The notes under the pieces were generated by a model that worked only from the letters and a program-made list of their open reading frames with translations, was not told the origin of the DNA and did no database searches. A program made the translations under genes and the position numbers. Positions 1-64,000 of a DNA stretch of 64,000 nt are shown here, piece after piece. The stretch lies in IMG/VR virus record IMGVR_UViG_3300028654_000009. One strand, 5' to 3'. How positions within the stretch are numbered: position 1 is the first letter of the stretch; each line of letters begins with the position of its first letter. Origin of the DNA: a virus.

Positions 1-430
1 AGACTGGACTTTCGGCTCTCACCTCACCTTGAACGGCTCCGTAAGCCTGGTGGGCATCCAGAGTCCAATAGCCGAAGGCGATAACTGCGAAATTGACGGC
101 ATGGTCTACCACATCGAGGAAGTGTCCCACACCTGCTCAGTCGCAGCTGGTGGCCAGAAGCAATTCCGGACTAACCTCCACTTGTCAAACGGCATGCCGG
201 CGAACCAGGACGGCGCCACCGCTGACTTCCCGGTCTACCCCGGATTCACCAACGCGGGCTCTATTCAGGGCTCCAAGAAACACGCCGTGAACGTCGAACA
301 TGACACGGGCCAGGGTTTCACGTGGACCGAAGAAGTCCAACAGGAAACCGCTGGCGATGTCGATACCAAGACGGTCGGAGACGACTCGATTCTAGAGTCT
401 CAGGACCCCGGGTTCACTTCGTCTCGGTAA
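1..430 (+). CDS. C-terminal part of a probable tail/baseplate hub-type protein (5' truncated by the window)
   Basis: Open frame to TAA at 430; GSVSLVGIQ..I..GD..YHIEEVSH....F.T.L.LS pattern resembles hub/late-control-D C-termini. Confidence 0.5.
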   Translation, partial: DWTFGSHLTLNGSVSLVGIQSPIAEGDNCEIDGMVYHIEEVSHTCSVAAGGQKQFRTNLHLSNGMPANQDGATADFPVYPGFTNAGSIQGSKKHAVNVEHDTGQGFTWTEEVQQETAGDVDTKTVGDDSILESQDPGFTSSR

Positions 431-742
431 TTACAGCAAGCCCTCCTTGAAGGCCTGCTCCAGCTCGTCTCTCGAAAACACAGCGCCGGCAGGCTTACCG
501 GCCAGAAGCTTCATCCGTGCCTGGACAAAGAGGTCATGCTGCCAATCTCTCACGACCGCCTCCAGAAGCGCCAGCTTGGTGGCTAGGGCTTCGGCGTTTT
601 CTTCGCTCAGCACGTTGGCCACTGCCGCCTGCAAGCAATCGGCGTGTGTCACACGGTTTTCTCTTCGAGCCCTGTCCAGGCTGTTATTCTGGATGGTCGC
701 CTGCGTGGCAAACATCCCGCCATTGCGTGTCCCGTTTTCCAT
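431..742 (-). CDS. hypothetical protein
   Basis: 103 aa ORF, GGAGGA upstream, co-oriented with neighbours. Confidence 0.6.
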   Translation of the reverse strand: MENGTRNGGMFATQATIQNNSLDRARRENRVTHADCLQAAVANVLSEENAEALATKLALLEAVVRDWQHDLFVQARMKLLAGKPAGAVFSRDELEQAFKEGLL

Positions 743-743
743 C

Positions 744-941
744 TCAATCCTCCAAGTCTGTGTCCCATCCCGACATATCGGGCAATCTTTTCCTTGGTTC
801 CTCCAGCCGCTTCTTTACCGCCATCGGCGAATAAACAGCGACTGGTTCCGGATGAACGTGATCGTCCATGCCCTCTAATTGCGGGCTGCAGCCACCACCC
901 AGAATCGCCCAACACACCGCAAAAATCAAAGCTTTTTTCAT
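744..941 (-). CDS. small putative lipoprotein
   Basis: ATG at 941 after GGGAGGA; MKKALIFAVCWAILGGGC signal/lipobox-like N-terminus. Confidence 0.5.
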   Translation of the reverse strand: MKKALIFAVCWAILGGGCSPQLEGMDDHVHPEPVAVYSPMAVKKRLEEPRKRLPDMSGWDTDLED

Positions 942-991
942 TGATGTCCTCCCGACCGGCAGCGGCCGGGGGAACATGCTCTCGACTTTTG

Positions 992-2083
992 CTAGTGTCG
1001 CTCCGTTCCTCCCTTACGGAGGAGATAGTCCGACCCTACTAGCTTAAGCACCAAACGCGGCTTGTCAAGGGTTTCATGTACCCTACGGACTACAACCCCC
1101 TCCCGAATGTGACTCCCGCGACCCAGATTCGTCTTGCCATTCTGCAGTGACTCGATAAAGGCCTTGTTGAAGGAGCCCAGGTACATTTCGGGGACCAATG
1201 AAAGCCCAGCCTCCCAAACCGCCTCGTTCCGGTCGCGCAGGCTCAACCAGCACTTGTTGACGGTGTCATAAACGTCGAACACCTTCATCCCAAGCCGCGT
1301 ATCGTACGCAAGGTCCTGGACACCATTGCCATAGATTTCGGCGTAGAAGGCGAGGCCCAGGGGGAGAGCCTTATCGAGCTTCAGCTCGCGCACGGCTCGC
1401 CAGTAAACAGAGTTGTCTTCCTTGCGAATGACCTTGTGTGAAGATACCACCAGCTCGCCCTTCTTGCCGACCCGCCCGAATACAAAGTTGGTCCCGTGGA
1501 TTTTTTCGGTAACCTCCACCAGCTCTCCAGGCTCGAACAGCCCATGGTACTTCCGAAAATTGTCGAGGTCATAGACGGGGAAGGGTCGGGGCTGGGCCTT
1601 GCGGCGCTTCTGGGGGAGACCCAGGAAACGGCGGACACGCCAAGCCAAGCGCTCCCAAAACGTCGGTGGCTCCTTTGGCTCGGGGACGAATTCCTCAGGC
1701 TCTTCGTACTTGGTGATTTTGAGAGCCTCAGCCAGCCTGACAGACCCCTCCAGGGCCTGGAGGAAGGAACCCCTCACGCTGTCACCGGTCTCCACCCGGG
1801 GCCCGATCAGAATCCCCATCGAGAACACGCCGCGAAGCTTCTTGGCCTTGACCCGGTGCTTTCCGCTCTTGAATTCCAGGAAGCTGAGGTGGTTCTTCAC
1901 CCAGGGCTCGTTCTCGGGGATGACAGCCTCGACCGGGATGTAGATCGCCAGGTCACCCTCCTTGAAGTCGCCAGTACGAAACACGACGGGCTGGCCTTCG
2001 ACCTCGGTAATCGAAAGGGTGTCAGCGTTAGGATGCTTGGTGATGGCGCCGATTCGGACGCACGGTACGACAAACTCAGACAT
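992..2083 (-). CDS. RNA ligase, DRB0094/Rnl5-like (N-terminal OB fold + nucleotidyltransferase)
   Basis: HPNADTL OB module; motifs TEKIHGTN, YAEIYG, VFDV, REGVVV, LKLV. Confidence 0.9.
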   Translation of the reverse strand: MSEFVVPCVRIGAITKHPNADTLSITEVEGQPVVFRTGDFKEGDLAIYIPVEAVIPENEPWVKNHLSFLEFKSGKHRVKAKKLRGVFSMGILIGPRVETGDSVRGSFLQALEGSVRLAEALKITKYEEPEEFVPEPKEPPTFWERLAWRVRRFLGLPQKRRKAQPRPFPVYDLDNFRKYHGLFEPGELVEVTEKIHGTNFVFGRVGKKGELVVSSHKVIRKEDNSVYWRAVRELKLDKALPLGLAFYAEIYGNGVQDLAYDTRLGMKVFDVYDTVNKCWLSLRDRNEAVWEAGLSLVPEMYLGSFNKAFIESLQNGKTNLGRGSHIREGVVVRRVHETLDKPRLVLKLVGSDYLLRKGGTERH

Positions 2084-2095
2084 GGGGACCTTCCT

Positions 2096-2329
2096 TTACT
2101 TCTTGCCGGCAGAAGCCGCCGTCGGGCAGTAGAAGTCACAGAACAAAGTGATGGCCGGAGCGAAAAGGGTCCCGATGAAAATCGCCCCCATGGCCACGTT
2201 CCGGGCCGACACCTTATACCCCTCGTGTGGGTCTTGAACGCCGACACACTCTCCATATTCGTTGGAGCTGGTGCAGGCGGAGGTGGACAGGGCGAGAACG
2301 AGACTGAGGGCGAGAGCAAGCTTCTTCAT
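2096..2329 (-). CDS. small phage lipoprotein
   Basis: Signal peptide with STSAC lipobox, then CTS..EYGECVG and a hydrophobic segment. Confidence 0.7.
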   Translation of the reverse strand: MKKLALALSLVLALSTSACTSSNEYGECVGVQDPHEGYKVSARNVAMGAIFIGTLFAPAITLFCDFYCPTAASAGKK

Positions 2330-2377
2330 GGGATCTCCTTTGGTTTTCGATCTTGGTCGGGATCATGATACATCAGG

Positions 2378-2665
2378 TTATCGAGTTGTCAAGCGCTCCT
2401 CTTCGATAAGCTCGTCGATAATTTGGTTCGAGAGGGCGACCTCATCGTAAAAACGCTCGATCGCCTTCCTGGCCAGCAGGAAGTTTGGGTAAGACTCGGT
2501 GTTAATGGCTTCCCACGGGGTCCAGGTGCCGCATACAGCCTCGCAGCGGTCAATCCTCCACCCACCGGCCTCCTTGATGCCACGGACAGCGTGCGTCGCC
2601 TTGCCAACCTTGACGAAGCCGAACATGTACTTGTCGGAGCGGGGCTCGAACTTGATGCTTGACAT
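2378..2665 (-). CDS. hypothetical early protein (probably leaderless)
   Basis: 95 aa ORF whose ATG lies 6 nt after a -10 box. Confidence 0.65.
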   Translation of the reverse strand: MSSIKFEPRSDKYMFGFVKVGKATHAVRGIKEAGGWRIDRCEAVCGTWTPWEAINTESYPNFLLARKAIERFYDEVALSNQIIDELIEEERLTTR

Positions 2666-2671
2666 AGACTC

Positions 2672-2699
2672 ATCCTACCATTCTTTTGAGAGTCGTCAA
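2672..2699 (-). promoter_or_regulatory. sigma70-type early promoter
   Basis: TTGACG-actctcaaaagaatgg-TAGGAT. Confidence 0.75.
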
Positions 2700-2712
2700 G
2701 TACTTTTAGGCG

Positions 2713-2808
2713 CTCACCCTCCTCCGCACATCAAACCAGGCGATAACCAAAAGGTTTCGTGATTCCTGGTTACCAACGTTTTATGGCACCAAATGCAGGG
2801 AGGAGAGC
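2713..2808 (-). ncRNA. candidate structured RNA immediately 3' of tRNA-Tyr
   Basis: Ends pair (CTCTCCTCCCTGCA / TGCGGAGGAGGGTGAG); inner AACCAGG/CCTGGTT helix; no convincing ORF. Confidence 0.4.
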
Positions 2809-2892
2809 TGGTTGGTGAGGCAGGACTCGAACCTGCGAAGCCGAAGCGCGGGATTTACAGTCACGACCCTTTGCCACTCGGGTCACTCACCA
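2809..2892 (-). tRNA. tRNA-Tyr (GTA)
   Basis: Cloverleaf with long variable arm, CTGTAAA loop, GGTTCGAGTCC T arm, encoded CCA. Confidence 0.9.
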
Positions 2893-2898
2893 GTAAGG

Positions 2899-3087
2899 TT
2901 AATAGTCGCGCCCGGTACCTTTGGGCGCGTTGAGGTCCGCGAAATCTTGGGCCACCAGGCCGGCAGCGATATGGAGGTCGGCGGCCAGGTCCATCAAGGT
3001 CTGGAGGTCGTCTCCGTAGTATTCGTCAGCCGCTTTGACTGCTTGGGCCAAGAGCTTAACAGACTCTTTCATCTTCATGTCGATCAT
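2899..3087 (-). CDS. hypothetical protein
   Basis: 62 aa ORF within the RNA cluster, AAAGG upstream. Confidence 0.5.
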   Translation of the reverse strand: MIDMKMKESVKLLAQAVKAADEYYGDDLQTLMDLAADLHIAAGLVAQDFADLNAPKGTGRDY

Positions 3088-3108
3088 TGGGTGCCTTTCT
3101 TAAAAAAA

Positions 3109-3233
3109 TGAATAGACCTGCGTTTTAGCAGTGGGGCTAGCGACTTCCCCTCACTTTCACTTGTACGTTTGGGTTGCTATCCCAGGGTCCTTCTCTGAGG
3201 TGCCCGCGCAAGTCTTAGCTCCAGGTCTATTCA
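3109..3233 (-). ncRNA. candidate structured RNA of unknown family
   Basis: Perfect 12-bp terminal helix TGAATAGACCTG/CAGGTCTATTCA, internal hairpins, followed by a T-run. Confidence 0.5.
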
Positions 3234-3237
3234 AAGG

Positions 3238-3305
3238 TCCCCGGGGCGAGCGTTAAACTCGCGTCTCCGCGCCCATGCACGGTGTCCTTACTAGACGACC
3301 CAGGA
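3238..3305 (-). tRNA. aberrant tRNA-like gene (undetermined anticodon)
   Basis: Acceptor TCCTGGG/CCCGGGG, D and T stems intact, but anticodon loop of 4-6 nt (CATGGG) and T loop TTTAACG. Confidence 0.55.
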
Positions 3306-3315
3306 AATTGAGTGT

Positions 3316-3389
3316 TTGTGCTGGCAGGAGTCGAACCTGCAACAATCCGCCAATAAGGCGGTCGTTTTGCCAGTTGAAACTACAACACA
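3316..3389 (-). tRNA. atypical tRNA, nominal anticodon TAT (Ile)
   Basis: Cloverleaf with GGTTCGACTCC; anticodon loop CTTATTG has a pyrimidine at position 37; no CCA. Confidence 0.65.
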
Positions 3390-3396
3390 AACATCG

Positions 3397-3468
3397 GGGA
3401 CCCGGCAGGATTCGACCCTGCACCTCAGGCCTTAACGGCTTGAGTTCTACCATTAAACTACGGGTCCC
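3397..3468 (-). tRNA. atypical tRNA, nominal anticodon TTA (ochre)
   Basis: Cloverleaf; anticodon loop CGTTAAG (G33), T loop GTCGAAT, possible G-1:C73 pair. Confidence 0.6.
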
Positions 3469-3473
3469 GTAAC

Positions 3474-3755
3474 TCAGTAACGATAAGAGCTGCTATCAAA
3501 GGCCACAGCAGCCACCTGGACTTCGCTCGTTAGTCTATCAACCTGATCTTGAAGCTCGCGGATTTGAGCCCGCATGGTATCCAAAAGTGGAACTACAGCC
3601 GCCAGAGCGGTCGAACCAGCGGGGGCAAAGCTGGCGACACAGTCGCTGCACCAATACCGGTTCACTCCGTCAGAGTCTTGCCGGACGACATAACAATCCG
3701 CGTCGGGTGGTGTTCTGTAGACGTACACCTGCTTCCCACAAAGCCCGTGACTCAC
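3474..3755 (-). CDS. hypothetical protein (Cys motifs + coiled coil)
   Basis: GTG start overlapping the upstream TGA; WCSDC motif. Confidence 0.55.
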   Translation of the reverse strand: MSHGLCGKQVYVYRTPPDADCYVVRQDSDGVNRYWCSDCVASFAPAGSTALAAVVPLLDTMRAQIRELQDQVDRLTSEVQVAAVAFDSSSYRY

Positions 3756-3973
3756 AGCGGCCTCCAGCAAGCGTGGCAGTCGTGGAGGCCCATACGGCGG
3801 GCCAGCTCGAAGCCCACGGCCGCCAGCTCGTCGTGATAGAAGCCCAGCTTCGGGGTGTGATACCCTGCTGCGTTCAAGCGCTCCTGGATGTGGATGACCT
3901 CCAAGAGGTCCTTGCGGACGTACAGGAGGGAATCGGTCGACATCTTCTTGGCAGACTCTTGAGTGATTGGCAT
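3752..3973 (-). CDS. hypothetical early protein (probably leaderless)
   Basis: ATG 6 nt after the TATCAT -10 box. Confidence 0.65.
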   Translation of the reverse strand: MPITQESAKKMSTDSLLYVRKDLLEVIHIQERLNAAGYHTPKLGFYHDELAAVGFELARRMGLHDCHACWRPL

Positions 3974-3979
3974 AAGAGA

Positions 3980-4007
3980 ATGATACCTCGTGTTTTGAGA
4001 CTGTCAA
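3980..4007 (-). promoter_or_regulatory. sigma70-type early promoter
   Basis: TTGACA-gtctcaaaacacgagg-TATCAT. Confidence 0.8.
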
Positions 4008-4009
4008 AT

Positions 4010-4282
4010 TTATTCTTCGGTGGCTTCTGCAACGTCAACTTCCGCAATCAGAAAAGCCCGGCGCGCGGCTTCGTTTTGGGTAAGGACCCCCAAAAACCCT
4101 GGATCATCCTCGGCGAAGACATAGTCAAACGGCGAAGAGACGATCGTCCTTATAAACTCTTCCCCGGCGTCCTTGACCCAAGCCAGGGCAAGAACGGGAA
4201 TGGAATGCACCTCGCCATCTTCACGGAAGAAGGCTTCGAGACCGGCTGGGGGCGGAAGAAGCTGTTGGATTCTGTTTGCCAT
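4010..4282 (-). CDS. hypothetical protein
   Basis: 90 aa ORF with AAGGGG upstream. Confidence 0.6.
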   Translation of the reverse strand: MANRIQQLLPPPAGLEAFFREDGEVHSIPVLALAWVKDAGEEFIRTIVSSPFDYVFAEDDPGFLGVLTQNEAARRAFLIAEVDVAEATEE

Positions 4283-4425
4283 TTTATACCCTTGCGTAGC
4301 GGGGGCCCGAATAAAAACACACGCATCTTACCAACCCGGTGGCCAATCCAGGGCAAGCGGTCCTCCGGCCGGAGGACCTTTGCGGCGTGTCTGCATCTTG
4401 ACCCGGTTTTGTGCCGGATCGAAAG

Positions 4426-4774
4426 TGGAGATGTGGGGAGTCGAACCCCAGTGTTGAAGAGCTACAAACTTGCTACTACGTGTGTTTCTCGCGCTTTATT
4501 TTCGTCACCCGGGACCCCACGAGAAGGAGCCTGGACGCTTTGTCCGCCTATTCTCGCCCCAATCATGGCAGACAGGTTCTTGGGGCATATCCCTGTGAAT
4601 GACCAATCCCTAGAGTACGGGCACCCTCTAGTTCATGGGCTCGGCGGTTCTTTAGGCCGCGAGAGCGAACGACTGCTCGTTAGCAGGTATTACTTTGTCC
4701 GTTTTTACGAGGCCTCGGACACCTCGACACGCAACTCATTTTTCACTTACTTCAGTCGAAACCAGTTCATCCCC
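4426..4774 (-). ncRNA. ssrA: tmRNA (tag peptide ANEQSFALAA at 4684..4652)
   Basis: 5' GGGGATGAACTGGTTTCGAC, 3' GGGGTTCGACTCCCCACATCTCCA with G3:U70 pair, tag frame ending ALAA-TAA. Confidence 0.95.
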
Positions 4775-4939
4775 GTACATACTGGGTACCGGGCTGCTCC
4801 AGCACCAGAAAACAGCCCGGTACCACTCTCAAAATTTCCACAAATTTACCTGATACCAAAAGGTTTGAAGGTATGGGCCAGGCCCTCTGCGCTTACATCT
4901 CTTCCCTCCTTGTGCACTAGACTCTTCGTCTGGAGAAAG

Positions 4940-4967
4940 AGATTAGCACGCCCATAGGGGTTGTCAA
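4940..4967 (-). promoter_or_regulatory. promoter upstream of the tmRNA/tRNA cluster
   Basis: TTGACA-16 nt-TAATCT; the -10 box also matches the late motif. Confidence 0.65.
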
Positions 4968-4973
4968 ATAAAA

Positions 4974-6464
4974 TCAAACGAGTCTCCACTTCACCTTCCC
5001 GATATCCCAAACCCGGGCAAACCCATTGCGTTCAGTACACTCCCGTTCCGTCTCGCCCTTGTTCAACAAACCCTTCGCTCTAAGGCCGTCTTTCCGAAAA
5101 CCAAACCGATGGTAGCGCTTTGTTCCCTTAAAGTACCAATACCTGGGAGGAACCGCTCCGACCTTTTGAAAACCCGTAGCTTCATAAAGCCTGCCATTGC
5201 TAAACCGTAGATCGGAAAACGTAAAGACAGGCTCGGGATGGGCCCTCCGGAAGGCGGCGATCAGCCTGCTCAACCCCCCAACCACCGCGTTTTCGCCAAC
5301 ACAGTATCTCGTCAGATTCCATTCTCCTGATTTATGGGCCACAAAGGTCGCAGCGGCCACAGCGATTCCCTGGTGGACCAACCGTAGAGTGGTCCCCGCC
5401 GGGCCAGCCCCCTGAATATGGTTTTTGTCTATGAAATCTGTGCCCCCGGATTGAATTTCACACTTCCTAGCTCCAATTTTGGGCTTGACACCCAGAATGC
5501 CCTTTATGAATCCCTCCACCGCGCTTCGCCGCTCCCTCCATTCGTCCTCGAAGAGGAACAAGGAACTGGGGATTCCGGCAGCAACAAGTAAGGCGTGTTT
5601 CTGCTGCATGGTCACCTTCTCTTTACCCTCCTGGTGCCAATACATCCCATTCAATTCAATCGCTAGCTTACCTGGAACAAAAACGTCGATTTCGTAAGGT
5701 GCGATCACTTTCCTGGTGTTGTGGACTGTGTCTGGGGCCACGTTTTTTACGAAGTCAAATAATTCAAGCTCTATGCCGGATTTGGTGCAGCCGCAATAGA
5801 GGGTGCGGCGCAGGGCTATGTACTGTGCGGTCGTTGTGAATTCTCTCCCACACTTACAAAGGCAAACACAGGGCCAGCGGGTATGGACCTTGTCCGGGAT
5901 GGGCTCCTTCAGTTTCCCACCGACGGAAGCAAGGACCTCTCCGACCTGACCCGAGGTAAGGGAGTATCGATTTACAGAACTGGCCTTTTGTGCGGCAGTG
6001 TATTTGCCGCGTTTGGCGATGCCGCTCGCGATCGCTCCACTTACAAACGCGCACCCACACGAAGTCGTGTTCCCCGAGAGAACGGCCTTGAGGGTGCAGG
6101 TCTGTCCAAATTCATTGCTACAGCGACACCGAAAGCGCCATGCACCGGGTTTTGTGACCTTGGTTAAGGGGTCCTCTGGAGATACCTCTGACACGAGGAC
6201 AACCTGCCGCTCCGCAAGCACTCCCGAGATGTCGGCCCAGGTGCGTTTGGAGGGATTCGCCCGAGCGGCGACCTGTTTCTGTAGACAGCCGCAAGACTGA
6301 GTCACACCATACCAAACGGCGCGGGATTTGGCTTCAAAATAGGAACCGCACAGCGGACAGGTTAGCCCGACGACCGCTTGCGTATTGAACTTTTTACCAC
6401 CGAAAGTTGGGGCGAACTTCGAGCATCTCTGCTGGAATTCTTCCCAAGTTATCGGCCGAGACAT
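4974..6464 (-). CDS. putative homing endonuclease (Hef/Vsr-like) with N-terminal Cys-rich repeats
   Basis: Repeated CxCG...SCGC modules; YEIDVFVP..LAIELNGMYWH..FEDEW nuclease core; IGARKCEI...SDLRFSNG.LY...GF C-terminal domain. Confidence 0.75.
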   Translation of the reverse strand: MSRPITWEEFQQRCSKFAPTFGGKKFNTQAVVGLTCPLCGSYFEAKSRAVWYGVTQSCGCLQKQVAARANPSKRTWADISGVLAERQVVLVSEVSPEDPLTKVTKPGAWRFRCRCSNEFGQTCTLKAVLSGNTTSCGCAFVSGAIASGIAKRGKYTAAQKASSVNRYSLTSGQVGEVLASVGGKLKEPIPDKVHTRWPCVCLCKCGREFTTTAQYIALRRTLYCGCTKSGIELELFDFVKNVAPDTVHNTRKVIAPYEIDVFVPGKLAIELNGMYWHQEGKEKVTMQQKHALLVAAGIPSSLFLFEDEWRERRSAVEGFIKGILGVKPKIGARKCEIQSGGTDFIDKNHIQGAGPAGTTLRLVHQGIAVAAATFVAHKSGEWNLTRYCVGENAVVGGLSRLIAAFRRAHPEPVFTFSDLRFSNGRLYEATGFQKVGAVPPRYWYFKGTKRYHRFGFRKDGLRAKGLLNKGETERECTERNGFARVWDIGKVKWRLV

Positions 6465-6579
6465 ATAGGAACTATATCAGATGTTAGGCGGGCACTCAAG
6501 GCAAACCTGCATCCCAACGTTCTGAAATGTTCCTAATCTTCTTAAACTGTGATTGGAGGCCGCTAATTACTTGAAATAG

Positions 6580-7068
6580 TTACGGAAGATTGGCCGCAGT
6601 CGGGTGCTCATCATTGATAACCGACTCGTCGTCCACAAGGAGCCCTACGTATGAGAACGTAGCCTCGGAAAGCTGGCGAGCCGCGAAACCGCCCGAGCCC
6701 GAGGTGGGTCGAACGTTTCGGATTTTGGCGATACGGGGCTCCTGGCCAAGGGCCTCGGCCTGGCGGTCGATGATAACCATCTCCAGGTACTCGTGCAGCA
6801 AGAGGTCCTGCACCCGGGGCACCCGTCCGTCGGTGTGCCAGCCGTGACCAATAACGCGCCAGCCAGAGCAGGTGATCTGCACGACGTCGACCGAGGTGTA
6901 GTCAATCTCTGCCGCCGAATAGCGACCGAGGATGAATGCAGGCGAAACCTCGTACGTCACGCCATAGCTGACGTTCGAAAAAAGGCCAATTACCTTGGCT
7001 TCTCCGGTGTTCGGGTCTACCATCGCAACCTTGGCGCGAGCGCCACTCATTACTTTCGGAGCGGCCAT
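6580..7068 (-). CDS. tail tube protein
   Basis: 162 aa beta-rich protein, VMSGARAKV..IG....VSYG....P..ILG pattern, downstream of the sheath, late motif upstream. Confidence 0.75.
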   Translation of the reverse strand: MAAPKVMSGARAKVAMVDPNTGEAKVIGLFSNVSYGVTYEVSPAFILGRYSAAEIDYTSVDVVQITCSGWRVIGHGWHTDGRVPRVQDLLLHEYLEMVIIDRQAEALGQEPRIAKIRNVRPTSGSGGFAARQLSEATFSYVGLLVDDESVINDEHPTAANLP

Positions 7069-7125
7069 TAGCTGTTCACCTTGCTATTGTACATGGACAA
7101 AAGATTATGACTGTGTCCTTTGTTC

Positions 7126-7154
7126 TTGACGGCTCTCAAAACAAATGCTAGGCT
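7126..7154 (+). promoter_or_regulatory. sigma70-type early promoter
   Basis: TTGACG-gctctcaaaacaaatgc-TAGGCT. Confidence 0.7.
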
Positions 7155-7162
7155 GCCCTCAA

Positions 7163-7429
7163 ATGGCAAAATTCCCTCTCAAATGGCACAAAGAAGTCCA
7201 CAAGCTCTCCGAAAACTGGGTACAGGTCAACAAACGGGACCTGGAGGTGTATATCGCCACCAAAAGCGCGGAAATAGAAGGCGCCGAACGTAAAAATGCG
7301 CGCCACGCTGCGCAAATCGCTCGGGCGGAAGCGGAGGGCATCGAGGAATTTGATAGAGACAATTTTCTGCCGGTCACCAAGAGCATGGCCCGGCGCCTGA
7401 AAGCTCAAAAAGTTCTTGACCAAGTTTGA
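7163..7429 (+). CDS. hypothetical early protein
   Basis: ATG 8 nt after the -10 box (ORF track starts at 7145). Confidence 0.6.
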   Translation: MAKFPLKWHKEVHKLSENWVQVNKRDLEVYIATKSAEIEGAERKNARHAAQIARAEAEGIEEFDRDNFLPVTKSMARRLKAQKVLDQV

Positions 7430-7483
7430 TAGTCTGGTAGAGTAATTCTTGTCCCGAACGCAAACCCCTTCTAGGAGAACCCC
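7408..7483 (+). repeat. promoter + leader cassette, second copy at 36590..36667
   Basis: AAAAGTTCTTGAC...TCTGGTAGAGTAATTCTTGTCCCGAACG(C)AAACCCCTT..AGGAG shared by both copies. Confidence 0.85.
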
Positions 7484-8275
7484 ATGAGCGCGAACCTCGA
7501 CAAAGTCATCGACCGCATCCGCAAGCTTCTGGCCCTGGCCTCTTCGGCCAACGAGAACGAGGCCCAGGCTGCCGCTGCCGCTGCCGCCAAGCTTCAGGAA
7601 GAGTACCAGATCGAAGCCGCCCAGATCGAGCTGGAGACGGGCGAAGGCATCGACGACGACATCGTCGCGGACGCCTGGGAGGCGGAGGGGGCGAACCGAT
7701 CCCGGTGGGAGGACGCCATCCTCCTCGGCTTGTGCAAGCTGCACAACGTCAAGGTGTTTGTCACCAAGAAGCGCACCCTGGCCGGCAAGAAGGTCGCTGT
7801 CTCGAACCTGTTCGGGCGGACCTCGTCCATCCAGACCGTCAAGTACACCCTTGCCTTCCTGACGAATATCGGCGAGCGCCTGTCCCGCGAGGGGTACGCG
7901 GCTTACCTGCGGAACGCCTCGACCCTCGGCTACATCGAAAACGGGAAGGCTTGGGGCAACAGCTTCCGCGTCGGCTTCGGGCACCGCGTCCACCAGCGGC
8001 TGTGCGAGCTGGAGAACGCGAATCGGAAATACCGAGAGCAGGGCATCAACAACGGCAACCAGGCCCTGGTGATCGTCGCCAAGAACGACCTGGCCGTGCG
8101 CGACGCTTACGCGGCGTACCTGCGTGACGGGAAGATCAAGCTGCGCACGAGCAGCGCTACTGGCCGAGTCAGCAATGGCAACGGCTACGCTGCGGGCCAG
8201 GCTGCCGGTAGCGGCGTCAACCTCTCCGGCGGTGGCCGGGGACAGCTGGGCGCGGGCCCGGGGCTGCTCCGATGA
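7484..8275 (+). CDS. DUF2786-domain protein
   Basis: KVIDRIRKLLALASSANENEAQAA...A.KL N-terminus; SFRVGF motif. Confidence 0.85.
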   Translation: MSANLDKVIDRIRKLLALASSANENEAQAAAAAAAKLQEEYQIEAAQIELETGEGIDDDIVADAWEAEGANRSRWEDAILLGLCKLHNVKVFVTKKRTLAGKKVAVSNLFGRTSSIQTVKYTLAFLTNIGERLSREGYAAYLRNASTLGYIENGKAWGNSFRVGFGHRVHQRLCELENANRKYREQGINNGNQALVIVAKNDLAVRDAYAAYLRDGKIKLRTSSATGRVSNGNGYAAGQAAGSGVNLSGGGRGQLGAGPGLLR

Positions 8276-8526
8276 AGCCCGACAATGAGGCCATGGCCAG
8301 GTCCTTCGGGCTCCTGCTGCAGCTGCAGGAGCTGGTGGCGGAGTACCTGGTGGCGACCGACACCAGGAAGAAGGACGTGGATTACATCCTCGGCAAGCCT
8401 AAAGGATGGACTAAGCGGCTCTTGCGAGAGTCCGAGCCCTCGAAGGTCAGCGTGGAGGATATCGCAAAGGTCTTCTGGGTCCTCGGGCTTCGGCTTGACA
8501 TCAAGGTCAGTCTGGGCCATGAATAG
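8272..8526 (+). CDS. putative HTH DNA-binding protein
   Basis: RKKDVDYILGKPKGWTKRLL...VSVEDIAKVFWVLG XRE-like pattern; ATGA overlap. Confidence 0.55.
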   Translation: MKPDNEAMARSFGLLLQLQELVAEYLVATDTRKKDVDYILGKPKGWTKRLLRESEPSKVSVEDIAKVFWVLGLRLDIKVSLGHE

Positions 8527-8677
8527 AGACCAGGCGCTGTTCCTTTTCTGGCTGCCCCTGATTTTGGCGGGGGTGATGGTCGACCGCTTCATCAATGGGC
8601 CAGAGGAACCTGGGACTGTGAGGGAAACCCTGGAGCGACACTATCGATACCTTGGCGAGCGAGACAAAAAGGAATAG
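8519..8677 (+). CDS. small membrane protein
   Basis: ATG at 8519; one hydrophobic segment. Confidence 0.45.
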   Translation: MNRDQALFLFWLPLILAGVMVDRFINGPEEPGTVRETLERHYRYLGERDKKE

Positions 8678-8678
8678 T

Positions 8679-9032
8679 GTGAAGCCCTGGGTCAAAAACG
8701 TGGCCGTCAAACTGGCAGCCACCTCGTCCTATCCCAGGTACCAGCACGGGGCTGCGATTGAACGCGGCGGCAATATCCTAGCACTGGGCGTGAATAGCGC
8801 CAAACCTCACAGGCTCAATACGGCGCGCTCTACGACCCATGCCGAGGAGCACGCACTAAAGCTCGCTGGAGAGGCCGCATCAGGGGCCAGCCTGTACGTT
8901 GCGCGGGTCACGAAGGGCAAAATAGCCCACAGTAGACCCTGCGAAGAGTGCCAAGCGCTGATTCGGGAAGCTGGAGTGCGACGAGTGTATTACTCAATCG
9001 ACGCCCAGACTTGGGCAGAATTCGAACTCTAA
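8679..9032 (+). CDS. cytidine/dCMP deaminase-fold protein
   Basis: HAE...SRPCEEC zinc motif. Confidence 0.85.
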   Translation: MKPWVKNVAVKLAATSSYPRYQHGAAIERGGNILALGVNSAKPHRLNTARSTTHAEEHALKLAGEAASGASLYVARVTKGKIAHSRPCEECQALIREAGVRRVYYSIDAQTWAEFEL

Positions 9033-9064
9033 AAGAGACGCCCCCAGCGTGAGCCAGGGGCGTC
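9032..9064 (-). terminator. intrinsic terminator of the sheath operon
   Basis: GACGCCCC/GGGGCGTC hairpin followed by T-rich tract on the minus strand. Confidence 0.6.
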
Positions 9065-9091
9065 GGGCAAGGGATGCTATCCCAGGCGGGG

Positions 9092-9412
9092 TTAGGCCTT
9101 TAGAATCCCAACGTTCTTGAGAGCCAACACGACGTCGCCGATGCGGTAGGCCGTGGTGCCGGTGTTGCCGGTGAAGGTTGAGTCGTTGAACACAGCGCCC
9201 GTCGAACCGGCGGTAAAACCAGCCGAGGTGCCCGTGGTCGATTGCTGGCCTACCGGGTTGACGCCCCAAAAGGCAATCAGGTCGGTGGTAGCGCCGCCCA
9301 GCTTGATGCTGGTGCCGTCGACAGTGAAGAACTCCTGGTCCTTGGCTCCATAATTTCGCGGACGCCCGCGAACCTCGAAGATATCGCCTTCCGAAGCAAT
9401 GATACGTGGCAT
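9092..9412 (-). CDS. small virion protein (head fibre/decoration-like)
   Basis: G/T-rich; IAFWG..PV.Q and VVLALKNVGIL ends; late motif upstream. Confidence 0.6.
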   Translation of the reverse strand: MPRIIASEGDIFEVRGRPRNYGAKDQEFFTVDGTSIKLGGATTDLIAFWGVNPVGQQSTTGTSAGFTAGSTGAVFNDSTFTGNTGTTAYRIGDVVLALKNVGILKA

Positions 9413-9455
9413 GTTTCTTGATTTTCCTTTACGTTAGTGGTTGGTGATAGAAAGA

Positions 9456-11993
9456 TTACCCCGCCGAACTTACGACAGGGGTGGCCAAGAAATTGATAGT
9501 GATGAAGTAGATCGCGCCTGCCAGCTTGATTTCGACCGAGCAAGCCATGGCGGGCCCACTGATCTTGATGACCGGCTTCCTGTAGCCCTTGGGAGCGTCA
9601 TCAGACGCCGCCAGGAGTTTCAGCCGCTTCAAGTCAGACAGAATCCCCTCAAACGCCGTCAAAGCGATAGAGGCAGAGATGTCCGCTACGGACTGACCCA
9701 CAAACATCCCCTCCATGCGAGTCTGGCAGGTGGTGTTTACCTGGTCAGCGTCATACATGGCCTGGATGCTGTTGTACACGAAATTGTTGTCCTTCGTGTA
9801 GGTGGTCTGGTCCGAAACCCAGCGGTACCCACCCGTGATATCCCGAACGATAGGACAAAGACCGTAGGTCAGGGCTGCCTCGGCACTCGAATCGAGCTGG
9901 TCATTGTAGTCGCCGGCAGCCTGGAGGGCTCCCGAGATGTCGATGAACTTGGACACGATAGCCCGGTAGAACCCAGCAGCCTGCATCCCGGCCGCCTTGA
10001 CGGCCGCCATCCAAGGCTGGAACTGGACGATGGTGCCGACCGAGTTTACCTGCTTGATGTCCTGGAAGAACATCGCGCATCGGCTGGAGGCCATATTGCC
10101 GGCCTTTGTCTGGGCGTCCTTGAAGGTTCCCCGATACGACAGGAAGGCCTGCCGAGGGCGACGGCGCTTGAGCTGGCTCATCTTAAGCACATGGGAGCGA
10201 GCCAGGGCATGAACCGCGTCAATGGTGTAGGTCGAGGACGAATCAGTCGTACCGGCCGCAATGTCCAGCGTAGCGTCCCTGGAGAACAGTGGCACCACGA
10301 AATTCCCTCGGACGCCCTCCAGAGCCGTAAAGGCTGCGGACACGTCTGCGGCGAGCGTAGGGCCCTTGGCGCCACCAGCGAGGAAGGCCATGCTGTTGAC
10401 GTCCGGAAGGCCCGAGGGCTGGATTGCAGGGGAAATCGCGCCCACGGTCACCAAAGTGCTGCCCGCATTCACGTCACGCTGGAAGTTCACGCCGTCAGCC
10501 TTGATACGGCCGGGACCGCTAACGGTGTTGACGAAGGTGGCTCCGATGCCCACCGCAGTTACCTGGTCGAGGTCGAGCGGCGAGGCTTGACCCAAAGACA
10601 CGGACCCAGGGGCCGCAAAATACAGCGACTGGGTGTTGATGTAGGCCACCAGGTCATTGATAGTGGCGTAGTCCGACAGGCGAATGCTCAGGTTCGTGCC
10701 ACCCGAAGAAATCGAGGTGGTGAGGAAGCCATTGGAGACCGTGGCGGTCGCAGTCGGCACCATAGATCCACCGTTGAACCCCAGGGTCAGATAAATGTCT
10801 CCGCCCGTGATGACATCCTGGGAGAGGCTATCGCTCTGTCGAGCGACATTGATATCAACAGCCTGCTCGGCCGTAGAGGTGATAATTTTCCCCGCGCCAG
10901 CAACAGAAATCATGGGGCTGGTGGAAGCAGGAGGAGTGGAAGAGGCTCCGCTGAACACGAAGCAGAGGCCTGAAACCGAGGTGACTGGAGACGTGTTCCC
11001 GTTCGAAATTTCCAGCGACTTGCCCACGCCCTGGATAGCCGCGCCGGCTTCCAGAGTGATAACGAGCGGCGAGAACGCCTGGATGTCCGTAGTGGCGGCA
11101 ATCGTCTGTCCAGCCTGAGTGGTAGGAGCAGAAAGAACAGTTCCCGCGCCGGCAGCATCCAGCAGCTTATAAGCATCAATCCGAGTGCTGGTGGCAGCCG
11201 TAACAACGTACGTTCCCTCGTTGTTGGCAGTCAGCGGGCTGGTGGAGGGCAGATACAGGATATCGCCCACCGTAGGAACGTTTACGAAAGTATTGCCAGC
11301 GACAGTAAAGTGAACTTGATTACCGGAGTCCACGGTGATGGCCAAGGTACCAGCCGCAGAGGTCAAGATAGAGCGATTGACGCCTCCCGTACAGGCTACC
11401 CCGGCGAGAGCATCAATAGCCGTCTTCATCGCCGAAGGCAGCATGCCAACCGTCAAAGTCGCGCTTACCGGCACGCCACCGTTAACACCGAACAACGGGT
11501 TGGCAGTCACCTGCGGAGGGCAGATGATGAGGGGGCCCGTGGTCGGGAGAGATTCGGCAGTAGAGATGGTCGTGGTGTAGCTGATAAAATTGCCCGTGCG
11601 ACCATTGCTGGCGTCCAGTAGGTAAGCATAAGGAGACGCACCCGGAGCGAGCAAAGTAGCCTTCGCGCGGGTCGGGGTGTTGGTCTTTACGGCAATGATA
11701 CTGCTGAAGCTCCCCGAGATGTTGGGATCGTTGGCAGCCGAGGCGGCGCCACGAAAGGCGTCCACGAGCGGGCCCGAGCCATACTTCTTGGTGAAGTCTA
11801 CGATCTGGTCGGGGCCGAAAGCGTTCAGAGAGAGGTCGGACTCGTCGCTGAATCGAGGACCCGAATCAGACTCGCCAACAAGGAGAATAACCCCCGAGGT
11901 GCCGAGGTTGGTCGGGTTGTTCTGGACCTGAACTTGTCCATATGCGCCAGGTACAATCAGTACCCCATTGTCGGTAACATCTTGCTGTGCCAT
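9456..11993 (-). CDS. tail sheath protein
   Basis: 845 aa; IVPGAY...LLVGESDSG N-terminus and sheath-type C-terminal domain. Confidence 0.9.
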   Translation of the reverse strand: MAQQDVTDNGVLIVPGAYGQVQVQNNPTNLGTSGVILLVGESDSGPRFSDESDLSLNAFGPDQIVDFTKKYGSGPLVDAFRGAASAANDPNISGSFSSIIAVKTNTPTRAKATLLAPGASPYAYLLDASNGRTGNFISYTTTISTAESLPTTGPLIICPPQVTANPLFGVNGGVPVSATLTVGMLPSAMKTAIDALAGVACTGGVNRSILTSAAGTLAITVDSGNQVHFTVAGNTFVNVPTVGDILYLPSTSPLTANNEGTYVVTAATSTRIDAYKLLDAAGAGTVLSAPTTQAGQTIAATTDIQAFSPLVITLEAGAAIQGVGKSLEISNGNTSPVTSVSGLCFVFSGASSTPPASTSPMISVAGAGKIITSTAEQAVDINVARQSDSLSQDVITGGDIYLTLGFNGGSMVPTATATVSNGFLTTSISSGGTNLSIRLSDYATINDLVAYINTQSLYFAAPGSVSLGQASPLDLDQVTAVGIGATFVNTVSGPGRIKADGVNFQRDVNAGSTLVTVGAISPAIQPSGLPDVNSMAFLAGGAKGPTLAADVSAAFTALEGVRGNFVVPLFSRDATLDIAAGTTDSSSTYTIDAVHALARSHVLKMSQLKRRRPRQAFLSYRGTFKDAQTKAGNMASSRCAMFFQDIKQVNSVGTIVQFQPWMAAVKAAGMQAAGFYRAIVSKFIDISGALQAAGDYNDQLDSSAEAALTYGLCPIVRDITGGYRWVSDQTTYTKDNNFVYNSIQAMYDADQVNTTCQTRMEGMFVGQSVADISASIALTAFEGILSDLKRLKLLAASDDAPKGYRKPVIKISGPAMACSVEIKLAGAIYFITINFLATPVVSSAG

Positions 11994-12005
11994 GAAAAGT
12001 TCTCC

Positions 12006-14057
12006 TTAGGGCTTGAATGATGGTTTGGGAGCGGAACCTGGAAGAGCGGTAGAGGGCACGCCGGCCTTCACACCTGGAAGCTTGGGGGTCTTGGGGGCTG
12101 CCGGAGGGGCAGCAGCAGGAGCGGCCACAGCGGCAGCGCCAGGGGCCTTGGGCATCGCAGGCTTTGAGGCTGGTAGACCGGCCTTATCGAGGCCAGGCAT
12201 CGACATCGCATCGTTGCCGGTGCCTCCGCCCATGCCCATTTCGTCCTTCTGGGTGCGCTGCCATGGACGCCTGAGAGCCTGCCCCTGCACGCGCTTGGTC
12301 TCGGCGGCATATACGTCACGCCGGCCCTGTACGGCCTTCTTGGCAGGCTTAGGGTCGACGACCTCTTTAGAGGGTTCCTTCTCTGCAGGCTTGGGATCGA
12401 CGACCTCTTTAGAGGGCTCCTTCTCTGCCAAAGCCATACGGGTGCCCATTGCGCGGGTGGCACCAGCGAGAGATGAATGCTCGCTAGGAGCCGACCATCC
12501 CTTGTTGCCGATGCCCTTGAACTTAGCAATCAGCCCCGAGAGGAAGCCTACACCAGCAGCGTGCTTGTCGGCCTTGAGCTGTGCAGCCTCGTCCACCTTG
12601 GGCTTCATTGTGCCCTGGTCGGGATGAGAGGGCTTGCGGAGGAAGCCGCCGGTCGGGATAGGCGCCGAGGTAGGCATGGCCGGGCTTGGCGGAGCACTGC
12701 GCTTAGGCGGAGCGGTGATGCCCGGAAGGCGTGGGCCAGGGGACTGGGTGTGGTCCACGCTCATCTGGGCATAGTCGGCCTTGATAATGCGCTTGCCGTT
12801 ACAAACAGCATCCGACTCGGGCTTATCGTGGGTCACAAGCTCACCGTCCTGGCGAACCTTCGCGTGTGCTCCACAGAGAGAACACTTCTTGGTCTTTGGG
12901 CCGGTATCTTTCTTCTCTGCCTTCTTTGTCACCTTGCCGCCCGAACCCTCTGCTTCAATTACCTTCTCTTTCTTGTCGTCGGGAAGTACGGCGCCCTTGG
13001 TGGGCTTCTCGGTAGCAGACTCAACCTCGGCGATCTCCTTCGAGGCAGGTTTTTCTTCCTTGCGGACGCTGTTGTCAACCGACTGCTTGTTTTCCTCAAC
13101 AGGGGTACTAGCCATGATGCCGCAAGTATGACAAGCGAAGTGATCTCGATTGCCGAGAGAGCCGATGTGGGCATATCTTTCGGACTCGCCACATCCCGGG
13201 CACTGGCGACCCAAAGCCTGGCTGTCAGTCTCGGTTTCGGGATTGCCAAACTCGTCCTTCTTAAACTTGTCCTTAATCATGCCAGCCACATGCTGAATAG
13301 CCGGCTTGGCAGTAGCCAAAGCCACACCCACGCCGTGAGCAACGGCGGACATGTCGGCTTTCTTGAGAGCGACAGCCGCTTCCTTGGCCAGGACAAACTT
13401 TACCTCTTGCTCATGCTTATCCAGAGCTGCACCCAGCGCCTTAGCGAGGCCTTGAGTGATATCTTTGCGAGTGGGTGAATTGTCCATTTTTTGTCTTTCA
13501 ATAGATTGGGTTTGGAGTTGTGGATACAAATTGTGTTTCTTGATCCCCACAGGCAAGGGAGTAGCGCTGTTCAAAGGCGCTTTGTAAAGCTTGTTCTCAT
13601 CGAAATGCAGCCGCACATAGTCAGGGCGCTCTTGGTTGCCAATACTGGTGTAGTAATCCTCTGGCGGCTGGGTCGGATGGTACCCATAGACAGGCAGGCT
13701 AGGATGAAAACTCCCGTCCTTGTCTCCATTAGAGTAAAGCATCTCTGCGTGCTTGTGGCCGCGTCCGAAAACTACTGACTCTTGCCCATAAGCCTTCGCC
13801 AGCCCATACATCTGCTCGCGAGTAGGATTCCGCACCGTAAAGCCAGATTCGGGCGCTCCATAATGGCCCTGGTGTTTTTGGTACTGCAAACCTAACTGCT
13901 GCAGATTCCGCTCTAAAGACGGATTACCTCCCTGAGCCTGCACGGGAAACCTGGGGTTCTCGGCAGTGATCAGCCCGAACGTGCCCGAAGGGTCGAAAAT
14001 GGGATGACTCCGAAGCTCGGGTAGAGGCTCGGAGTAAGTGGGCATGTCCTGTGGCAT
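12006..14057 (-). CDS. multidomain probable inner-head protein: SAM-lyase/DUF3293-like domain, Zn ribbons, low-complexity tail
   Basis: GLITAENP...GHYGAPESGF...AKAYGQESVVF; CPGC..CHTC; many LKKAD/FKKDE/VRKEE/IIKAD/LDKAG motifs. Confidence 0.6.
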   Translation of the reverse strand: MPQDMPTYSEPLPELRSHPIFDPSGTFGLITAENPRFPVQAQGGNPSLERNLQQLGLQYQKHQGHYGAPESGFTVRNPTREQMYGLAKAYGQESVVFGRGHKHAEMLYSNGDKDGSFHPSLPVYGYHPTQPPEDYYTSIGNQERPDYVRLHFDENKLYKAPLNSATPLPVGIKKHNLYPQLQTQSIERQKMDNSPTRKDITQGLAKALGAALDKHEQEVKFVLAKEAAVALKKADMSAVAHGVGVALATAKPAIQHVAGMIKDKFKKDEFGNPETETDSQALGRQCPGCGESERYAHIGSLGNRDHFACHTCGIMASTPVEENKQSVDNSVRKEEKPASKEIAEVESATEKPTKGAVLPDDKKEKVIEAEGSGGKVTKKAEKKDTGPKTKKCSLCGAHAKVRQDGELVTHDKPESDAVCNGKRIIKADYAQMSVDHTQSPGPRLPGITAPPKRSAPPSPAMPTSAPIPTGGFLRKPSHPDQGTMKPKVDEAAQLKADKHAAGVGFLSGLIAKFKGIGNKGWSAPSEHSSLAGATRAMGTRMALAEKEPSKEVVDPKPAEKEPSKEVVDPKPAKKAVQGRRDVYAAETKRVQGQALRRPWQRTQKDEMGMGGGTGNDAMSMPGLDKAGLPASKPAMPKAPGAAAVAAPAAAPPAAPKTPKLPGVKAGVPSTALPGSAPKPSFKP
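12343..12428 (-). repeat. 42-bp tandem duplication (AEKEPSKEVVDPKP x2)
   Basis: Direct repeat visible in DNA and protein. Confidence 0.85.
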
Positions 14058-14069
14058 GTGGTACCAAGA

Positions 14070-14429
14070 TTACGCCACAGTGCCGGCCGGCAGAGCGCCA
14101 ATCGAAGACAGGTATGTTTCTATCGACTTGTTCTTCGCATTGATACCGTTGCCGGAAATGGCGGCCACCAAGTCCGTAAACCCGGTCGGAGTCTGAAGCC
14201 CGAAGTATTCAATAATATCCCCATACCCCAAAGGCGAAGCCTTCCCGCGAATGCCGGTTGAAGCTCCGTCTTGGATCGTTAGCTGATACGTGGACGCCCA
14301 AGGGAGGGCCCCTACGCCCTGAACCGCTACTGTCACCAGGGCTGTATTGGTATCGCCGTTTAGATCGACGACGGCCACGCGCATTTTGTTTAGGTTTGGA
14401 ACAGGGATGTTGACCGTAAGGTTGAGCAT
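14070..14429 (-). CDS. virion/fibre-associated protein
   Basis: 119 aa, AAGGAGG RBS, directly after the fibre gene. Confidence 0.6.
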   Translation of the reverse strand: MLNLTVNIPVPNLNKMRVAVVDLNGDTNTALVTVAVQGVGALPWASTYQLTIQDGASTGIRGKASPLGYGDIIEYFGLQTPTGFTDLVAAISGNGINAKNKSIETYLSSIGALPAGTVA

Positions 14430-14457
14430 TGACCTCCTTTAAGTGGTGAACGAACGA

Positions 14458-17400
14458 TTAAAAAAGGCTCCAAGTGCTTCCGTCATAAACTAGCATATAA
14501 GGGCTACCCAACACTGGCACAACTGGCGAGCCAGTCTTAGTCTTGATGCCTCCCGCCGACGCCGAGTGACCCAACGTGATAGAAGCAGAGTTGGGAATCA
14601 ACACGATAATCGAGCCCGATTGCCAGCCCGTAGTGGTGATAGCCGTAACGGGTGTCGTGCCGCTTAGAACAAAAACATTCCCGTCGTTGCCGAGGGTGAT
14701 GGTCGCGGCGCTGGCGACGGTCGCGCCCTTGCCCTGCTGGTGGCGCGTGTTGTGCTGAAGCCCGTTGGCGTTGACGTGGAATTGCTGAGTGGTCGCCGAC
14801 GCGAAGCCGATGTCACCAGCGCCGATGCGCCACATTCCCGTGCCGGTGTCAGCGTTGAACGAATAGGACGGGGTGGTGTTGCCGCCGCCGGCGTTTGCCA
14901 GGATCGAGGCGTTAAAGACCAACGTGGTCCCCGACACCTGCATCAGTACGGTGCCGCCGGTCTGGAGTCCGACAGCGGTCGTGGTCGCCTTGCCCATCCA
15001 GACCGAGACGTTGTTGACCGATAGGACCTGCCAGTTTCCGCCGCCGAGAGAGATGATCTCGGCCGAGTCTCCGATGTCCAGGAGGATGCCCTGGGCGCCG
15101 CCTGGACAGAGAAGGGACGTGGAATTGTGAGTGAAACCGACGGATGACGCGGTGGTGTTCCGAAGTGTCACCCGCCGCCCGTTGGTGACCGTTCCGAAAG
15201 AGGTGATGTTGACGGCACCGGCACCGGTGAGCAGGACGTATCCGCCCGAGACGGTCGAGAGGTCGGTGGTGGTGGCCGCCGCGATGGATGCGGACGAACT
15301 GCCGAGTGCATCGAACGCAGCGCCTGCCGAGGTCTGCCCCGTGCCTCCTTGGCTAAATCCGAGAGTTCCTGAGATGTTGCCGAACGTAGGCTGAGCAGAG
15401 TTGAACGTTCCGAAGGTTCCATCAAACGCAGTCAGGAATTGATTAGCAGGCGAGACGTATTGGAAAGCCATTGTGCACAAATTCGCTGAGCTGCGCCCGC
15501 GCAATGCGTGCGTTGTGCTGTCCGCCCAAACGCGCAGCGAACCGGCGCTAGGCGCGGCAGGCGCCGCAATTTCAGTGAACTGAATGTCCCCGGCCGCCGG
15601 TACGTCGTTCGGGATGTTGGCGAGGGTCTGCACCGTCGATCCGAGTGGCTTCGTGACATCTCCCGTGAAGGCCGGGAGTTGGCCCGCCGTGATGACGCCT
15701 GAGATGCCCGAGAACGATGGCTGAGCCGCCGAGACCACACCGTTGTCGGAGATGGCGAAAATAAAGTTGTTTGCCGGTGGGGTAATGCTGCGGACCCCGT
15801 GGTTAACGTTCCCAGCGTCGTCCTTTGAACAGAAGTTTTTAGAGGTGCTGTCTCCATAGATAAACAGCTTGCCAGCCGCCGGAGAAGACGGAGCCACCAC
15901 GGAAGTCACAAGGATATCACCGGTCATGGTAACGCCGTTTGATATATTCAACAGAGTCGTTACACCAGAGCCTGCGGAAGTTGTTACATCACCTCCCGTA
16001 AAAGCGGGCAAGCGCCCTACTGGCAACGTTCCAGAGGTTAGGTCTGTGGCGGAGCCCGAGGTTGCAACGGTAGCAAGGCCCGACACGGCTCCGGCAGCAA
16101 TTGCAATAGCCGTAGAACCGGCAGCCGTTATCAAACCCTTCCCGTTGACGGTGAAGGTTCCTACACTAGCTGCTCCACCGAAACTGCCTACGTTGGAGTT
16201 GACCGTAGCAAGGGTAGAGGCATAGCTTGAAGTCGTTATGTCTCCGGTCAGAGGACCAAACTGGGTGCCAGCAAGAGTGCCAGAAATGTCAGAAAATCCA
16301 GGCTGAGCCAACACAGAAGAACCGTCGTCCGCAACCGAAGTCAAGAACTGGTGGCTTACGGCGGCTTTGGTCTGGATTCCATGGTTGACGACGCCTGCAT
16401 CGCTTTTAACAGCGAAGTTCTTGGAAGTGGAATCCACATAAAGGCGGGCCTTGCCGGCACTTGGGGTAACCGGCGCAACTATGGTGGTGGCCAGGAGATC
16501 GCCAGCCATGGGCACATCATTGGGGATGTTGTTGAGGGTGGTGGCGTACGAAAACCCTCCACCGTTTCCTATGTCCCCAGTAAGAGTGCCGAATCGTGCT
16601 GCGGGCAAAATCCCTGTCGTTAGGTCAGCGGCGGACCCCGAGGTGGCGATAGCGGCGAGGCCCGACACGGCTCCGGCAGCAATAGAAATCGGGGCGGACG
16701 AAGCAGCTGTCACCAGACCCTTCCCATTAAGGGTGAAGCTTACTGCGTGTGAGGCATCGCCAAACGAGCCTACGTTGGAGTTGACCGTGGCCAGGGTAGA
16801 GACATAGCTCGAAGTGGTTACGTCTCCGGTCAGAGGCCCAAACTGGGTTCCCGCCAAAGTGCCTGAGATGTCCGCGAATGCCGGCCTGCTGGCGGTGAAC
16901 TGCCCGGTAGAACTATCGAACGAACGAAGCCAGTTCGAGGCCACGGGCGCGATAGTAAAGGCTGTACTGGCTACTGCCCCTGAAGAGTTTTTTGAAGCAA
17001 GCGCCAAACTGGTGGAGTCGATGTAGCAACGAGCAGACCCTACAGAAGGGGTGGCAGGAGAAGCTTGAAGACCCCAAGATGTAAGACCCGTAAAAAACGT
17101 CAACTCTTGGGTAGAGCCACTGATCGTCATGGCGAAAGCACCATTTGCGATCAGGTTCATATTGTTAGAGCCTGAGGTACCGACATTGAAGGCACCATTG
17201 GCCTTCAGAATGGTCTGTGTCGCCGCCTTATCTAGGCCTACGGCTACGTTTGTGAAGCCGCCGAGATTGCCTGCGCTAGATACCGTAACAGGAGGTCCTG
17301 CGGCAGGAGTATAGGCCCCTCCGATCCCTACAAGGAGGCGCTTATTCAGGTTGTCCCAAAATAAATTGGTATCATCGGCGTCCACCAGGTGGCCGGTAGC

Positions 17401-18192
17401 ATCGATGAACGCAACCGCTCCAGGAGTCTTCGTCCATAGACTCCCAGAGATGTCCGCAAAGGTCGGCTGTGCCAGAACAGAAGAACCGTCGTCGGCAATC
17501 GAGGTTAGAAACTGGTGAGCTACTGCTGTCTTTGTCTGGATTCCGTGGTTGACGATGCCCGCATCGTTTTTAGCTGCGAAGTTCTTGGAGGTCGAGTCAG
17601 TGTAGACCACTACCTTGCCGGCCGCAGGCGTTGATGGAGCCGCGATATTAGTGTGGAGAATGGTTCCCGCTGCCGTCACCCCGGTCGGTATATTCACAAG
17701 GGTGGTAGCGAGGGCACCCGCCGAAGTGGTCAGGTCACCTGTCAGGGCGGGGAACCGGCCGGCCGGGAGGGTGCCTGATATCAAAGCCGAAGCGTCGATG
17801 GCGATCGAAATATTAGAAACGCCAGTTACTAGCCCCTTAGCGTTGACCACAAGCTGGGGAGTATGGGATGCGTCACTCCAGGTGCCTACGTTGGAATTTA
17901 CCGTGGCAAGTGTGGCAACAACCGAACCGGTACCGGAAAAGGCCACATCTCCAGTAGCGGCCGTAACCCCGTTTGATAGAGCTACGCTCCAAAAGGAACT
18001 GTTAGAGGGGGCATTGCCGGTAGACTGCTGGAGGCAGACGTAAGTCGCGGCATTGTAAACCACCGCATCGTACGGCAGATAGGTTACATTGCTGGCGTAG
18101 GCGCCCTTCCAGGTAAAGCCGCGACCATCCTTACCATAAATTACGGTAGGTATGGAATACTGCCGGGGCCTATTTTCATCATTCGCTGCCAC
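14458..18192 (-). CDS. long fibre protein with internal repeats
   Basis: 1244 aa rich in A/G/S/T; repeated GDVT..LATVNSNVGSFG..NGKGL and AP..P.AGK..Y.DSTSKNF modules; N-terminal W.G.Y...Y...D.V.Y module. Confidence 0.8.
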   Translation of the reverse strand: MAANDENRPRQYSIPTVIYGKDGRGFTWKGAYASNVTYLPYDAVVYNAATYVCLQQSTGNAPSNSSFWSVALSNGVTAATGDVAFSGTGSVVATLATVNSNVGTWSDASHTPQLVVNAKGLVTGVSNISIAIDASALISGTLPAGRFPALTGDLTTSAGALATTLVNIPTGVTAAGTILHTNIAAPSTPAAGKVVVYTDSTSKNFAAKNDAGIVNHGIQTKTAVAHQFLTSIADDGSSVLAQPTFADISGSLWTKTPGAVAFIDATGHLVDADDTNLFWDNLNKRLLVGIGGAYTPAAGPPVTVSSAGNLGGFTNVAVGLDKAATQTILKANGAFNVGTSGSNNMNLIANGAFAMTISGSTQELTFFTGLTSWGLQASPATPSVGSARCYIDSTSLALASKNSSGAVASTAFTIAPVASNWLRSFDSSTGQFTASRPAFADISGTLAGTQFGPLTGDVTTSSYVSTLATVNSNVGSFGDASHAVSFTLNGKGLVTAASSAPISIAAGAVSGLAAIATSGSAADLTTGILPAARFGTLTGDIGNGGGFSYATTLNNIPNDVPMAGDLLATTIVAPVTPSAGKARLYVDSTSKNFAVKSDAGVVNHGIQTKAAVSHQFLTSVADDGSSVLAQPGFSDISGTLAGTQFGPLTGDITTSSYASTLATVNSNVGSFGGAASVGTFTVNGKGLITAAGSTAIAIAAGAVSGLATVATSGSATDLTSGTLPVGRLPAFTGGDVTTSAGSGVTTLLNISNGVTMTGDILVTSVVAPSSPAAGKLFIYGDSTSKNFCSKDDAGNVNHGVRSITPPANNFIFAISDNGVVSAAQPSFSGISGVITAGQLPAFTGDVTKPLGSTVQTLANIPNDVPAAGDIQFTEIAAPAAPSAGSLRVWADSTTHALRGRSSANLCTMAFQYVSPANQFLTAFDGTFGTFNSAQPTFGNISGTLGFSQGGTGQTSAGAAFDALGSSSASIAAATTTDLSTVSGGYVLLTGAGAVNITSFGTVTNGRRVTLRNTTASSVGFTHNSTSLLCPGGAQGILLDIGDSAEIISLGGGNWQVLSVNNVSVWMGKATTTAVGLQTGGTVLMQVSGTTLVFNASILANAGGGNTTPSYSFNADTGTGMWRIGAGDIGFASATTQQFHVNANGLQHNTRHQQGKGATVASAATITLGNDGNVFVLSGTTPVTAITTTGWQSGSIIVLIPNSASITLGHSASAGGIKTKTGSPVVPVLGSPYMLVYDGSTWSLF

Positions 18193-18216
18193 GCTATCAA
18201 GATTAGCCTCATTGAC

Positions 18217-19251
18217 TTAAACCTTGTTGGAAGGCGGAACGGGCTGGGTAGCAAACCCATTCAGCTGGAAGTCCTCGTCGGCAAAAATGCCGTCGGATTC
18301 GTCATCAAAAGCAGAGAAAACCGGCTCAATCTGGATCGACTCAATCCGGTCATTGATAAACTTCGGCCAGCTCTGGCGAACGAACCCCGTCACGTTGACG
18401 AATCGGGTCCAGGCGTTCTCTCCGTTACCAAAGCGGAGGTCCTTGGCAAACTGGCTGCTAGAAATGGTGCTTCGCTCGAACCCTCGGGACTCCAAAAGGG
18501 TCTGCTTGTATCTCAGAAGACAGAACACAACAATCGAGTGGAGCCAGGTCAGGTAGAAAGGGTCTCCGTGGGAATGGGCACCAACCCTGTAGGTCTCCCG
18601 AAAATTGAGTGACTCAACTTGTTGGACCAGCCTGGGATTGTTGCCTCGAATCGTCGCGCCTCGGAAGTCGTCATTGGTACCTATGTCAACCTGGATGATT
18701 TCTCTCCCGATTACGCCTACGATAGGGTACGAAACGCCGGTCTTCGAAATTATCTGCATACGATTTGTCACGAGCAGGGCGTTTGATACGTCCTCTGGGA
18801 GCGTCAGCTGGCCCGTAGTGGGGTCCCAGGCCGTAGGAGTGAAAGGGCCAGCCAGGGCCGGCCAGGTGGCTTCTGAGGTCTCGCTAGGAACGTAGTGGAC
18901 GTCCCCTAGGGTTACGTCGGTCTCAACACTTTCGACCAGCGAAATCGAAATCATGGCGTAGTCGGGACTATCAAACCGATAGTCCATCACGACAGGGATG
19001 TCTGTCCGAAGGAACCAGCGCTTGGCTTGGTCGATCTCTTTTTGGCCGTAGGTTTGGGAGGTCAGGTCGTCGCGACGAAGCGAGGCGAAGCAATAGTCCA
19101 GCAAGTACGGATTAGCTCGGAGGTCCGCGATTGCCTCGACCAGGGCAGTGCGGATTATGATATCGCTCTGGTGGATACCAACAGCTTCGGTGGTATCAAA
19201 ATTCGGTTTGATAACCGAAAGAGACTGGTTGAGGTCTTGGGGGTCAAGCAC
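18217..19251 (-). CDS. putative tail terminator/completion protein
   Basis: Position between neck and sheath genes; late motif upstream. Confidence 0.5.
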   Translation of the reverse strand: MLDPQDLNQSLSVIKPNFDTTEAVGIHQSDIIIRTALVEAIADLRANPYLLDYCFASLRRDDLTSQTYGQKEIDQAKRWFLRTDIPVVMDYRFDSPDYAMISISLVESVETDVTLGDVHYVPSETSEATWPALAGPFTPTAWDPTTGQLTLPEDVSNALLVTNRMQIISKTGVSYPIVGVIGREIIQVDIGTNDDFRGATIRGNNPRLVQQVESLNFRETYRVGAHSHGDPFYLTWLHSIVVFCLLRYKQTLLESRGFERSTISSSQFAKDLRFGNGENAWTRFVNVTGFVRQSWPKFINDRIESIQIEPVFSAFDDESDGIFADEDFQLNGFATQPVPPSNKV

Positions 19252-19296
19252 CTTTCAAGATTGCCAGCGAACGCGAGTCATGCTAAAGTCAAGTCC

Positions 19297-19707
19297 ATGC
19301 CAAACAACAAATTCGTACTTATCCCAGACAGCATGGCCCCAAATTTCCTAGGCCGACAGATCGCCCACAGCGATTACCTCGACACCAGCGACACCAAGTA
19401 CACGTTCGCAATGATCCCAGACACAGTGCAGGAGCTGGGTTCCGCGAACCTGGTTTCTTCGGTGTCGTTCGAGGATTCGAACAAGCACAAGCCGGCACTC
19501 GACATTGATATCCCGATGCACGTGTTCCCCTCCAGCACGAAGGGGTGCAACCACCTCTATTTCGACGTAGATATGACCTGGGACCAATACGTCAAGCTCC
19601 TCGACGTGATGGAGGAGGTCGGCATCCTTCAGGCGGGCTTCGTCAAGGCTTCCAAGAAGCGAGGGGCGACTTACCTGCGGCTGCCTTGGGTCAAGAAGAA
19701 GGTATGA
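19297..19707 (+). CDS. hypothetical phage protein
   Basis: ATG 7 nt after TTGCCA-17-TAAAGT; HKPALDID...HLY...LRLPW. Confidence 0.65.
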   Translation: MPNNKFVLIPDSMAPNFLGRQIAHSDYLDTSDTKYTFAMIPDTVQELGSANLVSSVSFEDSNKHKPALDIDIPMHVFPSSTKGCNHLYFDVDMTWDQYVKLLDVMEEVGILQAGFVKASKKRGATYLRLPWVKKKV

Positions 19708-20165
19708 TATCTCCCGAAGACTTGATATTCCTGCGGATTGCGATGGAGACAAGTGGGCGTTCCGTTGACCGCTCCACGCGCGTTGGCTCTGTCATAGTTA
19801 CAGAAAATGGACATATATTGGAAGCCCATAACGGTTTTCCGCGAGGTGTAAAGGAGTCGGACGCTCGACATACCAGGCCTGCGAAGTATCACTACTTTGA
19901 GCACGCTGAGAGGAACGCGATCTACCAGGCAGCTAGACGTGGCATTGCGACAGAAGGAGCTGCGCTCTATATGGCGGCAACTATGCCGGGCCCTCCGTGC
20001 TGTGACTGCTCAAGGGCATGCATTCAAGCGGGAATCTCCCGCGTGGTGTGCTCCTTCAGCGGGGGCGCCCTTACTTGGCGTGAAGACTGGCGAGCATCGA
20101 TGCTTGCCTCAGTTGAGATGCTCAAGGAGGCTGGCGTCTCGCTGGAGTTCGAGATCGAAGAGTGA
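19704..20165 (+). CDS. dCMP deaminase
   Basis: S.D.ST.VG.VI, HNGFPRG, HAERNAI, PCCDC. Confidence 0.9.
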   Translation: MISPEDLIFLRIAMETSGRSVDRSTRVGSVIVTENGHILEAHNGFPRGVKESDARHTRPAKYHYFEHAERNAIYQAARRGIATEGAALYMAATMPGPPCCDCSRACIQAGISRVVCSFSGGALTWREDWRASMLASVEMLKEAGVSLEFEIEE

Positions 20166-20168
20166 CGT

Positions 20169-20981
20169 TTAAATCTTCGAGGCTATTCGCTCGATGAGAT
20201 CCGGCGTGATGTGTGACTCGACCTCCTCTAATGCCCAAGCGTATACCGAATCGAAGATGTGAACGGGCTGAAGACCCGGATGGAAGAACCCGTCTGGGTT
20301 CTTGGATGTGGCCACACGAAAGGTTAATACACTTTTTTTAGTGCCCCCAGAAGGTGTAGCCGACTGATACACAGAAACGCCCCTAAGGAACGGTATGCCT
20401 GTCTTGCCCTGCTTAACACCTCCCACTGGTCCGTGACCCTGCCCTGGACCTTCTCCGCTCTTGAGAGGTTTGTCCTCGATGTTGAACGAGTGAATCTTGC
20501 CCATCTTGGGACGGCCTTGTGCGTCCCGCTCGATTTTGGCTAGCGGAATCTTCCGCTTCTTCAGCTCGGCCCGAACGGTATCCACGGTCTCTTTGGAGGA
20601 CTCTGGAGTGTTCGTAGGGCCCTTCCCGGGGCCCACGTGCTGGAATGGTACCACCAGGTACTTATGCCCGTCCTTCGAGGTCTTGGCCGAAGGGCTGTTC
20701 AGCAATGCGTCCAGCATAGAATGCGGCTCCATGCCGTCGTCGATCCATACCGAACCTTGTGCAAGGGATAGGTAGTGCTCCCCGTTGCCTTCGTGGGTAA
20801 GACTCAGGGCTTCCACAAACATTTGCCTACGAGAATGCAGACGTTCGTTTGCTAGTTCTAAAGCTTTGGCGTGTACCTGTATGCTGAGGTCATTGGCGGC
20901 TTGCTCGGCTTCTTGCTTGATGATGTCTGCTAAGTCCTTGAAGCCAGCCAGGCAGCTGAGGTCGATATTGATGTTATACAT
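20169..20981 (-). CDS. neck/tail completion protein
   Basis: In the virion operon; KYLVVPF.H and TFRVATSK....F.HPG motifs typical of myovirus neck proteins. Confidence 0.55.
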   Translation of the reverse strand: MYNINIDLSCLAGFKDLADIIKQEAEQAANDLSIQVHAKALELANERLHSRRQMFVEALSLTHEGNGEHYLSLAQGSVWIDDGMEPHSMLDALLNSPSAKTSKDGHKYLVVPFQHVGPGKGPTNTPESSKETVDTVRAELKKRKIPLAKIERDAQGRPKMGKIHSFNIEDKPLKSGEGPGQGHGPVGGVKQGKTGIPFLRGVSVYQSATPSGGTKKSVLTFRVATSKNPDGFFHPGLQPVHIFDSVYAWALEEVESHITPDLIERIASKI

Positions 20982-23900
20982 TACGGGCTATTCGGCTCCC
21001 TACTTGAGACAGCGTGACTGTTGGCCCCTCCGCCACCCGCGCCTCCGGGCTCAAGTCCCTGAATGAGGCCGGCTGTAACACCTTTCCACCCCACCGTGCC
21101 GTCCGCATGTTGCACCTTCAAGTGTCCATTGTGTAGCGAGCCCACAGGCAGCTCCAGGTCCTTGTGGGTCGGAGGCATGGACTCCTTGTTTAGCTCCTTC
21201 TCGGGCGGGAATTTCTCGTTGGGTTCGATTTCTTCTTTGGCTACATGGTGGGAGCAGTCTGGGCCACAAATCAAAAGGTCGTCCTCCTTCTCGGCCGGGA
21301 ATTCGCCCTTGAGGGTGTATTGGTAGGGCCCATGCCATTTAACGCCCCGGTTATCAACATAGTCGTCTGGCTCTGGGTTGTAACTCATCCCGTGCTTCTC
21401 GGCCAAGGACTGATGAACCCTGTGAGCCATTTCAGAATGGCTGCCTCCTTGAACGTCTTTGATCCCAAGCTTGTTCTTGGCGTGCGAGTAAAGAGCCTCG
21501 TACATGGCCTTCCCCAGACCTCGCCCCCGGAGACTGCTGCTCAGAAAAGAATGGGGGGTCAGCATCCCTTCCCATTTCTCTTTTTCCGCACCTGTGCCTA
21601 GGCTACGGTTGCGATAGTGAACGTCCGAATGGACATCTCCGTCTGTCATATGTTGAGCATCGTTGTGCAGCTCGGCAACGATATGATGGACATTGTACTT
21701 CCCTCCGACTCCATGCCGGCGCTCCTGCACAACCAGGCTGTGGGTCTTGCGCATCTCCTCGGGCAGCAGGTGTGAGTAGTTGTAGTTTCTGGCTACCACC
21801 GTCCCATGGAGGGTCCTGTCCACGTTTTGATACTTACCCACAGGAATGTCCTTGATGGCCTTCTCGACCTTTTGGTCATGACAGCCCTTCGGGCAAAGCA
21901 GAAGCTTTTCTTCGTCAACGTTCGGAGCCAGCTCGGCCTTGAGGGCATACTTATAAGGCATGTGTGAGATGTTCGAGCCATGGATTCCGGAACCGTCGGG
22001 ATTGATAGGATCGACTTTGTAGTCCAGGCCGTGTGTTGCCGCCAAGCTTCGATGTACAGCACTCGCCTGCGCAGAATGCATCCCTCCGGCAACCCCCTCG
22101 ACCCCCAGCTTGTTCTTTGCGTGGGAATACGTGGCTAGATACATCGCCTTCCCGAAGCCTTTCCCGTGGTGGGCCAGATCGAGGTCAGCATGGGGCTCGA
22201 TGTGCTTATTTTTGATATACCCCTGCACATTCCCGACCAACGGATTGTTGGACGATTCGTCGTTGATGTACGTGCTGAGGTAGTTTTTCGAAGGGTTGTG
22301 GCGGACGAACATCTTGAAGTTCGAAGGCGTACCTTGTGGGAGCAAATGGGAGTAGTCGTGTAGGTGGACGTCGTTGCCATTGGCGTCTTGGTAGGTGCTC
22401 ATATGTTTGCCGGTAGGAACGTCGGCGATGGCTTTCTCGATCTTCTGGTCGTGACAACCAGGAGGGCAAAGCAACAAAGTTTCCTCATCATGATCTGGGG
22501 CTAGCTCGCCTTTGAGTTGGTACTGGTAGCCGGCGTAAGGGTAACGTGTGGCCGAGATTTCAGGATCGTCAGAACCGTCCTCGGGACGAAGGACGTAGGG
22601 AACGTGTTCCAGGCCGTGTTTCTTCGACAGAGCGATATGGACCGCTTCTGCTTGTGGAGAATGAGGTCCGCCCTGTACGTGATCGATCCCCGCCACATGT
22701 TTTGCATGGGCGTAAAGAGCCTCATACATAGCTTTACCTAAACCCTGTCCGCGAAATTGCTCGTCTAGATCGGAGTGTGGTTCAAGCCTCGTAAATTTGG
22801 CGAAAGGATCGTACCCCTTAAAGGTTCTGACACTGTTGGGCGGCCGCACGTATCCAGTAACGGCTCCCACATATCTGGGGCGGTCTCGTCCTGGTCTCGT
22901 CAATCTCGCCACTATCCGCTCTTTGCCGTTTTCATTGTTTTGGAAAGAATGATGAACGTGGAGCGACAGGCCCTGCTCTTTTTGTTCTGGCGTCAAAAGA
23001 TGGCCGTAATCAAACTTCTTCTGAGTTACCGGGTCACCTGAATCATCGTCACCGTTAGGAAATGTGGTTTCCCCTTGAAACTTGCCCGGCTTCAGGTCAG
23101 AGATCGCTTTCTCGATCTTCTGGTCGTGACAGCCGGGCGGACAGAGCAACAGAGCCTCTTCATCATGATCGGGGGCCAGTTCATCTTTGAGTTGGTAATG
23201 GTAGCTATCATACGGGTACTGCTCCAAAGGCAGACCGAATCCGCTCTTGGGGTTTCTTTTCTTTGAAACGTAGTTTAGCCCCATTTCACCGGCTAGCGAT
23301 CGATGAACCCTGTCCGCCGCCGCTGAGTGTTCCCCTCCTACGACATGGTTCACCCCCAAAGTATGATGGACATGAGCATAGAGGGCCTTGTAAGCCGCCT
23401 TGCCCAGCCCCTTGCCACGATATTCCTTCTCTAACTGGGAGTGGGGCTCTAGGTATGGCTCCCCTTGGAGTTGATCTTGGAATTCGTACTCGGCATTTGT
23501 GGACGGATTAATGTGCCCATGGGCTCCACCGAGATTCTGCTGCACCCCGTAGTTGGATTTGCTCAGCCTTGCCTCGACCATAGATGGGAATTGTTTGTGC
23601 CCCTCCTTTCTCTGATGCACCTTCAGCGTAAGCCCCATCGAGCGCTGGGACGGGGTCAAAAGGTGGTTGTAGTCATAGACTTGGTTTACGATGTTTGTTT
23701 CAGGGATCGGTCGGTCTTCTTCATGGGGACCCGGAGAGATATCAGAGATAGCCTTCTCGATCTTCTGGTCATGGCAGCCAGGAGGACAAAGCAGCAGGGC
23801 TTCCTCATCATGATCTGGCGCTAACTCGCCTTTGATCTGGTAGTCGTAGTCCATATATGGATAACGCTGTACATGTTCGTCGTCCGGGTCTTCACCGTAT

Positions 23901-26278
23901 GCTTCCCTTTTTTCTGGGAAGTACCACAGCCCGTGTGCAACTGCCAAGGCTCGATGAACCTTAGAAGCGTCTTCTGAATGGACTCCCCCGGTTACGCGAT
24001 CGACTCCAGCTATGTGTTTAGCGTGCGTATATAACGCCTCATACATTTTTTTACCCAACCCCTGACCACGGTAGCTTGGTCCTAGAGAAGAATGGGGTTC
24101 TATAGAGCCTTCTACAATGTTCGCGTGTACCTGTCCCACACTACGTAACGGTGACGATGTTTCTGGCTGCCATGACCCACTCCCTGTGCTGTGATATACC
24201 CGAGATTTAATCTCGTCCTGCCGCCCAGGATGTACCATGTGCGACACTATCAGTTTGTAGCCCTGTTTTGTGTGTTCCGGGGTTAACATATGACTATAAT
24301 CATAGTTCTGCTGGGTAGAGCCTCTGGAGTTCAAAGGTGTGGGCTCCCCGACCGTCTTACCCGGCTTCAGGTCGGCGATAGCCTTCTTCAGCCCCGCCCG
24401 AACCACGTACGCCGGCAGGTGTGTCACGCCAGCGGCCTTAGCCGCCTCCACGCGGTGTGTCCCGTCCTTTACGGACCACGCCCCTGGGTTGCCAGGAGCG
24501 ACCACGATAGGGGGAACCTCGTCGCCAGCTCGGAGCATTTTGTGGTAAAGGGAATACCGGTCTTTATTGGCAGCCCCTCCACTGTTGCCCCCCTCTAGCA
24601 AAGCGACGGGCACCATAATCCGCTTCAGAGACTTGGTGTCGCCGTTGGTATAGTGACTAGCTACCGACGCCAGGTAGTTCTGGTCGAATGCTTGGCGGTC
24701 TGGGTGGTTCTTGCTGGGGATTTTTAGAGCCGACGTACCCCAGTCATCGGACGTCCATACTTTTGGGCGTTTTTCAGCCTTCTCCAATTCTTGGTCTCCT
24801 GTCTGGAGACCTCTCGCCAGCCCCACCACCGATTGAACCAAAGAAAGAATCGACTTGTACGTCTCGGGGAACTGCCCCTTCAGTTGGGTAATGACCGGTA
24901 ACTGCCCCTTCAGTTGGGTAAGGGACTCGGCCACACGCTGCTTAAGACTCTCCATCTCTTCCGAATTGCGAGCCGCAGACGCCCGGTCTTGCTTGTCCTG
25001 GGAGCCGGCCAGCTCATGGAATTGGTCTTCGGCGTCCTTGGCCTGGTGACTCATTTCGGGGGCGGGGCCCTGGTCGGCAATCGAATGTGCGACCTCTCCT
25101 TCGGAGTGTTCTTGCGTCTGAACGTGCGGGTGGACCTTCTTGGGGGGCGCCACCCCATGCTGGTGGCCGCCATGGGCGGCCGAGCCTTCGTTTTCGGCTT
25201 TGGTCATCTTAGGGATGGGCACCGTGGAGCTAGTAACGAAAAACTTGGGGTCGGAATTGACCTTGCCGTACATCGCCGTATGTGGGGGTCGCTTGGGTGG
25301 CGTTATAAGTTTGCGGATGTCGTGATCTGTAAGATCGCCATCGCTCTCGCCCATGTGGCCGAAAGCCGGGATCACAGGATTGCCAAATTGATGGTGCGTA
25401 GGGGCATACTTCATACGCCCCAAAAACATGTGCTGGTGTGAGCCAAACGGATGGTTGGTATACCCATGAGCCAAAATAACATTGGTACTCAACTTCGGGT
25501 TCTCATTAAGCCTGTCACGCAAATCGACTTCCAGTGGCGGGCCCTTCCAGCTTCCCTCTTTCCTTCCCCATTCGCCATCATCGAAAGCCATGCCCCCAAA
25601 TGGATTACCGTAAGCCTTGTTTATGGTATGAAGCTCGTCTAGACCGTGCGAGGGGTGCTCAAAGTCCTTGTGGTACTGGTCGTTGCCGGCCGATTTCCAT
25701 CCCTGCATCTCCAAAATCCCCGCAGCCTTCTCAGTGTCGGGGTGACCTGCCGGTAAGTAGGTCGTCGCGCGATACCTAGTTGCAGGCTGAGTGAATAGAG
25801 GGTCCTGGTCCCCAAAACTCTTGGCCAGCCCAATCTGGGGGCTCAGGTACTCGTCGGCAATTTTCTCGTCTTCCGTCTTGGGCTTATTCGCCTCGGCTAG
25901 GGTTTGGGGGACCGTTTCGTCGAAGAGCCGGACTCTATCGCGACCTTCTATTTTTCCTACCAAAAGGGCTTGCCCAGCTTCAGACATACGTCTCCCGATG
26001 CCGATAGTCAAAGTGGCTCCGGTTGCAGAATGATACTTCTGGCGGACGGATTCGACTTCTCCTAGTGCCGAGACCGGGATCTCGGCTAGATAACACTCAT
26101 CTCCCCCTTCCTCGACGACAGAGCCGCCGTGCTCAAGAGCCCAAGACACAAGAATCTGATTGCCAGCCTCGATCCTCTGGTTGATTCGGCGCACCTCTTC
26201 AACGTCATCTCTCTGGATGCTAGCTCCGATGAGATACCCGATTCGATCACCGTCGCAGGCTAGGAACAGTTTATCCAT
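20981..26278 (-). CDS. polyvalent protein: mCpol-like cyclase, ParB/Srx domain, five tandem GNAT acetyltransferase domains
   Basis: DGDRIG...GGDE; PPIVV...DGTHRVEAA; five (R/H)GxG(L/F)GK motif-A copies; ATG at 26278 (ORF track starts 26293). Confidence 0.8.
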   Translation of the reverse strand: MDKLFLACDGDRIGYLIGASIQRDDVEEVRRINQRIEAGNQILVSWALEHGGSVVEEGGDECYLAEIPVSALGEVESVRQKYHSATGATLTIGIGRRMSEAGQALLVGKIEGRDRVRLFDETVPQTLAEANKPKTEDEKIADEYLSPQIGLAKSFGDQDPLFTQPATRYRATTYLPAGHPDTEKAAGILEMQGWKSAGNDQYHKDFEHPSHGLDELHTINKAYGNPFGGMAFDDGEWGRKEGSWKGPPLEVDLRDRLNENPKLSTNVILAHGYTNHPFGSHQHMFLGRMKYAPTHHQFGNPVIPAFGHMGESDGDLTDHDIRKLITPPKRPPHTAMYGKVNSDPKFFVTSSTVPIPKMTKAENEGSAAHGGHQHGVAPPKKVHPHVQTQEHSEGEVAHSIADQGPAPEMSHQAKDAEDQFHELAGSQDKQDRASAARNSEEMESLKQRVAESLTQLKGQLPVITQLKGQFPETYKSILSLVQSVVGLARGLQTGDQELEKAEKRPKVWTSDDWGTSALKIPSKNHPDRQAFDQNYLASVASHYTNGDTKSLKRIMVPVALLEGGNSGGAANKDRYSLYHKMLRAGDEVPPIVVAPGNPGAWSVKDGTHRVEAAKAAGVTHLPAYVVRAGLKKAIADLKPGKTVGEPTPLNSRGSTQQNYDYSHMLTPEHTKQGYKLIVSHMVHPGRQDEIKSRVYHSTGSGSWQPETSSPLRSVGQVHANIVEGSIEPHSSLGPSYRGQGLGKKMYEALYTHAKHIAGVDRVTGGVHSEDASKVHRALAVAHGLWYFPEKREAYGEDPDDEHVQRYPYMDYDYQIKGELAPDHDEEALLLCPPGCHDQKIEKAISDISPGPHEEDRPIPETNIVNQVYDYNHLLTPSQRSMGLTLKVHQRKEGHKQFPSMVEARLSKSNYGVQQNLGGAHGHINPSTNAEYEFQDQLQGEPYLEPHSQLEKEYRGKGLGKAAYKALYAHVHHTLGVNHVVGGEHSAAADRVHRSLAGEMGLNYVSKKRNPKSGFGLPLEQYPYDSYHYQLKDELAPDHDEEALLLCPPGCHDQKIEKAISDLKPGKFQGETTFPNGDDDSGDPVTQKKFDYGHLLTPEQKEQGLSLHVHHSFQNNENGKERIVARLTRPGRDRPRYVGAVTGYVRPPNSVRTFKGYDPFAKFTRLEPHSDLDEQFRGQGLGKAMYEALYAHAKHVAGIDHVQGGPHSPQAEAVHIALSKKHGLEHVPYVLRPEDGSDDPEISATRYPYAGYQYQLKGELAPDHDEETLLLCPPGCHDQKIEKAIADVPTGKHMSTYQDANGNDVHLHDYSHLLPQGTPSNFKMFVRHNPSKNYLSTYINDESSNNPLVGNVQGYIKNKHIEPHADLDLAHHGKGFGKAMYLATYSHAKNKLGVEGVAGGMHSAQASAVHRSLAATHGLDYKVDPINPDGSGIHGSNISHMPYKYALKAELAPNVDEEKLLLCPKGCHDQKVEKAIKDIPVGKYQNVDRTLHGTVVARNYNYSHLLPEEMRKTHSLVVQERRHGVGGKYNVHHIVAELHNDAQHMTDGDVHSDVHYRNRSLGTGAEKEKWEGMLTPHSFLSSSLRGRGLGKAMYEALYSHAKNKLGIKDVQGGSHSEMAHRVHQSLAEKHGMSYNPEPDDYVDNRGVKWHGPYQYTLKGEFPAEKEDDLLICGPDCSHHVAKEEIEPNEKFPPEKELNKESMPPTHKDLELPVGSLHNGHLKVQHADGTVGWKGVTAGLIQGLEPGGAGGGGANSHAVSSREPNSP
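21231..24392 (-). repeat. five ~190-220 aa GNAT repeats, each followed by a conserved ELAPDHDEEALLLCPPGCHDQKIEKA-type linker
   Basis: Linkers at approximately 23748-23833, 23102-23188, 22427-22513, 21854-21940 and 21231-21310. Confidence 0.9.
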
Positions 26279-26861
26279 TGGGGAGCCTCGCACCCTTACG
26301 GCTGTTTTCTTCCACAGAAAGCGGCCTCAGGTTTGTATAGTGATTGACTCTCAAAAATCCTTCCCTATCATTCTCTAGGTCTACGGAAGACAGAGGTATG
26401 ATGTGGTCGATGCTCCAGACTGTTCCGTAGTTCTCCCAGGTCCACCCGGATTTGAATTGGGATTCAAGGTGGACCCTTGCTTGTTCTCCCGTGCACCCCA
26501 TATCTCTAACCGACGATCCCGCCCTGCTCCCCCTTTTGATAGCTTTCACAATTCTAGATCGGAGGTTGCATAGTATCCTAAATCCGGGGTCTATTTTTTT
26601 TCGAGCGATACGATATTGGTTGTTACTGTCAATCTCTTTTTTACGATTTCGCTCGTAGTGTTTCTTCCTGTTCGCTACAACCTGTTCCGGATTCTCTTCT
26701 TTCCACCGTTTCACACTAAGATATACTGTTCCCGAATTTTTGATCCGATATTGTTTGGCATAAAGGGCCGCACAGAGTTTGCAAGGATTTCCTTTTTTGC
26801 TAAATTCAATGATAGGCTTCTCGACCTTACATTTCGAACAAATCTTCTGTTGCGGCACCAC
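26271..26861 (-). CDS. HNH homing endonuclease
   Basis: CSKC/CKLC fingers; WSIDHIIP...NHYTNLRPL...N..KG; AT-rich relative to flanks. Confidence 0.8.
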   Translation of the reverse strand: MVPQQKICSKCKVEKPIIEFSKKGNPCKLCAALYAKQYRIKNSGTVYLSVKRWKEENPEQVVANRKKHYERNRKKEIDSNNQYRIARKKIDPGFRILCNLRSRIVKAIKRGSRAGSSVRDMGCTGEQARVHLESQFKSGWTWENYGTVWSIDHIIPLSSVDLENDREGFLRVNHYTNLRPLSVEENSRKGARLPNG

Positions 26862-26904
26862 AATCTCCTTGACTTACCAAAATTTGATAGCTAATATAAA
26901 CCGA

Positions 26905-27741
26905 ATGAAGCCTCAAGACTTAGCCATCCTGCCATCCCCGCGTATCGCAAGTTCCTCTTTGGATAGCGGGGGGCGGCTTATTGTTATTGGTGACGTGCAT
27001 GGGTGCCTGGACGAGCTTGTGTCTCTTGTTGAAAGATTGGGCCTACGATCCACCGATAGAACGGTTTTTGTTGGTGACTTCGTCGATAGGGGTCCTTGCT
27101 CTGGTGAAGTGGTCTCCTGTGTCAAATTCAGCTGCGACGTCGGCCTGTCCAGTGCTGTGCTTGCGAACCACGAAGAAGTCGCCGTTCGCTGGAGGGCCCA
27201 CGAACTGGGCGTCAAAGCCGACCCGGAACACTATCGCAATCCGATGGCCCAAAAGCAAGGTCGGAAGGATACCGACCAGGCGCTGACAGACGACCAGGTC
27301 CTGTGGCTTGCCAGGCTGCCCGCCATTATCAAAGTCACTACTCCGGGTGGGGTTCGCCTTATCACGCACGCGGGGCTGCTTCCTGACGAAACTGGGCGCT
27401 ACCACCAGCCCACCAAAGCTCTCATCCGCAACCGCTACCTCAGGCAGCGACCGGACGGTCTCTGGAGGCCCACGGGCAGCCTCTTCCACGGCCCGGAAGA
27501 CAGATTCTGGACGACCCTCTGGACGGGGCCCAGGGTCATCTACGGGCACGAAGTCGTCGCCGACAGGGCTACCCCTCGGGTAGAAAACAACACGTACGGG
27601 ATCGACACTGGGTGCGTTTTCGGGGGTCGTCTGACAGCCTACGTCGAAACGTTCGAAATGGACGGCTCGTCCAAGGTCGAATTCGTCCAGGTCCAGGCCC
27701 AGCGCGAATACTACGCCTATAATTCCACCGCAACGGTTTGA
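26905..27741 (+). CDS. metallophosphoesterase (ApaH/PrpE/Pnkp-phosphatase-like)
   Basis: GDVHG, GDFVDRG, NHE, HAG, YGH, IDTGCVFGG.LTA. Confidence 0.9.
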   Translation: MKPQDLAILPSPRIASSSLDSGGRLIVIGDVHGCLDELVSLVERLGLRSTDRTVFVGDFVDRGPCSGEVVSCVKFSCDVGLSSAVLANHEEVAVRWRAHELGVKADPEHYRNPMAQKQGRKDTDQALTDDQVLWLARLPAIIKVTTPGGVRLITHAGLLPDETGRYHQPTKALIRNRYLRQRPDGLWRPTGSLFHGPEDRFWTTLWTGPRVIYGHEVVADRATPRVENNTYGIDTGCVFGGRLTAYVETFEMDGSSKVEFVQVQAQREYYAYNSTATV

Positions 27742-27771
27742 CATTCCAGAAAAGAAAGGTAAGATTGAGAC

Positions 27772-28263
27772 ATGAACCTCACCTCTTTTGCGAATTCGGT
27801 CACCCCCGGAACCGCCCTGATTCTTCGGGGGTGTCAGGGGGCCGGCAAGTCGACTCTGGCCCACCTGGTAACCGGGCGTCTGACCGGCAAGATTTGTAGC
27901 GCCGACAAGTCCAGGATCGATACTTACGGCACCTACGTTTACAAGCCCGAGGAGAACGGTCTTCATCACGCCAATTGCCTCAAGGCCTTCATCTCTGCCG
28001 CGCAGAACGACACCCTCCGCGAGAAGGGCGTGTTGGTCTGCGACAACACCAACGTCACGGTCGAGGAGATCACGCCGTATCGGGCCATCGCTACGGCCTT
28101 CGGGTGGGCGCCGCTGGTCGTCACCCTGATGCCCAATGACCCATTCCTTGCTGCCGAGCGGCAGCTGCACGGAGTGCCTGTCAAAAAGGTCATCAACGTC
28201 GCAGACCGTGTCTGTGACATCAAGCTTCCTTCAAACTGGGCTCACATCACCATTCAGGACTAA
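27772..28263 (+). CDS. P-loop kinase (AAA_33, polynucleotide-kinase-like)
   Basis: LRGCQGAGKST, SAD, DNTN, R..HGVP. Confidence 0.85.
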   Translation: MNLTSFANSVTPGTALILRGCQGAGKSTLAHLVTGRLTGKICSADKSRIDTYGTYVYKPEENGLHHANCLKAFISAAQNDTLREKGVLVCDNTNVTVEEITPYRAIATAFGWAPLVVTLMPNDPFLAAERQLHGVPVKKVINVADRVCDIKLPSNWAHITIQD

Positions 28264-28277
28264 CACAAAGGAGACAC

Positions 28278-28529
28278 ATGCGCATCCATGCCGAGAAGAC
28301 CGCCGAACGAGAAACCTTCGCTTACACCTATTTCCTGGACAACCCCCAGGGCTCCGTCAAGGAGCTGAACGACAAGCTGTCAGCCAAGGACGGCCGTCGC
28401 CTGAATCTGGGGCGGGCGTACGCAATCAAGGCCGCTGCTGCCCAGCGCTTGGGCATTCCTCCCAAGGTGTCGACCAAGAAGGTCAAGCTGTACCCAATCG
28501 GGACCTCCCAGAGCGAGGATACTAAGTAA
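28278..28529 (+). CDS. hypothetical protein
   Basis: AAGGAG RBS; 83 aa. Confidence 0.65.
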   Translation: MRIHAEKTAERETFAYTYFLDNPQGSVKELNDKLSAKDGRRLNLGRAYAIKAAAAQRLGIPPKVSTKKVKLYPIGTSQSEDTK

Positions 28530-29272
28530 TGAGCTACCCCGGCCTCGTGCTGGCTGGCCATGCTGGGGCCGGGAAAGATACTGTCGGACATTTCATCGCT
28601 GACCGCTTTGACGGGACCTGTACCGCCTTTTCGGCACCCCTGAAAATCCTCGTAAACAACCTGTTCGGGTTTAGCTACGAGGTCCTGTATGGCGAGTCCG
28701 AGCTACGGAATCTCATTGACCCGTGGTTCGCCACACCAGACGGGCAATCTCACATCGGCAGCCTTCGAACCGGCGAAGACTATTTCCGGAAGGCGGTAGG
28801 CTTGCCACTGAAGGGTGGGCCCTTGCTTCACCAGGTCATTGAAAGCGAGATCAAGCCCTTCATTTCAAAAAAGGGGGGCCTGAGCGCTCGCAAGGCTCTG
28901 CAGGCGGTAGGTACCGAGTGGGGACGCGCCATCCAGACCAACGTGTGGGCCGACGCGGCCATGAGGGACTCAGACCTATGCCTCCATGATGGAGCCCGGC
29001 TCGTGATTCTGACGGACGGGCGCTTTGTGTCTGAGCTGGTGGCAGCAAAGGCCAGGGGATTCAAAATCTGCAAGGTCTTTCGGCCAGACTACGAAAAGGT
29101 GGCTCACCGCTCCGAAACCGAGCTAGACACCGTCCCGGATTGGTGGTTCGATTACATCATCCGCAACGACGGAGACCAGGAATCGCTACTTTTGAAGGCG
29201 TACAGCCTTGGGCTGCACCTGACCAGGTGGTACTACTCACGTGGCTCTTACGAGATGGGAGAATACCGATGA
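28529..29272 (+). CDS. deoxynucleoside monophosphate kinase
   Basis: G.AGAGKDTV, F..PLK, R..LQ..GTEWGR, TDGRF..E, H.SE. Confidence 0.9.
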   Translation: MSYPGLVLAGHAGAGKDTVGHFIADRFDGTCTAFSAPLKILVNNLFGFSYEVLYGESELRNLIDPWFATPDGQSHIGSLRTGEDYFRKAVGLPLKGGPLLHQVIESEIKPFISKKGGLSARKALQAVGTEWGRAIQTNVWADAAMRDSDLCLHDGARLVILTDGRFVSELVAAKARGFKICKVFRPDYEKVAHRSETELDTVPDWWFDYIIRNDGDQESLLLKAYSLGLHLTRWYYSRGSYEMGEYR

Positions 29273-30384
29273 AAGCATTTCCGACTCTGTACAAGCGTTC
29301 GAACACGGGGGCCATTCAACAATGGTCCATTGCCGTCGCAGGCCCGGCAATCACCGTGACCCACGGCCAGGTCGGGGGTAAGCTGCAGACGGGGATTGAT
29401 ATCATCAAGGAGGGCAAGAACCTGGGCAAGGCCAACGCCACGACCGCTGAAGAGCAGGCGGAGGCGGAGGCACTCGCCAAGTGGACCAAGCAGAAGGAGA
29501 GGAATCGCTACGTCGAAGACATTTCTCGTGCCGAAGGTGGCGAAACGGACGCGGCCGGCGGAATCCCTCCGATGCTGGCCCAGCCCGAAGAAGCCGGGAT
29601 GAAGAAAATCAAGTTCCCTGCCCATATCCAGAGGAAGTACAACGGCAATCGCTGCTTGGCGGTGATCGAAAACGGAGAGGTCTCTCTCTGGAGCCGAAAG
29701 CAAAAGCGGATTCTCGGCATGCCCCATATCGAAGCCGCCTATCGAGAGGCTTTCGCTAGGCTTGAAGGGGTCACTATTCTCGATGGCGAGCTTTACCGCC
29801 ATGGCTGGTCGCTCCAGAAGATCAGCGGTTTTTGCCGCAAGGAAGGGACCAAACCGGGCTTCAGGCAAATCAAGCACGTCGTTTACGACCTGCCATCTTC
29901 AGACGAGCCGGAACACAAGCGGAGAGCCGACCTCGCTTTTCTGTTTGCGGCAGTCGACTCCGATTGTCTGGAGCTGGCCCCTACCGAGGTCATCACGATG
30001 AGGGAAGCTGTCAAGCCCACGCACGACGCATATGTGAGCGAAGGATATGAGGGAGCCATTCTACGCAACCTCGAAGGGAAGTATGCGGCCGGCAAGAGGT
30101 CGTATGACCTTGTCAAGGTGAAAGACTTCAAGGAACTTGAGTTCCCCATCGTTGACATCTCCGAGGGCCGGGGTAAGTTCGCAGGTAAGGCGATTTTCAC
30201 CTGCCGGGCCGAGAACGGCAAGGAGTTCGATTGTTGCGCCCCAGGCACTCTCAAGGATCGGGCAGAGTTCTTCGAGCAGGGGACCGCGCTCATCGGGAAA
30301 CTGCTGACCGTGAAGTTCTTCGAGCGCACCGAAGACGGCATGCCCTCCCATGGGGTCGGACTTGTGGTAAGAGACTATGAATAA
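29269..30384 (+). CDS. ATP-dependent DNA ligase
   Basis: QRKYNGNR (KxNG), LDGELY, YD, YEGAILR, LVKVK; ATG at 29269. Confidence 0.92.
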   Translation: MKAFPTLYKRSNTGAIQQWSIAVAGPAITVTHGQVGGKLQTGIDIIKEGKNLGKANATTAEEQAEAEALAKWTKQKERNRYVEDISRAEGGETDAAGGIPPMLAQPEEAGMKKIKFPAHIQRKYNGNRCLAVIENGEVSLWSRKQKRILGMPHIEAAYREAFARLEGVTILDGELYRHGWSLQKISGFCRKEGTKPGFRQIKHVVYDLPSSDEPEHKRRADLAFLFAAVDSDCLELAPTEVITMREAVKPTHDAYVSEGYEGAILRNLEGKYAAGKRSYDLVKVKDFKELEFPIVDISEGRGKFAGKAIFTCRAENGKEFDCCAPGTLKDRAEFFEQGTALIGKLLTVKFFERTEDGMPSHGVGLVVRDYE

Positions 30385-31135
30385 GGACTCGCTGGGCGAC
30401 CGCATGAAGCGGTACGAAAATGTCACCCGAAACTACCTCGTCAGGCGCACGCCGGTCATTGTCCGGCTGGACGGGAAGGCGTTCCACACACTGACCGCCA
30501 AACATTGTGTAAAGCCTTTCGACGACCACTTCCACCATGCAATGGAGAAGACCTCCATTCGTCTTCTGGAGGAGGTCCAAGGGTGTACGTTCGTTTACAC
30601 ACAGTCCGACGAAATCAGCCTGCTGCTGTTTGACTACCAAAAGCTCGATACGCAGGCATGGTTCGACAACAACATCCAGAAAATGGTGTCCGTCTCGGCC
30701 TCCATCGCTAGCGTCACGTTTTCGACCGTATTCGGGGAGCAAGGGTTCTTCGATGCCAGGGCCTTCAACCTTCCCGAGGCTGAGGTCTGCAACTACTTCG
30801 TATGGCGACAGAACGACGCAATCAGGAACAGCATCCAGGCTGTAGGCCAGGCCCATTTCAGCCAGAAGGAGCTTCACAAGCTGAACGTGGACCAAATCAA
30901 GGCCAAGCTGCTGAGCGAGCATGGCGTAAACTGGGACTTGCACATCAAGACCAAGTTCAAGCGCGGCCTGGCGGTGTCTCGGGTGCCCAATATCGTCGAC
31001 AGCGGCGTAACCGCGAATTTTGCTCACTGGATCGCCCTAGGTTATCCGAACTACAAACCTGTAGTTGACGAAGAAATCCCCATATTCTCTCAAAATCGCG
31101 AGTTCGTGGAACGCCACCTCCCAAAAACAATCTAG
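30377..31135 (+). CDS. Thg1-like tRNA(His) guanylyltransferase / 3'-5' polymerase
   Basis: RMKRYE, RLDGKAFH, YTQSDEISL, FDAR, YFVWRQ.DA.RNS. Confidence 0.93.
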   Translation: MNKDSLGDRMKRYENVTRNYLVRRTPVIVRLDGKAFHTLTAKHCVKPFDDHFHHAMEKTSIRLLEEVQGCTFVYTQSDEISLLLFDYQKLDTQAWFDNNIQKMVSVSASIASVTFSTVFGEQGFFDARAFNLPEAEVCNYFVWRQNDAIRNSIQAVGQAHFSQKELHKLNVDQIKAKLLSEHGVNWDLHIKTKFKRGLAVSRVPNIVDSGVTANFAHWIALGYPNYKPVVDEEIPIFSQNREFVERHLPKTI

Positions 31136-31142
31136 GAGAAAC

Positions 31143-31553
31143 ATGACCCCAGCGCGCACACAATACCTGGTAGACGCAGCAGAGAAACTGGCACAGGTGT
31201 TGCCAGCTGACCAAAGAGACCGCTTCAAGATCGACTACATCAAGGTCATGTCGTCTTTAAACGAGACAGTGGACGCAAACATGGAGGAGCTTGAAATCGG
31301 TGTCACCGAACTGTTGGTTGCATTTTTCCCGGAACAACCTGGGCCAGTCAACGAGACGACGCTCAAGATCGTAAACGACGTCCGAAACATAGCCTACTTA
31401 TTCCACACCCTGATGGCCGGAGTCGATGTCGCCAGCATCCGCCAGTTGATTTACTCTTCGGTGCAAAAAGCCCTCGCTGCCAGCTACCAAGCGTGCCAGC
31501 AAAACGACGAAAACATCCGCGACCGAACGTCCCGAACAAAGGAGCTTTGCTAA
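31143..31553 (+). CDS. hypothetical protein
   Basis: AGGAG RBS, ATG at 31143. Confidence 0.6.
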   Translation: MTPARTQYLVDAAEKLAQVLPADQRDRFKIDYIKVMSSLNETVDANMEELEIGVTELLVAFFPEQPGPVNETTLKIVNDVRNIAYLFHTLMAGVDVASIRQLIYSSVQKALAASYQACQQNDENIRDRTSRTKELC

Positions 31554-31759
31554 TGACCTGCTGTATCTTGATTTTGGTAGTTGGGCTGGTTCTGGTTTAC
31601 ATCAGTCCTGACTGTCACTGGAGCGGATTTTTCGAGCCCGAGGACCCAGAGCGCGGCATCGTACCACCCGGGCCTGAGGATATCGAAGAGGCTAATTCAG
31701 TCCTGGAGGACAATAAATCGAACCATGGCGCTATCCTCGACGTCGAGGATCATTCTTAG
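31553..31759 (+). CDS. small membrane protein
   Basis: TAATG coupling; N-terminal TM segment and acidic tail. Confidence 0.5.
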   Translation: MTCCILILVVGLVLVYISPDCHWSGFFEPEDPERGIVPPGPEDIEEANSVLEDNKSNHGAILDVEDHS

Positions 31760-32612
31760 GCACCCCGTACACTTCAAGTACCTTCTGCACCATAGATTTA
31801 TTTGAAGTTGCGCCGAGGGCCAGCAGTTTAGAGATTCGTTCATGTGGGGTTGACTTCTTCAGGCCTTGGGCTCGCAGGTACCTTTCTTCATGTGCCGTCA
31901 AAGGTCGTACGTTTTTGAGAGATTCCGGAGTCATGGCAGCTGCGTAGTTACGCATGTGCCGCATTGCACTTTTGATAGCTGAGGAGGTTCGGCGAGCCAC
32001 ACCTTGCCGGTCCTCGTCATCTACATTACTAGAGTATCGATCTCGTTCAGCCGGGTTGTTTAGATGGTTCAGCATGATGGCTATCTTTTCCTCGTAGTGC
32101 TGAGGATGAAACGGGTTTTCCCCATGAGAGGTGTGTTCGTTTCGCGCAAACGTGAACCGATCAGCGTAAGTCCTATCTTGCGGAGGAATAGACAAATACA
32201 GGTCACGGGCGGCCAACGCACGCATCCGAGGTCCCCCTATCTTCTCTTGGAGCCGGTTCATCAGCATGTGGAAGTTCTCATGCTGGACAGTGGCGACTGG
32301 AGCCTTTGGCTCAGGAGCAGCTCCTCTGCTAAATCTCTCTCGCATCTGGTCGCCCAGGGCATAGCTCAAACGCCGTTGGGTGCCGGGTTCGGAAGCCATA
32401 GACATCCCGGGCTGCGGAGGCATGAACTCTTCAGCGGCCAAGCGCTGAAGGGACATCCCCTCTCTTTTATCCTTAGGTATTGTTGCAGCGGCGCCCACCA
32501 GTTTAGTGGCTACCGAGCGAGCGTTGTCGACAATAGGGGTCTCCCTCCGGTCGTCCGGGACACCCAGCTTGGGGAAGACAGGCGGTGGAGTTACTTTTGA
32601 GAGCTTAGCCAT
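31731..32612 (-). CDS. probable virion protein with HExxH motif
   Basis: TVQHENFH...YEEKIA; LKKST motif. Confidence 0.55.
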   Translation of the reverse strand: MAKLSKVTPPPVFPKLGVPDDRRETPIVDNARSVATKLVGAAATIPKDKREGMSLQRLAAEEFMPPQPGMSMASEPGTQRRLSYALGDQMRERFSRGAAPEPKAPVATVQHENFHMLMNRLQEKIGGPRMRALAARDLYLSIPPQDRTYADRFTFARNEHTSHGENPFHPQHYEEKIAIMLNHLNNPAERDRYSSNVDDEDRQGVARRTSSAIKSAMRHMRNYAAAMTPESLKNVRPLTAHEERYLRAQGLKKSTPHERISKLLALGATSNKSMVQKVLEVYGVPKNDPRRRG

Positions 32613-33831
32613 TTTGCTTACCAAACTTAGCCCTTACGGCCTTGAGCCAGTTGACGCCTGAGTGGGCAGAATTGACTCTTTGATCGATCCCACTGCCCGG
32701 CACCACATTGCCGCGTTTATCGAACTTAGCTCCTCTATCAAACCTGTCAGCAAACGCTTTTGACGCTTCTTTGATAGAGTCCCCAGGGACCTCTCTGTCC
32801 TCTCCTTGATTAGCGTGAGGTCTTTTGTCTTTGACTGCTCCCCACGAAGCTTCATTGTTCACCCATTCCTTAGGCGGTTCCTGTTTGTGCGGCAATACAA
32901 CCGAGGTTCTAACCTGGGAACGGAATTTTGCCGGCCGAACACCTGCGCGCCTGTCGATCCTATTCTCTAAATGGTTGGCAACGTTCTCCTGTCTTTGTGT
33001 TTCGCGATGCTCGAAGTCCGGATTGGATCGGCTATTGTGTTTGGTCGGCCGTGCATGATCGGTAAGATATTGTTGATGTTGCTCCACAGTCTTATCACTA
33101 GGAGTCGTCATGGCATGTGCTGTTTCGTGGGCGACATCGAAATCGTTACTGTAAGGCAATTTGTTGCCACTAGCGCGAGGGAACCCCTTGGAAGCAGAAA
33201 AAGATTTACCGGCAGAGCGCACCGGTTGCAGGCCGATTGAACGAGCATACTGAACTCTTCTTCGATCGGCATCAACCGGCGTGATGTTCGAGGTCTGTTC
33301 CCGCACGTTCTTGGACTTCTCTAGGTCTTCTTCGGCCTTCTCCACTTTCTCGTGTTCTTTCAGCTTGGTCTTGAGGTTCTCCAGACCTTCCATGAACATC
33401 GCAATGCGGTCGTCCTCGGGGGACTTCTCTTCTTCGTCTTCTTTGGTATGGAACAAAGAGTCCGAAGGGTGAGCTTTGAAGTCATACACCTTCGGTCCCG
33501 AGGTCTTGATGCGATCGACGATGTCCTGGTGGGGCTTATCGAAGGGGTCGAATCCCAGATGCTTGGCTGCAGCTGCGTACGCTTCACCGTGTTGCTTGGC
33601 CGCATCGTTTTCGCCGGCAGCATGAGCAGCGCGGATGCCCTGCAGGTGGTGAGCGGCGACATCGAGAGCGCGGTCCTTGAGGTAATGTTCGTGGGCCTTG
33701 GCTTCCGCAAGGTCTTTGGGCATCTTGTGCCTGAGTTCGAGAATGGCAGCGTGCGCTTCCAGCTCGGGCTCGTGGTCTTTGCTGTGGATTGGATACTTGT
33801 CCAACCAGGCGTGGTGCGATTCTTTAGCCAT
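32605..33831 (-). CDS. probable virion protein with HExxH motif
   Basis: TAATG-coupled ATG at 33831; VEKAEEDLEKS motifs, then VAHETAH...E. Confidence 0.6.
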   Translation of the reverse strand: MAKESHHAWLDKYPIHSKDHEPELEAHAAILELRHKMPKDLAEAKAHEHYLKDRALDVAAHHLQGIRAAHAAGENDAAKQHGEAYAAAAKHLGFDPFDKPHQDIVDRIKTSGPKVYDFKAHPSDSLFHTKEDEEEKSPEDDRIAMFMEGLENLKTKLKEHEKVEKAEEDLEKSKNVREQTSNITPVDADRRRVQYARSIGLQPVRSAGKSFSASKGFPRASGNKLPYSNDFDVAHETAHAMTTPSDKTVEQHQQYLTDHARPTKHNSRSNPDFEHRETQRQENVANHLENRIDRRAGVRPAKFRSQVRTSVVLPHKQEPPKEWVNNEASWGAVKDKRPHANQGEDREVPGDSIKEASKAFADRFDRGAKFDKRGNVVPGSGIDQRVNSAHSGVNWLKAVRAKFGKQNG

Positions 33832-34580
33832 TAGGAAGCCTTCCCCACATTCTTGAGCAGGACATAGACATCCTCCGGCGACCACTGCAATTCCAGAGCG
33901 AACCCTCCGTCGACCTTCGTCGCCTTCACTAATTTGGACAGGTCGGCCAGGCACGCGCACCCCGTAAACTCTGACTTCTGCACCTGGGACTTCCCACAGG
34001 TGGGACAGGCCTTCGATGCTTCCTTCTCTGAAAGCTTCAGCTTGGTCTTTTCAGGAGCTGCTGGTGGTTTCACGCTTGGGAGCTTGGGCGTCTTGGCTGC
34101 TGGCTTTGCGCTGGCCCCCGGGCCTGCCTTAGGCGCAATATTAGTAGCCGGCGTAGCGGCTGTCGCCGGGATCGCTCCAGCCGACACACCGGTCCCTGCC
34201 GCGCCGGCTTTCGTCTGGGCCTTCACTAGGGCAGCGAGCGTAAGCCCCAGCTTGTGAAGGGGCCCTGCCCCACCGGCAAGAGAAATAGCGGGCCCCTGAA
34301 GAGCCTTGCAAATGACGGCGACCGAATGTGCTTCGTCAGCGTTTGAAAACACGTAATCGACTTCATTGATATTGGCCACACCGCTGAAGCCTTCTTCCGA
34401 CTTTGAAATCACGAACTGCGTACAAGAATACTCCTGGCCCTGTCGCAAGGTCCGCAGAAACGAGGACGCGCTCTTTGCCAGAACAAAACCACCCACCTCG
34501 GACTCGGACTTTAGCAAAGGCTCAATGGCCTTCAGGCCTGAAGGGCCGAGAATTTCTAGCAAAAAGGTGCGCATGTTCAT
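33831..34580 (-). CDS. probable head-associated protein (Zn ribbon, many K|S/A motifs)
   Basis: LLKSE, LAKSA, ISKSE, LVKAQ, VQKSE; CPTC..CAC; late motif upstream. Confidence 0.6.
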   Translation of the reverse strand: MNMRTFLLEILGPSGLKAIEPLLKSESEVGGFVLAKSASSFLRTLRQGQEYSCTQFVISKSEEGFSGVANINEVDYVFSNADEAHSVAVICKALQGPAISLAGGAGPLHKLGLTLAALVKAQTKAGAAGTGVSAGAIPATAATPATNIAPKAGPGASAKPAAKTPKLPSVKPPAAPEKTKLKLSEKEASKACPTCGKSQVQKSEFTGCACLADLSKLVKATKVDGGFALELQWSPEDVYVLLKNVGKAS

Positions 34581-34588
34581 AAAGATTG

Positions 34589-35449
34589 TTACCTTGGCCC
34601 AAATCCATCTTCTGCTGGTTGAGGTGCCGACCGCTTTTCGTCATTCTGGGTATTCAAGAACACGTACTCTCTCAAAACTCGAATGGCCTGTGGCATGCGC
34701 ACCGTCTTCCGCTCGCCCGTGAACGGGTCTTCCCACTGTGCCATCCTGATCTCGTGTTGCATCGAATCCACATACCAATACGGCCTGTACGTAAACCGAA
34801 TTCCGTACACCGAACCCTTCCCCGTTGTGGGGTCAACCATCGGACGCCGGGTCCCGCACCAATGCACGACTCCGTTGCGAACGTCGAAATCTGCGGCTTC
34901 GTTGTACCTGTTCCCGCGCGAGTCGACCAGGTCCAACACCTTGATGGCAGGGAACTGCAATCGGTCTTCGCCGGTCTGGTTCGCGTTGACCAGCTGCTGG
35001 TGCGTCACACACACAGACTCCTCTTTCAGAAAGAGGCGGTCCATCGGATTGAGATAAATCGGTTCCTGGGTCCCGTCATAGTGCCTCGGGAAAGTGATTT
35101 GGGCAGAAGCGTCGTTCATCTGTCCGTCTTCTGCGGACTTCTTGGACTTCGAATTGCCCGTAAAACATCCCGTAATCGCCCCCGCGCAGGTGTAGAGCAA
35201 GCCGTTCGACGAATCGGAGTTGTCGTCTTCGGGCCGACGCGAATCGAACTTGTCTACCAGCCCAACGGGGTTGGGCATGCCACGGTAATGCATAAATGTG
35301 AGACCGTGAGCCCTCAATGCCTCATCGAAGGCATCCAGGTCCCAAGCGATGGAAGAGTTGTCGAGGATATCGAAGGACTTTATCTCGCCACCCTGTAGGT
35401 TGCCCGAGGTGCCCGAGGGCTGTAAATTGCCGCCCTTCTTACCGGCCAC
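34589..35449 (-). CDS. neck/head-closure protein
   Basis: Position in the virion operon; Y.IRF..RPYWYV....HEIR pattern. Confidence 0.55.
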   Translation of the reverse strand: MAGKKGGNLQPSGTSGNLQGGEIKSFDILDNSSIAWDLDAFDEALRAHGLTFMHYRGMPNPVGLVDKFDSRRPEDDNSDSSNGLLYTCAGAITGCFTGNSKSKKSAEDGQMNDASAQITFPRHYDGTQEPIYLNPMDRLFLKEESVCVTHQQLVNANQTGEDRLQFPAIKVLDLVDSRGNRYNEAADFDVRNGVVHWCGTRRPMVDPTTGKGSVYGIRFTYRPYWYVDSMQHEIRMAQWEDPFTGERKTVRMPQAIRVLREYVFLNTQNDEKRSAPQPAEDGFGPR

Positions 35450-35750
35450 GTTGGGCCTCCTGGATTTGGCGGGTCAGCTCTTGATACTCGGGCAACAGGT
35501 CCTGGAAAAACTTCGGGTCGAACGATTCCGATTTTTGCACGTCAAAAACGATGTCTGGGTCAGCCTGCTCGGCCATGTACCGGCTCATCCCCGAGTGCGA
35601 GCTGGCGGCCAGGGTCTCGAAACCCGAAGACTTCGCCACCACCACCAGGTGGAGGCCTCCCTGCAGGGCAATCGCAATTACGGGGCGGCCCGAGGTCGTA
35701 TGTCCAATTTGCTTACGAGAAGAAATCTGATTCTGCGGGATTCTCACCAT
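35439..35750 (-). CDS. hypothetical virion-module protein
   Basis: Late motif upstream; VAKSS, VQKSE. Confidence 0.55.
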   Translation of the reverse strand: MVRIPQNQISSRKQIGHTTSGRPVIAIALQGGLHLVVVAKSSGFETLAASSHSGMSRYMAEQADPDIVFDVQKSESFDPKFFQDLLPEYQELTRQIQEAQRGR

Positions 35751-35865
35751 GGAAGATTAACACTTGACAGGGTTTGATAGTCTGGTATCGTTTCTTTACT
35801 CCTTCGGAGGTGAACGGCGACAGCGCGCTACTTCTGTACAGTGCGTCAGCGTCAAAAGAATCTTG

Positions 35866-35904
35866 AAAATAGTTTTTGACAACTCTCAAAAGAGGCCCTA
35901 TTGT
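35866..35904 (+). promoter_or_regulatory. sigma70-type early promoter (repeat family)
   Basis: AAAATAGTTTTTGACAACTCTCAAAA...TATTGT; near-identical copies at ~37076 and ~38421. Confidence 0.85.
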
Positions 35905-35911
35905 TATTTTC

Positions 35912-36583
35912 ATGACGAAGACAAACAAGACCATCGGGACCTGCCAAGAGTGCTTCCGGGCTTACTGCCTCAACGGTGCGCTGCTCGTCAACCACGGCTT
36001 CAAGCGCCCTGGCGACGGCTACCTTTTGGGCCGCTGCGGTGGAGTGGACCAGGAGGCCTTCGAGCTGAGCTGCGAGCACACCAAGAAGATTGCCCAGCAC
36101 GTCAAGGACGTCGAGCTTCCTCGACTCCATGCAAAGCAGCTGACCATCCAGGAGGCCACCAGCTTCACGGTCGAGGCCAAGAAGTGGACCGGCAAGGGCA
36201 AGACCGGCTACGAGCCTATTACTGTGGTCCTGACCGTCGAGAACAAGTACGACCGCGCCACGGGCAAGGACTTCGACAGCCACAAGCGGTCCGCGCTGTT
36301 TCAGATCGAGCAACAGATCGCCTGCACCAAGAGCTACCTCAAGGACCTGGAGAAGTCCATCGCAGGCTGGGTTTACTCTCCTGAGAAGATCAAGGTCGAG
36401 AAGAAGGTTGTGAAGGCCCCTACTCTCCACGAGCGCCGCAAGCAGGGGTATGGGGCCCTCTGCCTCTCTCAGCGCAAGGGCCTCTGCTACGCGGCCCCTG
36501 GCGTGCAGCCGACCTGCCCGAAGTGCCTGCAGCTCAAGGCCAAATGGGCCCTGATCGCGGCGCAGCTGGGCACCGAAAAATAA
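35912..36583 (+). CDS. hypothetical early protein with Zn-binding motifs
   Basis: GTCQEC...HG...C.G and C...CPKC; ATG 7 nt after the -10 box. Confidence 0.75.
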   Translation: MTKTNKTIGTCQECFRAYCLNGALLVNHGFKRPGDGYLLGRCGGVDQEAFELSCEHTKKIAQHVKDVELPRLHAKQLTIQEATSFTVEAKKWTGKGKTGYEPITVVLTVENKYDRATGKDFDSHKRSALFQIEQQIACTKSYLKDLEKSIAGWVYSPEKIKVEKKVVKAPTLHERRKQGYGALCLSQRKGLCYAAPGVQPTCPKCLQLKAKWALIAAQLGTEK

Positions 36584-36589
36584 ACTATC

Positions 36590-36667
36590 AAAAGTTCTTG
36601 ACGGTATCGGGGACTCTGGTAGAGTAATTCTTGTCCCGAACGAAACCCCTCTTCCAAGGAGCCCACC
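36590..36667 (+). repeat. promoter + leader cassette (copy of 7408..7483)
   Basis: TTGACG-16-TAGAGT and shared leader sequence. Confidence 0.85.
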
Positions 36668-36838
36668 ATGAAGCCCGGACAGAAATTCGACTACTACGGA
36701 CAAATCGTCGAAATCGCCTCCGCCCCCCGCTGGGTGACCGGCGGCCAGGTCGTCGATGTCAAGTGGACACGCGACGGGAACGCATACTCGGGTACCGTCT
36801 GCGCCCGGGAGCTGCGGGCTATCAAGGAGGCGCTCTAG
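36668..36838 (+). CDS. hypothetical early protein (56 aa)
   Basis: AAGGAG RBS; MKPGQKFDYYG...; below the ORF-track cutoff. Confidence 0.65.
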   Translation: MKPGQKFDYYGQIVEIASAPRWVTGGQVVDVKWTRDGNAYSGTVCARELRAIKEAL

Positions 36839-36841
36839 GCC

Positions 36842-37066
36842 ATGACCCAGAAGGAAATGCACTCGGCGCTTTGGGTGGCCCCAATCGGGTCTTACATCGT
36901 CGCCGAATGTGTCATAGGCGCGGCTCACGTCACCATGACTTTCGAGGGCTTCAAACAGAGCTACAAGGACGGAGTCCTGGAGCTTTACGACAGCCGGGCA
37001 AAAGCGAATTATCGGCTGAAACTCGAACATTTGCACGCTCTTCTGGTGGACGATTTCGTAGCTTGA
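36842..37066 (+). CDS. hypothetical early protein
   Basis: AAGGAGG upstream; 74 aa. Confidence 0.6.
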   Translation: MTQKEMHSALWVAPIGSYIVAECVIGAAHVTMTFEGFKQSYKDGVLELYDSRAKANYRLKLEHLHALLVDDFVA

Positions 37067-37072
37067 AGAATC

Positions 37073-37113
37073 TCAAAAATAGTTTTTGACAACTCTCAAA
37101 ATCGGAGTATCTT
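37073..37113 (+). promoter_or_regulatory. sigma70-type early promoter (repeat family)
   Basis: TTGACA-actctcaaaatcggag-TATCTT; ATG 6 nt later. Confidence 0.85.
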
Positions 37114-37119
37114 GAAGTC

Positions 37120-38427
37120 ATGGAAAACACGGCGCTGCTCACCTTCGAGATTCAGACGGGCGATTTCCGGGCCTTCACCTTCGAGTTTGCTAAGCTGGCC
37201 AAGAAGGCCGCCAAGCTCGGTGTCGCTGCCCCCACCTTCACCATCCTGAACGATGAGAAGGTCTATCCTGCGGAGTACGCCCAGTCCGGCCAGCTGATCC
37301 GCCCGGGTCGGGTGGTCAAGGTCATCGAGGTCTCAGGCCAGGCCCCGAAGATCGCCGGCTGGAACTTCATCGCCACCCTGCAGCACGAGGAGGCCGGCAA
37401 CATCGTCCGCCGCGTCCCCAACACCGAGAAGTTCGCGGTGGGCTTCGACCTTCGGTCTGCCAAGCCTTTCTGCAATCACTGCAACACCCTGCGCCGCCGG
37501 AACGACACCTACGTGGTGGCCAATGACGAAGGCCGCACCCTGCAGGTCGGCCGCAACTGCTTGAAGGATTTCACCGGCCACGATTCGCCGGAGGCCATTG
37601 CCCGCTGGGCTGAGCTGCTGAGCGCTTTCGAGGAATCTCACCGTGACGGTGGAGAGGGCGGTTTGGGGGGCTCTGGAGAGAACCACTCGGACCTGGTGTC
37701 CTACCTCGCTTACACTGTCCTGTTCATCCGTGAGATCGGCTGGATGAGCCGGACCAAGGCCCGCGAGTTCGGCAACGTCACTGCAACGGCCGATTCTGCC
37801 TGGAGCCACCGCTTCCCCTCCGACAAGCTGCGCCGCGACTACAGCAATGCCGGCCTCCCCTTCCCCACCCCGACGGACGCGGACGTCGAGAAGGCCAAGA
37901 AGTCCATCGAGGTGGCCGAGTCTTTCTTCGAGTCCGAGGAGGCCGCCGGGCGGGTGCTGGAGGATTACACGCACAACCTCCGGATCGTCATCGAGTGCAA
38001 CAGCGTGTCGTTCCGCTCGGCCGGCCTGGCCGCTTCCGTCGTCGCTTTCGCGGATCGCCAGCTGGGGATCGCGGTCGAGCGCAAGCAGGCTGCAGAGTCG
38101 CAGCATGTCGGCGAGATCGGGAAGCGCGAGACCTTCCTGCTGACGGTCAGCCGCATCACGGACATCGACGGCAACTACGGCACCACCCACCTCCACATCT
38201 TCAAGGACGAGAAGGGCAACGTTTTCAAGTGGTTCGCCTCGAATGAGCGGCTGGACGTGGGTGTCGCCTACCGGGTCAAGGGAACCGTCAAGGCGCACGA
38301 GGATTACAAAAATACCCGCCAAACGGTTCTGTCTAGGTGCTCCATCAATGAGCCTGAGAAGGCTCCGAAGGTCAAGAAGCCCCGCAAGGCGAAGGGCGAG
38401 GTCGTTTCGGAGGATTCCTCAAAATAG
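37120..38427 (+). CDS. phage protein with Zn finger and C-terminal OB-fold-like domain
   Basis: CNHC..RRR..TY...QVG..C; HVGEIGKR...KGTVKAH..Y....QT.L.R. Confidence 0.75.
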   Translation: MENTALLTFEIQTGDFRAFTFEFAKLAKKAAKLGVAAPTFTILNDEKVYPAEYAQSGQLIRPGRVVKVIEVSGQAPKIAGWNFIATLQHEEAGNIVRRVPNTEKFAVGFDLRSAKPFCNHCNTLRRRNDTYVVANDEGRTLQVGRNCLKDFTGHDSPEAIARWAELLSAFEESHRDGGEGGLGGSGENHSDLVSYLAYTVLFIREIGWMSRTKAREFGNVTATADSAWSHRFPSDKLRRDYSNAGLPFPTPTDADVEKAKKSIEVAESFFESEEAAGRVLEDYTHNLRIVIECNSVSFRSAGLAASVVAFADRQLGIAVERKQAAESQHVGEIGKRETFLLTVSRITDIDGNYGTTHLHIFKDEKGNVFKWFASNERLDVGVAYRVKGTVKAHEDYKNTRQTVLSRCSINEPEKAPKVKKPRKAKGEVVSEDSSK

Positions 38428-38458
38428 TTTTTGACAACTCTCAAAATCGGAGTACAGT
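38418..38458 (+). promoter_or_regulatory. sigma70-type early promoter (repeat family)
   Basis: TTGACA-actctcaaaatcggag-TACAGT; ATG 6 nt later. Confidence 0.85.
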
Positions 38459-38464
38459 AAGCAC

Positions 38465-38707
38465 ATGTCAAACATCAATCCTTACGGCGTCGATTTCCAG
38501 GCCTTCACCGAGCGCCAGGCCGTTAGCTGGGCCTGCGGCACAATTCAGAAGTTCGCCCCATGGTTTCGGGTCGAGTCCGTCGAAGGCGGATGGACCCTCT
38601 TCTGGATCGGTCATGACCACGATCAGTGGGACGGGGGCGTGCTGGACCTCGCCGGCCTCGTCAAGGTCGCAAAGTCAATCATTGACGCCTGGAACAGCGT
38701 CAGCTAA
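38465..38707 (+). CDS. hypothetical early protein
   Basis: Leaderless-type start; 80 aa. Confidence 0.65.
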   Translation: MSNINPYGVDFQAFTERQAVSWACGTIQKFAPWFRVESVEGGWTLFWIGHDHDQWDGGVLDLAGLVKVAKSIIDAWNSVS

Positions 38708-38730
38708 CCTCGTCCCCAAGGAGAACCCCC

Positions 38731-38970
38731 ATGAAGAAGCCCATGAAGAAGCCGCGCAAAATCACGACCTTTGAGGCAGAACTGATCGAAAAGGTGGAAC
38801 AAGCCGAAGAGCGCCTCGTGGGCGCCTCCAAAAGGTTTTCTGACGCTGTCGCGTTTGGTGGGGACGTTGACCGTCTCCGGGCACGGCTCGACGTCGCCCT
38901 GGCCGAATTCGAGAAGCTGTCCAGTTGCCTCGACGGTATCTTCCCCCTCGAACCGGGGGAGGTCCGCTAA
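38731..38970 (+). CDS. hypothetical coiled-coil protein
   Basis: AAGGAG RBS; 79 aa. Confidence 0.65.
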   Translation: MKKPMKKPRKITTFEAELIEKVEQAEERLVGASKRFSDAVAFGGDVDRLRARLDVALAEFEKLSSCLDGIFPLEPGEVR

Positions 38971-40289
38971 ACCACCCAGAGCTGGTTGATTGCACTGTCG
39001 GCGGCCGTGAACCCCATAGCCGCCTTCAGTGCGTCCAGGCGCTTTACGCACGCGCGGGGGTCAATCCCGAACCTCGACAGCGACTTATACAGCGCCTCCG
39101 TATCGAGCCCCTTGACCCACGTGGACAGCTCGACCTCAACCTGGTGGTTCACCCGGGGCATCGACTTAAGCTTCGCGTCAGGCGTGAAGTCCTTGAATTC
39201 AGCCGGGGCAAGAGCCCTGAGGTAGTACGGCGTAAACGAGCTTTTGTCGTGCGCCGGGTCGAAATTCTCGCCGGCAAAAGCCGAACCGTGGTCAATCAGC
39301 TTGACGTCGGCGCCCCGAAACATCGTGTTGCCGGCGTTGCTGTCAGCGTTCCCGAGGATGTAATCGACCGCCGCCCACTTATGAAGCGTGCCGTCATGGC
39401 GGTAAATCTGGAGGGCCTTCCTGGCAGCGTTCGGGTCCTGGGTTTTTAGCTTGTTGCCATCGACATAGTCGCCCGACAGCATTTTCTGGACCGCGTATTC
39501 GCGCCCGTCGATCATCAGCAGGTAGCACTCGGGGTAGTAGGCGCCAAGTCCCCAGGAGGCCACCACGTCGTAAAAAGCCGCTTCCCGGCGAGACTGGGTC
39601 GCCGAGGTGTCGCTCTCGCCGGCAGCCGGATTCTGGCGCCCCGACCCAGGCTTGAGCAGGTAGCGCCCGTGGTTTTCTTTGTCGTAAGCCACCAGGGTGC
39701 CCTTCGAGTGCTTCCCGCCGAGCTTGATGGGGGTTATCTCGTCCTCGGACGATGCCTGCGCTACGAGCTTGGCGAACTTGACGCCGCCCTCCGTCATTGC
39801 GGCCACGTCCTTGAATTTGACGGGCTCGGGGTCTTCCGACTTCTTCAGCCCAGAGAGCCGGAGGTAGTCTGCAAGGCCCTGGCGGGTTTCATCGCTGGGC
39901 TCCAGGCCGCAGGCCATGAGCGCAGCGTCCACCGGGTCGTCGTCGCAGTGGACCCTGGCGGCCCGGACCTCATCGGGTGAGGGGGTAACCCCCGAAAGGA
40001 ACGAAGCGGCCCGCAGGCAGTCAGCCAGGTTGGTTTCCTGGCCATGTAGCGCGTCCTCTAGGTTGCGCGGTGGAGTCACCTCGATGTCGCCAGAGGGCTC
40101 GTTCTCGACCCAAGCGGAATAAGCCTGGGCCTGGTCGAGGCCAGGCACCAGGACACTCACAGGCGCGTGCTGGCCGTACTTCCTTGTCAGCCAATGGTAA
40201 GCATGCAGGAGCTGTTCACGGACCTCGTCCTCGTCACCCTCGTAAGCGTGGGTGCAGTCCTGATAGTGCTGCTGGACGATGACTCGCAT
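38967..40289 (-). CDS. PI3/4-kinase/HipA-like kinase-domain protein
   Basis: YLLKP, REAAFY, DYILGNADSNAGN, LIDHGSAF; LKKSE precedes the kinase domain; TAATG-coupled start. Confidence 0.8.
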   Translation of the reverse strand: MRVIVQQHYQDCTHAYEGDEDEVREQLLHAYHWLTRKYGQHAPVSVLVPGLDQAQAYSAWVENEPSGDIEVTPPRNLEDALHGQETNLADCLRAASFLSGVTPSPDEVRAARVHCDDDPVDAALMACGLEPSDETRQGLADYLRLSGLKKSEDPEPVKFKDVAAMTEGGVKFAKLVAQASSEDEITPIKLGGKHSKGTLVAYDKENHGRYLLKPGSGRQNPAAGESDTSATQSRREAAFYDVVASWGLGAYYPECYLLMIDGREYAVQKMLSGDYVDGNKLKTQDPNAARKALQIYRHDGTLHKWAAVDYILGNADSNAGNTMFRGADVKLIDHGSAFAGENFDPAHDKSSFTPYYLRALAPAEFKDFTPDAKLKSMPRVNHQVEVELSTWVKGLDTEALYKSLSRFGIDPRACVKRLDALKAAMGFTAADSAINQLWVV

Positions 40290-40489
40290 TACTCGACCTC
40301 GACCGCCAGGTCCTGTGCGGTATGGATGCGTCGCAGCACGTCTTGGATGGAGGTGGGGTTGTGGCCGGCATTGCGCGGGTGTGTCATCGCCCAAGGAAAC
40401 TCCAAAAGAAGCTGGGCGACGATCTGCTCGGGCTCCCCCCGGAAGGTTTCGACTTCCTGAGACCAAATATTTGTAATCTTGACCGTCAT
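40289..40489 (-). CDS. small protein resembling the N-terminus of the downstream kinase protein
   Basis: TAATG coupling at both ends. Confidence 0.65.
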   Translation of the reverse strand: MTVKITNIWSQEVETFRGEPEQIVAQLLLEFPWAMTHPRNAGHNPTSIQDVLRRIHTAQDLAVEVE

Positions 40490-43400
40490 TACTCTAACGC
40501 TCCCAGACTTTCGTACTCGGGCTGCTCGCCCTGCTCGCCCAGCGGGTCATACCATTTTTTATCTTTTGGTTTTCGGTACTGGTCAATATCTTGGAATCGC
40601 TTTTCTGCGTCCGCCATGACTTGCTTTTTGTTGAACCGATTTGTCTCAAACCCGGGGATGACCTCCTGGGCCCCCTCATTATAGTGCTCCGGAATCATAT
40701 TAGCATGCTCACGGAACTTGTCAAGCATTGCTCCCTTGTTTTTATCGAACCAATCCCAGGTCCCCTTCCATGCTTCCGGATTTTCTCCAGGCAATCCGCC
40801 CATAACCAAGGCGGCATTGTGAGTCAACAACCTAGAGTGATCCATAACGGGCCTATGTCCGCCATCGAACAGTCCCCCGTGGTCAATAGCCAACGGCAGA
40901 CCGTTAGGCTGGATCATCAGATTGTTGCTGTGGCGATCTGAGTTGCCCGTTAGATAGTCCATAATGGCAATCCGGCGCATGGCTTCACGTGCCTCCGGCC
41001 GATCGGCTACCCGGCCGGGCTCATAACCCGACCCCACATCACTGAAAGCTTGATGTAGCGACTTTACCCCAGGCTCCATATGTACGACCAAAGCGGGATT
41101 ATGGAGCCTCTCTTGAATATTGCCCTTCCCTCCCGGAATATTGAGCTGGGTGGCATGAACCTTTTGGTGAAGGTGCCCGATCCCGCCGGCATGGTACATG
41201 GCCTGATTGGTTAGCTCATTCCAGGCGGACAGGGGGGTTTGCTGGTTGCTGGCCGGCTTGACCATGTAGCGCTTGCCTCCGTGTTGATAAACGGCCTTGG
41301 GTTCGATATCGCCCTTACCGTCAGGCCCTCTCCCTTCCCACACCATGGTGGGCTCGTGCGTGTTGTTACTGTCGTTCAGGTTCTTCTCAAACGTGTTGAC
41401 GTCATTCTGGTGGGCAGCCGGATGGGCCTTCATCAGGCTGTTGTGAATCATCTTGGCTCCCAAGGTGGCATCGAAGCCCTGATGACCAAACACGCCCATC
41501 AGCTGGTCCTTCCCGCCCGCAAGGGCTTTGGACATCATTCCGTCGTCCCCAAGCAAAGGCTCCAGAGCGGCCTTCCATTTGGGGTCCCGTCCACGCCGAT
41601 GCTCTTCCACTCGCTTGTTGAGCCAGTTGATCCGTTTTTGGAAGCCAGCACGAAGGTTGTACTTCGCGCGCGGGTCGGTCACGTTCTCCAGGCGCTTCTC
41701 GAACGCTTCTTGGATAGGCAGCTTGTTTTCGTCGTACCAGGGCAGTACGTGGCGCGCGTCCCAAGAGTTCAAGCCCGGAATCTGATAGTCCCTGTCTTGG
41801 GGGAACGAACCTGGCCTGTTGTGGCCTGCGGCATAAGAAAATGCGCTGCCGTGATCAATCGCCAAAAGGGTCTTATCGGGCCTTACAAGGAGGTTTTCAC
41901 TGTGTCTGTCTTGATTGTCGATCAGGAAATCCATCAGCTGAATTTTGCGGATGTCCGCCTGGTTCGTAGGCAGGTGGTCCCTTTTGAATGAGGTGTTCCC
42001 AATATCCTTAGCCGGCTCCGCTCGGATTACCTGCGCTGGTACCATCCAATCGCCATACCCATGAGGGGCCGTGAAGGTTTCCTGGTGAAGCCTGCCGATA
42101 CCCGCAGCGTGGTACATAGCCTGGTTGGTGTTTTCCGCCCAGCCCGGCATGAACCCGTGTTTGCTGTAGGGCTTGACAATGAACTTCTGAGCCTTTGCGT
42201 AGCCCTTGACCGGCAGCTTATAGATCATCTTGGGATCGCCGCCCCTTGAAAGCTTATCTATTGTCTTGTCGGCATGGTCATAGATGCCCGAAGACCTCTC
42301 CGGCTTGACATGCGCAGCCATCCCTTGCCGATACGCCTCGACCGAATAATGGTGATGGGGCATAGGTTCTTCTGCTGCTGGATTGGAGAGATGGGGAGCC
42401 TTGACCTCTTCTGCGAAGTCGTTGGCGTTATCAATCACGGCCTTCGCCATACGCAGTTTAGGATACTTCGAATGCCCCCTGACTTTCTCGATGTGAGCCG
42501 CTGCCACCTGAATCGGAAGCGAAGGATCGTCCTGGGTGGCCTCTATCATGTGGTGGAGGTGCTCATCTGTCAGGCGAGGGTCCGCCATCAAGTCTTCATG
42601 ACGGTGAAACACAGGGTTTCCCTCGTGGTCGCGAGTGGAGTGTGCCAACACCCTCAATGCCAGGTTAGAAAGCGGGTGATAGAACGCGGTTTTGTAAACG
42701 TTGTGGTCGGGGTCGAGGATCGCGTTGGCTACGTCAGTTGGATCGGTCGAGTCCATCTTGAGAGCCAGCGAGCGTTCAATGGGGTCCGGGTGCTCAAGCA
42801 GGTGTGCAGCTTCAGAGGGCTCGTGTTTCTTGACATAGTCCTTGAGGTCTTTCTTCCCCTTCCAGCTGAACGCGGGTGTCTTGACCCGGTCGTTGATTCT
42901 TCCGTCTAGGGTGGCTTCGTCTTCTGCAAAAGCTTTTTCGTGTTCTTCGGGCGTAGCTAGTTGAGACTTATGCGGTCCCACAATAGTCTCCCAATGTGGG
43001 CTCTGATAGCCAGGCCCAGCAGGTTTGGTGGAATGTGAAAAATCGTTCTCTTTGGCCCATTGTGCGTTGTCTTCGGCGCGTGGGTGGACGGCGCCCCACA
43101 TCGGCAACATTGCGTGGATATCATTCTGGTGAATCCAGGCTGAAGTGATAGGCCCCTTGTACTCTCGCTTGAAATTATGGAGGATGCTGTACAGCTCTCC
43201 CGGAGGGGCGCCCACAATAGGCGTCCAGGAGGTTTTTCTGTCATGCGACACGTGCGCAGGGCCGACGGCGGATTGAGCTTCGGCAGGAGACATCGCCCGG
43301 TGCATAAGGAATGACCTGGTGCCGTCCGGGTGAACCTTGACTTGGGTTTTCCCAGAAAGCTTGTGGAGGCCCCTGACGCGCGCGGGGCCCTCCATTCTGG

Positions 43401-44523
43401 GGATATTCTCCCTGGTTGGGTCTTCCCTGAAACGCCTTTGATAATCCGGGTCAGAAGCGACTTGCCACCTTGCTACGGCCTGCTCGCCTTGGGGAGAAAG
43501 GTCTTGAAAGGGATCGTAGCTGGGGAGGGCTTTGTTTAGGCCAGCGCCGCTATGGGCGATCGCGTAGGGGCTGTCTCTCGGCAACCTCTCCAAATGGGCT
43601 CCCCCATTAGGGACCACGGCCGACACGGACCCTTCGTCTTCCGCTACATTCCGATAATAATAACCGCGCTTGGCGGCCCCTCTTTTTATGGCGCCCGCCA
43701 TATAACCGTTGGCCCTAAAGTCATCGTGGGCCGACATGGGAGTGTTCGACATAGGGCCCACGATCCTGACAGGGAAGATATCTGGCTTGTGGTTTGGCGA
43801 TATAGATGTCCCGTCTCCAAAGGTGGGCATCGCGGTAGCGTAATGATCTTCTGCCATAGGCCCGCTATTGTATCCGGTCCTCTGGACGCCCCTAGCTTGC
43901 AAGGTCTTGTGGCCGGCGAGCAAGGTCTTCCCATATTCTCTTGTGCCGTCCCAGCTGCCCTCTGCCGGAACACCGATTCTTGCATGCAAAGCCTGCTCTG
44001 CAGCCTTCCGGGTCCCGATATGCAGCCCCACTTTGCCGCCAACTAGCTCACCGCTCGGACTCCCATGCCACCACACCTTTTCCCTGTGGCCGTCGTTAGT
44101 GGCTTTGGCCAGGCCTTCGCCCTCTTCAACGCTGAACAACTGGCGCAGGAGGTTAGCCTCACCAGGAGGCCCTTCGAGGTTTTCCCACACGTCCCTGGGA
44201 ATGCCTTTGAGCACCGGAATCCACTTCCAGGCGCCATCCTTGACTTCCTCGTCAGGGTCATGGGTCGAATGGGCGTCACCTGAGCAGAGAGCCGAGAACA
44301 GGTGGATCATTGCGCCGGACGGATTAACTTCAGATTTGATATGCGTCAGTGACTTAGGGCGCAGGCCGGTCTCCTCGTACAGCTCCCTGGCGGCAGCTAC
44401 CGTTTTGTCTTCGCCCTCGTTGAGACCCCCACCTGGCATCGTCCAGGTGCCACGGTCGGAGCGCTTCCCGAGCAAAATCTCGCCTTTCCCGTTGGTGACG
44501 AGTATGAGAGAAACTTGCTTCAT
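40489..44523 (-). CDS. polyvalent protein: Nudix, two ADP-ribosyltransferase-like domains, helical region, two PI3/4-kinase/HipA-like domains
   Basis: Nudix box GGGLNEGE...ARELYEETGL; WWHGS..GLHIG; HRAMS..TSWT..ETIV; two DRH..N...IDHG motifs. Confidence 0.8.
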   Translation of the reverse strand: MKQVSLILVTNGKGEILLGKRSDRGTWTMPGGGLNEGEDKTVAAARELYEETGLRPKSLTHIKSEVNPSGAMIHLFSALCSGDAHSTHDPDEEVKDGAWKWIPVLKGIPRDVWENLEGPPGEANLLRQLFSVEEGEGLAKATNDGHREKVWWHGSPSGELVGGKVGLHIGTRKAAEQALHARIGVPAEGSWDGTREYGKTLLAGHKTLQARGVQRTGYNSGPMAEDHYATAMPTFGDGTSISPNHKPDIFPVRIVGPMSNTPMSAHDDFRANGYMAGAIKRGAAKRGYYYRNVAEDEGSVSAVVPNGGAHLERLPRDSPYAIAHSGAGLNKALPSYDPFQDLSPQGEQAVARWQVASDPDYQRRFREDPTRENIPRMEGPARVRGLHKLSGKTQVKVHPDGTRSFLMHRAMSPAEAQSAVGPAHVSHDRKTSWTPIVGAPPGELYSILHNFKREYKGPITSAWIHQNDIHAMLPMWGAVHPRAEDNAQWAKENDFSHSTKPAGPGYQSPHWETIVGPHKSQLATPEEHEKAFAEDEATLDGRINDRVKTPAFSWKGKKDLKDYVKKHEPSEAAHLLEHPDPIERSLALKMDSTDPTDVANAILDPDHNVYKTAFYHPLSNLALRVLAHSTRDHEGNPVFHRHEDLMADPRLTDEHLHHMIEATQDDPSLPIQVAAAHIEKVRGHSKYPKLRMAKAVIDNANDFAEEVKAPHLSNPAAEEPMPHHHYSVEAYRQGMAAHVKPERSSGIYDHADKTIDKLSRGGDPKMIYKLPVKGYAKAQKFIVKPYSKHGFMPGWAENTNQAMYHAAGIGRLHQETFTAPHGYGDWMVPAQVIRAEPAKDIGNTSFKRDHLPTNQADIRKIQLMDFLIDNQDRHSENLLVRPDKTLLAIDHGSAFSYAAGHNRPGSFPQDRDYQIPGLNSWDARHVLPWYDENKLPIQEAFEKRLENVTDPRAKYNLRAGFQKRINWLNKRVEEHRRGRDPKWKAALEPLLGDDGMMSKALAGGKDQLMGVFGHQGFDATLGAKMIHNSLMKAHPAAHQNDVNTFEKNLNDSNNTHEPTMVWEGRGPDGKGDIEPKAVYQHGGKRYMVKPASNQQTPLSAWNELTNQAMYHAGGIGHLHQKVHATQLNIPGGKGNIQERLHNPALVVHMEPGVKSLHQAFSDVGSGYEPGRVADRPEAREAMRRIAIMDYLTGNSDRHSNNLMIQPNGLPLAIDHGGLFDGGHRPVMDHSRLLTHNAALVMGGLPGENPEAWKGTWDWFDKNKGAMLDKFREHANMIPEHYNEGAQEVIPGFETNRFNKKQVMADAEKRFQDIDQYRKPKDKKWYDPLGEQGEQPEYESLGALE

Positions 44524-45368
44524 TACAAACTTCCGGTGAACATCCCCAAGCCCATCTGGCGCTGGAGTTTCTTGACCAAGAACTTCCGCTTATCCTGAAG
44601 GATCTTCAACCGATCGTTGAACAAATCAGGACCGGGAGTAGACTGACTCTGGGAAAGCCCATCGATGCTCAAGCTCGCCGAGGTGGACCTCGAATACGTG
44701 GTCGCGAGCATGGCTAGGACTTCCATAGCAGTGATGACGCCGATGAGCTGGTTCACCACGCGAGGAACCATCCCGTCCTTGAAGCCGGTCGTATAGATAA
44801 CCTCGAAGAACGAAGCAATCCAGGGGCGATGTCCGAAGATGGCCATAAACTGCGCTCCGTAGGGCCCTGTTCCAATCTGAGCATAGTTGTTCGTCTGCAG
44901 AGCGATCGTCAAAGGGATGAGATTGAGCTGTCCCTGGTGGAGGTAGCCCACGTCGATCCAGTCCAAGGGAATTGAGTAGATCGTCTGCTCGTTCGATGCA
45001 GTGATGGTGACGGCCTGCAGAGACTGAATAGGCCGATGTCTCAATTGCATGAACCCGAGAGACTCATACTCGGGCTTGTCGAAAGCGAGCTTCTCTTTGA
45101 ACTGCTTAGGGAAGATATCGAACCCGCCGTCGATCTCGGCCAGAGCTACAGCCTCAATGATATACTCCTTGAGTTCTTCCGGGCCTATGTACATGGGCTT
45201 ACCAGTACGCGGATCTTTGACTGCTGAGATAAGGGGAATGCCCCACAGGTGAAGGCGGATAACCTTCTCAGGGGTGATCAGCGGCTCGTGCTGGAGCCAT
45301 ACGCCCTCAATTTTGTTGATGTCGAAAATTTCACCGACACCGTCTTTGCTAGTCGTGTAATCGGCCAT
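44523..45368 (-). CDS. head-tail adaptor/neck protein
   Basis: V.YTTGF, S.SLSIDGLSQS.S motif of SPO1/Twort-type adaptors; follows the capsid gene. Confidence 0.7.
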   Translation of the reverse strand: MADYTTSKDGVGEIFDINKIEGVWLQHEPLITPEKVIRLHLWGIPLISAVKDPRTGKPMYIGPEELKEYIIEAVALAEIDGGFDIFPKQFKEKLAFDKPEYESLGFMQLRHRPIQSLQAVTITASNEQTIYSIPLDWIDVGYLHQGQLNLIPLTIALQTNNYAQIGTGPYGAQFMAIFGHRPWIASFFEVIYTTGFKDGMVPRVVNQLIGVITAMEVLAMLATTYSRSTSASLSIDGLSQSQSTPGPDLFNDRLKILQDKRKFLVKKLQRQMGLGMFTGSL

Positions 45369-45441
45369 TAAAGTCGCGCTCTTTTCTTGAGATTATCGGC
45401 AGCCCACAAGGGCTGCATGTTGGTGTAGTGGGAGGCCTTCA

Positions 45442-45852
45442 TTAGCAGTCGCTCCCGTCAGTAGCAGCCAAGATAGCAGCCTGAAGCACCGCGATTTTCT
45501 GATTGGCAGACTCGGTAAGAGTAATCCTGATCGACACCGTCCCTCGGATGGGGTCAGTGGCCAAGAGAGAAACCTTCCAAATCGAGGGGTCTTGAGCAAA
45601 CGGCTGAACGGCTGCTCGGTTGAACTTTTTATTGCTATCAATGTTCTGAAACTGGATCAGCATAGTCGCCCCTACGACCGGCATGTACCGGAGACCGGCA
45701 GGCTCCCAGCCCTTCGTCAAAGGGAGCTGATCCTTGTCAATCAGCTGGATGTAAACGTCAAAGGGGGTGCCCTCGAATACCTCCACCTGGGTGATGAATT
45801 CGAAGTGATTGATATCAGAAACGTTGCCCAGAAGGCGCGCGCCAAAGTTCAT
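45442..45852 (-). CDS. virion structural protein
   Basis: Beta-rich 136 aa; late motif 5 nt upstream. Confidence 0.55.
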   Translation of the reverse strand: MNFGARLLGNVSDINHFEFITQVEVFEGTPFDVYIQLIDKDQLPLTKGWEPAGLRYMPVVGATMLIQFQNIDSNKKFNRAAVQPFAQDPSIWKVSLLATDPIRGTVSIRITLTESANQKIAVLQAAILAATDGSDC

Positions 45853-45880
45853 GACCTTAGATTAGGCCGAATCTTGATTG

Positions 45881-46300
45881 ATGCGTTATGTCTTACCTTT
45901 GCTGGCGATCCTGCTGACGGCCTGCCCTCCCAAGGCACTTCCACAAGACCCCCAAATGGTCCAGGCGGTCCAGATTGCGTGGAGCTATTACAAGCTCCCA
46001 GGGAAGCCCCCTACGTACGTCCTGATGCAGGGCGCGGCCCTTACGTGCAGGAATAGCCCGGGCACAGAAATGGTTGGCTGGGGATGTAAGGGCGTGGTTC
46101 ACCCAGGCTGCACTTGCGTCGCCGGCACGGAAGACGGGGCGAGCTTTGCTATTGCTCGGGTGGATAATCAGCCGTGGCACACGACTGCAATTTGTCACGA
46201 AGCCCAGCACGCTGCTGTGGGCAACTACAACCATACGCAACCAGCCTGGGACAACCTGTTGCTCCCCTGCCAGGCCGCTCAGACTGCCGCCGGGCTCTAG
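45881..46300 (+). CDS. putative lipoprotein with HExxH motif
   Basis: LLTAC lipobox; ICHEAQH; AATCTT motif 5 nt upstream. Confidence 0.65.
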   Translation: MRYVLPLLAILLTACPPKALPQDPQMVQAVQIAWSYYKLPGKPPTYVLMQGAALTCRNSPGTEMVGWGCKGVVHPGCTCVAGTEDGASFAIARVDNQPWHTTAICHEAQHAAVGNYNHTQPAWDNLLLPCQAAQTAAGL

Positions 46301-46842
46301 TCCTCTTCAGAACTCTTTCGGCTCTCCCAGAATTCTTCGAGTTCTCTGTCCCTTTCGGCCAACGTAGTTCCCAGTAGGTCATCGAGGGCGCCGTCATCAT
46401 AGGTGCCCGTTGCAAGTGCCTTCCCGAAGAATCCACTAACCTCATTTACGAACGCTGTTGGAGACAGCAGCTCCCTTGGGGTGGGCATGGTCCCGGGGCT
46501 GACGTGGTGGAGGCGTTCAAACTTCTCTCCTAGATCAAACCACCACTCAATCTCCTTGCCTAGGTCGATAGCAAGGATGATTTCGAGTTCCATCCCCTCA
46601 CTTATGGCCCCTCCGACGATATAAACAGCAACACGGTCAGAGGTTGCCAAATACGCCTGGGCGGCGATGATTCCTAGCTGTCTGTCCACTTCTTTGGTGT
46701 CGTCTAGAAATTGCGTGTAATACCCGTGTGGAGCAAAGGGCGCTCTCCCCATGCTCAGCTGGTGAGTTGCATACCGATGGCTCTTAAGGATGTTCCCCGA
46801 AACTTCGCCCCGCAGCCTGCTGCAAACGAATACCGTTTCCAT
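46297..46842 (-). CDS. DUF4406/nucleoside deoxyribosyltransferase-like protein
   Basis: VFVCS...G....N, PFAPH..YTQFLDD, ISEGM..EI..A. Confidence 0.7.
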   Translation of the reverse strand: METVFVCSRLRGEVSGNILKSHRYATHQLSMGRAPFAPHGYYTQFLDDTKEVDRQLGIIAAQAYLATSDRVAVYIVGGAISEGMELEIILAIDLGKEIEWWFDLGEKFERLHHVSPGTMPTPRELLSPTAFVNEVSGFFGKALATGTYDDGALDDLLGTTLAERDRELEEFWESRKSSEED

Positions 46843-47141
46843 CAGTTGAGGTTTGGGTTTGGAGGGATTTTGATCCCCTCTTTTTCGAGGGTCTTGATTG
46901 CAAGGTCGTTGGCGCGGCCGTACTGAACTCGGAAGGTGTCAACCAACACTTCACAAGGTAGACCAGAAAATCCAGCTGCGCGGGCGGCCGCAAGGACCAG
47001 AGAAAACAGCGCCAGGAGCGGGTTAGGAGAAATGTCGCCGGCCTTTTCAATCAACACGGAGGAGTTCACGCCGGCTGTCTTTTCCCAGCCTTCCGGTAGC
47101 AGATCCTCCAACGAGTGTTTCTCAGAATCGTCTTTAGGCAT
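46842..47141 (-). CDS. hypothetical protein
   Basis: Late motif 5 nt upstream; TGATG coupling to the next gene. Confidence 0.6.
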   Translation of the reverse strand: MPKDDSEKHSLEDLLPEGWEKTAGVNSSVLIEKAGDISPNPLLALFSLVLAAARAAGFSGLPCEVLVDTFRVQYGRANDLAIKTLEKEGIKIPPNPNLN

Positions 47142-47180
47142 CTTCTAAGATTAGCATACAAATCAATGAATTACAAACGC

Positions 47181-47214
47181 AAAAGGCCCCTGCAGTTTCC
47201 AGCCTGCAGGGGCC
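47181..47214 (-). terminator. intrinsic terminator
   Basis: GGCCCCTGCAG/CTGCAGGGGCC hairpin + TTTT. Confidence 0.8.
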
Positions 47215-47244
47215 ACTAAAACCTACATGTATGACCTATAGGTT

Positions 47245-47892
47245 TTAGTATTGCTTCTCAAAATCAGAGAACACGTAACGAGGTGCGTTGGGGTAATTGT
47301 TGTTCTTCAGGAAGCCAATTTCCACAAACGAAGTGGGATTGTCGTTGCGACAGTCTCCGTAAGTTGGCTCCGGGAAACTGGGAAACAAATAGAAAGCATC
47401 GACGGACAGCGTGTAATATGTGTTAGGGTTGATTACATACACCGACCCGTCCGTGAAGTTGCAGGAACCAGAGCTAGCATACCATACAATCTGGAGCCCG
47501 GCAATCATAGGCAGACTGTAGTTGAACGCTCGCGGATCATAATTGCCCCACGCTCGCTCCATGTAAAAGCCACAGCTAGGGGTGTCAAGATTGTCCGAAG
47601 TGCGCTCATACAGGTACTTGTTGACACTCGAATCCCACCTAAGTTTGCTGTGTGTGGGACCGGTCAAAACGGGGGGAGAGGAAGTCCCTTCCCCGGTCCA
47701 GCTCGACTGGGTTCCGTCAGACTTCCAGTGATCCACGATACGGCAATAGCTGCTTTCCTTCTCCTGGGCAACTCCGACCTTGTCGGCAGCCAGCTGCGCG
47801 CTGAAATCCTTTGTGGTGGGAGCCTTGACGGGCTCGCCTCCACATGCTACCAATACCAAACCAACGATCATTGAGAGTGCTACTTTCTTCAT
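47245..47892 (-). CDS. lipoprotein
   Basis: MKKVALSMIVGLVLVAC lipobox; own promoter TTGACA-16-TAAACT (47962..47935) and own terminator. Confidence 0.75.
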   Translation of the reverse strand: MKKVALSMIVGLVLVACGGEPVKAPTTKDFSAQLAADKVGVAQEKESSYCRIVDHWKSDGTQSSWTGEGTSSPPVLTGPTHSKLRWDSSVNKYLYERTSDNLDTPSCGFYMERAWGNYDPRAFNYSLPMIAGLQIVWYASSGSCNFTDGSVYVINPNTYYTLSVDAFYLFPSFPEPTYGDCRNDNPTSFVEIGFLKNNNYPNAPRYVFSDFEKQY

Positions 47893-47991
47893 TTCATTCC
47901 TTTCTGTTACGGGTTTTGGGTTCCTAAACGGGATAGTTTAGCAGAGTTTTATTGAGTGTCAAGGGGGTTATTACAGGGTACCCTGTAATGC

Positions 47992-48022
47992 AAAAGGCCC
48001 AGGAGGTTATCCTGGGCCTTTT
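47992..48022. terminator. terminator after the major capsid gene (bidirectional form)
   Basis: AAAAGGCCCAGGA-loop-TCCTGGGCCTTTT. Confidence 0.85.
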
Positions 48023-48051
48023 ATGGTCTAACTAACTAGTTACTTAGCTTA

Positions 48052-49443
48052 TTACAGCTGTCCGCGCAAGTTGTCGATCAGCACGTTCTTGCGGGGCTCC
48101 ACAACCGCCAAAGTCAAGAACCGCAGATGCGCCTCGGGGATGCTGAGGTCCGAGACCGCCAGCTTCACTCGGCTGTAAGGGGCAAGCTCCTTCAGCTCCA
48201 TGGTGTCGCCCTGGATGAGATAGCCCGTCACGAAGCCCGGGAGCTTATTCCCGAGGTCGAGGAAGGTGGTGTTACCCGACACCGCCGAGATAACCCGACC
48301 AACGAACTTGGCCGAGGAGGCCGCGCCGCCAGCGTTCGTGCGGTACACATTGTACCCGCGAACCGTACCAGAACCCGGAGGGGTGATGGTCAGGGTGATC
48401 TTGTCGTTCAGGTTGACCGAGGCCGACGCGATAGAGGCCGAAGCCGGGGACTCGCCGTTCTCGTTGAACGAGGTGACGTAGAAGGTGTAGACGCCAGCCG
48501 CGAGAGCCCCACCGGCGCTGTTGGCAATGCCGAGGGTAGGAGCGGTAGGAGAGTTGGCGCGGGTGCGAGCCGGCTTGCTCTTACCACGAAGGAACTGGCT
48601 GGCCTCGATGTTGACGGTACCACCAGAAACCCACTGCTTGCGGAGGTCGCCACCGGTCGAGTCCTGAGGGGACCCCGCGAGAATTACTCGCTCCTTGCCG
48701 ATAACCAGCTTGTTGTAAGCCGAGAGGACAATCGGGTCAACCAGAAGGCGGTTGGCAGTGCCGAAGTTGAGAGCGCTACGAACCGCCGCGTCCTCAACCT
48801 TGCCCTGGTCCAGGGTGCCGCCGCCCGAGAGAACCACAGAGTCGTCCGAGCCGAACTCTGAGAACATAAGGTCTCGGCTGTTGACCTGCATGTCGCTCTG
48901 ACGAACCTGGAGACCGAGCCCGTGAATGTTCGGGAGGGCCGGGACGGCGAAGGGATTGCCGTCGAACACGCCCGCGTTCGAGAAGTCGTCGATACCACGG
49001 AAGCTGTCGAACTCGATGTCGCCAGCGATCTTCTTGGCAGCGTCAGCAGCGGCGCGCTCGTCGCTCTTCTTGCCGTCAACAGTCGCCACCATCGTCGAAG
49101 CGATGGTCACCCGACGAACGTGGGAGTAGAATGCCATTGGCACCGTAACCCGCACGAAGTCCGAGGTCTCTTCCTGTCCGACCTGGCCTTCGAGCTGGGC
49201 AGACCCGCCGAAGATACCGTAGCTGAGCTGACGGTCGAACTGGTAGAGGGTGGCCTTGCAGGACGAGGTCCCCACGATCTTCTGGAGCTTGATGTGGCTC
49301 TCATCGAAAGTGACGTTGTTCATGACCGGGCTGCAGTCCTCGATTTGAAGGGCAGCACCCTGGGTCAGCGTACTGGGGGCTGCGTCATAGTTGCCAGCCT
49401 CCAACGCCTTCTTAAGTTCAGTAACGGCATCCATTGCGTTCAT
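48052..49443 (-). CDS. major capsid protein (SPO1/Twort-like)
   Basis: LKKALEAG...GAALQIE N-arm; 463 aa; strong RBS and terminator. Confidence 0.9.
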   Translation of the reverse strand: MNAMDAVTELKKALEAGNYDAAPSTLTQGAALQIEDCSPVMNNVTFDESHIKLQKIVGTSSCKATLYQFDRQLSYGIFGGSAQLEGQVGQEETSDFVRVTVPMAFYSHVRRVTIASTMVATVDGKKSDERAAADAAKKIAGDIEFDSFRGIDDFSNAGVFDGNPFAVPALPNIHGLGLQVRQSDMQVNSRDLMFSEFGSDDSVVLSGGGTLDQGKVEDAAVRSALNFGTANRLLVDPIVLSAYNKLVIGKERVILAGSPQDSTGGDLRKQWVSGGTVNIEASQFLRGKSKPARTRANSPTAPTLGIANSAGGALAAGVYTFYVTSFNENGESPASASIASASVNLNDKITLTITPPGSGTVRGYNVYRTNAGGAASSAKFVGRVISAVSGNTTFLDLGNKLPGFVTGYLIQGDTMELKELAPYSRVKLAVSDLSIPEAHLRFLTLAVVEPRKNVLIDNLRGQL

Positions 49444-49485
49444 TTGTGTGTTCTCTCCTGATGGTTTTTGTTGTTGGGGCAGTTG

Positions 49486-50442
49486 TTAGGCGAGGAACTT
49501 GGCGATATCGTCAATTCCTGCGGACCCAACAACAAACTTGTTGATGAGGTCTCGGTCAGATTTGGCAAGCTTCGAAGAGGAGGTTGCCTTGTTGAGCTTC
49601 TCAATCACTTGCGACTTCGTAAGCGACCGGGGATCAACAGGGGCCTTCTCGGCCGGCTTATCGGTGGTACCAGGCTTGCTGATGTAGGAAATCCCAGCGA
49701 CAGACTTCCGCATGACCTGGCGCTTGGTCACCATATCGGTGATTGCCTTGATGGTCTCGGCCATGGCCACTTCCTGCTTGGCAAGCTGGTCGTCCTTCTC
49801 TTTGATCGACTTGCGCAGCTTGCTGATTTCAGACATCTGAGACTTGGCCATTCCGCCGTTCCCGTCATTGGGAGTCCCAGTGCTGATTTCGCCCTTGCCG
49901 ATTCCCGGCGGAGGACCGCCAGCTCCCGGCGGAGGACCGCCGGCCGAAGCCTCGGGGCCCGGGGGAGGGCCGGCCGATGCGTCAGGGCCCGGAGGGCCTG
50001 CAGAGGCCTCAGGACCGCCCGCCTCGGGGCCGCCACCCTGCGATTCCATCGCCATGAGGGCGGCGTGGGCTGCCATCAGGTGCATCTTCAGCTCTTCAGG
50101 CGGGAGCTTCATGTACTCGGCCTGGAGTGCTTCCGGAGTGGCGCCGGCATCTGTCGCCGGGTCCTGGCCGCCGTCTGGACCGCCGTCCATCGGGGGCGCT
50201 GAGCCCTCGGCAGAAGCGTCGGCAGAAGCGTCGGGAGCGCCAGAATCCTCGGGACCGGCGCTCGACTGCTCGCCCGGAGGTCCGTCAGTCGCGCTTCCGT
50301 CCGGAGTGGTCTCGGCAGTGGTCTCTTCGCCAGGGTCGGCCTTGGAAAGGGTCACTTCCTCCGTATCGGACTTGAGCATGACGGCGACATCGTTAGTCAC
50401 CTGCTCAAGCAACTTGTTGATTTGAGATTTCGAGAGCTTCAT
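49486..50442 (-). CDS. scaffold protein
   Basis: Acidic, Pro/Gly-rich, directly upstream of the capsid gene; about 10 hydrophobic-x-K-S/A motifs. Confidence 0.75.
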   Translation of the reverse strand: MKLSKSQINKLLEQVTNDVAVMLKSDTEEVTLSKADPGEETTAETTPDGSATDGPPGEQSSAGPEDSGAPDASADASAEGSAPPMDGGPDGGQDPATDAGATPEALQAEYMKLPPEELKMHLMAAHAALMAMESQGGGPEAGGPEASAGPPGPDASAGPPPGPEASAGGPPPGAGGPPPGIGKGEISTGTPNDGNGGMAKSQMSEISKLRKSIKEKDDQLAKQEVAMAETIKAITDMVTKRQVMRKSVAGISYISKPGTTDKPAEKAPVDPRSLTKSQVIEKLNKATSSSKLAKSDRDLINKFVVGSAGIDDIAKFLA

Positions 50443-50475
50443 TAGGTTGTCCTTCCTTGAGGGTTGGGACCCTAA

Positions 50476-50946
50476 TTAGGTGGTCGAGAGGGTGTTCCAG
50501 ATCGGAGCCCAGGTCGACTTCAGGTTACCTGCGATCATTGCGGTCGTCGAAGGCACGGTACCGTTGGCAGTCTGGTAGGTATTGATATAAGCGCCAGTGC
50601 GGCCCGCGTCGGCATAGAGCAGAGCGAGGTCGCCGAGGACATCGATATCTGCGCCAGCGCCCGAGGAGATATTCGACTCGGTGCAGACGTTGATGATGGT
50701 CGGGCAGTAGACCTGCGCGGCGTTGCCGAAGATGTCGGTGCTCACCGGCGCACTGGCCGGCGTGGTCTTCACAACAATGACCTTCTTACCGGCGGCCGGC
50801 GAAGAGTCAGAGCTGAGAACGGTGTAAGGATTCAAGTCGGTGTCGACGAAATCGTTCGAGACCGGATAGTTGGTCGCCAGACGCAGCTTGAGGTTTTCAA
50901 CCAGCTGCCGGTGAAGCGTCGCAACCTTGTAGTTCGTAGTGGCCAT
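50476..50946 (-). CDS. probable capsid-associated protein
   Basis: First gene of the scaffold-capsid unit; AAGGAG RBS. Confidence 0.6.
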   Translation of the reverse strand: MATTNYKVATLHRQLVENLKLRLATNYPVSNDFVDTDLNPYTVLSSDSSPAAGKKVIVVKTTPASAPVSTDIFGNAAQVYCPTIINVCTESNISSGAGADIDVLGDLALLYADAGRTGAYINTYQTANGTVPSTTAMIAGNLKSTWAPIWNTLSTT

Positions 50947-51017
50947 TTAGGGAATCTCCTTGAAAGTTTGAAGTGAGCCCCTCTAGGGGCGTTTCGGATA
51001 CAAACTTAGATTCCTAC

Positions 51018-51045
51018 TTGACACTGGCTACGAATAATGTATAAT
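51018..51045 (+). promoter_or_regulatory. consensus sigma70 promoter
   Basis: TTGACA-16 nt-TATAAT. Confidence 0.85.
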
Positions 51046-51047
51046 TA

Positions 51048-51398
51048 ATGGTTATGTTTGAAGACAAGACGTATGAGCCGGTCACCTTTGAAACCCAACT
51101 GGAGTGCGCAGGTTGCCGCCTGCTCAAACACCACACTTTGTTCCATCAATACAGGCGGGAACGACAAAGAGTTTTTGCTAGTCGATGCAAGGCTTGCCGA
51201 AGGGAAGACCGCATGACCAAGGTCTACCCGGAGGTCTGTGCCTGTTGCCTTCTCCATCGCCGCCTGGATAACAACCAACAGTGCAGAACCTGCAACTCTG
51301 AAGCTGGCCTGCGCGAATGCCGGGCCTGCAACAGGTTACTGCCCCTGTGGGCGTCGTTCTATGGCCGGAGCCGTAGGTGTAAGGAGTGTCGAAAATGA
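51048..51398 (+). CDS. Cys-rich zinc-finger protein
   Basis: Six CxxC pairs. Confidence 0.65.
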   Translation: MVMFEDKTYEPVTFETQLECAGCRLLKHHTLFHQYRRERQRVFASRCKACRREDRMTKVYPEVCACCLLHRRLDNNQQCRTCNSEAGLRECRACNRLLPLWASFYGRSRRCKECRK

Positions 51399-52261
51399 GC
51401 GGCCGGCCTCCAGCGCTCGATCCGAAACATCTGGGCACCGTAATGGAGCTTTACGGCTCCGGGCTGGGAACTACCAAAATTGGAAAGCAACTAGGGGTAA
51501 GCTCCAGGGCGGTTCGCTACTTGATGAAACAGAGCGGCATCCCCCTCAGGAGGGATGATTTCGCCAAACTAGTTATCAATGACGGCTTCTTCGACGAAAT
51601 TGACACGCCAGAGAAGGCATATTGGCTGGGCATATTGATTACCGATGGGAATGTGTCTGGGACCCGAATAACGCTGAACCTGAAAGATCGGGAGCATCTG
51701 GTAAAGTTCGCTGAAGCTCTAGGAGGCGGCCAGACACTATCTATCAAAGCAAAACACAAACAAATGGAAGGTCGGGATGTGGTTTGCTTCAACCTCCAGT
51801 TTAGAAGCAAACACATGGCCGGAGCGCTGTCAAAATACGGGGTCGTCCCTCGCAAAAGTGCAACATCATACCCATGGAACGGTCCGGCTGAATTGATGCC
51901 ACACTTTTGGAGAGGGTGTGTGGACGGCGATGGGTGGATTACTGAGATAAAGCCAGGTAGGTTTGCTATTGGTCTGTGTGGAACAAAAGCGATGACACAA
52001 GCGTTCTCAGACTTTTCTTATTCTGTCACTGGGGTTGCTCACAAAATCAAAGCACAGGGCAACATTTTTGTTTGCAGCGTCGGCAGCATAGAGGTGGTCC
52101 GAAAGTTGGCAATTTGCCTGTATGGAAACCTAGATAAGGCTAGTAGCCTTGACAGAAAGCTGGATAAAGCTATTTTGGCGATGGGGGCTTTGGTCCAGCA
52201 ACCCCCGCCTGGGCGCCCGAAGAAGGCAAAGCCCCAGCTGGTGGGGCCCCAGAATCAATAG
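51395..52261 (+). CDS. LAGLIDADG homing endonuclease with N-terminal HTH
   Basis: AYWLGILITDGN and FWRGCVDGDG motifs. Confidence 0.9.
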   Translation: MSGRPPALDPKHLGTVMELYGSGLGTTKIGKQLGVSSRAVRYLMKQSGIPLRRDDFAKLVINDGFFDEIDTPEKAYWLGILITDGNVSGTRITLNLKDREHLVKFAEALGGGQTLSIKAKHKQMEGRDVVCFNLQFRSKHMAGALSKYGVVPRKSATSYPWNGPAELMPHFWRGCVDGDGWITEIKPGRFAIGLCGTKAMTQAFSDFSYSVTGVAHKIKAQGNIFVCSVGSIEVVRKLAICLYGNLDKASSLDRKLDKAILAMGALVQQPPPGRPKKAKPQLVGPQNQ

Positions 52262-55200
52262 GCATAGGTCCTTCATGTCCTGGTACCAAACTGTGGACAA
52301 AATTCGGAGTTTTTTGAGGCGAGTACATTGCTTTCCGTTTTGTCCCCAAAACCTTGTTGAACAGGCTCGGTGCTGCAAACTTTTGCTCCTTTGCCATACC
52401 CAAAGCTTTGTCTGCTGTTTCGAAGTTGTGGCCGAGACCAAACGACATTGACAGCTTGTGCTGGCCATTGACCGGAGGAAGGGCTTCCAACCCGGCCTTT
52501 GCGTGTCGGATAAATTGCGCTGCGTGCTCGTGCGTAGGTGCCCAGAACGACATTTCGTCTCCTCCGCTGCGCCATGCCTTCCCCGTCCCCACCTTAGCCG
52601 CTGCATCACGAAACGCTCCGCCCATAGCCTTGATAGCACTGTCGCCAGCATCGTGACCGTGGATGTCGTTCACCTGCTTGAAGCTGTTCCCGTCAGCGGA
52701 CACCCAAACACCAGGCCGGTTCTCCTCGCGAAATTCCGACGCAGCCCTCTTGTTACCGATGCCCGGTATCATCGGGTCGCCGTAAAATCCATGAACCAGG
52801 GCTCTGGTAATCGGGTGGTCGTGCCCATGAATCTGACGTGCCTGAGCGATAGCCGTACGGTGATCGGGCACCGTAGGCTCGGGGGGCAGGTGTAGGGTCT
52901 CCTCGTCCTTCCTCATTTCGGAAGACATTTTCTTGTATCGCACAGTACCAATTCCGGTCTTGGCATTGTGTAAGATTAGCTGAAGTTCGCCCTCGGTCAA
53001 GGCGTGGCCGTCCATCGCTGCTCCATGCGGCCCAAACTCAATCGTGTGTGGCTTGACCATGCCCGGTCGGTGGAACTCGAACACCGAATTAGGCTTCGGC
53101 ATCGGCATTTTCATGACCGTCAGCTCTGGAACCGGATTGGGCTTCGCGACCTCGGTGGAGGGGGTCGTTTCGGTGACCGAGAAATTGGGACTCCACTTGA
53201 GGCCATGAAGCCCAGCGATAGCCGAAGCGTCCATCTTGCCCTCGGGAACCATTGCATGCAGAAGGCCGTGGTAGTCTTCCAGGTGGTGGACGACATCACG
53301 ACTGACCGAGAACCGGCCCGCCGGGTGAATTTTGTCGCCATGCTTGATGCCTACCGAATAGATAGTCGGCATATCAATTTTGGGCTCAATGGCGTCCGCA
53401 ATATCTTTCCTCAGGTCGATGAGAGCTGCTTCCATCTCCCTGGCCTTGGCCAAGAACTCCATGTTCTGGCCATTCCTCTCTCGATGCTCGGCAGCTTCGA
53501 GGAGCTTGGGGACCAAGTGGTGATAATACAAGAACTGAGCGGGGATCTCTCCGTACTTTTCCACATAGCTTTGGTGAACCAATGCCGTGCGCAAAGACGT
53601 TCCGGAATCGGGCTCGTCACTCTTCTGGACCGGATCAATCCAAGGCTTGATAGAGTCCCAAAATGGTTCATGGTGGGTCCCCGACTGCTTGCCCTTGTTG
53701 GTCATACCCACAAACTGCTCGTGCGGACGAATCGTAATCCAGTGTCGCCAGAAAGCAGGGAACAAGGCGTCCTTGGGGTCCTCGAACGTTGAACCCCACT
53801 TTGGGTGATTAAGAGTGTATTTTACGGCCGGGTGGTTCTTGGCGTACCAGTCGTTATACGGCCTCATTATGGTATCGATGTTGTTGGGGTTCCACAGCAT
53901 GTTCTTCAGGTAAGTGAGGGTCCGCTTATCTTTCATTACGTGCAGACCGAACATGTTGCGGATAAAGTGAGTATCAGGTACAACCGAGTCGCCACCACCC
54001 AACATCCCATAGGTGTAAAGACCAGTTTTGACCGCAAGACCCGGGACAGCGGTAAACGGAGACTCCCCTGGGTCAGGTTTACCCAGCAGTTTAGCTCGCT
54101 CACGCTTGGCCTCCCACAGTTGACCCTTGTGTTTGTTTCCCATTAGCTCGGAAACGGCGTCGAGGGCGTGATGACGGTGTCGGGATACCAGGTCGACGAG
54201 ACCGTGATGCAAAGAATGATAACGAGATAAGTTTTTGAATGACCCTTCCATCAGGGGAGTCGTGCCGGGCAGCTCGCCAGCATACCGACCAGCGGCCGTT
54301 GGGTCGCCTGGGAACTCTCCCCATTCATCGTGGCGAATACCGATACGGTTGCCCACATAATAGGCCGGGTTTGTAGCGAACGCTTCTTTACCGGTCTCGG
54401 GCAGCGTATTCGGAGAGTCCAATTCTCTGAATTTTGGCTCAATCGCCGAGAAGCCCGGATTTCTCGGATCAAGACCGGTGGCGTGCATGGCGTCCACAAG
54501 TCTAGCGTACTGTAGCTCCTGCACCGGGACCGGCCGATTCGGAGACAGCTGGGCAAACATCACGGCATGCATGATGACCTCTGGCGGTAACTTACCGGCC
54601 TTGATCAACTTATGAACCTTGCTCCAGTTGGTCATAGCAGTGTCCATGGCCTTTTCGACTTCTGGAGACTTCAACAATTTCTCATAATTCGCAGCCGATT
54701 CTGGGCCATCATCAGAGGGGAGATAGGCTTTGAAACTTCCCATGGGGGTCCGCAAAACGCCTTTTTTGGGATCAAAAGAGGGGTGTTTGACAGATGGATT
54801 GGGGCGTATTTTGGTTCCTCGGAAGGTGGCAGCCGTAAATTTTGGGGCCTTAGCTTCTTCCTGTTCACTGTCGTCGAAATCCTCAAGGATCGGCTTGTCG
54901 GGTTTCGGGGCCTCCGGGGGCGTCGCAGGCGCGTCGCCCTCTCGCTTAGCCAGAGACTTCTTTACGGTGTACGCCTCCGCGATGTCGGCAAAGTGATTGA
55001 GAAAATCGTCCGACACTTCCGGGAGCTTCGCCTTGGCAAACCCCATGAACTCGCTCCGCGTAAATTTTCGATTACCGAAATCTCGCAAAACAGCCTTGCA
55101 GGTATTCCTGATTCGGTCGTCTACGTGTTCCTTCTGGAGAGCGGCGCCTCCAGTGAGAGAAGATGGAGCCCCTCCACCCATGCCGGCCTCTATCGCCTTG

Positions 55201-55892
55201 CGCACAGTCGAAAGAACCATCGCAGACCGAAGCAAATTGAGAGAAGCCTCGGCCTTGGAATCAATGATTTCGACCTCGGTCTCGTACCCTGATAGTTGGG
55301 CGTACTCGGGGTCGATTATGGACGTGTTTTCAGACTTCTTGAAGCCTTCGGGGGCGTTGGGGTCGGATAGCAGAATGGTGTCGCAAGCTTTGAGACAGGG
55401 TTTGATAGTAATCGCGACTCTGCGGAAGATGCATTGCTTGATAGTGTTACCCTCTTTCTTGAGGGTAGAGCCTTCGATGCTAAACCGACACAGGATCTTC
55501 TCGTCATTGGCCACAGCGTCTCGAATTTGGGCGGCAACGGCCATGGCCTCGGCGTGTCCCGCTCCGTCATACAGACGGACTACCCCAAAAAGGTAGGGCA
55601 CTCTGACCTGGTCCCAGAATTTCTCTTGCTCTGTGGTCTCGCAATCTCCCTTCTTGAAGATTTTTTTAACATAGATGACACGGCCAATGGTTTCCTTACC
55701 AAAGCCAGTTTCGGCGTCAACGTGTTCCCAGTTAACGGTAGCTGTCCCCTCTTCTGCACTAGAAATATCAATACCGTCTAGCTCGACAGTCTCACCGCTG
55801 CTATCAATAAGTTCAGCACTGAAGATGCCTCCCAGCAACATCCCAGTTTTGGATTCTTTCGGCTGGTCTCTTGGATTGCTCATGATATCCAA
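52170..55892 (-). CDS. prohead protease fused to an HhH-GPD-like domain and a C-terminal GGDEF domain
   Basis: DSSGE, VNWEH, IG, FSIEG, VAIT..P protease motifs; PGLAVKT...VPDTH; D..FKQVNDIHGHDAGD...R.GGDEM; start may be ATG at 55883. Confidence 0.85.
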   Translation of the reverse strand: MDIMSNPRDQPKESKTGMLLGGIFSAELIDSSGETVELDGIDISSAEEGTATVNWEHVDAETGFGKETIGRVIYVKKIFKKGDCETTEQEKFWDQVRVPYLFGVVRLYDGAGHAEAMAVAAQIRDAVANDEKILCRFSIEGSTLKKEGNTIKQCIFRRVAITIKPCLKACDTILLSDPNAPEGFKKSENTSIIDPEYAQLSGYETEVEIIDSKAEASLNLLRSAMVLSTVRKAIEAGMGGGAPSSLTGGAALQKEHVDDRIRNTCKAVLRDFGNRKFTRSEFMGFAKAKLPEVSDDFLNHFADIAEAYTVKKSLAKREGDAPATPPEAPKPDKPILEDFDDSEQEEAKAPKFTAATFRGTKIRPNPSVKHPSFDPKKGVLRTPMGSFKAYLPSDDGPESAANYEKLLKSPEVEKAMDTAMTNWSKVHKLIKAGKLPPEVIMHAVMFAQLSPNRPVPVQELQYARLVDAMHATGLDPRNPGFSAIEPKFRELDSPNTLPETGKEAFATNPAYYVGNRIGIRHDEWGEFPGDPTAAGRYAGELPGTTPLMEGSFKNLSRYHSLHHGLVDLVSRHRHHALDAVSELMGNKHKGQLWEAKRERAKLLGKPDPGESPFTAVPGLAVKTGLYTYGMLGGGDSVVPDTHFIRNMFGLHVMKDKRTLTYLKNMLWNPNNIDTIMRPYNDWYAKNHPAVKYTLNHPKWGSTFEDPKDALFPAFWRHWITIRPHEQFVGMTNKGKQSGTHHEPFWDSIKPWIDPVQKSDEPDSGTSLRTALVHQSYVEKYGEIPAQFLYYHHLVPKLLEAAEHRERNGQNMEFLAKAREMEAALIDLRKDIADAIEPKIDMPTIYSVGIKHGDKIHPAGRFSVSRDVVHHLEDYHGLLHAMVPEGKMDASAIAGLHGLKWSPNFSVTETTPSTEVAKPNPVPELTVMKMPMPKPNSVFEFHRPGMVKPHTIEFGPHGAAMDGHALTEGELQLILHNAKTGIGTVRYKKMSSEMRKDEETLHLPPEPTVPDHRTAIAQARQIHGHDHPITRALVHGFYGDPMIPGIGNKRAASEFREENRPGVWVSADGNSFKQVNDIHGHDAGDSAIKAMGGAFRDAAAKVGTGKAWRSGGDEMSFWAPTHEHAAQFIRHAKAGLEALPPVNGQHKLSMSFGLGHNFETADKALGMAKEQKFAAPSLFNKVLGTKRKAMYSPQKTPNFVHSLVPGHEGPMPIDSGAPPAGALPSSGAQAGVAGPKPPSPK

Positions 55893-55910
55893 CCAAGATT
55901 CGGCTGGAGC

Positions 55911-56114
55911 TTAATTCGTCTCGAAACGGACAGCCGAAACGACGCGCTGGATCTGGACGTCTTCGACATCACAAGGAGCCAGGTCGTTCTTCCCGATGAC
56001 ATCCGCCCATTCGTCAAGCTCTTCTGGAGGCGGCGGTCTGAAGTCGTCGGCCACTTGGATCTCGTAAACGGAAGTGGCCATCTCCTGGACTACTACACGG
56101 TAGGTCTTACTCAA
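55911..56114 (-). CDS. hypothetical protein
   Basis: TTG start after GGGGAGA, overlapping the MuF stop. Confidence 0.5.
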   Translation of the reverse strand: MSKTYRVVVQEMATSVYEIQVADDFRPPPPEELDEWADVIGKNDLAPCDVEDVQIQRVVSAVRFETN

Positions 56115-56886
56115 CGTCTCCCCCTTCTCTTTGTTGTTTGTATTCGTCGTGGTCCTTGGACTTGAAAGTGACGAAACCGTTGCTATTAAAACCAAATCCG
56201 GGCATGAGGATGGTCATGCTGCACCTACAATTTGGGTGCAGGACGGTACAGGGATGATCGTCGCCCCGCTTCCAGTAGCCTGAGCCCACCTCGGACAGTT
56301 TCCACACCCTGGGGGTAGTCTGGTCCGGCAAAAGGAACAAGCTCGTGCAGTCTTCGCACCGAGACTTGTCCCTGACCGTCACCCAAAACACTGTCGGGTC
56401 TTGCTGGCTGGTAGCCGCAGCGATTTTTGAGATTCCGTCAAGAGTGCCCATATTCCGAGCGCGGGTGGACTCTGTATCGACGATTCGGCGCACGTCCGAC
56501 GTGACTTTACCCATGACCTCGCCAAGCTCGTCACCCAGAACCTGGTGAAAATTGGCGCTTTCGCCTTTGGCCTCAGCATCATGAAGGGTGGCCTGGACCG
56601 TGTGTACGATTTTGGCCTTCGCCAGCTCACGGTGAGCGTCGAGGTATTGTTCGGCGACGGATTTCAGGCTGTCCCGAAGCTTCTCCGAGGGAGTAAACCC
56701 TTCGCTCCTGGTGGCGTTGTCAAACAGCCCTGGGAGGCTCAGGGTGTCGTTGTGAAGCTTGACACCCACACGGATAGTCTTGTCCTTGCCTGGACCCAGG
56801 AAACGCTGTTTAGCCCTCTGGAATAGGCCGTCGATCGCCGCGTGAATGGCGTTGATGGCCTTCTTCGTGAGGATGAACCGAGGCAC
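56107..56886 (-). CDS. MuF-like minor head protein
   Basis: RIVDTE..RA, RD...CEDC, HPNCRC. Confidence 0.85.
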   Translation of the reverse strand: MPRFILTKKAINAIHAAIDGLFQRAKQRFLGPGKDKTIRVGVKLHNDTLSLPGLFDNATRSEGFTPSEKLRDSLKSVAEQYLDAHRELAKAKIVHTVQATLHDAEAKGESANFHQVLGDELGEVMGKVTSDVRRIVDTESTRARNMGTLDGISKIAAATSQQDPTVFWVTVRDKSRCEDCTSLFLLPDQTTPRVWKLSEVGSGYWKRGDDHPCTVLHPNCRCSMTILMPGFGFNSNGFVTFKSKDHDEYKQQREGGDVE

Positions 56887-56887
56887 G

Positions 56888-57046
56888 TTACGGCTTCGGG
56901 GACTTCGAGACCTTGCTCTTGACCCAGCTCCACACCTTGGCCGGGAAGGCGAAGTTGTGCCAAATAGCTAGCGAAGAGAAGACCAGCAGGGCGCCGATGC
57001 AAGAGAAAAACCCGATGTAGATGAGAACGGTAAAAATTAGTTCCAT
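56888..57046 (-). CDS. small membrane protein
   Basis: One TM segment; AATCTC motif 5 nt upstream of ATG 57046. Confidence 0.55.
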   Translation of the reverse strand: MELIFTVLIYIGFFSCIGALLVFSSLAIWHNFAFPAKVWSWVKSKVSKSPKP

Positions 57047-57091
57047 CACCAGAGATTGGGGGTGCGCCACAATGCGGCGTAAAATAAGTTC

Positions 57092-57119
57092 TTGACATCT
57101 GAGATTATTTTGATACTGT
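57092..57119 (+). promoter_or_regulatory. sigma70-type early promoter
   Basis: TTGACA-16-TACTGT; ATG 6 nt later. Confidence 0.8.
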
Positions 57120-57125
57120 TAGGAC

Positions 57126-57407
57126 ATGTCAAACAACGAATTTGCCCGGACCTCTGATGCCATTCGGGAATACGTTCGCGTCGTTGGAGCGGAAAGCCCC
57201 GACAGCCCCTGGATCGTGTCCCCGTACGATACCTGGGAGCGGAACCCCCACTATCAGGGTCCTGCGGTTCCCCACCCCGATGATTTCGACGACGAAGAGG
57301 CTCCGGCCTTCTTCATCAACCCGGCCCCCACTCCGGTTCCCTCTACGGACTACCCGGTCCCGGCCGGGCTCATCTTCGACCCGTTCGACAACGGAATTGA
57401 TTTTTAG
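57126..57407 (+). CDS. hypothetical early protein
   Basis: WIVSPYDTWERNPHYQGP..PHP motif. Confidence 0.7.
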   Translation: MSNNEFARTSDAIREYVRVVGAESPDSPWIVSPYDTWERNPHYQGPAVPHPDDFDDEEAPAFFINPAPTPVPSTDYPVPAGLIFDPFDNGIDF

Positions 57408-57409
57408 TC

Positions 57410-57613
57410 ATGGCCGGCTACACCGACTGCGCCTGCGACACCTGCTTCGAAATCGCCATTGGGAAGCAAGGGGAAGCCTTGTGCTGCCTGTGCGAGGAGG
57501 CTGGGTGCGACCCCTCAAGCGGGCTCTGCTACGTGGAGGAGGATTCCCAGGAAGAAATTGAGGAGGGGCTTATGAACCCCTACGGAAAGCTAATCTGTCC
57601 CAAAGGGGGCTGA
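57410..57613 (+). CDS. small Cys-rich acidic protein
   Basis: CAC..C...CC.C...C. Confidence 0.6.
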   Translation: MAGYTDCACDTCFEIAIGKQGEALCCLCEEAGCDPSSGLCYVEEDSQEEIEEGLMNPYGKLICPKGG

Positions 57614-57792
57614 GGCGGAGCGTATAAAAGCGATTCCCCTTGCGCGTCCGAGAGCCATTCCAAAAGGAAGCGCTCTTTGCGACGCGCATCTCCGCGTGCG
57701 TTTTGTCCCAACATGCCTCGGGAGATGGCAGTCTCTATGGCGGCGTCGAGGCCCATTGACTTTACGACTTTGTCGAGGGCCTTGACCGTCAT
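57580..57792 (-). CDS. hypothetical protein
   Basis: ATG immediately after the portal stop. Confidence 0.5.
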   Translation of the reverse strand: MTVKALDKVVKSMGLDAAIETAISRGMLGQNARGDARRKERFLLEWLSDAQGESLLYAPPQPPLGQISFP

Positions 57793-57794
57793 TA

Positions 57795-59918
57795 TTATTT
57801 CTTCTTGAAGTGCGCGGCCACGTCGAGAATCTCTTTTACGGCCGCCTTCGAGTCTTCCTCCCACCCGTCCATAAAGTGCTCGACAGTCTTGTTGTGTTGT
57901 GCTAAGAGCCGCCGCTTGTCCGGCGGGAGCTGCATCTCGTGCTTGCTCAGGGCGTCAAAGGCGATATCGATCGAGCGAGCCAGGTCCGAGGCTCCTGAAC
58001 CAGTCGCCCCTTGCCCCGAGGCGTCTGGGCTGGCCGCCGACTGCTGTTTCTGGGTGGGCTCTGGAGTGTTCTGGCCGCCGGCTGAAGGTCCCTGTGACGG
58101 GTCTCCCCCGCCTCCTGGCTGCCCTCCTGGGGCCCCTCCACCGCCGCCCCCATCCTGTGGGGGCCCGCCACCCTGGGCCTGCTGCTGCTGGGCCATCTGG
58201 GCCTGTTGCTGCGCTTGCTGTTGCTGGACCCACTGGAACCAGAATGGGTCTCTCACGTAGGCCAGATTGGGGTCCTTGCTGGCCCCCTCACGGCCGCAGA
58301 AGTGCTCCAGAATTTGGCCGACGGTGAAATACTGGTCGAGGTAGGTCTTGAACACCGGATTAAGCGGGATTGTGCCGCCCCATGCCTTGCCAACCGGCGG
58401 CTTCTCGACTCGCTCCGAGATGTCGTCATAGTTCATCCAGATCGACATGTCCTGCTGGGTCCGGACGGCTTCTTTCTCGGCGTTGTCGGATTCGAGACCG
58501 ACGAGCCTTACCGAGGCCTTCTTGGACAACTTAGGGTCGATGAGGGGGAACAGGTGCTGGTTGATGAAGTCTTCGAAATTCTTCAGCAGCGGCCGGATAC
58601 CGACATCCCGGGCCGCCGTCATTTTGTACTCGTTGTTGCTCTCCGACAGGGCCTGATTGTTGGTGCCCTTAGACAGATATGACCATCCAGGTAGTTCGTC
58701 TGGAGACATCATGAATGCAGTTAGGATTTCCCGAGCATTCAAATCGCACAGGTACTGAAACTCCATATCCTTCCCCCCGCCCGTATCGATAGGCTTCCAA
58801 TCAATACTTTCATCGACGCCACAACCAAACACTGGCATGCGCCACGAGTTATTGACGCTGTTGATGCTAGCGTTGAACTGTTGCTTGATATTGTGGATGA
58901 CCTGTGGGTTAGCATCCTCGGACGAAATCACCAGCATGCCGCGAGCGGCGCGGCCTGATTGAAAGTAGAGCTTGTTGTGTTGGGTCAGATTAATGTGCGT
59001 GGTCACCGCACTGATGATCGTGTCGATAGGCGTGACGGGATACCCGTCTAGCTCGACGTCTGGAACTGGGTAGCAGTTGTAGACCGACATCTCCTCGGCC
59101 GTGAACGCCTGCTTAGGAGTTCCTTCTACCACCTGTACATAGCAATAGTCGCCGGCCTCGTACTTCTCTTTCTCCAGCTTTTTGCCGGTGATTCTGCAAA
59201 GAAGGTGGTACGCGTCTTGGCGAACGGACTCTAGGCTATCCTGGTTGGAAGGAGCTGCGTCATAAATCGTTCCCGCATCGACGGCGACGAAGTGGTGGAA
59301 CTTTTTCTTGCCCGGAGAGTCCGGGTCATCGATCCAGACTTTTTCACAGGCGATTCGTCCGACGACCAAAGCGTTTCGGGCCTGGAGGGCCAGGAACTCG
59401 GAGAAAGTAGTAACCATATCTAGGCCCGTCGTTTCGCCACACAGGTTGAGTTTCTTGACGGCCCGGTCGATCTGGACATTGAATTCCTTTTTCTCCTCGG
59501 GCGACATCTTGTCCAGCTCGCCTGTATTCGCCTTGATGACGAACCCCGTAGAGAAACGGTCTTCACGGGGGCGCCCGAACGAACTGAGGTGGTTCTGGCG
59601 AGCCCTTACAATGTTTGAAACCAACGAGTCCTGGATTGCAATGCGCTTGAGCATTGCGTCCGGGATGAGTCGCATCTTGGCGCGGTAAACGCCACTGTAA
59701 GTATTATTGAGAGTCGGGTCGGTTTCGAACGATAGCCTTTCTACGCTATCATTACCCTGCCCGTTAAGGACGTTGAGGATCGATTTGGTGAGACTTGGCT
59801 TGTCCTCCCCTGTGCGAACGTACACCATTGACTTGGCCAGGTTCGCAGAAAGTTGCTCCTCGTTGAGCCCCAGTCCGTAAGTCAGGTTGGAGGTGGATTT
59901 TGGGGTTCGCCTTTTCAT
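57795..59918 (-). CDS. portal protein
   Basis: YN.YP.....GYPVTPID, YFQSG...GML, KDMEFQYL, F.M.PDE; Q/G/P-rich tail. Confidence 0.9.
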   Translation of the reverse strand: MKRRTPKSTSNLTYGLGLNEEQLSANLAKSMVYVRTGEDKPSLTKSILNVLNGQGNDSVERLSFETDPTLNNTYSGVYRAKMRLIPDAMLKRIAIQDSLVSNIVRARQNHLSSFGRPREDRFSTGFVIKANTGELDKMSPEEKKEFNVQIDRAVKKLNLCGETTGLDMVTTFSEFLALQARNALVVGRIACEKVWIDDPDSPGKKKFHHFVAVDAGTIYDAAPSNQDSLESVRQDAYHLLCRITGKKLEKEKYEAGDYCYVQVVEGTPKQAFTAEEMSVYNCYPVPDVELDGYPVTPIDTIISAVTTHINLTQHNKLYFQSGRAARGMLVISSEDANPQVIHNIKQQFNASINSVNNSWRMPVFGCGVDESIDWKPIDTGGGKDMEFQYLCDLNAREILTAFMMSPDELPGWSYLSKGTNNQALSESNNEYKMTAARDVGIRPLLKNFEDFINQHLFPLIDPKLSKKASVRLVGLESDNAEKEAVRTQQDMSIWMNYDDISERVEKPPVGKAWGGTIPLNPVFKTYLDQYFTVGQILEHFCGREGASKDPNLAYVRDPFWFQWVQQQQAQQQAQMAQQQQAQGGGPPQDGGGGGGAPGGQPGGGGDPSQGPSAGGQNTPEPTQKQQSAASPDASGQGATGSGASDLARSIDIAFDALSKHEMQLPPDKRRLLAQHNKTVEHFMDGWEEDSKAAVKEILDVAAHFKKK

Positions 59919-59919
59919 T

Positions 59920-60897
59920 TTAGCCCGCCGTCAGAATGACCACGTTAGCTTTTTCGGTAGACCGATTTTTGATAGAGAGCGAGTAGCAGGTCCCCCACTT
60001 TACATAAATTCCCGTCAGGTCATCGTTTGCCGGGGCGATCGGGTCAAGGCGTTCGGTTTCAGCGGTGTTCCCGTTGGACTTGATTGCCACAGACTGGTCC
60101 GTTTCGATGCAGACAAAACGCTTGCTCCCCGAGTAGGCGATCAGCCCGGCCACGCCTGGAACAGCGGTCTCGATAGCAACCGGAACCGTAGAGATGAACT
60201 CCACGAAGGTTGATGTCACAGCAGCGGCGATGTAGCTTCCGGTCGTGCTGGGAGAGAAGCCTGCCGATATATCAAAAGTATCGCCAACCTGTAGGCCGGC
60301 AGAAGAGTAAGCCAGGAATTGAGAATTTAGGGTCACGGGAACGGTCTCCGAAACTCCGGTGAAAATGCTGCCCGTCGCGCGCGAAAGGGTTAGCGTAGTG
60401 GCAGTCGCGGCCAGCACGTTCCATTCCCCTTCGTTCATGGGGTCAAACAGGTGGGGGTCTCCGGTATTGATACCGGGGATGAAGACGTTGTCTCCGACCA
60501 CCACCGCCCCAAACACGGCACCTGCCGAATGGGTAACGGTTACGGTCTGATTAGTGTTCAGGGTGATCGTGACATTCCCACCTGCCAAGGTAAGGTTTCG
60601 GTCGGTACGAAAGTTAGGGGCAGCTCCGGTGCCGGTAAACGCCAATCGATACCGACCATCGCCCAAAGGCGATGCAATGATAGAGAACTGGGACGAGCTA
60701 TTGATAGTCAGAGCCACCAGTGTCGAGAAAATCACCTTCTCTTGAAGAGGCTGCAAAACGGTTGTAGTTGAGTGAGGAAGGTCTACATCAAGACCTTGCA
60801 AGGGTCTCTTCCAGTCAATCAAACGCCTCATCGGGTTGTTGTTTGGCTGAGAGTCTGTGTATGCCAAAGCTTGTAGAGACAGATTGAGAGTGGGCAT
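59920..60897 (-). CDS. virion structural protein
   Basis: T/V/G-rich beta protein between terminase and portal; late motif upstream. Confidence 0.55.
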   Translation of the reverse strand: MPTLNLSLQALAYTDSQPNNNPMRRLIDWKRPLQGLDVDLPHSTTTVLQPLQEKVIFSTLVALTINSSSQFSIIASPLGDGRYRLAFTGTGAAPNFRTDRNLTLAGGNVTITLNTNQTVTVTHSAGAVFGAVVVGDNVFIPGINTGDPHLFDPMNEGEWNVLAATATTLTLSRATGSIFTGVSETVPVTLNSQFLAYSSAGLQVGDTFDISAGFSPSTTGSYIAAAVTSTFVEFISTVPVAIETAVPGVAGLIAYSGSKRFVCIETDQSVAIKSNGNTAETERLDPIAPANDDLTGIYVKWGTCYSLSIKNRSTEKANVVILTAG

Positions 60898-60921
60898 GGT
60901 CTTCCCGTAAGATTACCTTGC

Positions 60922-62979
60922 TTAGCCCAGGTCCCAGCTCAGCTTCCCGGTCTTCCCAGTCTTGCTGTTGGCCCCCTGTCCGGAGGACTTTTTCTTCTTT
61001 CCTGGCTTCTGGGACGAACTTTCTTCCTCGCCGTAATAGCTAAACACGGAACTGCCGTCCGGATTCTCAATACGCATTGGAGGCCTCCCGACCGTGGACA
61101 CTTCCTCCTCCATGCCTCCTGTCTTGGAGGCGACGTAATTCCGCATCCAGTCCGCGTGCGGTTTAGGAGTTGTTTCAGCTTGGGCTTTCTCGTTCGAGAC
61201 CGCCAGACCGCCGTCCATGCTAAACACGTTCATCACGATATACCGGACACAGTCCGCGCCGTCATCGTTATCCTCGGAAGGGATGTTGGTGGGTTTCCCG
61301 GCTGCGTCGTTTTTCCAGTGGTATTCGACGATGCTTCTGATGAAAGCTTCCATGTGTTGGTCGTCATCAATATCCAAAACGAAGAACAACTCGGGCTCGT
61401 CTGTGCCTGGGTTGAGTTTTTTCCTGACGATATTGATACCGCTTACCACAGAACCTGGCTTCTTGGACCAATTCTGTATCTTCCAGCCATTCTTGCGGAA
61501 CATCTTGTTCATCTTCGGGTCAGCCGTGTCTGGGTAGATTTTTGCCTCCCAGTCTTTGTACGGCTCAGAGACCTCAAGCATCTGGTCGGGGTCAAGCCCC
61601 GGCATCATGATTGCGTTCGTGATGAACTGACGAGCGCCGTCCTTGAAACCCAGGCCGAAGGCGAAATTGTGGGTAGACCCCCAGTCGATTCCGCCATTCC
61701 ACTCCACATCTCTCTGAGCCATGGCGGCCATAAACATGGCCTTGGTGTAAAGCCTCGGCTCGATCCCTTCTGGCAGCTCTCCGAAAACCTTCTCGTAGGC
61801 CTCGGCGGGGGTAAGAACATGTTTTTTGCGGTCGAACCGATGATATATCAAACCGGTCGAGGCTGGCTTAAGACAGAGGAGCTGGGCGATACCCATCTCT
61901 ATGCTGTTGACTTTGATAAGCTGGTCTTGGACGTGTTTGATAGGCTTGAGGAACTTTGATGTGTTCGTTTGTCTGGTAGCCAGATTCCCCTTGCATGCAG
62001 AGAACAGCTTGCAATTGGTCATACAGCCGGAATAGGCCATGTCCTCGGTGTATGACTCCTTCTGTTTGAAGGTGAACGAATTGTAGGTATCCTCGTCCAC
62101 CGTACTACGCTCCTGTGTAGAGCGAAACACCTTCAATTTTGGCAAATCCGGGCGGTGGCGCTTGGGAGGACACGCCTCGGTCACGTCAAGGATGTTGAAG
62201 TGCTTTATCTTGAGCCCGGTCTTGTCGGCGTTGTTGATTTCGTCCTGAACGATGCCGAATGCCGTTTTCCTGGTGGAGGTCAGAATGGTTAGCGGGGGGA
62301 CCTTGACACCATCCCTTCTGGTCAACGGCGTAGGAATATTCTTCGCTTCTTCGTAAGCCTTGATGTTGACGATGATGTCAATCTCATCAAGACACAGAAG
62401 GGGTGAGTGCTTCCCGTTTGTCGAGGTGATGGTTGCGACTACGATTTCTGCCTGGTTCTCTACCCTGAAGTAGCCAGAGTGCTCACGCTCAGGGAGCGAA
62501 AGGAATTCCTTTTCGGTCAACACCAGGCCCCCTGGGTTTACGGGCCGGTACAGGATTACACCCGTTTTCCTTTTGGAGTCTCCAGCAACAAACCCTCGGA
62601 GATGTTGCCTCGACAAAAACTTCTTCAAGTATTTTTGGGCGTTGGTGCTCTGCTCCTCGATGGCCGCGAGGTGGACCACAGAGATATCAAGATGGAACAA
62701 GGCCAGGACCTCTACCACGGACTGGGTGAGCGTTTTCCCGGCATCACGGGCAGAATAATACAACACACGCGGGGCCTCATCGCCGGTTGCGGTGTTGGGG
62801 TCATAGTGAGCGAAATGGGAATATGTCGCCCAAGCCATATCAAGCGGTGTCGTGTTGGAATCCGGGTCTACAATAGCGTCCGGAAGCTCAAGGTCCAGGT
62901 GGACGTAAATCCAGTCCTTGAGTTCCTCCCGCGTATTGCAAATCGTGAATATCGACTCGCGCATCTCGGGGTCGAGCAT
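60922..62979 (-). CDS. terminase large subunit
   Basis: ARDAGKT Walker A, LCLDEID Walker B, GIDWG nuclease, DDGADCVRY. Confidence 0.92.
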   Translation of the reverse strand: MLDPEMRESIFTICNTREELKDWIYVHLDLELPDAIVDPDSNTTPLDMAWATYSHFAHYDPNTATGDEAPRVLYYSARDAGKTLTQSVVEVLALFHLDISVVHLAAIEEQSTNAQKYLKKFLSRQHLRGFVAGDSKRKTGVILYRPVNPGGLVLTEKEFLSLPEREHSGYFRVENQAEIVVATITSTNGKHSPLLCLDEIDIIVNIKAYEEAKNIPTPLTRRDGVKVPPLTILTSTRKTAFGIVQDEINNADKTGLKIKHFNILDVTEACPPKRHRPDLPKLKVFRSTQERSTVDEDTYNSFTFKQKESYTEDMAYSGCMTNCKLFSACKGNLATRQTNTSKFLKPIKHVQDQLIKVNSIEMGIAQLLCLKPASTGLIYHRFDRKKHVLTPAEAYEKVFGELPEGIEPRLYTKAMFMAAMAQRDVEWNGGIDWGSTHNFAFGLGFKDGARQFITNAIMMPGLDPDQMLEVSEPYKDWEAKIYPDTADPKMNKMFRKNGWKIQNWSKKPGSVVSGINIVRKKLNPGTDEPELFFVLDIDDDQHMEAFIRSIVEYHWKNDAAGKPTNIPSEDNDDGADCVRYIVMNVFSMDGGLAVSNEKAQAETTPKPHADWMRNYVASKTGGMEEEVSTVGRPPMRIENPDGSSVFSYYGEEESSSQKPGKKKKSSGQGANSKTGKTGKLSWDLG

Positions 62980-62982
62980 GTC

Positions 62983-63711
62983 TTACTTCTCCGAAGCCTT
63001 CTTTTGAGCAGCCAGCTCCGCGATTCTCTTGGTGGCTGCCGAAGGCGTTCTTACGAAAGTCTCAAGCGGAGGCAGCTCATCGTCCGAGCGCTCGCTGGAT
63101 GGCGGGGACTTTTTGTTGTCCTGTCCAGTCAAAGTAGAAATGAGAGCGGCCAGTTCTCTAAGCTGCGTGATGGTCGCTCGATCGGTTGCGCCTTTGAGGC
63201 CTTCCTGGGCTGGCGCCAAGAAAGTCACGTCGCCTGTCTGGAGGTATTTTGCTAGGTTGTCTCGATGCTGCTTATTGATAGCCGCCATCATGTCCGCAGC
63301 CAGCTGAACCCCCTCCGTGATCGCCATGACCGCCCTGGTCTTCGCGCGTTCCACCGCAGTCGACTGCCACTCTTCTCTGCGGGCGTTCCAATCTCCCTGA
63401 ACCGCTGCATAAACGAGCTGTCCCAGGCTGATGGTAGGGTTGAGGGCTCGGATTTCGGCGAAGGTCTTGCCGTGCAAGAAGAGGTTGAAAATTTTCTCTG
63501 CTACCGAATCCGACAAAGGGAAGCTCGAACTCTCGCCCCTGCTCTTCTTCTCCAAAAAGTAGTCTAAAGCGTACCTCTCAGCTGGCCTTAACCAGTCAAG
63601 GTGGCTATCGGCGCTTTTTTCTAGCTGCAGGCTTTCGTTTTTTGGTTGGTTTGACATTGAGTTCGGGAGCCGGTCCCGATTCGAAGATTGGGGCGCCGTT
63701 GTATTTGACAC
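62983..63711 (-). CDS. probable terminase small subunit
   Basis: HTH-like N-terminus (LFLHGKTFAEI...W...R), directly upstream of TerL; start may be ATG 63657. Confidence 0.6.
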   Translation of the reverse strand: MSNTTAPQSSNRDRLPNSMSNQPKNESLQLEKSADSHLDWLRPAERYALDYFLEKKSRGESSSFPLSDSVAEKIFNLFLHGKTFAEIRALNPTISLGQLVYAAVQGDWNARREEWQSTAVERAKTRAVMAITEGVQLAADMMAAINKQHRDNLAKYLQTGDVTFLAPAQEGLKGATDRATITQLRELAALISTLTGQDNKKSPPSSERSDDELPPLETFVRTPSAATKRIAELAAQKKASEK

Positions 63712-64000
63712 ATAGCTTCCAGCTGTCCCCTAACAGCGTGCGCACCCACTTCCACAAATTCTGAAAAGAAGTCTTCGAAGGGGGCTTGGCTGGAGGGCCC
63801 GTCCAGTCGTATTGGACGAGCTTTTCGCTCACGTCCAGGACGGCTTCGGCCTTGTCGATCTTGGGCATCACACAGAATGGCCAGGAACGAAGTTGAAGCG
63901 CCTGGGCCTCGTGAAGAGCGCCCGTCCTCTCGAATAGGTCACGCAAAAGGATGAGCTGCTCCTTGGGCGTTAGCTGAGCCTTCCCAGGAATCTTATCCAT
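63605..64000 (-). CDS. hypothetical protein
   Basis: 131 aa ORF at the window edge with a basic tail. Confidence 0.5.
   Translation of the reverse strand: MDKIPGKAQLTPKEQLILLRDLFERTGALHEAQALQLRSWPFCVMPKIDKAEAVLDVSEKLVQYDWTGPPAKPPSKTSFQNLWKWVRTLLGDSWKLCVKYNGAPIFESGPAPELNVKPTKKRKPAARKKRR

Follow-up and report, generated by a model that had tools for sequence, protein, structure and literature searches.

The block of DNA analysed here sets large proteins composed of several enzyme domains among the genes of a phage head, which raises the question of whether the protease that matures the head also divides these proteins into separate enzymes that leave the capsid with the DNA. An earlier note, made from the letters of this DNA, had proposed that at least six polyproteins are loaded into the prohead, cut at a shared motif and injected; that interpretation is partly supported by the present analysis, and it takes up a theme already known from T4 Alt, from phiKZ and SPN3US and from polyvalent proteins.

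The head gene block and its protease

The window, by which we mean the whole stretch of 64,000 nucleotides, is the head-to-sheath block of a ~168 kb Mx1-like myophage, a relative of Myxococcus phage Mx1, and its genes for portal, MuF, protease, scaffold and major capsid protein (MCP) are of the Herelleviridae type:

57795..59918, minus strand: portal protein (Pfam Phage_portal, 44.5 bits, and PHROG portal families)
56107..56886, minus strand: MuF / SPP1 gp7-like minor head protein (PHROG head-morphogenesis and minor-head families)
55353..55841, minus strand: predicted prohead serine protease domain, residues 18-180 of ORF 52170-55892, with a likely ATG start at 55883
49486..50442, minus strand: scaffolding protein
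48052..49443, minus strand: MCP (PHROG 752 major head protein, E 1e-45)

The MCP is 58% identical to that of Mx1, and the MuF-like protein is conserved in Mx1 and in three further relatives (G002, G003 and G004). The protease is not recognised by sequence profiles (Pfam, PHROGs, PDB sequences), and the prohead protease postulated by the note is borne out at the level of the fold: the AF2 model (pLDDT 83.8, and above 90 across residues 20-180) strongly supports the assignment of the N-terminal ~180 residues to the fold of T4 gp21 and the herpesvirus assemblins, matching T4 gp21 (5jbl) with a VIA Z of 10.3 and an rmsd of 2.9 over 125 residues, and the assemblins with VIA Z values of 7-10. H57, S138, E140 and K232 are invariant across 101 sequences, His57 and Ser138 being the candidate catalytic residues in this model.

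The remainder of the ORF consists of a capsid-arm-like module and the cargo:

54957..55199, minus strand: capsid-arm-like module, 80 residues that follow Lys232 (VRK↓A, the arrow marking the predicted cut) and end at VKK↓S after residue 312
53445..54956, minus strand: cargo domain X, residues 313-816, between the sites VKK↓S (312) and LAK↓A (816)
52173..53444, minus strand: C-terminal cargo with a GGDEF nucleotide-cyclase domain at 52422-52736 (GGDEM motif; Pfam 36-38 bits, cut-off 23.8)

The first module copies the N-arm of the mature capsid protein (AIEAG..APSSLTGGAALQ), a likeness that BLAST also detects between MCP residues 7-138 and the region behind Lys232 (E 8e-5). The protease family comprises at least 1,095 representative protein clusters; in the best 150 of these the protease is N-terminal with variable cargo behind it (302-1,953 residues), 118 of the 150 carry the pattern h-x-K↓[AT]..AG..APSxLTGGAALQ, and a second conserved peak of sites lies 70-90 residues downstream of the first. 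Domain X has no match in Pfam or PHROG, DUF7178 being the only Atlas lead; it is missing from G004, where its two flanking sites lie 15 residues apart and the GGDEF part is joined directly to the protease. In Mx1 and G002 the GGDEF part is a separate gene.

A probable cleavage motif shared by head proteins and cargo

Every instance of the motif listed in the note is present in the sequence, and the recognition motif itself is strongly supported as a hydrophobic residue (h), any residue and Lys, cut before Ser, Ala or Thr, with Glu favoured at P2'. The note had also admitted Asp, Glu and Gly at P1', and these show no enrichment (0.8x). It is likewise strongly supported that the motif marks the known sites of action of prohead proteases, namely the capsid N-terminus, many positions in the scaffold, the portal N-terminus and the C-terminal flank of the protease. 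The predicted maturation cut of the MCP falls after Lys12 (ELKK↓ALEAG), and L-x-K↓ALEAG is conserved in relatives of GC 36-65% and in the Bacillus phage SP-10 (Herelleviridae). The scaffold has nine strict [LM]xK[SA] sites where 0.6 are expected, as the note had suggested, and the scaffolds of Mx1, G002, G003, L024 and SP-10 have 4-8 sites each. The two portal sites named in the note exist (candidate cuts LAK↓S after residue 29 and LTK↓S after residue 45), but both are N-terminal rather than at the two ends; the second aligns with PLTK↓S of Mx1, and the sequence before it is unalignable, yet sites occur there in both phages. In SP-10 the MCP shows NLNK↓ALEAG and the protease GFSIEG and VSK↓TMEAG, the scaffold contains seven h-x-K↓S sites and the portal N-terminus further ones, and this K↓A/S signature in four head proteins fits the premise of a Twort/A511-type system.

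The motif observation is genuine and well above chance. Under a null that preserved local composition and picked no genes, 43 strict sites were observed in the ORFs of 12006-59918 against 13.2 expected, and 2 against 4.0 in the rest of the window; in the Mx1 head block 37 were observed against 12.1, and the five most enriched of the 168 Mx1 ORFs all lie inside that block. The predicted enrichment in head-block proteins, and not in tail or early ones, thus holds both here and genome-wide in Mx1. The remaining Mx1 genome shows 46 sites against 33.6, a baseline excess of 1.37x, so the motif carries some non-specific bias. Composition shuffles of single ORFs gave 8 observed against 1.7 expected for the mCpol-GNAT protein and 5 against 1.3 for the Nudix-kinase protein, the sheath (0 against 0.5) and TerL (0 against 0.8) having none.

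Among 113 cargo extensions of the protease family 266 sites were found against 104 expected (2.6-fold, z 15), while within the protease domain itself the motif is depleted (0.46x). Control motifs (LxR[SA], the reversed motif, LKx[SA]) were mostly flat; only [LM]xE[SA] was raised, in three ORFs and 1.77x in cargo extensions, its excess in the GNAT protein being due to repeated MYEA. That the pattern is an artefact of chance or composition is scarcely credible: the motif has only four residues and the proteins had been picked after it was seen, but z reaches 15-16 in two independent protein sets, with 113 and 63 members, and the Mx1 replication, the mostly flat controls and the concentration in linkers all speak against it.

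The polyvalent proteins

The free-standing proteins that carry the motif, and the upstream neighbour of the first of them, are:

44523..45368, minus strand: conserved 281-residue protein, coupled through TAATG to the Nudix polyprotein (PHROG 772 'tail fiber')
40489..44523, minus strand: polyvalent protein P0001 (Pfam NUDIX 62 bits, PI3_PI4_kinase 57 bits), with Nudix 1-140, segments 141-331 and 332-570, helical repeat 571-694 and two PI3/4-kinase-like parts at 695-999 and ~1000-1344
20981..26293, minus strand: polyvalent protein P0002 (Pfam mCpol 38-44 bits, Acetyltransf_1 59 bits; PHROG ParB 1e-4), with mCpol 1-158, segments 159-365 and 366-505, ParB-like 506-637, five GNAT units 638-1686 and a tail 1687-1770
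12006..14057, minus strand: p683, DUF3293-like in its N-terminal domain and of low complexity at the C-terminus; six strict sites against 1.0 expected, at least one of the six inside a domain
38967..40289, minus strand: stand-alone kinase-like protein, 440 residues from the ATG at 40289
32605..33831, minus strand: 408-residue protein

The 281-residue protein lies directly upstream of the polyprotein in the window, in Mx1 and in L025, and in L024 a single Endonuclease_7 gene stands between them. P0001 has strict sites after residues 140, 331, 694, 999 and 1032; those after K140, K331, K694 and K999 are candidate cuts, whereas a cut after K1032 is doubtful, as this Lys belongs to a loop that is folded with confidence and shows little conservation. 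The site directly behind Nudix is conserved in most of 47 homologues; conservation is 97% for K999 and 52% for K694, and in the AF2 model K694 and K999 fall in two inter-domain linkers of low pLDDT. Foldseek finds matches to PI3K structures, and since helical repeat and kinase together resemble one PI3K unit, a cut at K694 need not separate functional parts. Neither of the two domains that the note had called ART is recognised as such by Pfam or PHROGs. The homologues carry PolyVal-specific Pfam families, and in a set of 63 related Nudix/kinase polyproteins 217 sites were counted where 82 would be expected (z 16).

P0002 has sites after residues 158, 365, 505, 637 and 912, and IEK↓A or VEK↓A after 847, 1062, 1287 and 1478; the candidate cuts are those after K158, K365, K505, K637, K847, K1062, K1287, K1478 and K1686. 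Near-identical copies of 'CPPGCHDQKIEK↓AI.D..PG' stand between its GNAT units, and K↓SE sites flank the GNAT units of homologues. In p683 the homology to Mx1 h559 stops at residue 158, adjoining LYK↓A after residue 159.

The note had placed the motif at the domain boundaries of the large proteins, but several matches lie inside folds. Three strict P0002 matches were rejected as cut sites, being the GNAT acetyl-CoA motif 'GLGKA' inside the fold (motif A); site 88 of p683, within the DUF3293 match, is a false positive as a linker cut, and the VKP motif of the kinase is another match inside a fold. Three or four of the six polyproteins are convincingly marked, and two only weakly: 38967..40289 has two strict sites against 0.6 expected and 32605..33831 one against 0.4, neither individually significant.

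Proposed packaging and cleavage, and the alternatives

Overlap with predicted domain boundaries, which the note had put forward as a test, was found: of 138 sites in homologues, 48% lie in three predicted inter-domain linkers, which account for 9% of the residues and 14% of the lysines (P ~1e-21). Within the window, junctions of HSPs gave moderate values only, with P = 0.008 for the broad motif and P = 0.09 for the strict one. From the motif in exposed linkers between their domains we infer that the polyvalent proteins, too, would be prohead contents, and we consider it probable that they are cut there to single-domain, host-directed enzymes that are ejected with the DNA. The protease would enter the prohead with domain X and the GGDEF cyclase as C-terminal cargo, which it would release by cuts after Lys232, Lys312 and Lys816; the polyvalent proteins, with Nudix, two PI3/4-like kinases, mCpol, a ParB-like domain and five GNATs, would be loaded as well and split at head maturation, and the freed enzymes would exit the capsid along with the DNA and act early in infection. 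Loading is secure only for the protease-fused cargo; for the free-standing polyproteins it is suggested by the shared motif and by fusions in relatives, where the kinase domain of 38967..40289, itself homologous to a 'kinase' of Mx1, is fused to the protease (G002) or to a GNAT polyprotein (G001), and where GNAT, Nudix and ParB stand in a single Mx1 protein. One PHROG portal family also includes a Nudix segment.

A doubtful alternative is that the site is real only in scaffold, MCP, portal and protease-fused cargo, the free-standing polyproteins staying intact, packaged or not, with the motif an uncut linker or module-edge signature that moves with shuffled domain cassettes. Many homologous GNAT units start 'LEK↓MAIAD', with Met at P1', so part of the motif signal may belong to the module itself; the baseline excess in Mx1 points the same way, and polyvalent proteins of the N4 vRNAP type are packaged uncut (PMC5512222). 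Against this, Glu at P2' is enriched 4-5x alike in scaffolds, polyproteins and protease extensions, the sites behind Nudix and around GNAT units recur at equivalent boundaries whatever the flanks or the next domain, nearly half of the sites lie in disordered linkers, the motif is depleted within the protease domain, and fusions tie the same domains to the protease.

Among the free-standing polyproteins neither a common targeting peptide at the N- or C-terminus nor a packaging signal was found, which favours that alternative and also a further one, which we hold to be quite unlikely: the prohead protease itself or a released form would cut the polyproteins late in the cytoplasm, where the products would act unpackaged, for instance on host defence while assembly proceeds. 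A CD-NTase loop in the cytoplasm can be cut by T4 gp21 (PMC12991175), and the Mx1 head block, which also holds thymidylate synthase and dNMP kinase, is not purely structural. Prohead proteases are, however, normally active only once co-assembled, protease-cargo fusions physically bind such domains to the prohead interior, and gene order together with TAATG coupling, which holds at 44523, 20981, 40289 and 33831 as the note had stated, puts the genes in head and neck operons. It is very improbable that another peptidase, host-encoded or embedded, does the processing; autoprocessing by embedded zincin-like metallopeptidase domains has been proposed for many polyvalent proteins (Iyer et al. 2017), but searches of the polyproteins in the window brought up no peptidase domain, and their site signature is that of scaffold and MCP.

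Comparison with known systems

Processing and injection as preferred here resemble the T4 system (gp21 with Alt, IPI-III, gp67 and gp68), whose protease is the best structural match. The substrates of T4 gp21 are the capsid protein, proteins of core and scaffold, and effectors that are injected, among them the ADP-ribosyltransferase Alt (PMC5512222, PMC12991175); in both cases an assemblin-fold protease inside the prohead follows a rule of three residues, L/I-x-E for T4 and h-x-K here. In T4 the cuts take short targeting peptides off the N-termini of single-domain proteins, whereas here the sites lie between the domains of multi-enzyme proteins of 1,300-1,800 residues, P1 is Lys instead of Glu, and the protease has cargo of its own. 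Several ejected head-internal proteins are substrates of phiKZ gp175 and SPN3US gp245, and giant-phage propeptides are cleaved at multiple copies of the motif (PMC10052503); those cuts take off N-terminal propeptides at A-x-E-type sites, rather than dividing strings of enzymes, the products mostly lack an assigned function, and no protease-cargo fusion has been described in those phages.

Polyvalent proteins, as defined by Iyer, Burroughs, Anand, de Souza and Aravind (2017), combine Nudix, kinase, GNAT, ParB and ART domains, are encoded by late genes and are predicted to be packaged and injected. According to these authors a rare assemblin-like peptidase 'likely' processes them, but processing was ascribed mainly to embedded metallopeptidases, no cleavage motif was given, and the assemblin-like domain was described as 'always C-terminal' and of limited distribution, whereas here it is N-terminal (in the 150 family members examined, from a total of at least 1,095 clusters), and the module borders carry a defined motif. 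Herelleviridae of the SPO1 / SP-10 / A511 / Twort type have MCPs 25-29% identical to that of the window; the SP-10 protease, unlike the one described here, stands alone with 248 residues and no cargo, and motif-punctuated polyvalent proteins have not been reported in this family. As in the herpesvirus UL26 protease-scaffold and retroviral Gag-Pol, the protease is the N-terminal part of a longer precursor that would be carried into the procapsid and free itself and its partners at defined linker sites; UL26 and Gag-Pol precursors, however, deliver the virus's own scaffold or replication enzymes and not a variable, host-directed set.

Gene setting and nearest relatives

All relevant genes of the window lie on the minus strand, and Pfam/PHROG scans supplied the structural landmarks (TerL, portal, minor head protein, capsid protein and sheath) among which the candidate polyproteins are placed:

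60922-62979, minus strand, TerL
57795-59918, minus strand, portal
56107-56886, minus strand, MuF/gp7-like minor head protein
52170-55892, minus strand, P0003, N-terminal protease followed by domain X and GGDEF cargo
48052-49443, minus strand, major capsid protein (MCP)
40489-44523, minus strand, P0001, Nudix-kinase polyprotein
20981-26293, minus strand, P0002, mCpol-GNAT polyprotein
12006-14057, minus strand, p683
9456-11993, minus strand, tail sheath

Among GenBank phages, Myxococcus phage Mx1 (169.6 kb; MCP identity 58%) is the nearest; it is syntenic with the window block throughout. Remoter MCP matches belong to the Herelleviridae (SP-10, CP-51; 25-29% identity). The gene order portal, MuF, protease, scaffold, MCP is kept in the window, in Mx1 and in three relatives' genomes (G004, G002 and G003), and the polyprotein genes, which are TAATG-coupled and located between MCP and sheath, are syntenic in Mx1 and in the relatives' loci L024 and L025. 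Identical copies of the window's Nudix-kinase protein are encoded on metagenomic contigs as long as 168,313 bp.

Several further features of the block were recorded. At several start codons (14057, 18192, 19251, 34574, 35747 and 47141, minus strand) the hexamer AATCTT stands 5-8 nt upstream, and it also stands 12 nt before 55883; the genes it heads include p683, p1244 and several small head/neck genes. TerL, of 685 residues in the window, reaches about 1,025 residues in G004 (L009:10527-13601) and G003 (L021:11856-14945) through an insertion of about 380 residues that interrupts the alignment at residue 329 of the window protein and looks like an intein or homing-endonuclease type. Within the portal, residues 565-640 hold a low-complexity insert rich in Gln, Gly and Pro, which BLAST matches (E 1e-5) to the Pro/Gly/Ala-rich middle part of the scaffold (49486-50442, residues 48-227). 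On the upstream side of the Nudix polyprotein, the window, Mx1, L024 and L025 all encode a conserved protein some 280 residues long (44523-45368; PHROG 772, labelled 'tail fiber'). Its gene adjoins that of the polyprotein, except that one Endonuclease_7 gene intervenes in L024, and is TAATG-coupled in the window; the protein may load the polyprotein or act as its adaptor. The product of p1244 (14458-18192; 1,244 residues, upstream of p683) repeatedly resembles, at the weak level of E 0.002-0.2, the 325-residue product of the gene between TerL and portal (59920-60897), and it has no homologue within the first 50 kb of Mx1; as a further polyprotein p1244 was dropped, given its fibre-type structural look and two strict motif sites against 0.5 expected.

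An assemblin-like protease at the N-terminus of variable cargo

The ORF at 52170-55892 carries an FSIEG motif at residue 137. A profile of its protease domain built from four relatives retrieved 1,095 representatives of clusters made at 50% identity, 684 with E <1e-30, and in the best 150 of these 1,095 representatives the domain is N-terminal, in proteins of 302-1,953 residues. By tblastn against 50,697 GenBank phages, Mx1 was the sole match.

The AlphaFold model of the domain, computed from 101 sequences (pLDDT 83.8; >90 over residues 20-180), finds its best match in T4 gp21 (5jbl; VIA Z 10.3, rmsd 2.9 over 125 residues), after which the sole further matches are herpesvirus assemblins (eight or more proteases, Z 7-10); Foldseek assigns the assemblin-like fold with probability 1.0. 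His57, Ser138, Glu140 and Lys232 are invariant across the 101 sequences, His57 and Ser138 being the candidate catalytic pair. Only the fold search recognised the domain: Pfam (S77/S78/U35) and PHROGs gave nothing at E up to 1, and a profile search of PDB sequences gave nothing at E up to 10. Because no curated sequence family matches, we regard the protease as a separate sequence family that has the fold alone in common with these enzymes.

Behind the protease domain, 118 of the 150 best-scoring representatives carry the module h-x-K↓[A/T]-x-x-A-G-...-APSxLTGGAALQ (the arrow marks the predicted cut), which, judged from sequence, is a copy of the mature MCP N-terminus (ELKK↓ALEAGNYDAAPSTLTQGAALQ); at the MCP N-terminus itself, L-x-K↓A is retained in six relatives whose GC content ranges from 36% to 65%. 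Sites peak a second time 70-90 residues beyond the first, the window equivalent being VKK↓S after residue 312, and it is after this second site that the variable cargo starts. Bacillus phage SP-10 has NLNK↓ALEAG in its MCP, GFSIEG together with VSK↓TMEAG in its protease, seven h-x-K↓S sites in its scaffold and two N-terminal sites in its portal. Since SP-10 has the same site pattern, the motif is a signature of the Herelleviridae-type head module, in agreement with the earlier note's premise that capsid proteins of the Twort/A511 type are matured by cleavage after Lys.

Distribution of the motif

The earlier note had proposed that virion enzyme polyproteins are cut into domains by the prohead protease at h-x-K sites, and every motif instance that it listed is present in the window. 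The strict motif, [LM]-x-K-[SA], was counted with composition shuffles as the first null.

Strict sites, observed and expected. The acetyl-CoA motif 'GLGKA' accounts for three of the matches in the mCpol-GNAT protein, a DUF3293 match covers one p683 site, and the kinase 'VKP' column likewise yields motif matches.
Protein: observed / expected
Scaffold: 9 / 0.6
p683: 6 / 1.0
mCpol-GNAT protein: 8 / 1.7
Nudix-kinase protein: 5 / 1.3
Sheath: 0 / 0.5
TerL: 0 / 0.8

Control motifs with Arg at P1, reversed order or shifted spacing were mostly flat in the window ORFs, with the exception of [LM]xE[SA], which was raised in three ORFs and whose excess in the GNAT protein is a repeated MYEA. Under a second null, in which local composition was kept and genes were not picked, the strict motif occurs 43 times against 13.2 expected in 12006-59918 and twice against 4.0 in the rest of the window; the corresponding figures for Mx1 are 37 against 12.1 in the portal-to-sheath block and 46 against 33.6 in the remaining 144 ORFs. 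The five most enriched of the 168 Mx1 ORFs all lie within the head block, and none of the large Mx1 tail, baseplate and replication proteins is enriched. Two of the proteins marked in the earlier note, 38967-40289 and 32605-33831, proved not to be individually enriched.

The enrichment extends to the relatives. The 113 cargo extensions of the protease (86,866 residues) hold 266 instances of [LM]xK[SA] against 104 expected (z 15), with the Arg-at-P1 control flat, and the motif is depleted within the protease domain (0.46x); the 63 homologues of the Nudix-kinase protein, whose architectures are shuffled and some of which bear PolyVal-specific Pfam families, hold 217 sites against 82 (z 16). An extension of P1' to D, E or G, as once suggested, had to be abandoned: such sites stand at 0.81x in the cargo extensions, with no enrichment there or in the polyprotein homologues. 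Scaffolds, polyproteins and protease extensions share a 4-5x preference for Glu at the unconstrained P2' position, and all 12 instances of h-x-K-[SAT]-[ED] in the window fall in head or candidate-cargo proteins.

Sites at domain borders

Whichever domain comes next, most of 47 homologues have a 'FDLKK↓SE'-type site behind the Nudix domain, and K↓SE sites flank GNAT units in homologues. Among 33 collinear homologues of P0001, Lys999 is conserved in 97% and Lys694 in 52%, whereas the background level at a position is 1.3 of 33 sequences. As the fragment-based alignment of residues 1-1200 was too gappy, P0001 was folded as the collinear block 540-1344 (pLDDT 77.7), and in this model Lys694 and Lys999 lie in the two low-confidence inter-domain linkers; a degenerate VKK↓H after residue 570 borders the helical domain on its N-terminal side, and Lys1032, poorly conserved, lies in a confident loop. 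When the homologue sites are pooled (n=138), 48% fall in three linkers that hold 9% of the residues and 14% of the lysines (P about 1e-21). A test of HSP junctions within the window itself was only moderately significant (broad motif, P = 0.008; strict motif, P = 0.09), and a homologue search with residues 1-1100 of P0002 returned no matches. An all-against-all comparison of termini revealed no shared terminal targeting peptide, such as the short N-terminal one that the protease removes from T4-type cargo, though short degenerate signals would escape it.

Domain content and its redistribution among relatives

P0001 comprises a Nudix domain and two PI3/4 kinases, P0002 an mCpol, a ParB-like domain and five GNATs, and P0003 the protease and a GGDEF domain; each thus appears from its sequence to be a polyvalent protein as defined by Iyer et al. 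2017, with at least two unrelated effector-type domains in a virion/late gene setting. The GGDEF domain scores 36.4-38.5 bits in Pfam (gathering score 23.8; loop RSGGDEMSF) and the mCpol 38-44 bits (gathering score 26.4; profile positions 1-113 of 114), while the ParB-like segment (P0002 506-637) matches PHROG 1033 at E 1e-4, Pfam ParB_N weakly at E 0.19, and is homologous to residues 1231-1392 of the Mx1 polyprotein. On direct reading of the translations, four of the five copies of GNAT motif A look intact, as do the Nudix box, the catalytic loops of both kinases (DRHxxN, IDHG) and the GGDE loops of mCpol and GGDEF; the helical repeat and kinase of P0001 together resemble one PI3K unit. The two ART domains formerly assigned to P0001 (141-331 and 332-694) have no Pfam or PHROG match, and what persists of that claim is a weak language-model lead, a neighbour cluster (score 0.89) in which 20% of members carry ART-PolyVal. 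Domain X of P0003 (residues 313-816) has no recognisable family in Pfam or PHROGs, neither of which supports its candidacy as an HhH-GPD glycosylase.

Five GNATs within a single phage protein are unusual; the units stand in tandem (21236-24382), joined by a near-identical Cys/His-rich linker, 'ELAPDHDEE.LLLCPPGCHDQKIEK', whose CPPGCH element might bind metal.

The same domains are fused in other combinations elsewhere. The protease of G004 is fused directly to the GGDEF part, with VKK↓T and LRK↓S 15 residues apart at the exact place where, in the window, VKK↓S and LAK↓A enclose domain X with its 504 residues. The stand-alone kinase of the window has homologues fused to the protease in G002 and to a GNAT in a further relative (G001); Mx1 joins GNAT, Nudix and ParB in a single protein; Mx1 and G002 encode the GGDEF part in a gene of its own; and a Nudix segment is present in a PHROG portal family. 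That the enzyme domains are allotted to genes differently in each relative, as the Mx1 loci and the window illustrate, points to rapid cassette shuffling at motif-bearing junctions.

Proposed mechanism and relation to known systems

We envisage that protease and cargo would co-assemble into the prohead, where the protease would cut itself, the scaffold and the N-termini of MCP and portal, and would also cut the polyproteins at their linkers, the products then leaving the capsid with the DNA. The boldest reading, which we advance tentatively and consider possible though somewhat short of probable, is that a large group of tailed phages, hardly any of them cultured (at least 1,000 protein clusters, with Mx1 the sole isolate found), uses a Gag-Pol-like logic. 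In this scheme the protease serves as N-terminal carrier of variable cargo, and polyproteins of their own, built as 'beads-on-a-string', would enter the prohead and be cleaved at h-x-K↓S/A-E linkers. The mixture of single-domain enzymes so injected (the nucleotide-signal synthases mCpol and GGDEF, Nudix, PI3K-like kinases and multiple GNATs) could then pre-empt host immune signalling before phage transcription.

Polyvalent proteins are widespread in phages, and the mode, even the occurrence, of their processing has so far been guesswork; a defined cleavage rule, sites predicted at residue level and Mx1 as a model that can be grown on Myxococcus xanthus render it directly testable. In Mx1 the predicted cuts leave Ala15 as the first residue of the MCP and fall after K39, K196, K235 and K266 of the scaffold, after K242 of the protease protein, and after K107, K131, K608, K1063 and K1253 of the NUDIX polyprotein. 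Were the proposed mechanism true, the prohead protease would double as cargo loader and activating enzyme for the injected set, nucleotide cyclases, kinases and acetyltransferases would be added to the proteins delivered with phage DNA, and the N-terminal protease fusion would offer a natural handle for packaging foreign proteins in capsids.

T4 packages Alt and internal proteins and trims them at L/I-x-E (PMC5512222, PMC12991175), the ejection proteins of phiKZ and SPN3US are cut at several motif copies (PMC10052503), and Iyer et al. 2017 predicted packaging for polyvalent proteins, of which a rare C-terminal assemblin-like peptidase was thought the probable processor (PMC5512222). New features of the present system are its defined Lys-specific rule, with sites that lie between domains, and the N-terminal position of the protease carrier in a very large uncultured group; the site-level predictions in a cultivable relative, Mx1, are likewise new.

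Follow-up and report, generated by a model that had tools for sequence, protein, structure and literature searches.

The window, as the whole 64,000-nucleotide stretch of DNA analysed here is called (IMG/VR record IMGVR_UViG_3300028654_000009), carries on its minus strand an open reading frame of 1770 aa at 20981..26293(-) if opened at GTG. The true start is likely the ATG at 26278, which gives a late "polyvalent" protein of 1765 aa (20981..26278, minus strand), its limits being taken from the reading frame and the gene overlaps. This ATG is preceded by a GAGG Shine-Dalgarno-like stretch (ATGGATAA) and shares bases with the stop codon of the upstream neighbour, an endonuclease VII-like gene; the Atlas record and an identical fragment (P0002) both open at the Met of 26278. 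At the other end, the stop codon and the ATG of the following gene overlap in TAATG; that gene encodes a translationally coupled protein of 270 aa (phrog_16819; 20169..20981, minus strand) with no annotated function and no Pfam match. Residue numbers of the polyprotein are counted throughout from GTG 26293. The original prediction had placed a minimal CRISPR polymerase (mCpol)-like cyclase at 25860-26278. On the plus strand this interval is stop-ridden, and that reading was rejected; on the minus strand it corresponds to residues 6-145 of the polyprotein, so that the domain was correctly located, while the LAKS site given as following it (25817-25828) lies just outside the range.

The mCpol module (residues 6-158; 25820..26278, minus strand, as are all modules below) was delimited with PF18182, AF2, Foldseek and invariant columns. 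It consists of a palm at residues ~8-125, followed by two helices with a conserved E..K...EYL segment, and forms the extreme N-terminus of the multi-domain protein, which agrees with its description as the head of a polyprotein. At its end is the putative prohead-protease site L-A-K-S (residues 156-159; 25817..25828), recognised from the position of the motif in homologues, and a putative cut there would release the mCpol module. Between LAKS and MTKA lies a module without annotated function or family match (residues 159-365; 25199..25819), for which Pfam, PHROG and Atlas gave no lead and no relative was found beyond one identical fragment. Next come a His-rich spacer and a helical stretch (residues 366-505; 24779..25198), closing with LEKA and delimited by BLASTP of family members and the consensus; the helical stretch counts as the second of the core segments conserved across the protein family (BLASTP of members onto residues ~400-510). 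The ParB-like domain (residues 506-637; 24383..24778), with the motif DGTHRVEAAKAAG, closes with LKKA and was assigned through PHROG 1033 (E 4e-6), the Pfam ParB_N match being weak. GNAT-like repeats 1-4 (residues 638-847, 848-1062, 1063-1287 and 1288-1478; 21860..24382) were assigned from Pfam (Acetyltransf_1, 21.9 bits against a cut-off of 20.7), PHROG 1249 and a repeat alignment, in which the GNAT repeats share 31-51% identity. Each of the four has an R/H-G-x-G-[LF]-G-K acetyl-CoA loop and closes with the linker ELAPDHDEE.LLLCPPGCHDQK[IV]EK/A. GNAT-like repeat 5 and the C-terminal tail (residues 1479-1770; 20984..21859) were defined by BLASTP and the repeat alignment, and the final ~57 residues (20987-21157) are the third conserved core segment of the family. 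The same mCpol/ParB-like/GNAT set is present in the relative from L010, with stronger GNAT scores and a ParB_N match below the cut-off (E 2e-4, 21.9 bits vs 26.3).

The description of the domain as phage-encoded also holds, since the gene sits within the structural module of a phage, with genes for tail sheath, capsid, portal and terminase in the window. The same module encodes two further multi-enzyme proteins, a protease-GGDEF and a NUDIX-kinase protein. Of 44 related loci, 42-44 retain the neighbours of the polyprotein (44/44 for the 270-aa protein), and its mCpol domain is as conserved as virion genes (37-38%, vs 42% for the sheath and 39% for the tube). By these comparisons, the polyprotein gene belongs to the core of the neck/tail module of Mx1-like phages of ~170 kb. 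The relatives come from viral contigs of about 170 kb; an exhaustive phmmer search gave 590 representative clusters at E<=1e-10, rising to 831 with the threshold relaxed to E<=1e-3, and at least 590 clusters (50% identity) have an N-terminal mCpol. Among 50,697 phage records, the sole match was Myxococcus phage Mx1 (OR576727), through its protein WNM70340. Mx1 and the window have a common gene order from terminase through sheath: terminase, portal, a protease-headed 1239-aa protein, nucleotide cyclase, capsid, NUDIX polyprotein, mCpol-fold protein, neck genes and sheath. At the DNA level, no similarity of the window to known phages, Mx1 included, was found. The source of the window is best explained as an uncultured Mx1-like myovirus of ~170 kb. 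In contrast to the window's polyprotein, WNM70340 has 468 aa, lacks the ParB and GNAT load and has lost the catalytic residues (WSID...GAVG), which makes Mx1 unfit for testing the enzymatic function.

The N-terminal domain matches PF18182 (mCpol) with an E-value of 5e-11 (43.4 bits, cut-off 26.4) over profile positions 1-112 of 114, and all 39 viral relatives scanned match this profile at E<=0.001. A phmmer search of the PDB returned two distinct sequences only, both mCpol: Panoptes OptS of entries 9mnr/9pd0 (KpOptS) and the mCpol of 9nwn, with E-values of 2e-3 and 3e-3. The Pfam GGDEF profile (PF00990) does not match the domain, whose motif is GGDEC, and Cas10 palm2 scores under its cut-off (20.7 vs 27 bits). 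The AF2 model (pLDDT 92) was searched with Foldseek, a check against mCpol and the Cas10 palm that the original prediction had suggested. The best matches were 9mnr, 9pd0 and 9nwn (TMt 0.82-0.89, rmsd 1.4-2.3, 116-121 columns), the Panoptes OptS superposition having TMt 0.89 and rmsd 1.6, and GGDEF and Cas10 proteins formed a second tier. The modelled fold is that of a palm cyclase. With GGDEF cyclases and the Cas10 palm, the domain shares the palm superfamily, the GGDE hairpin and acidic metal ligands; however, it lacks the extra helices of GGDEF domains and the other domains of Cas10. A true GGDEF domain sits elsewhere in the window, in the protein P0152.

The catalytic D14, D16 and G63-G64-D65-E66 are intact in the window's mCpol. 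KpOptS Asp6 and Asp57, highlighted as catalytic residues in its active site (PMC12657218), align gap-free with D14 and D65 of the phage domain. D14, D16, G64, D65, E66, K114 and G117 are invariant in 55/55 aligned relatives, which have only 28-47% identity to the window's domain; in the window copy and all 44 active-type loci, D14, D16, G64, D65, K114 and G117 are unchanged and position 66 is E or Q. Where KpOptS contacts adenine through Asn34, the window has Glu and the family mostly Asp or Glu, which may mean a substrate other than that of OptS. The motifs first noticed in the sequence, LFLACDGDRIG (residues 9-19), GGDE (63-66) and TLTIGIG (94-100), are far beyond chance. Enzymes of the mCpol family make cyclic di- or trinucleotides from NTPs and pair their active sites in a dimer or tetramer. 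In the homodimer model (ipSAE 0.63, best control 0.00), the GGDE hairpins of the two chains lie opposite each other; the runs agree on 70% or more of the contacts, with a partner pLDDT of at least 78. The ipSAE mark is reached by 20/30 proteins solved as pairs and 1/23 solved as single chains, and the pass of the phage dimer may mirror the solved OptS dimer. By profile, predicted fold and catalytic residues, the first ~150 residues are a genuine mCpol palm cyclase; the proposed palm pattern was borne out by PF18182, the PDB search, AF2/Foldseek and the invariant active site. Judged from sequence and model, this enzyme is very probably catalytically active.

So far, mCpol has been a relatively rare guard enzyme of bacteria and archaea, partnered with the membrane effectors S-2TM-beta, CARF-TM and SAVED and less often coupled or fused to HEPN or Csx1-type RNases (PMC12657218, PMC13577387). 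The account of Panoptes in the original prediction, in which OptS constitutively makes cyclic dinucleotides that keep a toxic effector off until phages deplete them, was accurate (PMC12657218, PMC12657230, PMC13577387). The phage copy shares with OptS and the mCpol of 9nwn the PF18182 profile, the minimal palm fold, the two catalytic aspartates, a catalytic unit of ~120 aa and a symmetric dimer, the latter predicted for the phage copy. However, sequence identity to OptS is ~22%, and the phage copy has the full GGDE motif, which Kp and Vn OptS almost wholly lack (PMC12657218), as well as an extra C-terminal helix pair and a conserved EYL.K[AS] end. Whereas OptS stands alone, the phage copy is fused into a 1765-aa protein in a structural module. 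Panoptes (types I and II) is a two-gene operon of bacterial and archaeal genomes, often next to CBASS, that pairs mCpol with a nucleotide-binding membrane effector (S-2TM-beta OptE or CARF-TM); here the domain lies in a phage structural region, and its neighbours, the same in 44/44 loci, are the endonuclease VII-like gene and the 270-aa protein, with no adjacent S-2TM-beta, CARF-TM or SAVED effector. No effector partner for mCpol was found anywhere in the window. A phage-borne Panoptes defence system was considered and rejected because the gene has no effector neighbour and is a core gene of the structural module. In the literature searched, phage mCpol is not described; Burroughs et al. 2015, the original mCpol paper, might mention phage copies.

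The LAKS site behind the mCpol domain is one instance of a recurrent joint motif: [LIVM]-x-K-[AS] is present at all 8 module joints of the polyprotein. The polyprotein has 14 matches (3.7 in shuffled sequences), a scaffold-like protein 9 (1.1) and a 249-aa protein 8 (1.5), and none was counted in the terminase and two neck proteins. The motif is also found near the N-termini of the capsid protein (residues 10-13) and the portal (residues 27-30 and 43-46), and directly behind the mCpol domain in 99/148 representative homologues, with 0.16 expected per protein. Among the 14 matches in the polyprotein, 4 fall within the GNAT acetyl-CoA loop (LGKA or FGKA), and the four GNAT linker sites are paralogous copies rather than independent ones. 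The candidate protease is the head of P0152, a polyprotein of 1240 aa (52170..55892, minus strand) characterised from the Mx1 annotation, AF2, Foldseek and the GGDEF profile. Its N-terminal ~180 residues have an assemblin-like prohead protease fold in the AF2 model (pLDDT 88); the top 50 Foldseek matches are all herpesvirus proteases, at a modest level (TM ~0.4, E 5e-4). H57 is invariant and H113 and S138 are near-invariant in this head, and the Mx1 counterpart is annotated as putative prohead protease. Pfam, PHROGs and PDB phmmer gave no match to the protease head, whose assignment comes from the fold and the Mx1 annotation. Residues 1053-1157 of P0152 are the GGDEF domain (36.4 bits). The P0152 protease likely cuts the LxK[AS] sites, and by the placement of the motifs the polyprotein is probably cleaved at them, since a motif at the module borders, common to the scaffold-like protein, capsid, portal and 99/148 homologues, is hard to explain without a common prohead protease.

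The polyprotein resembles the polyvalent proteins of phages and conjugative elements, which combine unrelated enzymatic domains in one polypeptide encoded beside virion genes (PMC5512222). At least two unrelated enzymatic domains are found here, namely mCpol, the ParB-like domain and the five GNAT repeats, and ParB-like and GNAT domains are typical components of polyvalent proteins (PMC5512222). The protease-GGDEF and NUDIX-kinase proteins of the same module also fit this concept; GGDEF and RelA/SpoT domains occur in polyvalent proteins, and Iyer et al. 2017 suggest interference with host nucleotide signalling (PMC5512222). However, mCpol is not among the domains reported for them (0 occurrences; PMC5512222). 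Here the modules are parted by prohead-protease-like LxK[AS] instead of a built-in peptidase domain, five tandem GNATs are an unusual load, and the polyprotein is not fused to MuF or portal, the window having a MuF-like gene at 56107-56886.

Here it is proposed, with slightly more confidence than doubt, that the gene encodes a multi-enzyme late cargo protein headed by a catalytically competent mCpol. The polyprotein would be produced together with the structural proteins and enter the prohead, where the assemblin-type prohead protease would cut after Lys in [LIVM]-x-K/[AS]. These cuts would free the 153-residue mCpol module, the unannotated module, the helical core, the ParB-like domain and five GNAT acetyltransferases, and the released pieces would exit the capsid together with the DNA. 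In the host, the mCpol dimer would condense NTPs to a cyclic di- or oligonucleotide, disturbing nucleotide second-messenger signalling. Packaging and injection of the pieces, suggested by the motifs and the gene position, are evenly poised between yes and no. Some phages discard the N-terminal ends of their head proteins as cleaved propeptides that do not stay in the capsid; an mCpol module meeting this fate would not be injected.

The proposal of an active cargo has to be weighed against the loss of catalysis in relatives. Among 14 near-complete Mx1-like genomes, ascertained through the protease gene, all 14 have the mCpol domain, and in 6/14, as in the cultured Mx1, the domain is kept with its catalytic residues gone. 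The degenerate proteins are orthologous, as their helical and C-terminal segments match. That the fold outlasts the active site indicates a non-catalytic role for the domain as well, and the loss of the catalytic residues in 6/14 and Mx1 indicates that the conserved role is not catalysis and that the enzyme is dispensable for such phages. These observations, together with a gene placed among equally conserved neck and tail genes and the predicted symmetric dimer, favour a mainly structural or assembly domain, serving in N-terminal dimerisation, capsid targeting or as a propeptide module, with chemistry irrelevant or vestigial in the window too. Yet the lineages without catalytic residues are on much longer branches, and in the window's lineage the active-site columns D14, D16, G64, D65, K114 and G117 stay invariant while the rest drifts to 28-47% identity, which argues that catalysis is under selection there; a mainly structural domain is improbable for this phage. 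Catalysis would be an optional extra retained by the window's phage. Gene content was compared between a genome with dead mCpol (G002) and two of active type (G008 and G009) in search of a partner lost alongside catalysis; the genomes are too distant for the comparison to be informative (60 shared genes, 43% identity), with 103 and 120 differential ORFs, respectively.

The gene's place in a late operon would also suit an enzyme that stays in the cytoplasm unpackaged and tunes second messengers, lysis timing or superinfection exclusion, with LxK[AS] not being protease sites in the polyprotein; GGDEF proteins without a known virion link occur in Bacillus phage G, Bacillus phage SP-15 and Bordetella phage CN1. 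However, the motif falls exactly at the module borders, is common to scaffold-like protein, capsid and portal and is positionally kept in homologues, which leaves this reading the least credible of those considered. A further reading, which is that of the original prediction and itself a sub-case of the multi-enzyme cargo, is a decoy synthase that makes the guard's nucleotide (2'3'-c-di-AMP or cA3) and keeps OptE or CARF-TM silent while the phage depletes signals, or that jams CBASS or type III CRISPR with non-cognate nucleotides. The nearest solved relatives are Panoptes synthases and the active site is intact; loss of catalysis in several lineages with the fold kept is what an optional conflict function that depends on the host would be expected to leave, and a like logic was proposed by Iyer et al. 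for GGDEF in polyvalent proteins (PMC5512222). Against it, the ORFs scanned within the window include no sponge, Acb1-like phosphodiesterase or ring nuclease, the identity to OptS is low and the base-contacting residue differs, and a late gene can act early only if its protein is packaged. A pure counter-defence role is also complicated by a domain that is core to a conserved virion-module protein and has lost its catalytic residues in nearly half of the near-complete relatives and in Mx1. The decoy synthase is a plausible but unlikely reading, and any specific anti-defence purpose, such as the silencing of Panoptes-type guards, is doubtful.

Returning to the multi-enzyme cargo, a polyprotein of the virion module is headed here by an mCpol with an intact active site, and the phage clade concerned contributes at least 590 clusters at 50% identity; this breadth, and the retention of the domain after catalytic loss, may be new. 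The relatives that keep the fold without catalysis, including the only cultured one, are natural controls. Prohead-protease sites could make a capsid the carrier of interchangeable enzymes, here mCpol, ParB, five GNATs, GGDEF, NUDIX and kinases. In its furthest form, a speculative one that we hold to be improbable, a large environmental myovirus clade would pack active mCpol, often with a GGDEF cyclase too, as protease-cut cargo, and the injected enzymes would flood the host from the first minute with a cyclic nucleotide that silences Panoptes-type guards or jams CBASS or type III CRISPR. If true, this would be the first virus-encoded immune-type nucleotide synthase used as counter-counter-defence, and the repeated pseudo-enzyme decay would point to lineages infecting hosts without the target. 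Should an active enzyme be delivered, these phages would make immune nucleotides, beyond destroying or sponging them, a new and directly testable move in the CBASS/Panoptes/type III CRISPR arms race.

The mCpol polyprotein is encoded on the minus strand, in the frame of an ORF at 20981..26293 (1770 codons counted from a GTG, from which residues are numbered throughout). The sequence motifs of the original prediction are present on this strand; a plus-strand reading of 25860-26278 was ruled out, as stops fill its frame. The ATG at 26278 is the likely start: it is preceded by a GAGG stretch and overlaps the preceding gene's stop (ATGGATAA), and its Met is the first residue in the Atlas record as well as in a fragment of identical sequence from a public protein library. 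The stop in turn shares bases with the start codon ATG of the gene that follows (TAATG), and the overlaps with both neighbours make the gene part of a late operon with tight coupling.

At its N-terminus the protein carries a genuine member of the mCpol (minimal CRISPR polymerase) family. Residues 10-122 cover the whole Pfam profile PF18182 (43.4 bits, cut-off 26.4), with Cas10 palm2 under its cut-off and no match to the GGDEF profile in the Pfam search. Only two distinct sequences were matched by phmmer among all PDB chains, the Panoptes synthase OptS (9mnr/9pd0) and the mCpol of 9nwn. The AF2 model (pLDDT 92), built with 55 relatives, has OptS/mCpol 9mnr, 9pd0 and 9nwn as its top structural matches (TMt 0.82-0.89, rmsd 1.4-2.3), followed by GGDEF domains and Cas10; the comparison with mCpol and the Cas10 palm that had been suggested originally thus ranks OptS/mCpol first and Cas10 lower. 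Among viral structures, the top match belongs to an uncultured phage and is uncharacterised.

The catalytic residues shown for KpOptS, Asp6 and Asp57 (PMC12657218), correspond to D14 and D65 of the window's domain in the ungapped phmmer alignment. D14, D16, G64, D65, E66, Y87, G98, G100, K114 and G117 are invariant in 55/55 relatives, which are only 28-47% identical to the domain in the window. The phage mCpol family has the complete GGDE hairpin, which is nearly absent from the Kp and Vn OptS (PMC12657218). The position of the adenine-contacting KpOptS Asn34 holds Glu in the window's domain and mostly Asp or Glu across the phage family, so it does not indicate the base used. Profile, fold and catalytic residues all agree with the palm cyclase originally proposed. 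In a homodimer model, the two GGDE hairpins lie opposite one another (contact agreement at least 70%, pLDDT at least 78) with an ipSAE of 0.63, against 0.00 for the best control, the mark being passed by 20/30 solved pairs and 1/23 single chains; this score may be a memory of the solved OptS dimer, and so shows likeness rather than proof of binding.

With module borders set at [LIVM]-x-K-[AS] motifs, the mCpol module (residues 6-158, minus strand; Pfam, fold and active site) does stand at the head of a polyprotein, as had been claimed, N-terminal to helical, ParB-like and GNAT modules. It is followed by a module of no assigned function (residues 159-365), for which family, PHROG and Atlas searches found no relatives, a His-rich spacer with a conserved helical segment (residues 366-505, from comparison of relatives), a ParB-like domain (residues 506-637; PHROG 1033, E 4e-6), GNAT-like repeats 1-4 (residues 638-1478; Pfam, PHROG and repeat alignment) and GNAT-like repeat 5 with a conserved C-terminal tail (residues 1479-1770; repeat alignment and comparison of relatives). 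The comparison with 43 viral relatives gave three core segments, namely mCpol, the helical segment (~400-510) and a C-terminal stretch of ~57 residues; the ParB-like and GNAT modules form a variable insert, also present in loci L004, L006, L010, L012 and L017. The five GNAT repeats, each with its acetyl-CoA loop kept, are 31-51% identical to one another, while the linkers joining successive repeats, ELAPDHDEE.LLLCPPGCHDQK[IV]EK|A (21860-24382 (-)), which contain Cys/His and end each repeat, are near-identical; the linker is therefore constrained separately, and might serve as a metal knuckle or provide the context in which the protease recognises its site.

By gene content, the window represents the part of a large myovirus genome that encodes its structural proteins. 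It includes genes for a terminase (60922-62979), portal (57795-59918), MuF-like protein (56107-56886), the 1240-aa polyprotein P0152 (52170-55892, minus), a scaffold-like protein (49486-50442), the capsid protein (48052-49443), a NUDIX and kinase polyprotein (40489-44523, minus), the mCpol polyprotein (20981-26278, minus), two conserved neck-region genes (20169-20981 and 18217-19251) and the tail sheath (9456-11993); terminase, portal, capsid and sheath in the same window bear out that the mCpol is phage-encoded. Of 50,697 phage records, only that of the cultured Myxococcus phage Mx1 matched, with gene order identical to the window's; at the DNA level, no similarity of the window to known phages, Mx1 included, was found. 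Many related viral contigs have a length of 160-182 kb, in this resembling Mx1. The two genes downstream of the polyprotein have homologues in 44/44 and 42/44 related loci, and the conservation of the mCpol domain (37-38%) is on par with that of sheath (42%) and tube (39%).

Other genes of the window include a nucleoside 2-deoxyribosyltransferase-like gene directly downstream of the capsid gene (46297-46842 (-); phrog_355, E 2e-10). A Thg1-like tRNA-His guanylyltransferase (101 bits), the third palm-superfamily member in the window, adjoins an ATP-dependent DNA ligase and a dNMP kinase (genes at 30377-31135 (+), 29140-30384 (+) and 28529-29272 (+)); together with an RNA ligase at the window's start (992-2083 (-)), these may form a tRNA/nucleic-acid repair set. 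Two probable homing endonuclease ORFs (4974-6464 (-) and 51386-52261 (+)) are also present, one of HNH type (phrog_3339, E 4e-71) and one with weak LAGLIDADG and HTH matches, lying on the opposite strand in the gap that separates the gene of the protease polyprotein from the head gene after it.

The mCpol polyprotein has 14 [LIVMF]-x-K-[AS] sites (3.7 expected from shuffles), of which four are the GNAT loop LGKA/FGKA and four linker sites are paralogous copies. The motif is also enriched in the scaffold-like protein (9 vs 1.1) and P0152 (9 vs 3.5), as well as in a 249-aa protein (33831-34580 (-); 8 vs 1.5) and a 683-aa protein with CxxC pairs and a weak DUF3293 match (12006-14057 (-); 7 vs 2.3), which may be additional processed cargo. 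The capsid protein carries it at residues 10-13 and the portal at residues 27-30 and 43-46, with zero sites in the terminase and the two neck proteins. In 99/148 representative homologues it lies 75-105 residues after GGDE, mostly as EYL.K[AS][DE] (0.16 expected per protein).

The Mx1 counterpart of P0152 is a 1239-aa 'putative prohead protease'. The first 200 residues of P0152 have a predicted fold (pLDDT 88) for which each of the top 50 PDB hits is a herpesvirus assemblin (E from 5e-4, TM ~0.4), with His57 invariant and His113 and Ser138 nearly so among relatives; Pfam, PHROGs and PDB phmmer gave no sequence-profile support for this protease head. We infer from sequence that the mCpol polyprotein is probably cleaved by the phage protease, and the odds are about even for its packaging and injection.

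P0152 also has a C-terminal GGDEF domain (residues 1053-1157; 36.4 bits, cut-off 23.8), the second palm cyclase of the module; as GGDEF occurs in ~30/79 P0152 relatives too and Mx1 encodes its cyclase in a gene of its own, two nucleotide cyclases among the head genes are frequent in these phages. A third multi-enzyme protein (40489-44523 (-), 1344 aa) has an N-terminal NUDIX hydrolase, LAKA at residue 138, and then Fam20C-like and PI3/PI4-kinase-like domains; its Mx1 counterpart (1479 aa) is annotated as NUDIX hydrolase.

The first set of viral loci had been gathered by a pattern including K114 and G117 and was biased to active-type copies; Mx1-like genomes were therefore ascertained independently, through the protease gene. 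In the contigs of at least 120 kb so obtained, the mCpol-fold domain was found to head the orthologous protein in 14/14, with DxD and GGDE intact in 8/14 and lost in 6/14 (L104, SAD...SGTE; L105, SVD...GTS; L106, ESD...SAGR; L108; L109; L110). The Mx1 protein WNM70340 (L001, 11998-13404) is likewise degenerate (WSID...GAVG). The degenerate proteins are orthologues, since their helical and C-terminal segments match active-type members (E 1e-9 to 1e-43), and those of Mx1 and the six near-complete uncultured relatives are, judged by their residues, a pseudo-enzyme form of the virion-module protein with the remainder kept. The domain tree splits the degenerate copies among three or more positions on long branches, which makes both their placement and the count of losses uncertain.

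Here it is proposed, with somewhat more confidence than doubt, that the domain works as an mCpol synthase, forming one module of a virion cargo polyprotein processed by a protease, and would act as a dimer on NTPs in the host. Catalytic activity of the module is quite probable. A purely structural role, as the degenerate copies might suggest, is quite improbable for a domain whose active site is invariant among its aligned relatives, and a late cytoplasmic role without packaging, for the product of this late-operon gene with its many motif sites, is very improbable.

A phage-borne Panoptes system was rejected because no effector partner lies among the neighbours; in contrast to Panoptes, the phage locus has neither the operon partner nor the genomic setting. 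In architecture the protein fits the polyvalent class described by Iyer et al. 2017, whose listed domains include GGDEF, GNAT and ParB, and not mCpol (PMC5512222). In the Panoptes papers and in a review of October 2026, mCpol is placed in bacterial and archaeal systems only and termed relatively rare. The original prediction stands in its observation and, as to interpretation, in part, through the mCpol identity. Its proposed purpose, refilling or spoofing the Panoptes signal or supplying decoy nucleotides, would be a sub-case of the cargo-synthase proposal and is unlikely, and any specific anti-defence purpose of the module is rather doubtful.

The mCpol fold is read here as having a conserved non-catalytic role in a virion-module protein, with catalysis as an additional activity, kept strictly in the lineage of the window and dispensable in others. 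This pattern of kept or lost catalysis suits, short of proof, a host-dependent conflict function.

Follow-up and report, generated by a model that had tools for sequence, protein, structure and literature searches.

A Nudix, ART-fold and tandem kinase-like polyvalent protein encoded beside the head-tail adaptor gene of a phage related to Myxococcus phage Mx1

INTRODUCTION

Polyvalent proteins, as defined by Iyer, Burroughs, Anand, de Souza and Aravind (2017, PMC5512222), are single polypeptides of phage origin that combine many effector-type domains and are encoded with head-morphogenesis genes. In the parts of that paper drawn on here, ART-type domains are the commonest protein-modifying components of such proteins, modules are shuffled between relatives, the kinases are of the Ser/Thr/Tyr type without a C-lobe and come mostly from Verrucomicrobia and Bacteroidetes, and Nudix is mentioned once, beside InPase. 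Head-packaged ARTs and Nudix enzymes are described for myophages in sections of PMC5512222 and PMC9503650. The life history of phage T4 Alt is established: the protein is synthesized late, is packaged in the head, undergoes trimming by the head protease and, once injected, modifies host proteins; with phage T7 there is also a precedent for a kinase of phage origin that targets host proteins at an early stage of infection (both as outlined in PMC5512222).

Here, we analyzed a 1344-aa protein (P0001) of an uncultured relative of Myxococcus phage Mx1. The window was a 64,000-nucleotide stretch of IMG/VR record IMGVR_UViG_3300028654_000009, in which the protein is encoded by a single, intact open frame (40489..44523); this and all other features located below lie on the (-) strand. 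P0001 shares with the polyvalent proteins of PMC5512222, as far as that account is used here, all of the defining properties named above, and it can be regarded as a variation on the known theme of polyvalent, virion-delivered effectors. The protein comprises, in order, a Nudix domain, an ART-fold module, a lineage-restricted domain (domain 3), a helical-looking linker and two PI3/PI4-kinase-like (HipA-like) domains. Domain 3 excepted, the identities of these domains are shown below (for the ART module, at the fold level), as are the location of the gene and the gene order conserved around it.

RESULTS AND DISCUSSION

Gene position and the cargo slot

The P0001 gene directly follows the head-tail adaptor gene, and the same protein was found on eight contigs, the longest of 168 kb. 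The upstream adaptor/neck-like gene (44523..45368) encodes 281 aa that matched PDB 8q01_b, 'Adaptor protein / neck protein' (E = 2e-5); the PHROGs label for its family, 'tail fiber', is at odds with this match. As a first-pass annotation made from the letters had observed, the TAA stop of the adaptor gene and the ATG of P0001 overlap as TAATG. A Shine-Dalgarno-like GGAAG lies 6 nt ahead of this ATG. The genes of the head block are arranged in the order terminase, portal, MuF-like, protease, scaffold-like, capsid, adaptor and cargo. The 1240-aa protein at the protease position is a putative prohead protease on the basis of 38% identity to the Mx1 'putative prohead protease'; a PDB search with it matched its GGDEF part only. 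A DUF7768/deoxyribosyltransferase-like gene also lies inside the head block of this phage, and that of Mx1 includes thymidylate synthase and dNMP kinase.

On the downstream side, the cargo slot is closed by a conserved kinase-like gene (38967..40466) whose true start is probably internal to the frame; its product aligned with orthologues in two uncultured relatives (L001 and L002) and was weakly similar to the kinases of P0001. The head-block order given above recurs in L001, L002 and Mx1, but the cargo differs: between the adaptor gene and the kinase-like gene, the enzyme sets of Mx1 and the two relatives comprise ART-PolyVal, GNAT, PBECR5, Nudix and kinases. Compared with Mx1 (OR576727.2), identity was 58% for the capsid protein, 37% for the 281-aa adaptor-like protein and 42% over 344 aa for the kinase-like protein, annotated as 'kinase' in Mx1.

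The Mx1 slot encodes WNM70333.1 ('NUDIX hydrolase', 1479 aa), with GNAT and canonical ART-PolyVal domains ahead of the Nudix, followed by WNM70334.1 ('kinase', 619 aa), so that ART, Nudix and kinase are again found together, with an ART of another family. Both phages thus combine ART, Nudix and PI3/PI4-kinase-like domains in the slot. However, only the Nudix of the large Mx1 protein was detectably homologous to P0001 (36% identity), and the Mx1 protein has no counterpart of the WWHGS module, of domain 3 or of the tandem kinases. Judged from these sequences, the slot behaves as a cassette site where related phages swap enzyme modules.

The Nudix domain and a conserved module with an ART fold

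Residues 1–135 (44119..44523) form a Nudix hydrolase domain, matched by Pfam NUDIX (PF00293) with E = 7.8e-17 and a score of 62 bits, where the cut-off is 21. The Nudix box, called intact in the first-pass annotation and read directly from the translation at residues 32–54 (44362-44430), is indeed complete: G32-x5-E38-x7-R46-E47-L-x-E50-E51-x-G53-L54. The nearest solved relatives of the domain were RppH, NUDT15 and Ap4A hydrolase (E ~1e-7), and the RppH-like matches fell far under the family cut-offs.

The next module (residues 149–316; 43576..44079), which carries the string WWHGS...GLHIGT..AA, is a discrete, highly conserved unit whose invariant residues include H153, H168, E295 and D296. 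Its AF2 model was confident (pLDDT 92.9). When this model was used for a structure search, approximately 40 of the 50 rows listed had ART-superfamily titles, with Z scores of at most 5.3; the top neighbours were RES and ParT (Z = 5.3), and further ART-fold matches included MbcT, diphtheria toxin (DT), exotoxin A (ExoA), tankyrase and other PARPs, Arr, DarT and pertussis toxin. In Foldseek searches, RES and cholix toxin headed the PDB rows (best E-value 0.28), and the top BFVD rows were named PolyVal ADP-ribosyltransferase (probability up to 0.98, best E-value 5e-3). Each of these matches is weak when taken singly, in Z score as in both E-values. With regard to sequence, Pfam models, ART-PolyVal included, matched none of 46 members of the family, a PDB profile search with the module found nothing and hhalign against ART-PolyVal gave 5.6% probability; no sequence profile ties the module to any ART. 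The proposal of an H-class ART made from the letters is therefore borne out at the fold level by the confident model, its mostly ART neighbours and ART-PolyVal as the best viral match, but not by any profile link.

ART-PolyVal (PF18760; Tox-ART-HYD2 clade, H-Y-D active site), the best viral structural match, is found in host proteins of the same type and follows a parallel N-terminal motif logic, namely aromatic-H-G-[ST], G-x-[YH]-x-[TG] and then a helix starting with Ala. In the ART-PolyVal alignment built here, YHGT...G-H-Y-L-T...A is paralleled by the N-terminal motif WHG[ST]...G-L-H-x-G-T...A of the present family. However, the second triad position is His in place of the strand-2 Tyr of ART-PolyVal, and the acidic residues E295 and D296 are modeled in the loop that leads into the last core strand, not at the ART-PolyVal Asp position; the acidic triad residue is a tentative assignment from secondary structure only. 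The model thus supports, at the level of the fold, an ART module with an H-H-E(D) motif pattern, representing a widespread family absent from Pfam. In this respect P0001 differs from the polyvalent proteins of PMC5512222, in the sections considered, since its module is unmatched by the Pfam ART-PolyVal model.

We also examined where the family occurs. A query of residues 136–560 was matched by representatives in 471 clusters, nearly all of the listed ones via the 149–316 module. Members were mostly found inside other polyvalent proteins, and among the matches listed, more than 150 multi-domain proteins carried the module. Its partners were ART-PolyVal, InPase, PBECR5, Acb1, M15 peptidases, GNATs, MuF (P0044) and a portal domain (P0016), which is consistent with the module shuffling between relatives described in the parts of PMC5512222 cited above. 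The module and ART-PolyVal often stand side by side, as in P0014 (residues 749–924 and 959–1126). Conservation within the family was 50–70% identity, which is atypical for arms-race effectors.

These observations bear on the activity of the module, because an ART-type fold might serve something other than protein ADP-ribosylation: an NAD+ glycohydrolase (RES/MbcT-like), a nucleic-acid- or phosphate-directed enzyme of the His-His clade (Tpt1/KptA), or a non-catalytic NAD/ADPr-binding or scaffolding domain. We hold this to be possible, though rather unlikely. The best neighbours include the NAD-degrading/phosphorylase-type toxins RES and MbcT in addition to the ADP-ribosylating toxin ParT, and at its second motif position the module has His, not Tyr, a feature of the H-H clade that Aravind et al. 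reportedly described in 2015. Among the lower rows was 9ld3 (Z = 3.7), a complex that contains ADP-ribose and a phosphorylated adenosine; its title names no protein, and we take it to be a Tpt1/KptA-type enzyme. Moreover, the very high conservation would fit a small, invariant substrate, and the frequent presence of a canonical ART-PolyVal in the same protein argues against redundancy. However, the nearest viral structural matches are the ART-PolyVal domains, which are predicted protein modifiers, the invariant acidic pair E295-D296, which precedes the last core strand, is placed much like the catalytic Glu of transferases, and the Z scores, being within 1–2 units of each other, are too close for ranking clades.

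Domain 3

Domain 3 (residues 333–548; 42880..43527) is restricted to a few Mx1-like phages, with only three homologues found (P0002, P0003 and P0006; ~56% identity). The strings HRAMS (408–412), TSWT (431–434) and WETIV (510–514) had suggested an ART of the R-S-E class in the first-pass annotation, and all three were present and invariant across an alignment of the P0001 domain and its homologues. This invariance carries little weight, since the columns of the four-sequence alignment averaged 77% identity, and with only three homologues at the above identity it is uninformative.

If residues 327–560 were a second ART beside the H-class module, its catalytic triad would be R410 (HRAMS), S432 (TSWT) and E511 (HWETIV), as in T4 Alt. 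In addition to the invariant strings, ARTs do occur in the slots of Mx1-like phages, and in the low-confidence AF2 model LMHRAM lies in a strand that leads into a helix, an arrangement that would suit the first strand and helix of an ART. However, Pfam, PHROG and NCBIfam searches yielded no match within residues 327–560, a profile search of the domain against PDB gave nothing relevant, and hhalign against the 149–316 module and against ART-PolyVal found nothing. Because the pLDDT was 41, the fold of domain 3 was not readable from the model, which was unusable for residues 327–560. Furthermore, isolated short motifs of the type R, S-x or E-x-I would be expected by chance in a domain of 230 residues. 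We therefore consider two ARTs very doubtful; as a candidate R-S-E ART, domain 3 is not supported by these results and is not refuted by them either.

The linker and the tandem kinase-like domains

The region between domain 3 and the kinases (residues 560–691; 42451..42846) contains HPDP...ER..AL-type repeats and is conserved with P0002, P0003 and P0004. Pfam gave no match to this linker, and its sequence looks like a helical repeat.

Two PI3/PI4-kinase-like domains follow, at residues ~760–985 (41569..42246; PF00454, TIGR03843 and phrog_3162) and ~1070–1344 (40492..41316; PF00454, best stretch 1182–1219). The Pfam PI3_PI4_kinase model (PF00454) matched P0001 in two stretches (E = 3.6e-15; 57 bits, above the cut-off of 27), and TIGR03843 matched domain 1 with E = 6e-11. 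That the two are tandem paralogues, as had been noted from the letters, was confirmed by 30% identity between them (E = 8e-24). The catalytic motifs are intact in both: K784, D872-R-H-S-E-N877 and D890-H-G in domain 1, and K1089, D1196-R-H-S-N-N1201 and D1214-H-G in domain 2, whose catalytic loop aligns with that of Vps34 (PDB 2x6f). The D-R-H-x-x-N loop and the following D-x-G are shared with PI3/PI4-kinase-like/HipA-like phosphotransferases (PF00454, the TIGR03843 SCO1664 family and Vps34). However, the P0001 domains span only ~250–300 residues and have neither a helical nor a C2 domain of the kind seen in eukaryotic lipid kinases, and as a tandem PI3_PI4_kinase pair they differ from the polyvalent kinases described in the relevant sections of PMC5512222. 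None of the searches run found homology to phage T7 gp0.7, which may be a functional analogue; the putative substrate could be protein, lipid or small molecule.

Lysine motifs and the proposed delivery of P0001

The first-pass annotation had also pointed to 'K sites' between the segments. We scanned for the motif [LM]xK[AS] and compared the counts with those of shuffled sequences. P0001 contained five sites compared with 1.3 expected (P ~0.01), four of which lie in inter-domain linkers: L138-A-K140-A141 between the Nudix and ART-like domains (44101..44112), L329-N-K331-A332 (43528..43539), M692-A-K694-A695 (42439..42450) and M997-S-K999-A1000 (41524..41535). These are candidate protease sites 1–4, and the fifth motif is L1030-M-K-A1033 (41425-41436). 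The scaffold-like protein contained nine sites (0.56 expected), and the capsid protein has one at residues 8–13 in all four phages (this phage, Mx1, L001 and L002); the four adaptors, terminase and sheath contained none. The Mx1 cargo proteins were likewise enriched (seven compared with 1.5 expected), and the L001 and L002 cargo more weakly. This distribution fits a cut by the head protease. A lysine cleavage motif common to capsid and scaffold proteins was not encountered in the portions of PMC5512222 used for comparison.

By analogy, P0001 may share the life history of T4 Alt, and the comparison drawn in the first-pass annotation is apt as to mechanism but not as to clade: Alt carries one enzyme only and belongs to the R-S-E clade, whereas P0001 is multi-enzyme and its ART-fold module has an H-class motif. 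Pfam and PHROG searches found no similarity of any part of P0001 to Alt. The T4 head protease cuts after Glu, in contrast to the candidate motif here, which ends in Lys.

Alternatively, P0001 might not be virion cargo but a multi-enzyme protein that is expressed late and works in the cytoplasm of the producing cell, where it could reshape nucleotide or NAD pools or modify phage or host proteins during assembly; the lysine motifs would then reflect linker composition instead of cleavage. The metabolic genes in the head blocks of this phage and Mx1 favor this possibility, and because such non-structural genes occur there, position in the block is no proof of packaging. However, the motif is common to the capsid N-terminus and the scaffold-like protein and absent from the adaptors, terminase and sheath, fusions of the 149–316 module with MuF and portal domains occur in other phages, the start codon of P0001 is coupled to the adaptor stop, and published comparative work, in the sections of PMC5512222 considered, argues for packaging of such proteins. 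A role confined to the producing cell thus appears unlikely. A literature search on virion proteomics or biochemistry of this phage or Mx1 returned a general review only.

We therefore favor, with a fair degree of confidence, P0001 as a late, head-module-encoded, virion-delivered polyprotein of an Mx1-like myophage with host-directed enzymes in series. Probably the protein enters the capsid, is cleaved at lysine sites and is then delivered to the next host. The multi-enzyme polyvalent character proposed from the letters is retained for the Nudix, the kinases and, at the fold level, the first ART, but not for the second. P0001 would be co-translated with the adaptor in the late program and incorporated into the procapsid, where the prohead protease would cut after the Lys of [LM]-x-K-[AS] in the linkers to yield predicted pieces of ~15, 21, 41, 34 and 35 kDa. 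Ejected together with the DNA, the pieces would modify macromolecules of the new host through NAD+-dependent ADP-ribosylation and phosphorylation, and the Nudix piece may hydrolyze an NDP-X compound, for instance a signal derived from ADP-ribose or NAD, or else the cap or triphosphate at an RNA 5' end. Candidate site 2 aligns with the very start of P0006, a separate gene in a relative, and in L001, which has the split version, the gene boundaries fall at such a site.

Domain composition of P0001

The gene of P0001, the 1344-aa multi-enzyme protein, is a single unbroken frame of 1344 codons (window 40489-44523, minus strand), and the identical protein sequence is recorded on eight contigs, the longest of which is 168 kb. 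We searched its N-terminus for a Nudix domain, defined by the box G-x5-E-x7-R-E-U-x-E-E-x-G-U on an alpha/beta/alpha fold. Residues 1-135 matched Pfam PF00293 (E 7.8e-17; 62 bits against a cut-off of 21.1), and the box that the first-pass annotation had described as intact is indeed complete in the translation (G32...E38...R46-E47-L48-Y49-E50-E51-T52-G53-L54). On this match, the segment can be placed securely in the Nudix hydrolase superfamily. Its closest solved proteins are RppH, NUDT15 and Ap4A hydrolase; no substrate-specific subfamily was indicated among the NCBIfam equivalogs, all of which scored far under their cut-offs (the best, RppH, 36.9 bits against 139; NudE, 17.6 against 169).

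At the other end of the protein, the two tandem kinase paralogues proposed earlier were recovered at approximately residues 760-985 and 1070-1344 (30% identity, E 8e-24 between the copies). A PI3/PI4-kinase assignment was taken to require an HMM score above the gathering score, a D-R-H-x-x-N loop, a metal-binding D-x-G and an N-lobe Lys. PI3_PI4_kinase (PF00454) matched two stretches of P0001 with 57 bits against a cut-off of 27.1, and the catalytic motifs are kept in both copies (K784, D872-R-H...N877 and D890-H-G in the first; K1089, D1196-R-H...N1201 and D1214-H-G in the second); the catalytic loop aligns with that of Vps34. Weaker Pfam matches to HipA, Fam20C and ABC1 reflect the common protein-kinase-like fold, and the profile and motif evidence makes the presence of two PI3/PI4-kinase-like domains secure.

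The frame downstream of P0001 (38967-40466, minus strand) encodes a third PI3/4-kinase-like protein, orthologous to the 'kinase' gene of Myxococcus phage Mx1 (42% identity over 344 aa) and to 440-443-aa genes of L001 and L002, two contigs of uncultured relatives. Its catalytic loop reads D-S-N-A-G-N, and those of its relatives D-R-H/N-A-G/N-N. The first ~130 codons of this frame look non-coding, and the true start is therefore probably internal.

A widespread module with a candidate ART fold

The WWHGS domain of P0001 (residues 149-316, referred to here as the module) is a discrete unit that shares 50-70% identity with parts of many large proteins unrelated in other respects. When residues 136-560 were used to query 1.84 billion representatives with HMMER, 471 representative clusters were recovered (E below 1e-30 for 189), and nearly all of the best 150 of the 471 clusters matched the query through the module. 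The module has no fixed place in the proteins that bear it, which reach 4500 residues, and it also stands alone (190-280 aa). The larger proteins that bear it carry domains characteristic of polyvalent proteins, namely ART-PolyVal, InPase, PBECR5, Acb1, M15 peptidases, GNATs, MuF and portal. No Pfam model matched any of 46 module members, and ART-PolyVal (PF18760) matched 0 of the 46 sequences at E <= 1. Our own ART-PolyVal HMM never overlapped the module, and hhalign of the module against ART-PolyVal gave a probability of 5.6%, over the C-terminal strands only. In P0014, another protein with the module, ART-PolyVal spans residues 749-924 and the module 959-1126. As judged from these profile comparisons, the module is distinct from ART-PolyVal, which it often adjoins.

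Structure prediction of the module with AlphaFold, based on the 46-sequence alignment, gave a model with a mean pLDDT of 92.9 and ART-type neighbours. Foldseek with this model found nothing in the PDB at E <= 0.001, the top weak rows being RES toxin and cholix toxin, and a sequence-profile search of the PDB gave no match. In a VIA-align all-against-all structural search, approximately 40 of the 50 rows listed had ART-superfamily titles (Z 2.6-5.3). The ART titles among the structural matches included the RES, ParT, MbcT, diphtheria and cholix/exotoxin A toxins, as well as tankyrase and other PARPs, Arr, DarT, pertussis toxin, scabin and Rhs ART toxins, and the best matches among the predicted viral structures of BFVD were 'PolyVal ADP-ribosyltransferase' or 'ART-PolyVal-like' (probability up to 0.98). 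The module also matched the cyanophage A4 pre-ejectosome chain 9k3a_B (Z 4.5), in which the paper on that structure describes no ART domain. Because the structure lists agree, more than because of any single score, a split beta-sheet ART fold is the best reading of the modelled module, and the earlier description of this domain as ART-like holds at the level of the fold.

We looked for an ART triad of the form H-Y-[EDQ], R-S-E or H-H-h on strands 1, 2 and 5, placing residues from sequence and secondary structure only. The invariant H153 is the His of W-H-G-[ST], where strand 1 ends. H168, also invariant, belongs to G-L-H-x-G-T on strand 2, where ART-PolyVal has G-H-Y-L-T. E295 is invariant and D296 near-invariant, both just before VSAVV, the last core strand. 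These residues fit an H-class ART, of which they would form a putative triad. The module may found an undescribed and unusually conserved ART clade with an H-H-E pattern, comprising ~470 clusters and lacking a Pfam model, and its chemistry may be unlike that of the neighbouring protein-modifying ART-PolyVal, acting for example on NAD-derived immune signals, NAD-capped RNA or nucleic-acid ends.

The neighbourhoods of stand-alone module genes are mostly tiny contigs. On L005, a phage-like contig, a stand-alone 190-aa module (2275-2847, plus strand) lies two genes upstream of an Acb1/2H-phosphoesterase-like gene, with GIY-YIG homing endonuclease genes on both sides, and in another protein, P0044, Acb1 and the module are parts of one polypeptide. 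This repeated association with Acb1, a cyclic-nucleotide-degrading anti-defence enzyme, is suggestive of module function at most.

A lineage-restricted domain at residues 327-560

The adjoining region (domain 3, residues 327-560) had been annotated as a second, R-S-E-type ART. The HRAMS, TSWT and WETIV strings on which this was based are present, but all profile comparisons were negative: domain 3 had no relevant profile match or PDB-profile match, and hhalign against both the module and ART-PolyVal failed to connect it with either. The translation of residues 327-560 contains no S-T-S and no E-x-E of an R-S-E signature, only TSW and a single E511, and an AlphaFold model on four sequences had a pLDDT of 41, with an unreadable fold. 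We consider it unlikely that domain 3 is an ART.

In the databases searched, the only homologues of domain 3 were P0002, P0003 and P0006, all from the same kind of genomic slot, that is, the interval from an adaptor-like gene to a conserved kinase-like gene. The HMMER scan of 1.84 billion representatives gave two strong matches to the domain 3 part among the matches listed, word-indexed searches gave three hits among longer proteins and none among proteins of similar length, and degenerate-pattern scans of viral and metagenome contigs revealed no further domain 3. Within the window, neither domain 3 nor the module has a second copy. The homologues are so alike that the invariance of the strings is uninformative, and on these searches domain 3 is lineage-restricted. 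A 2H-phosphoesterase reading, suggested by two H-x-[ST]-x motifs, was dropped, the Ser of HVSH being Lys in the homologues. P0002 and P0003 (the latter on L002, 10001-14731; residues ~1085-1135) contain a zinc-ribbon-looking Cys-rich insert (C-x2-C ... C-x2-H) between domain 3 and a helical linker, which P0001 is without.

Position of P0001 in a conserved, probable cargo slot

Labelling each gene by its best match, we obtained the following order on the minus strand: terminase large subunit (60922-62979), portal (57795-59918), MuF-like minor head protein (56107-56886), a 1240-aa protein with a GGDEF domain (52170-55892), an acidic, lysine-motif-rich 318-aa protein that we read as the scaffold (49486-50442) and the major capsid protein (48052-49443). 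Several small genes then intervene before a 281-aa ORF, which is followed by P0001 and the 499-codon downstream frame; beyond these lie a 1770-aa multi-GNAT protein and the tail sheath. The 281-aa ORF (44523-45368, minus strand) matches a solved phage adaptor/neck protein (8q01_b, E 2e-5), and the adaptor label given to it earlier is therefore reasonable, notwithstanding the PHROGs name of its family, 'tail fiber'. Its TAA overlaps the ATG of P0001 in TAATG, as had been noted, and a GGAAG word lies 6 nt 5' of that ATG.

From its protein identities with Mx1 (58% for the capsid protein, 37% for the adaptor), the window phage is a distant relative of this phage. A megablast search with 40000-50500 and a tblastn search with P0001 found no close relative among 50,697 phage records, in which only the Nudix domains of Mx1 and a Vibrio phage matched. 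Between the capsid and adaptor genes lies a DUF7768/nucleoside 2-deoxyribosyltransferase-like gene (46297-46842, minus strand), and the equivalent place in Mx1 holds thymidylate synthase and a dNMP kinase; the head module of this phage group thus includes genes of nucleotide metabolism.

In three related phages, the slot has the same order: an adaptor-like gene, one or more multi-enzyme proteins and a conserved kinase-like gene of 440-619 aa. On L001 (a 169-kb contig, NCBI assembly), it comprises three genes, encoding domain 3 plus kinase, Nudix plus kinase, and kinase. On L002, it holds one 1576-aa protein (PBECR5 ... Nudix - domain 3 - Cys-rich insert - helical linker - kinase). In Mx1, a 1479-aa protein with GNAT, a canonical ART-PolyVal (649-896) and Nudix (923-1033) precedes a PI3/4-kinase-like gene, and the WWHGS module of P0001 occupies the place held there by ART-PolyVal. 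Two further proteins are shuffled in a like manner: P0005 shares with P0001 a collinear Nudix and module head, and P0004 has the architecture Nudix - module - other domains - linker - kinase - kinase. By this comparison, the slot is fixed and its content shuffled module by module; ART, Nudix and kinase are, by domain assignment, a recurring combination in it. The Mx1 record annotates the positional counterparts merely as 'NUDIX hydrolase' and 'kinase', and a literature search found no experimental work on the Mx1 slot proteins. Mx1 is culturable on Myxococcus.

Lysine motifs and predicted packaging of P0001

We compared the counts of the lysine motif [LM]xK[AS] with those expected from shuffling tests. 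P0001 contains five sites against 1.3 expected (P 0.012), at 138-141, 329-332, 692-695, 997-1000 and 1030-1033, the first four lying in inter-domain linkers, and the K sites noted earlier between its segments are thus statistically enriched. Enrichment was also found in the scaffold-like protein (9 against 0.56, P <0.0005), the 1770-aa polyvalent protein (8 against 1.7, P 0.0005) and a 683-aa protein (6 against 1.0, P 0.0005), and no site occurs in the adaptor, terminase or sheath. The capsid proteins of Mx1, L001 and L002 have a single site each, within residues 8-13 (10-13 in the window phage), their scaffold-like proteins have 4, 3 and 8 sites, respectively, and their adaptors have none. 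The Mx1 slot protein contains seven sites against 1.5 expected; enrichment in the slot proteins of L001 and L002 is weaker (3, 3 and 4 sites, P 0.03-0.06). In Mx1 and L002, the motif flanks the Nudix and ART domains, and the start of P0006, a separate gene, aligns with the second site of P0001.

This is the pattern expected of a prohead protease that cleaves after Lys in capsid, scaffold and cargo alike, and it argues that P0001 would enter the procapsid and be released as five enzyme pieces of ~15-41 kDa. Together with the gene position and the stop/start coupling, the motif enrichment leads us to infer that P0001 is packaged and delivered. It would be expressed late together with the adaptor, packaged in the capsid, cleaved at the K sites by the head protease and ejected in pieces with the DNA. 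In the host, the ART-fold piece would carry out an NAD+-dependent modification, the two kinase pieces would phosphorylate, and the Nudix piece would hydrolyse an NDP-X molecule. Enzymes delivered by the virion are the first step that a phage takes against host defence; to our knowledge, T4 Alt, P1 Dar and N4 vRNAP are among the very few that have been characterised. The rule of [LM]xK followed by A or S is a simple one for predicted cargo cuts, and could be used to annotate packaged effectors of Mx1-like phages.

Residues 60-844 of the 1240-aa protein (52170-55892, minus strand) are 38% identical to the 'putative prohead protease' of Mx1, and residues 1009-1211, the GGDEF part, match a separate Mx1 gene annotated 'nucleotide cyclase', and two Mx1 genes are therefore fused here; a PDB search with this protein found the GGDEF part and no protease. 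Over its first 35 residues, which precede and surround its lysine site, the capsid protein (48052-49443, minus strand) shares 54% identity with L004 (the Mx1 locus) 520-624, a segment within the Mx1 prohead protease gene; this stretch may represent a shared propeptide or targeting segment. The lysine-rich 683-aa protein (12006-14057, minus strand), which is encoded among the tail genes and has a weak DUF3293 match, may be a further processed or packaged protein.

Comparison with known polyvalent proteins

Polyvalent proteins are polypeptides of phages or conjugative elements with at least two unrelated effector or enzymatic domains and shared modules (Iyer et al. 2017). With four enzymatic-type domains, one unknown domain and a shared module, P0001 is a polyvalent protein in this sense. 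Published comparative work supplies a precedent, both for ARTs and Nudix enzymes packaged in the heads of myophages and for polyvalent proteins generally (PMC5512222, PMC9503650). Compared with Pfam and the accessible portions of the polyvalent-protein papers, P0001 differs in having an ART-fold family outside the ART-PolyVal model, whose second motif has His; a domain without an assignable fold that is restricted to its lineage; and a candidate lysine cleavage motif that would tie the cargo to head maturation. Its kinases are tandem and PI3/PI4-kinase-like, in contrast to the C-lobe-less Ser/Thr-type kinases in those portions.

If the ordinary reading alone holds, P0001 adds a further member, unusual in its mix of domains, to the polyvalent proteins. 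A joint reading, in which a new H-H-E ART clade is combined with a fixed slot after the adaptor gene, from which Mx1-like phages would load interchangeable ART, Nudix and PI3/4-kinase-like enzymes into the capsid, to be separated by the head protease and injected as a cocktail, is possible, and we propose it tentatively. The uncatalogued domain of ~170 aa, with its high-confidence model of a probable ART fold, is found across hundreds of polyvalent proteins and is absent from Pfam. If tandem kinases are capsid cargo, as seems likely, the chemistry of host takeover by phages would extend to phosphorylation by a family little studied in bacteria. The window encodes a second polyvalent protein (1770 aa; 20981-26293, minus strand), which has an N-terminal mCpol domain, a weak ParB-like match and several GNAT matches.
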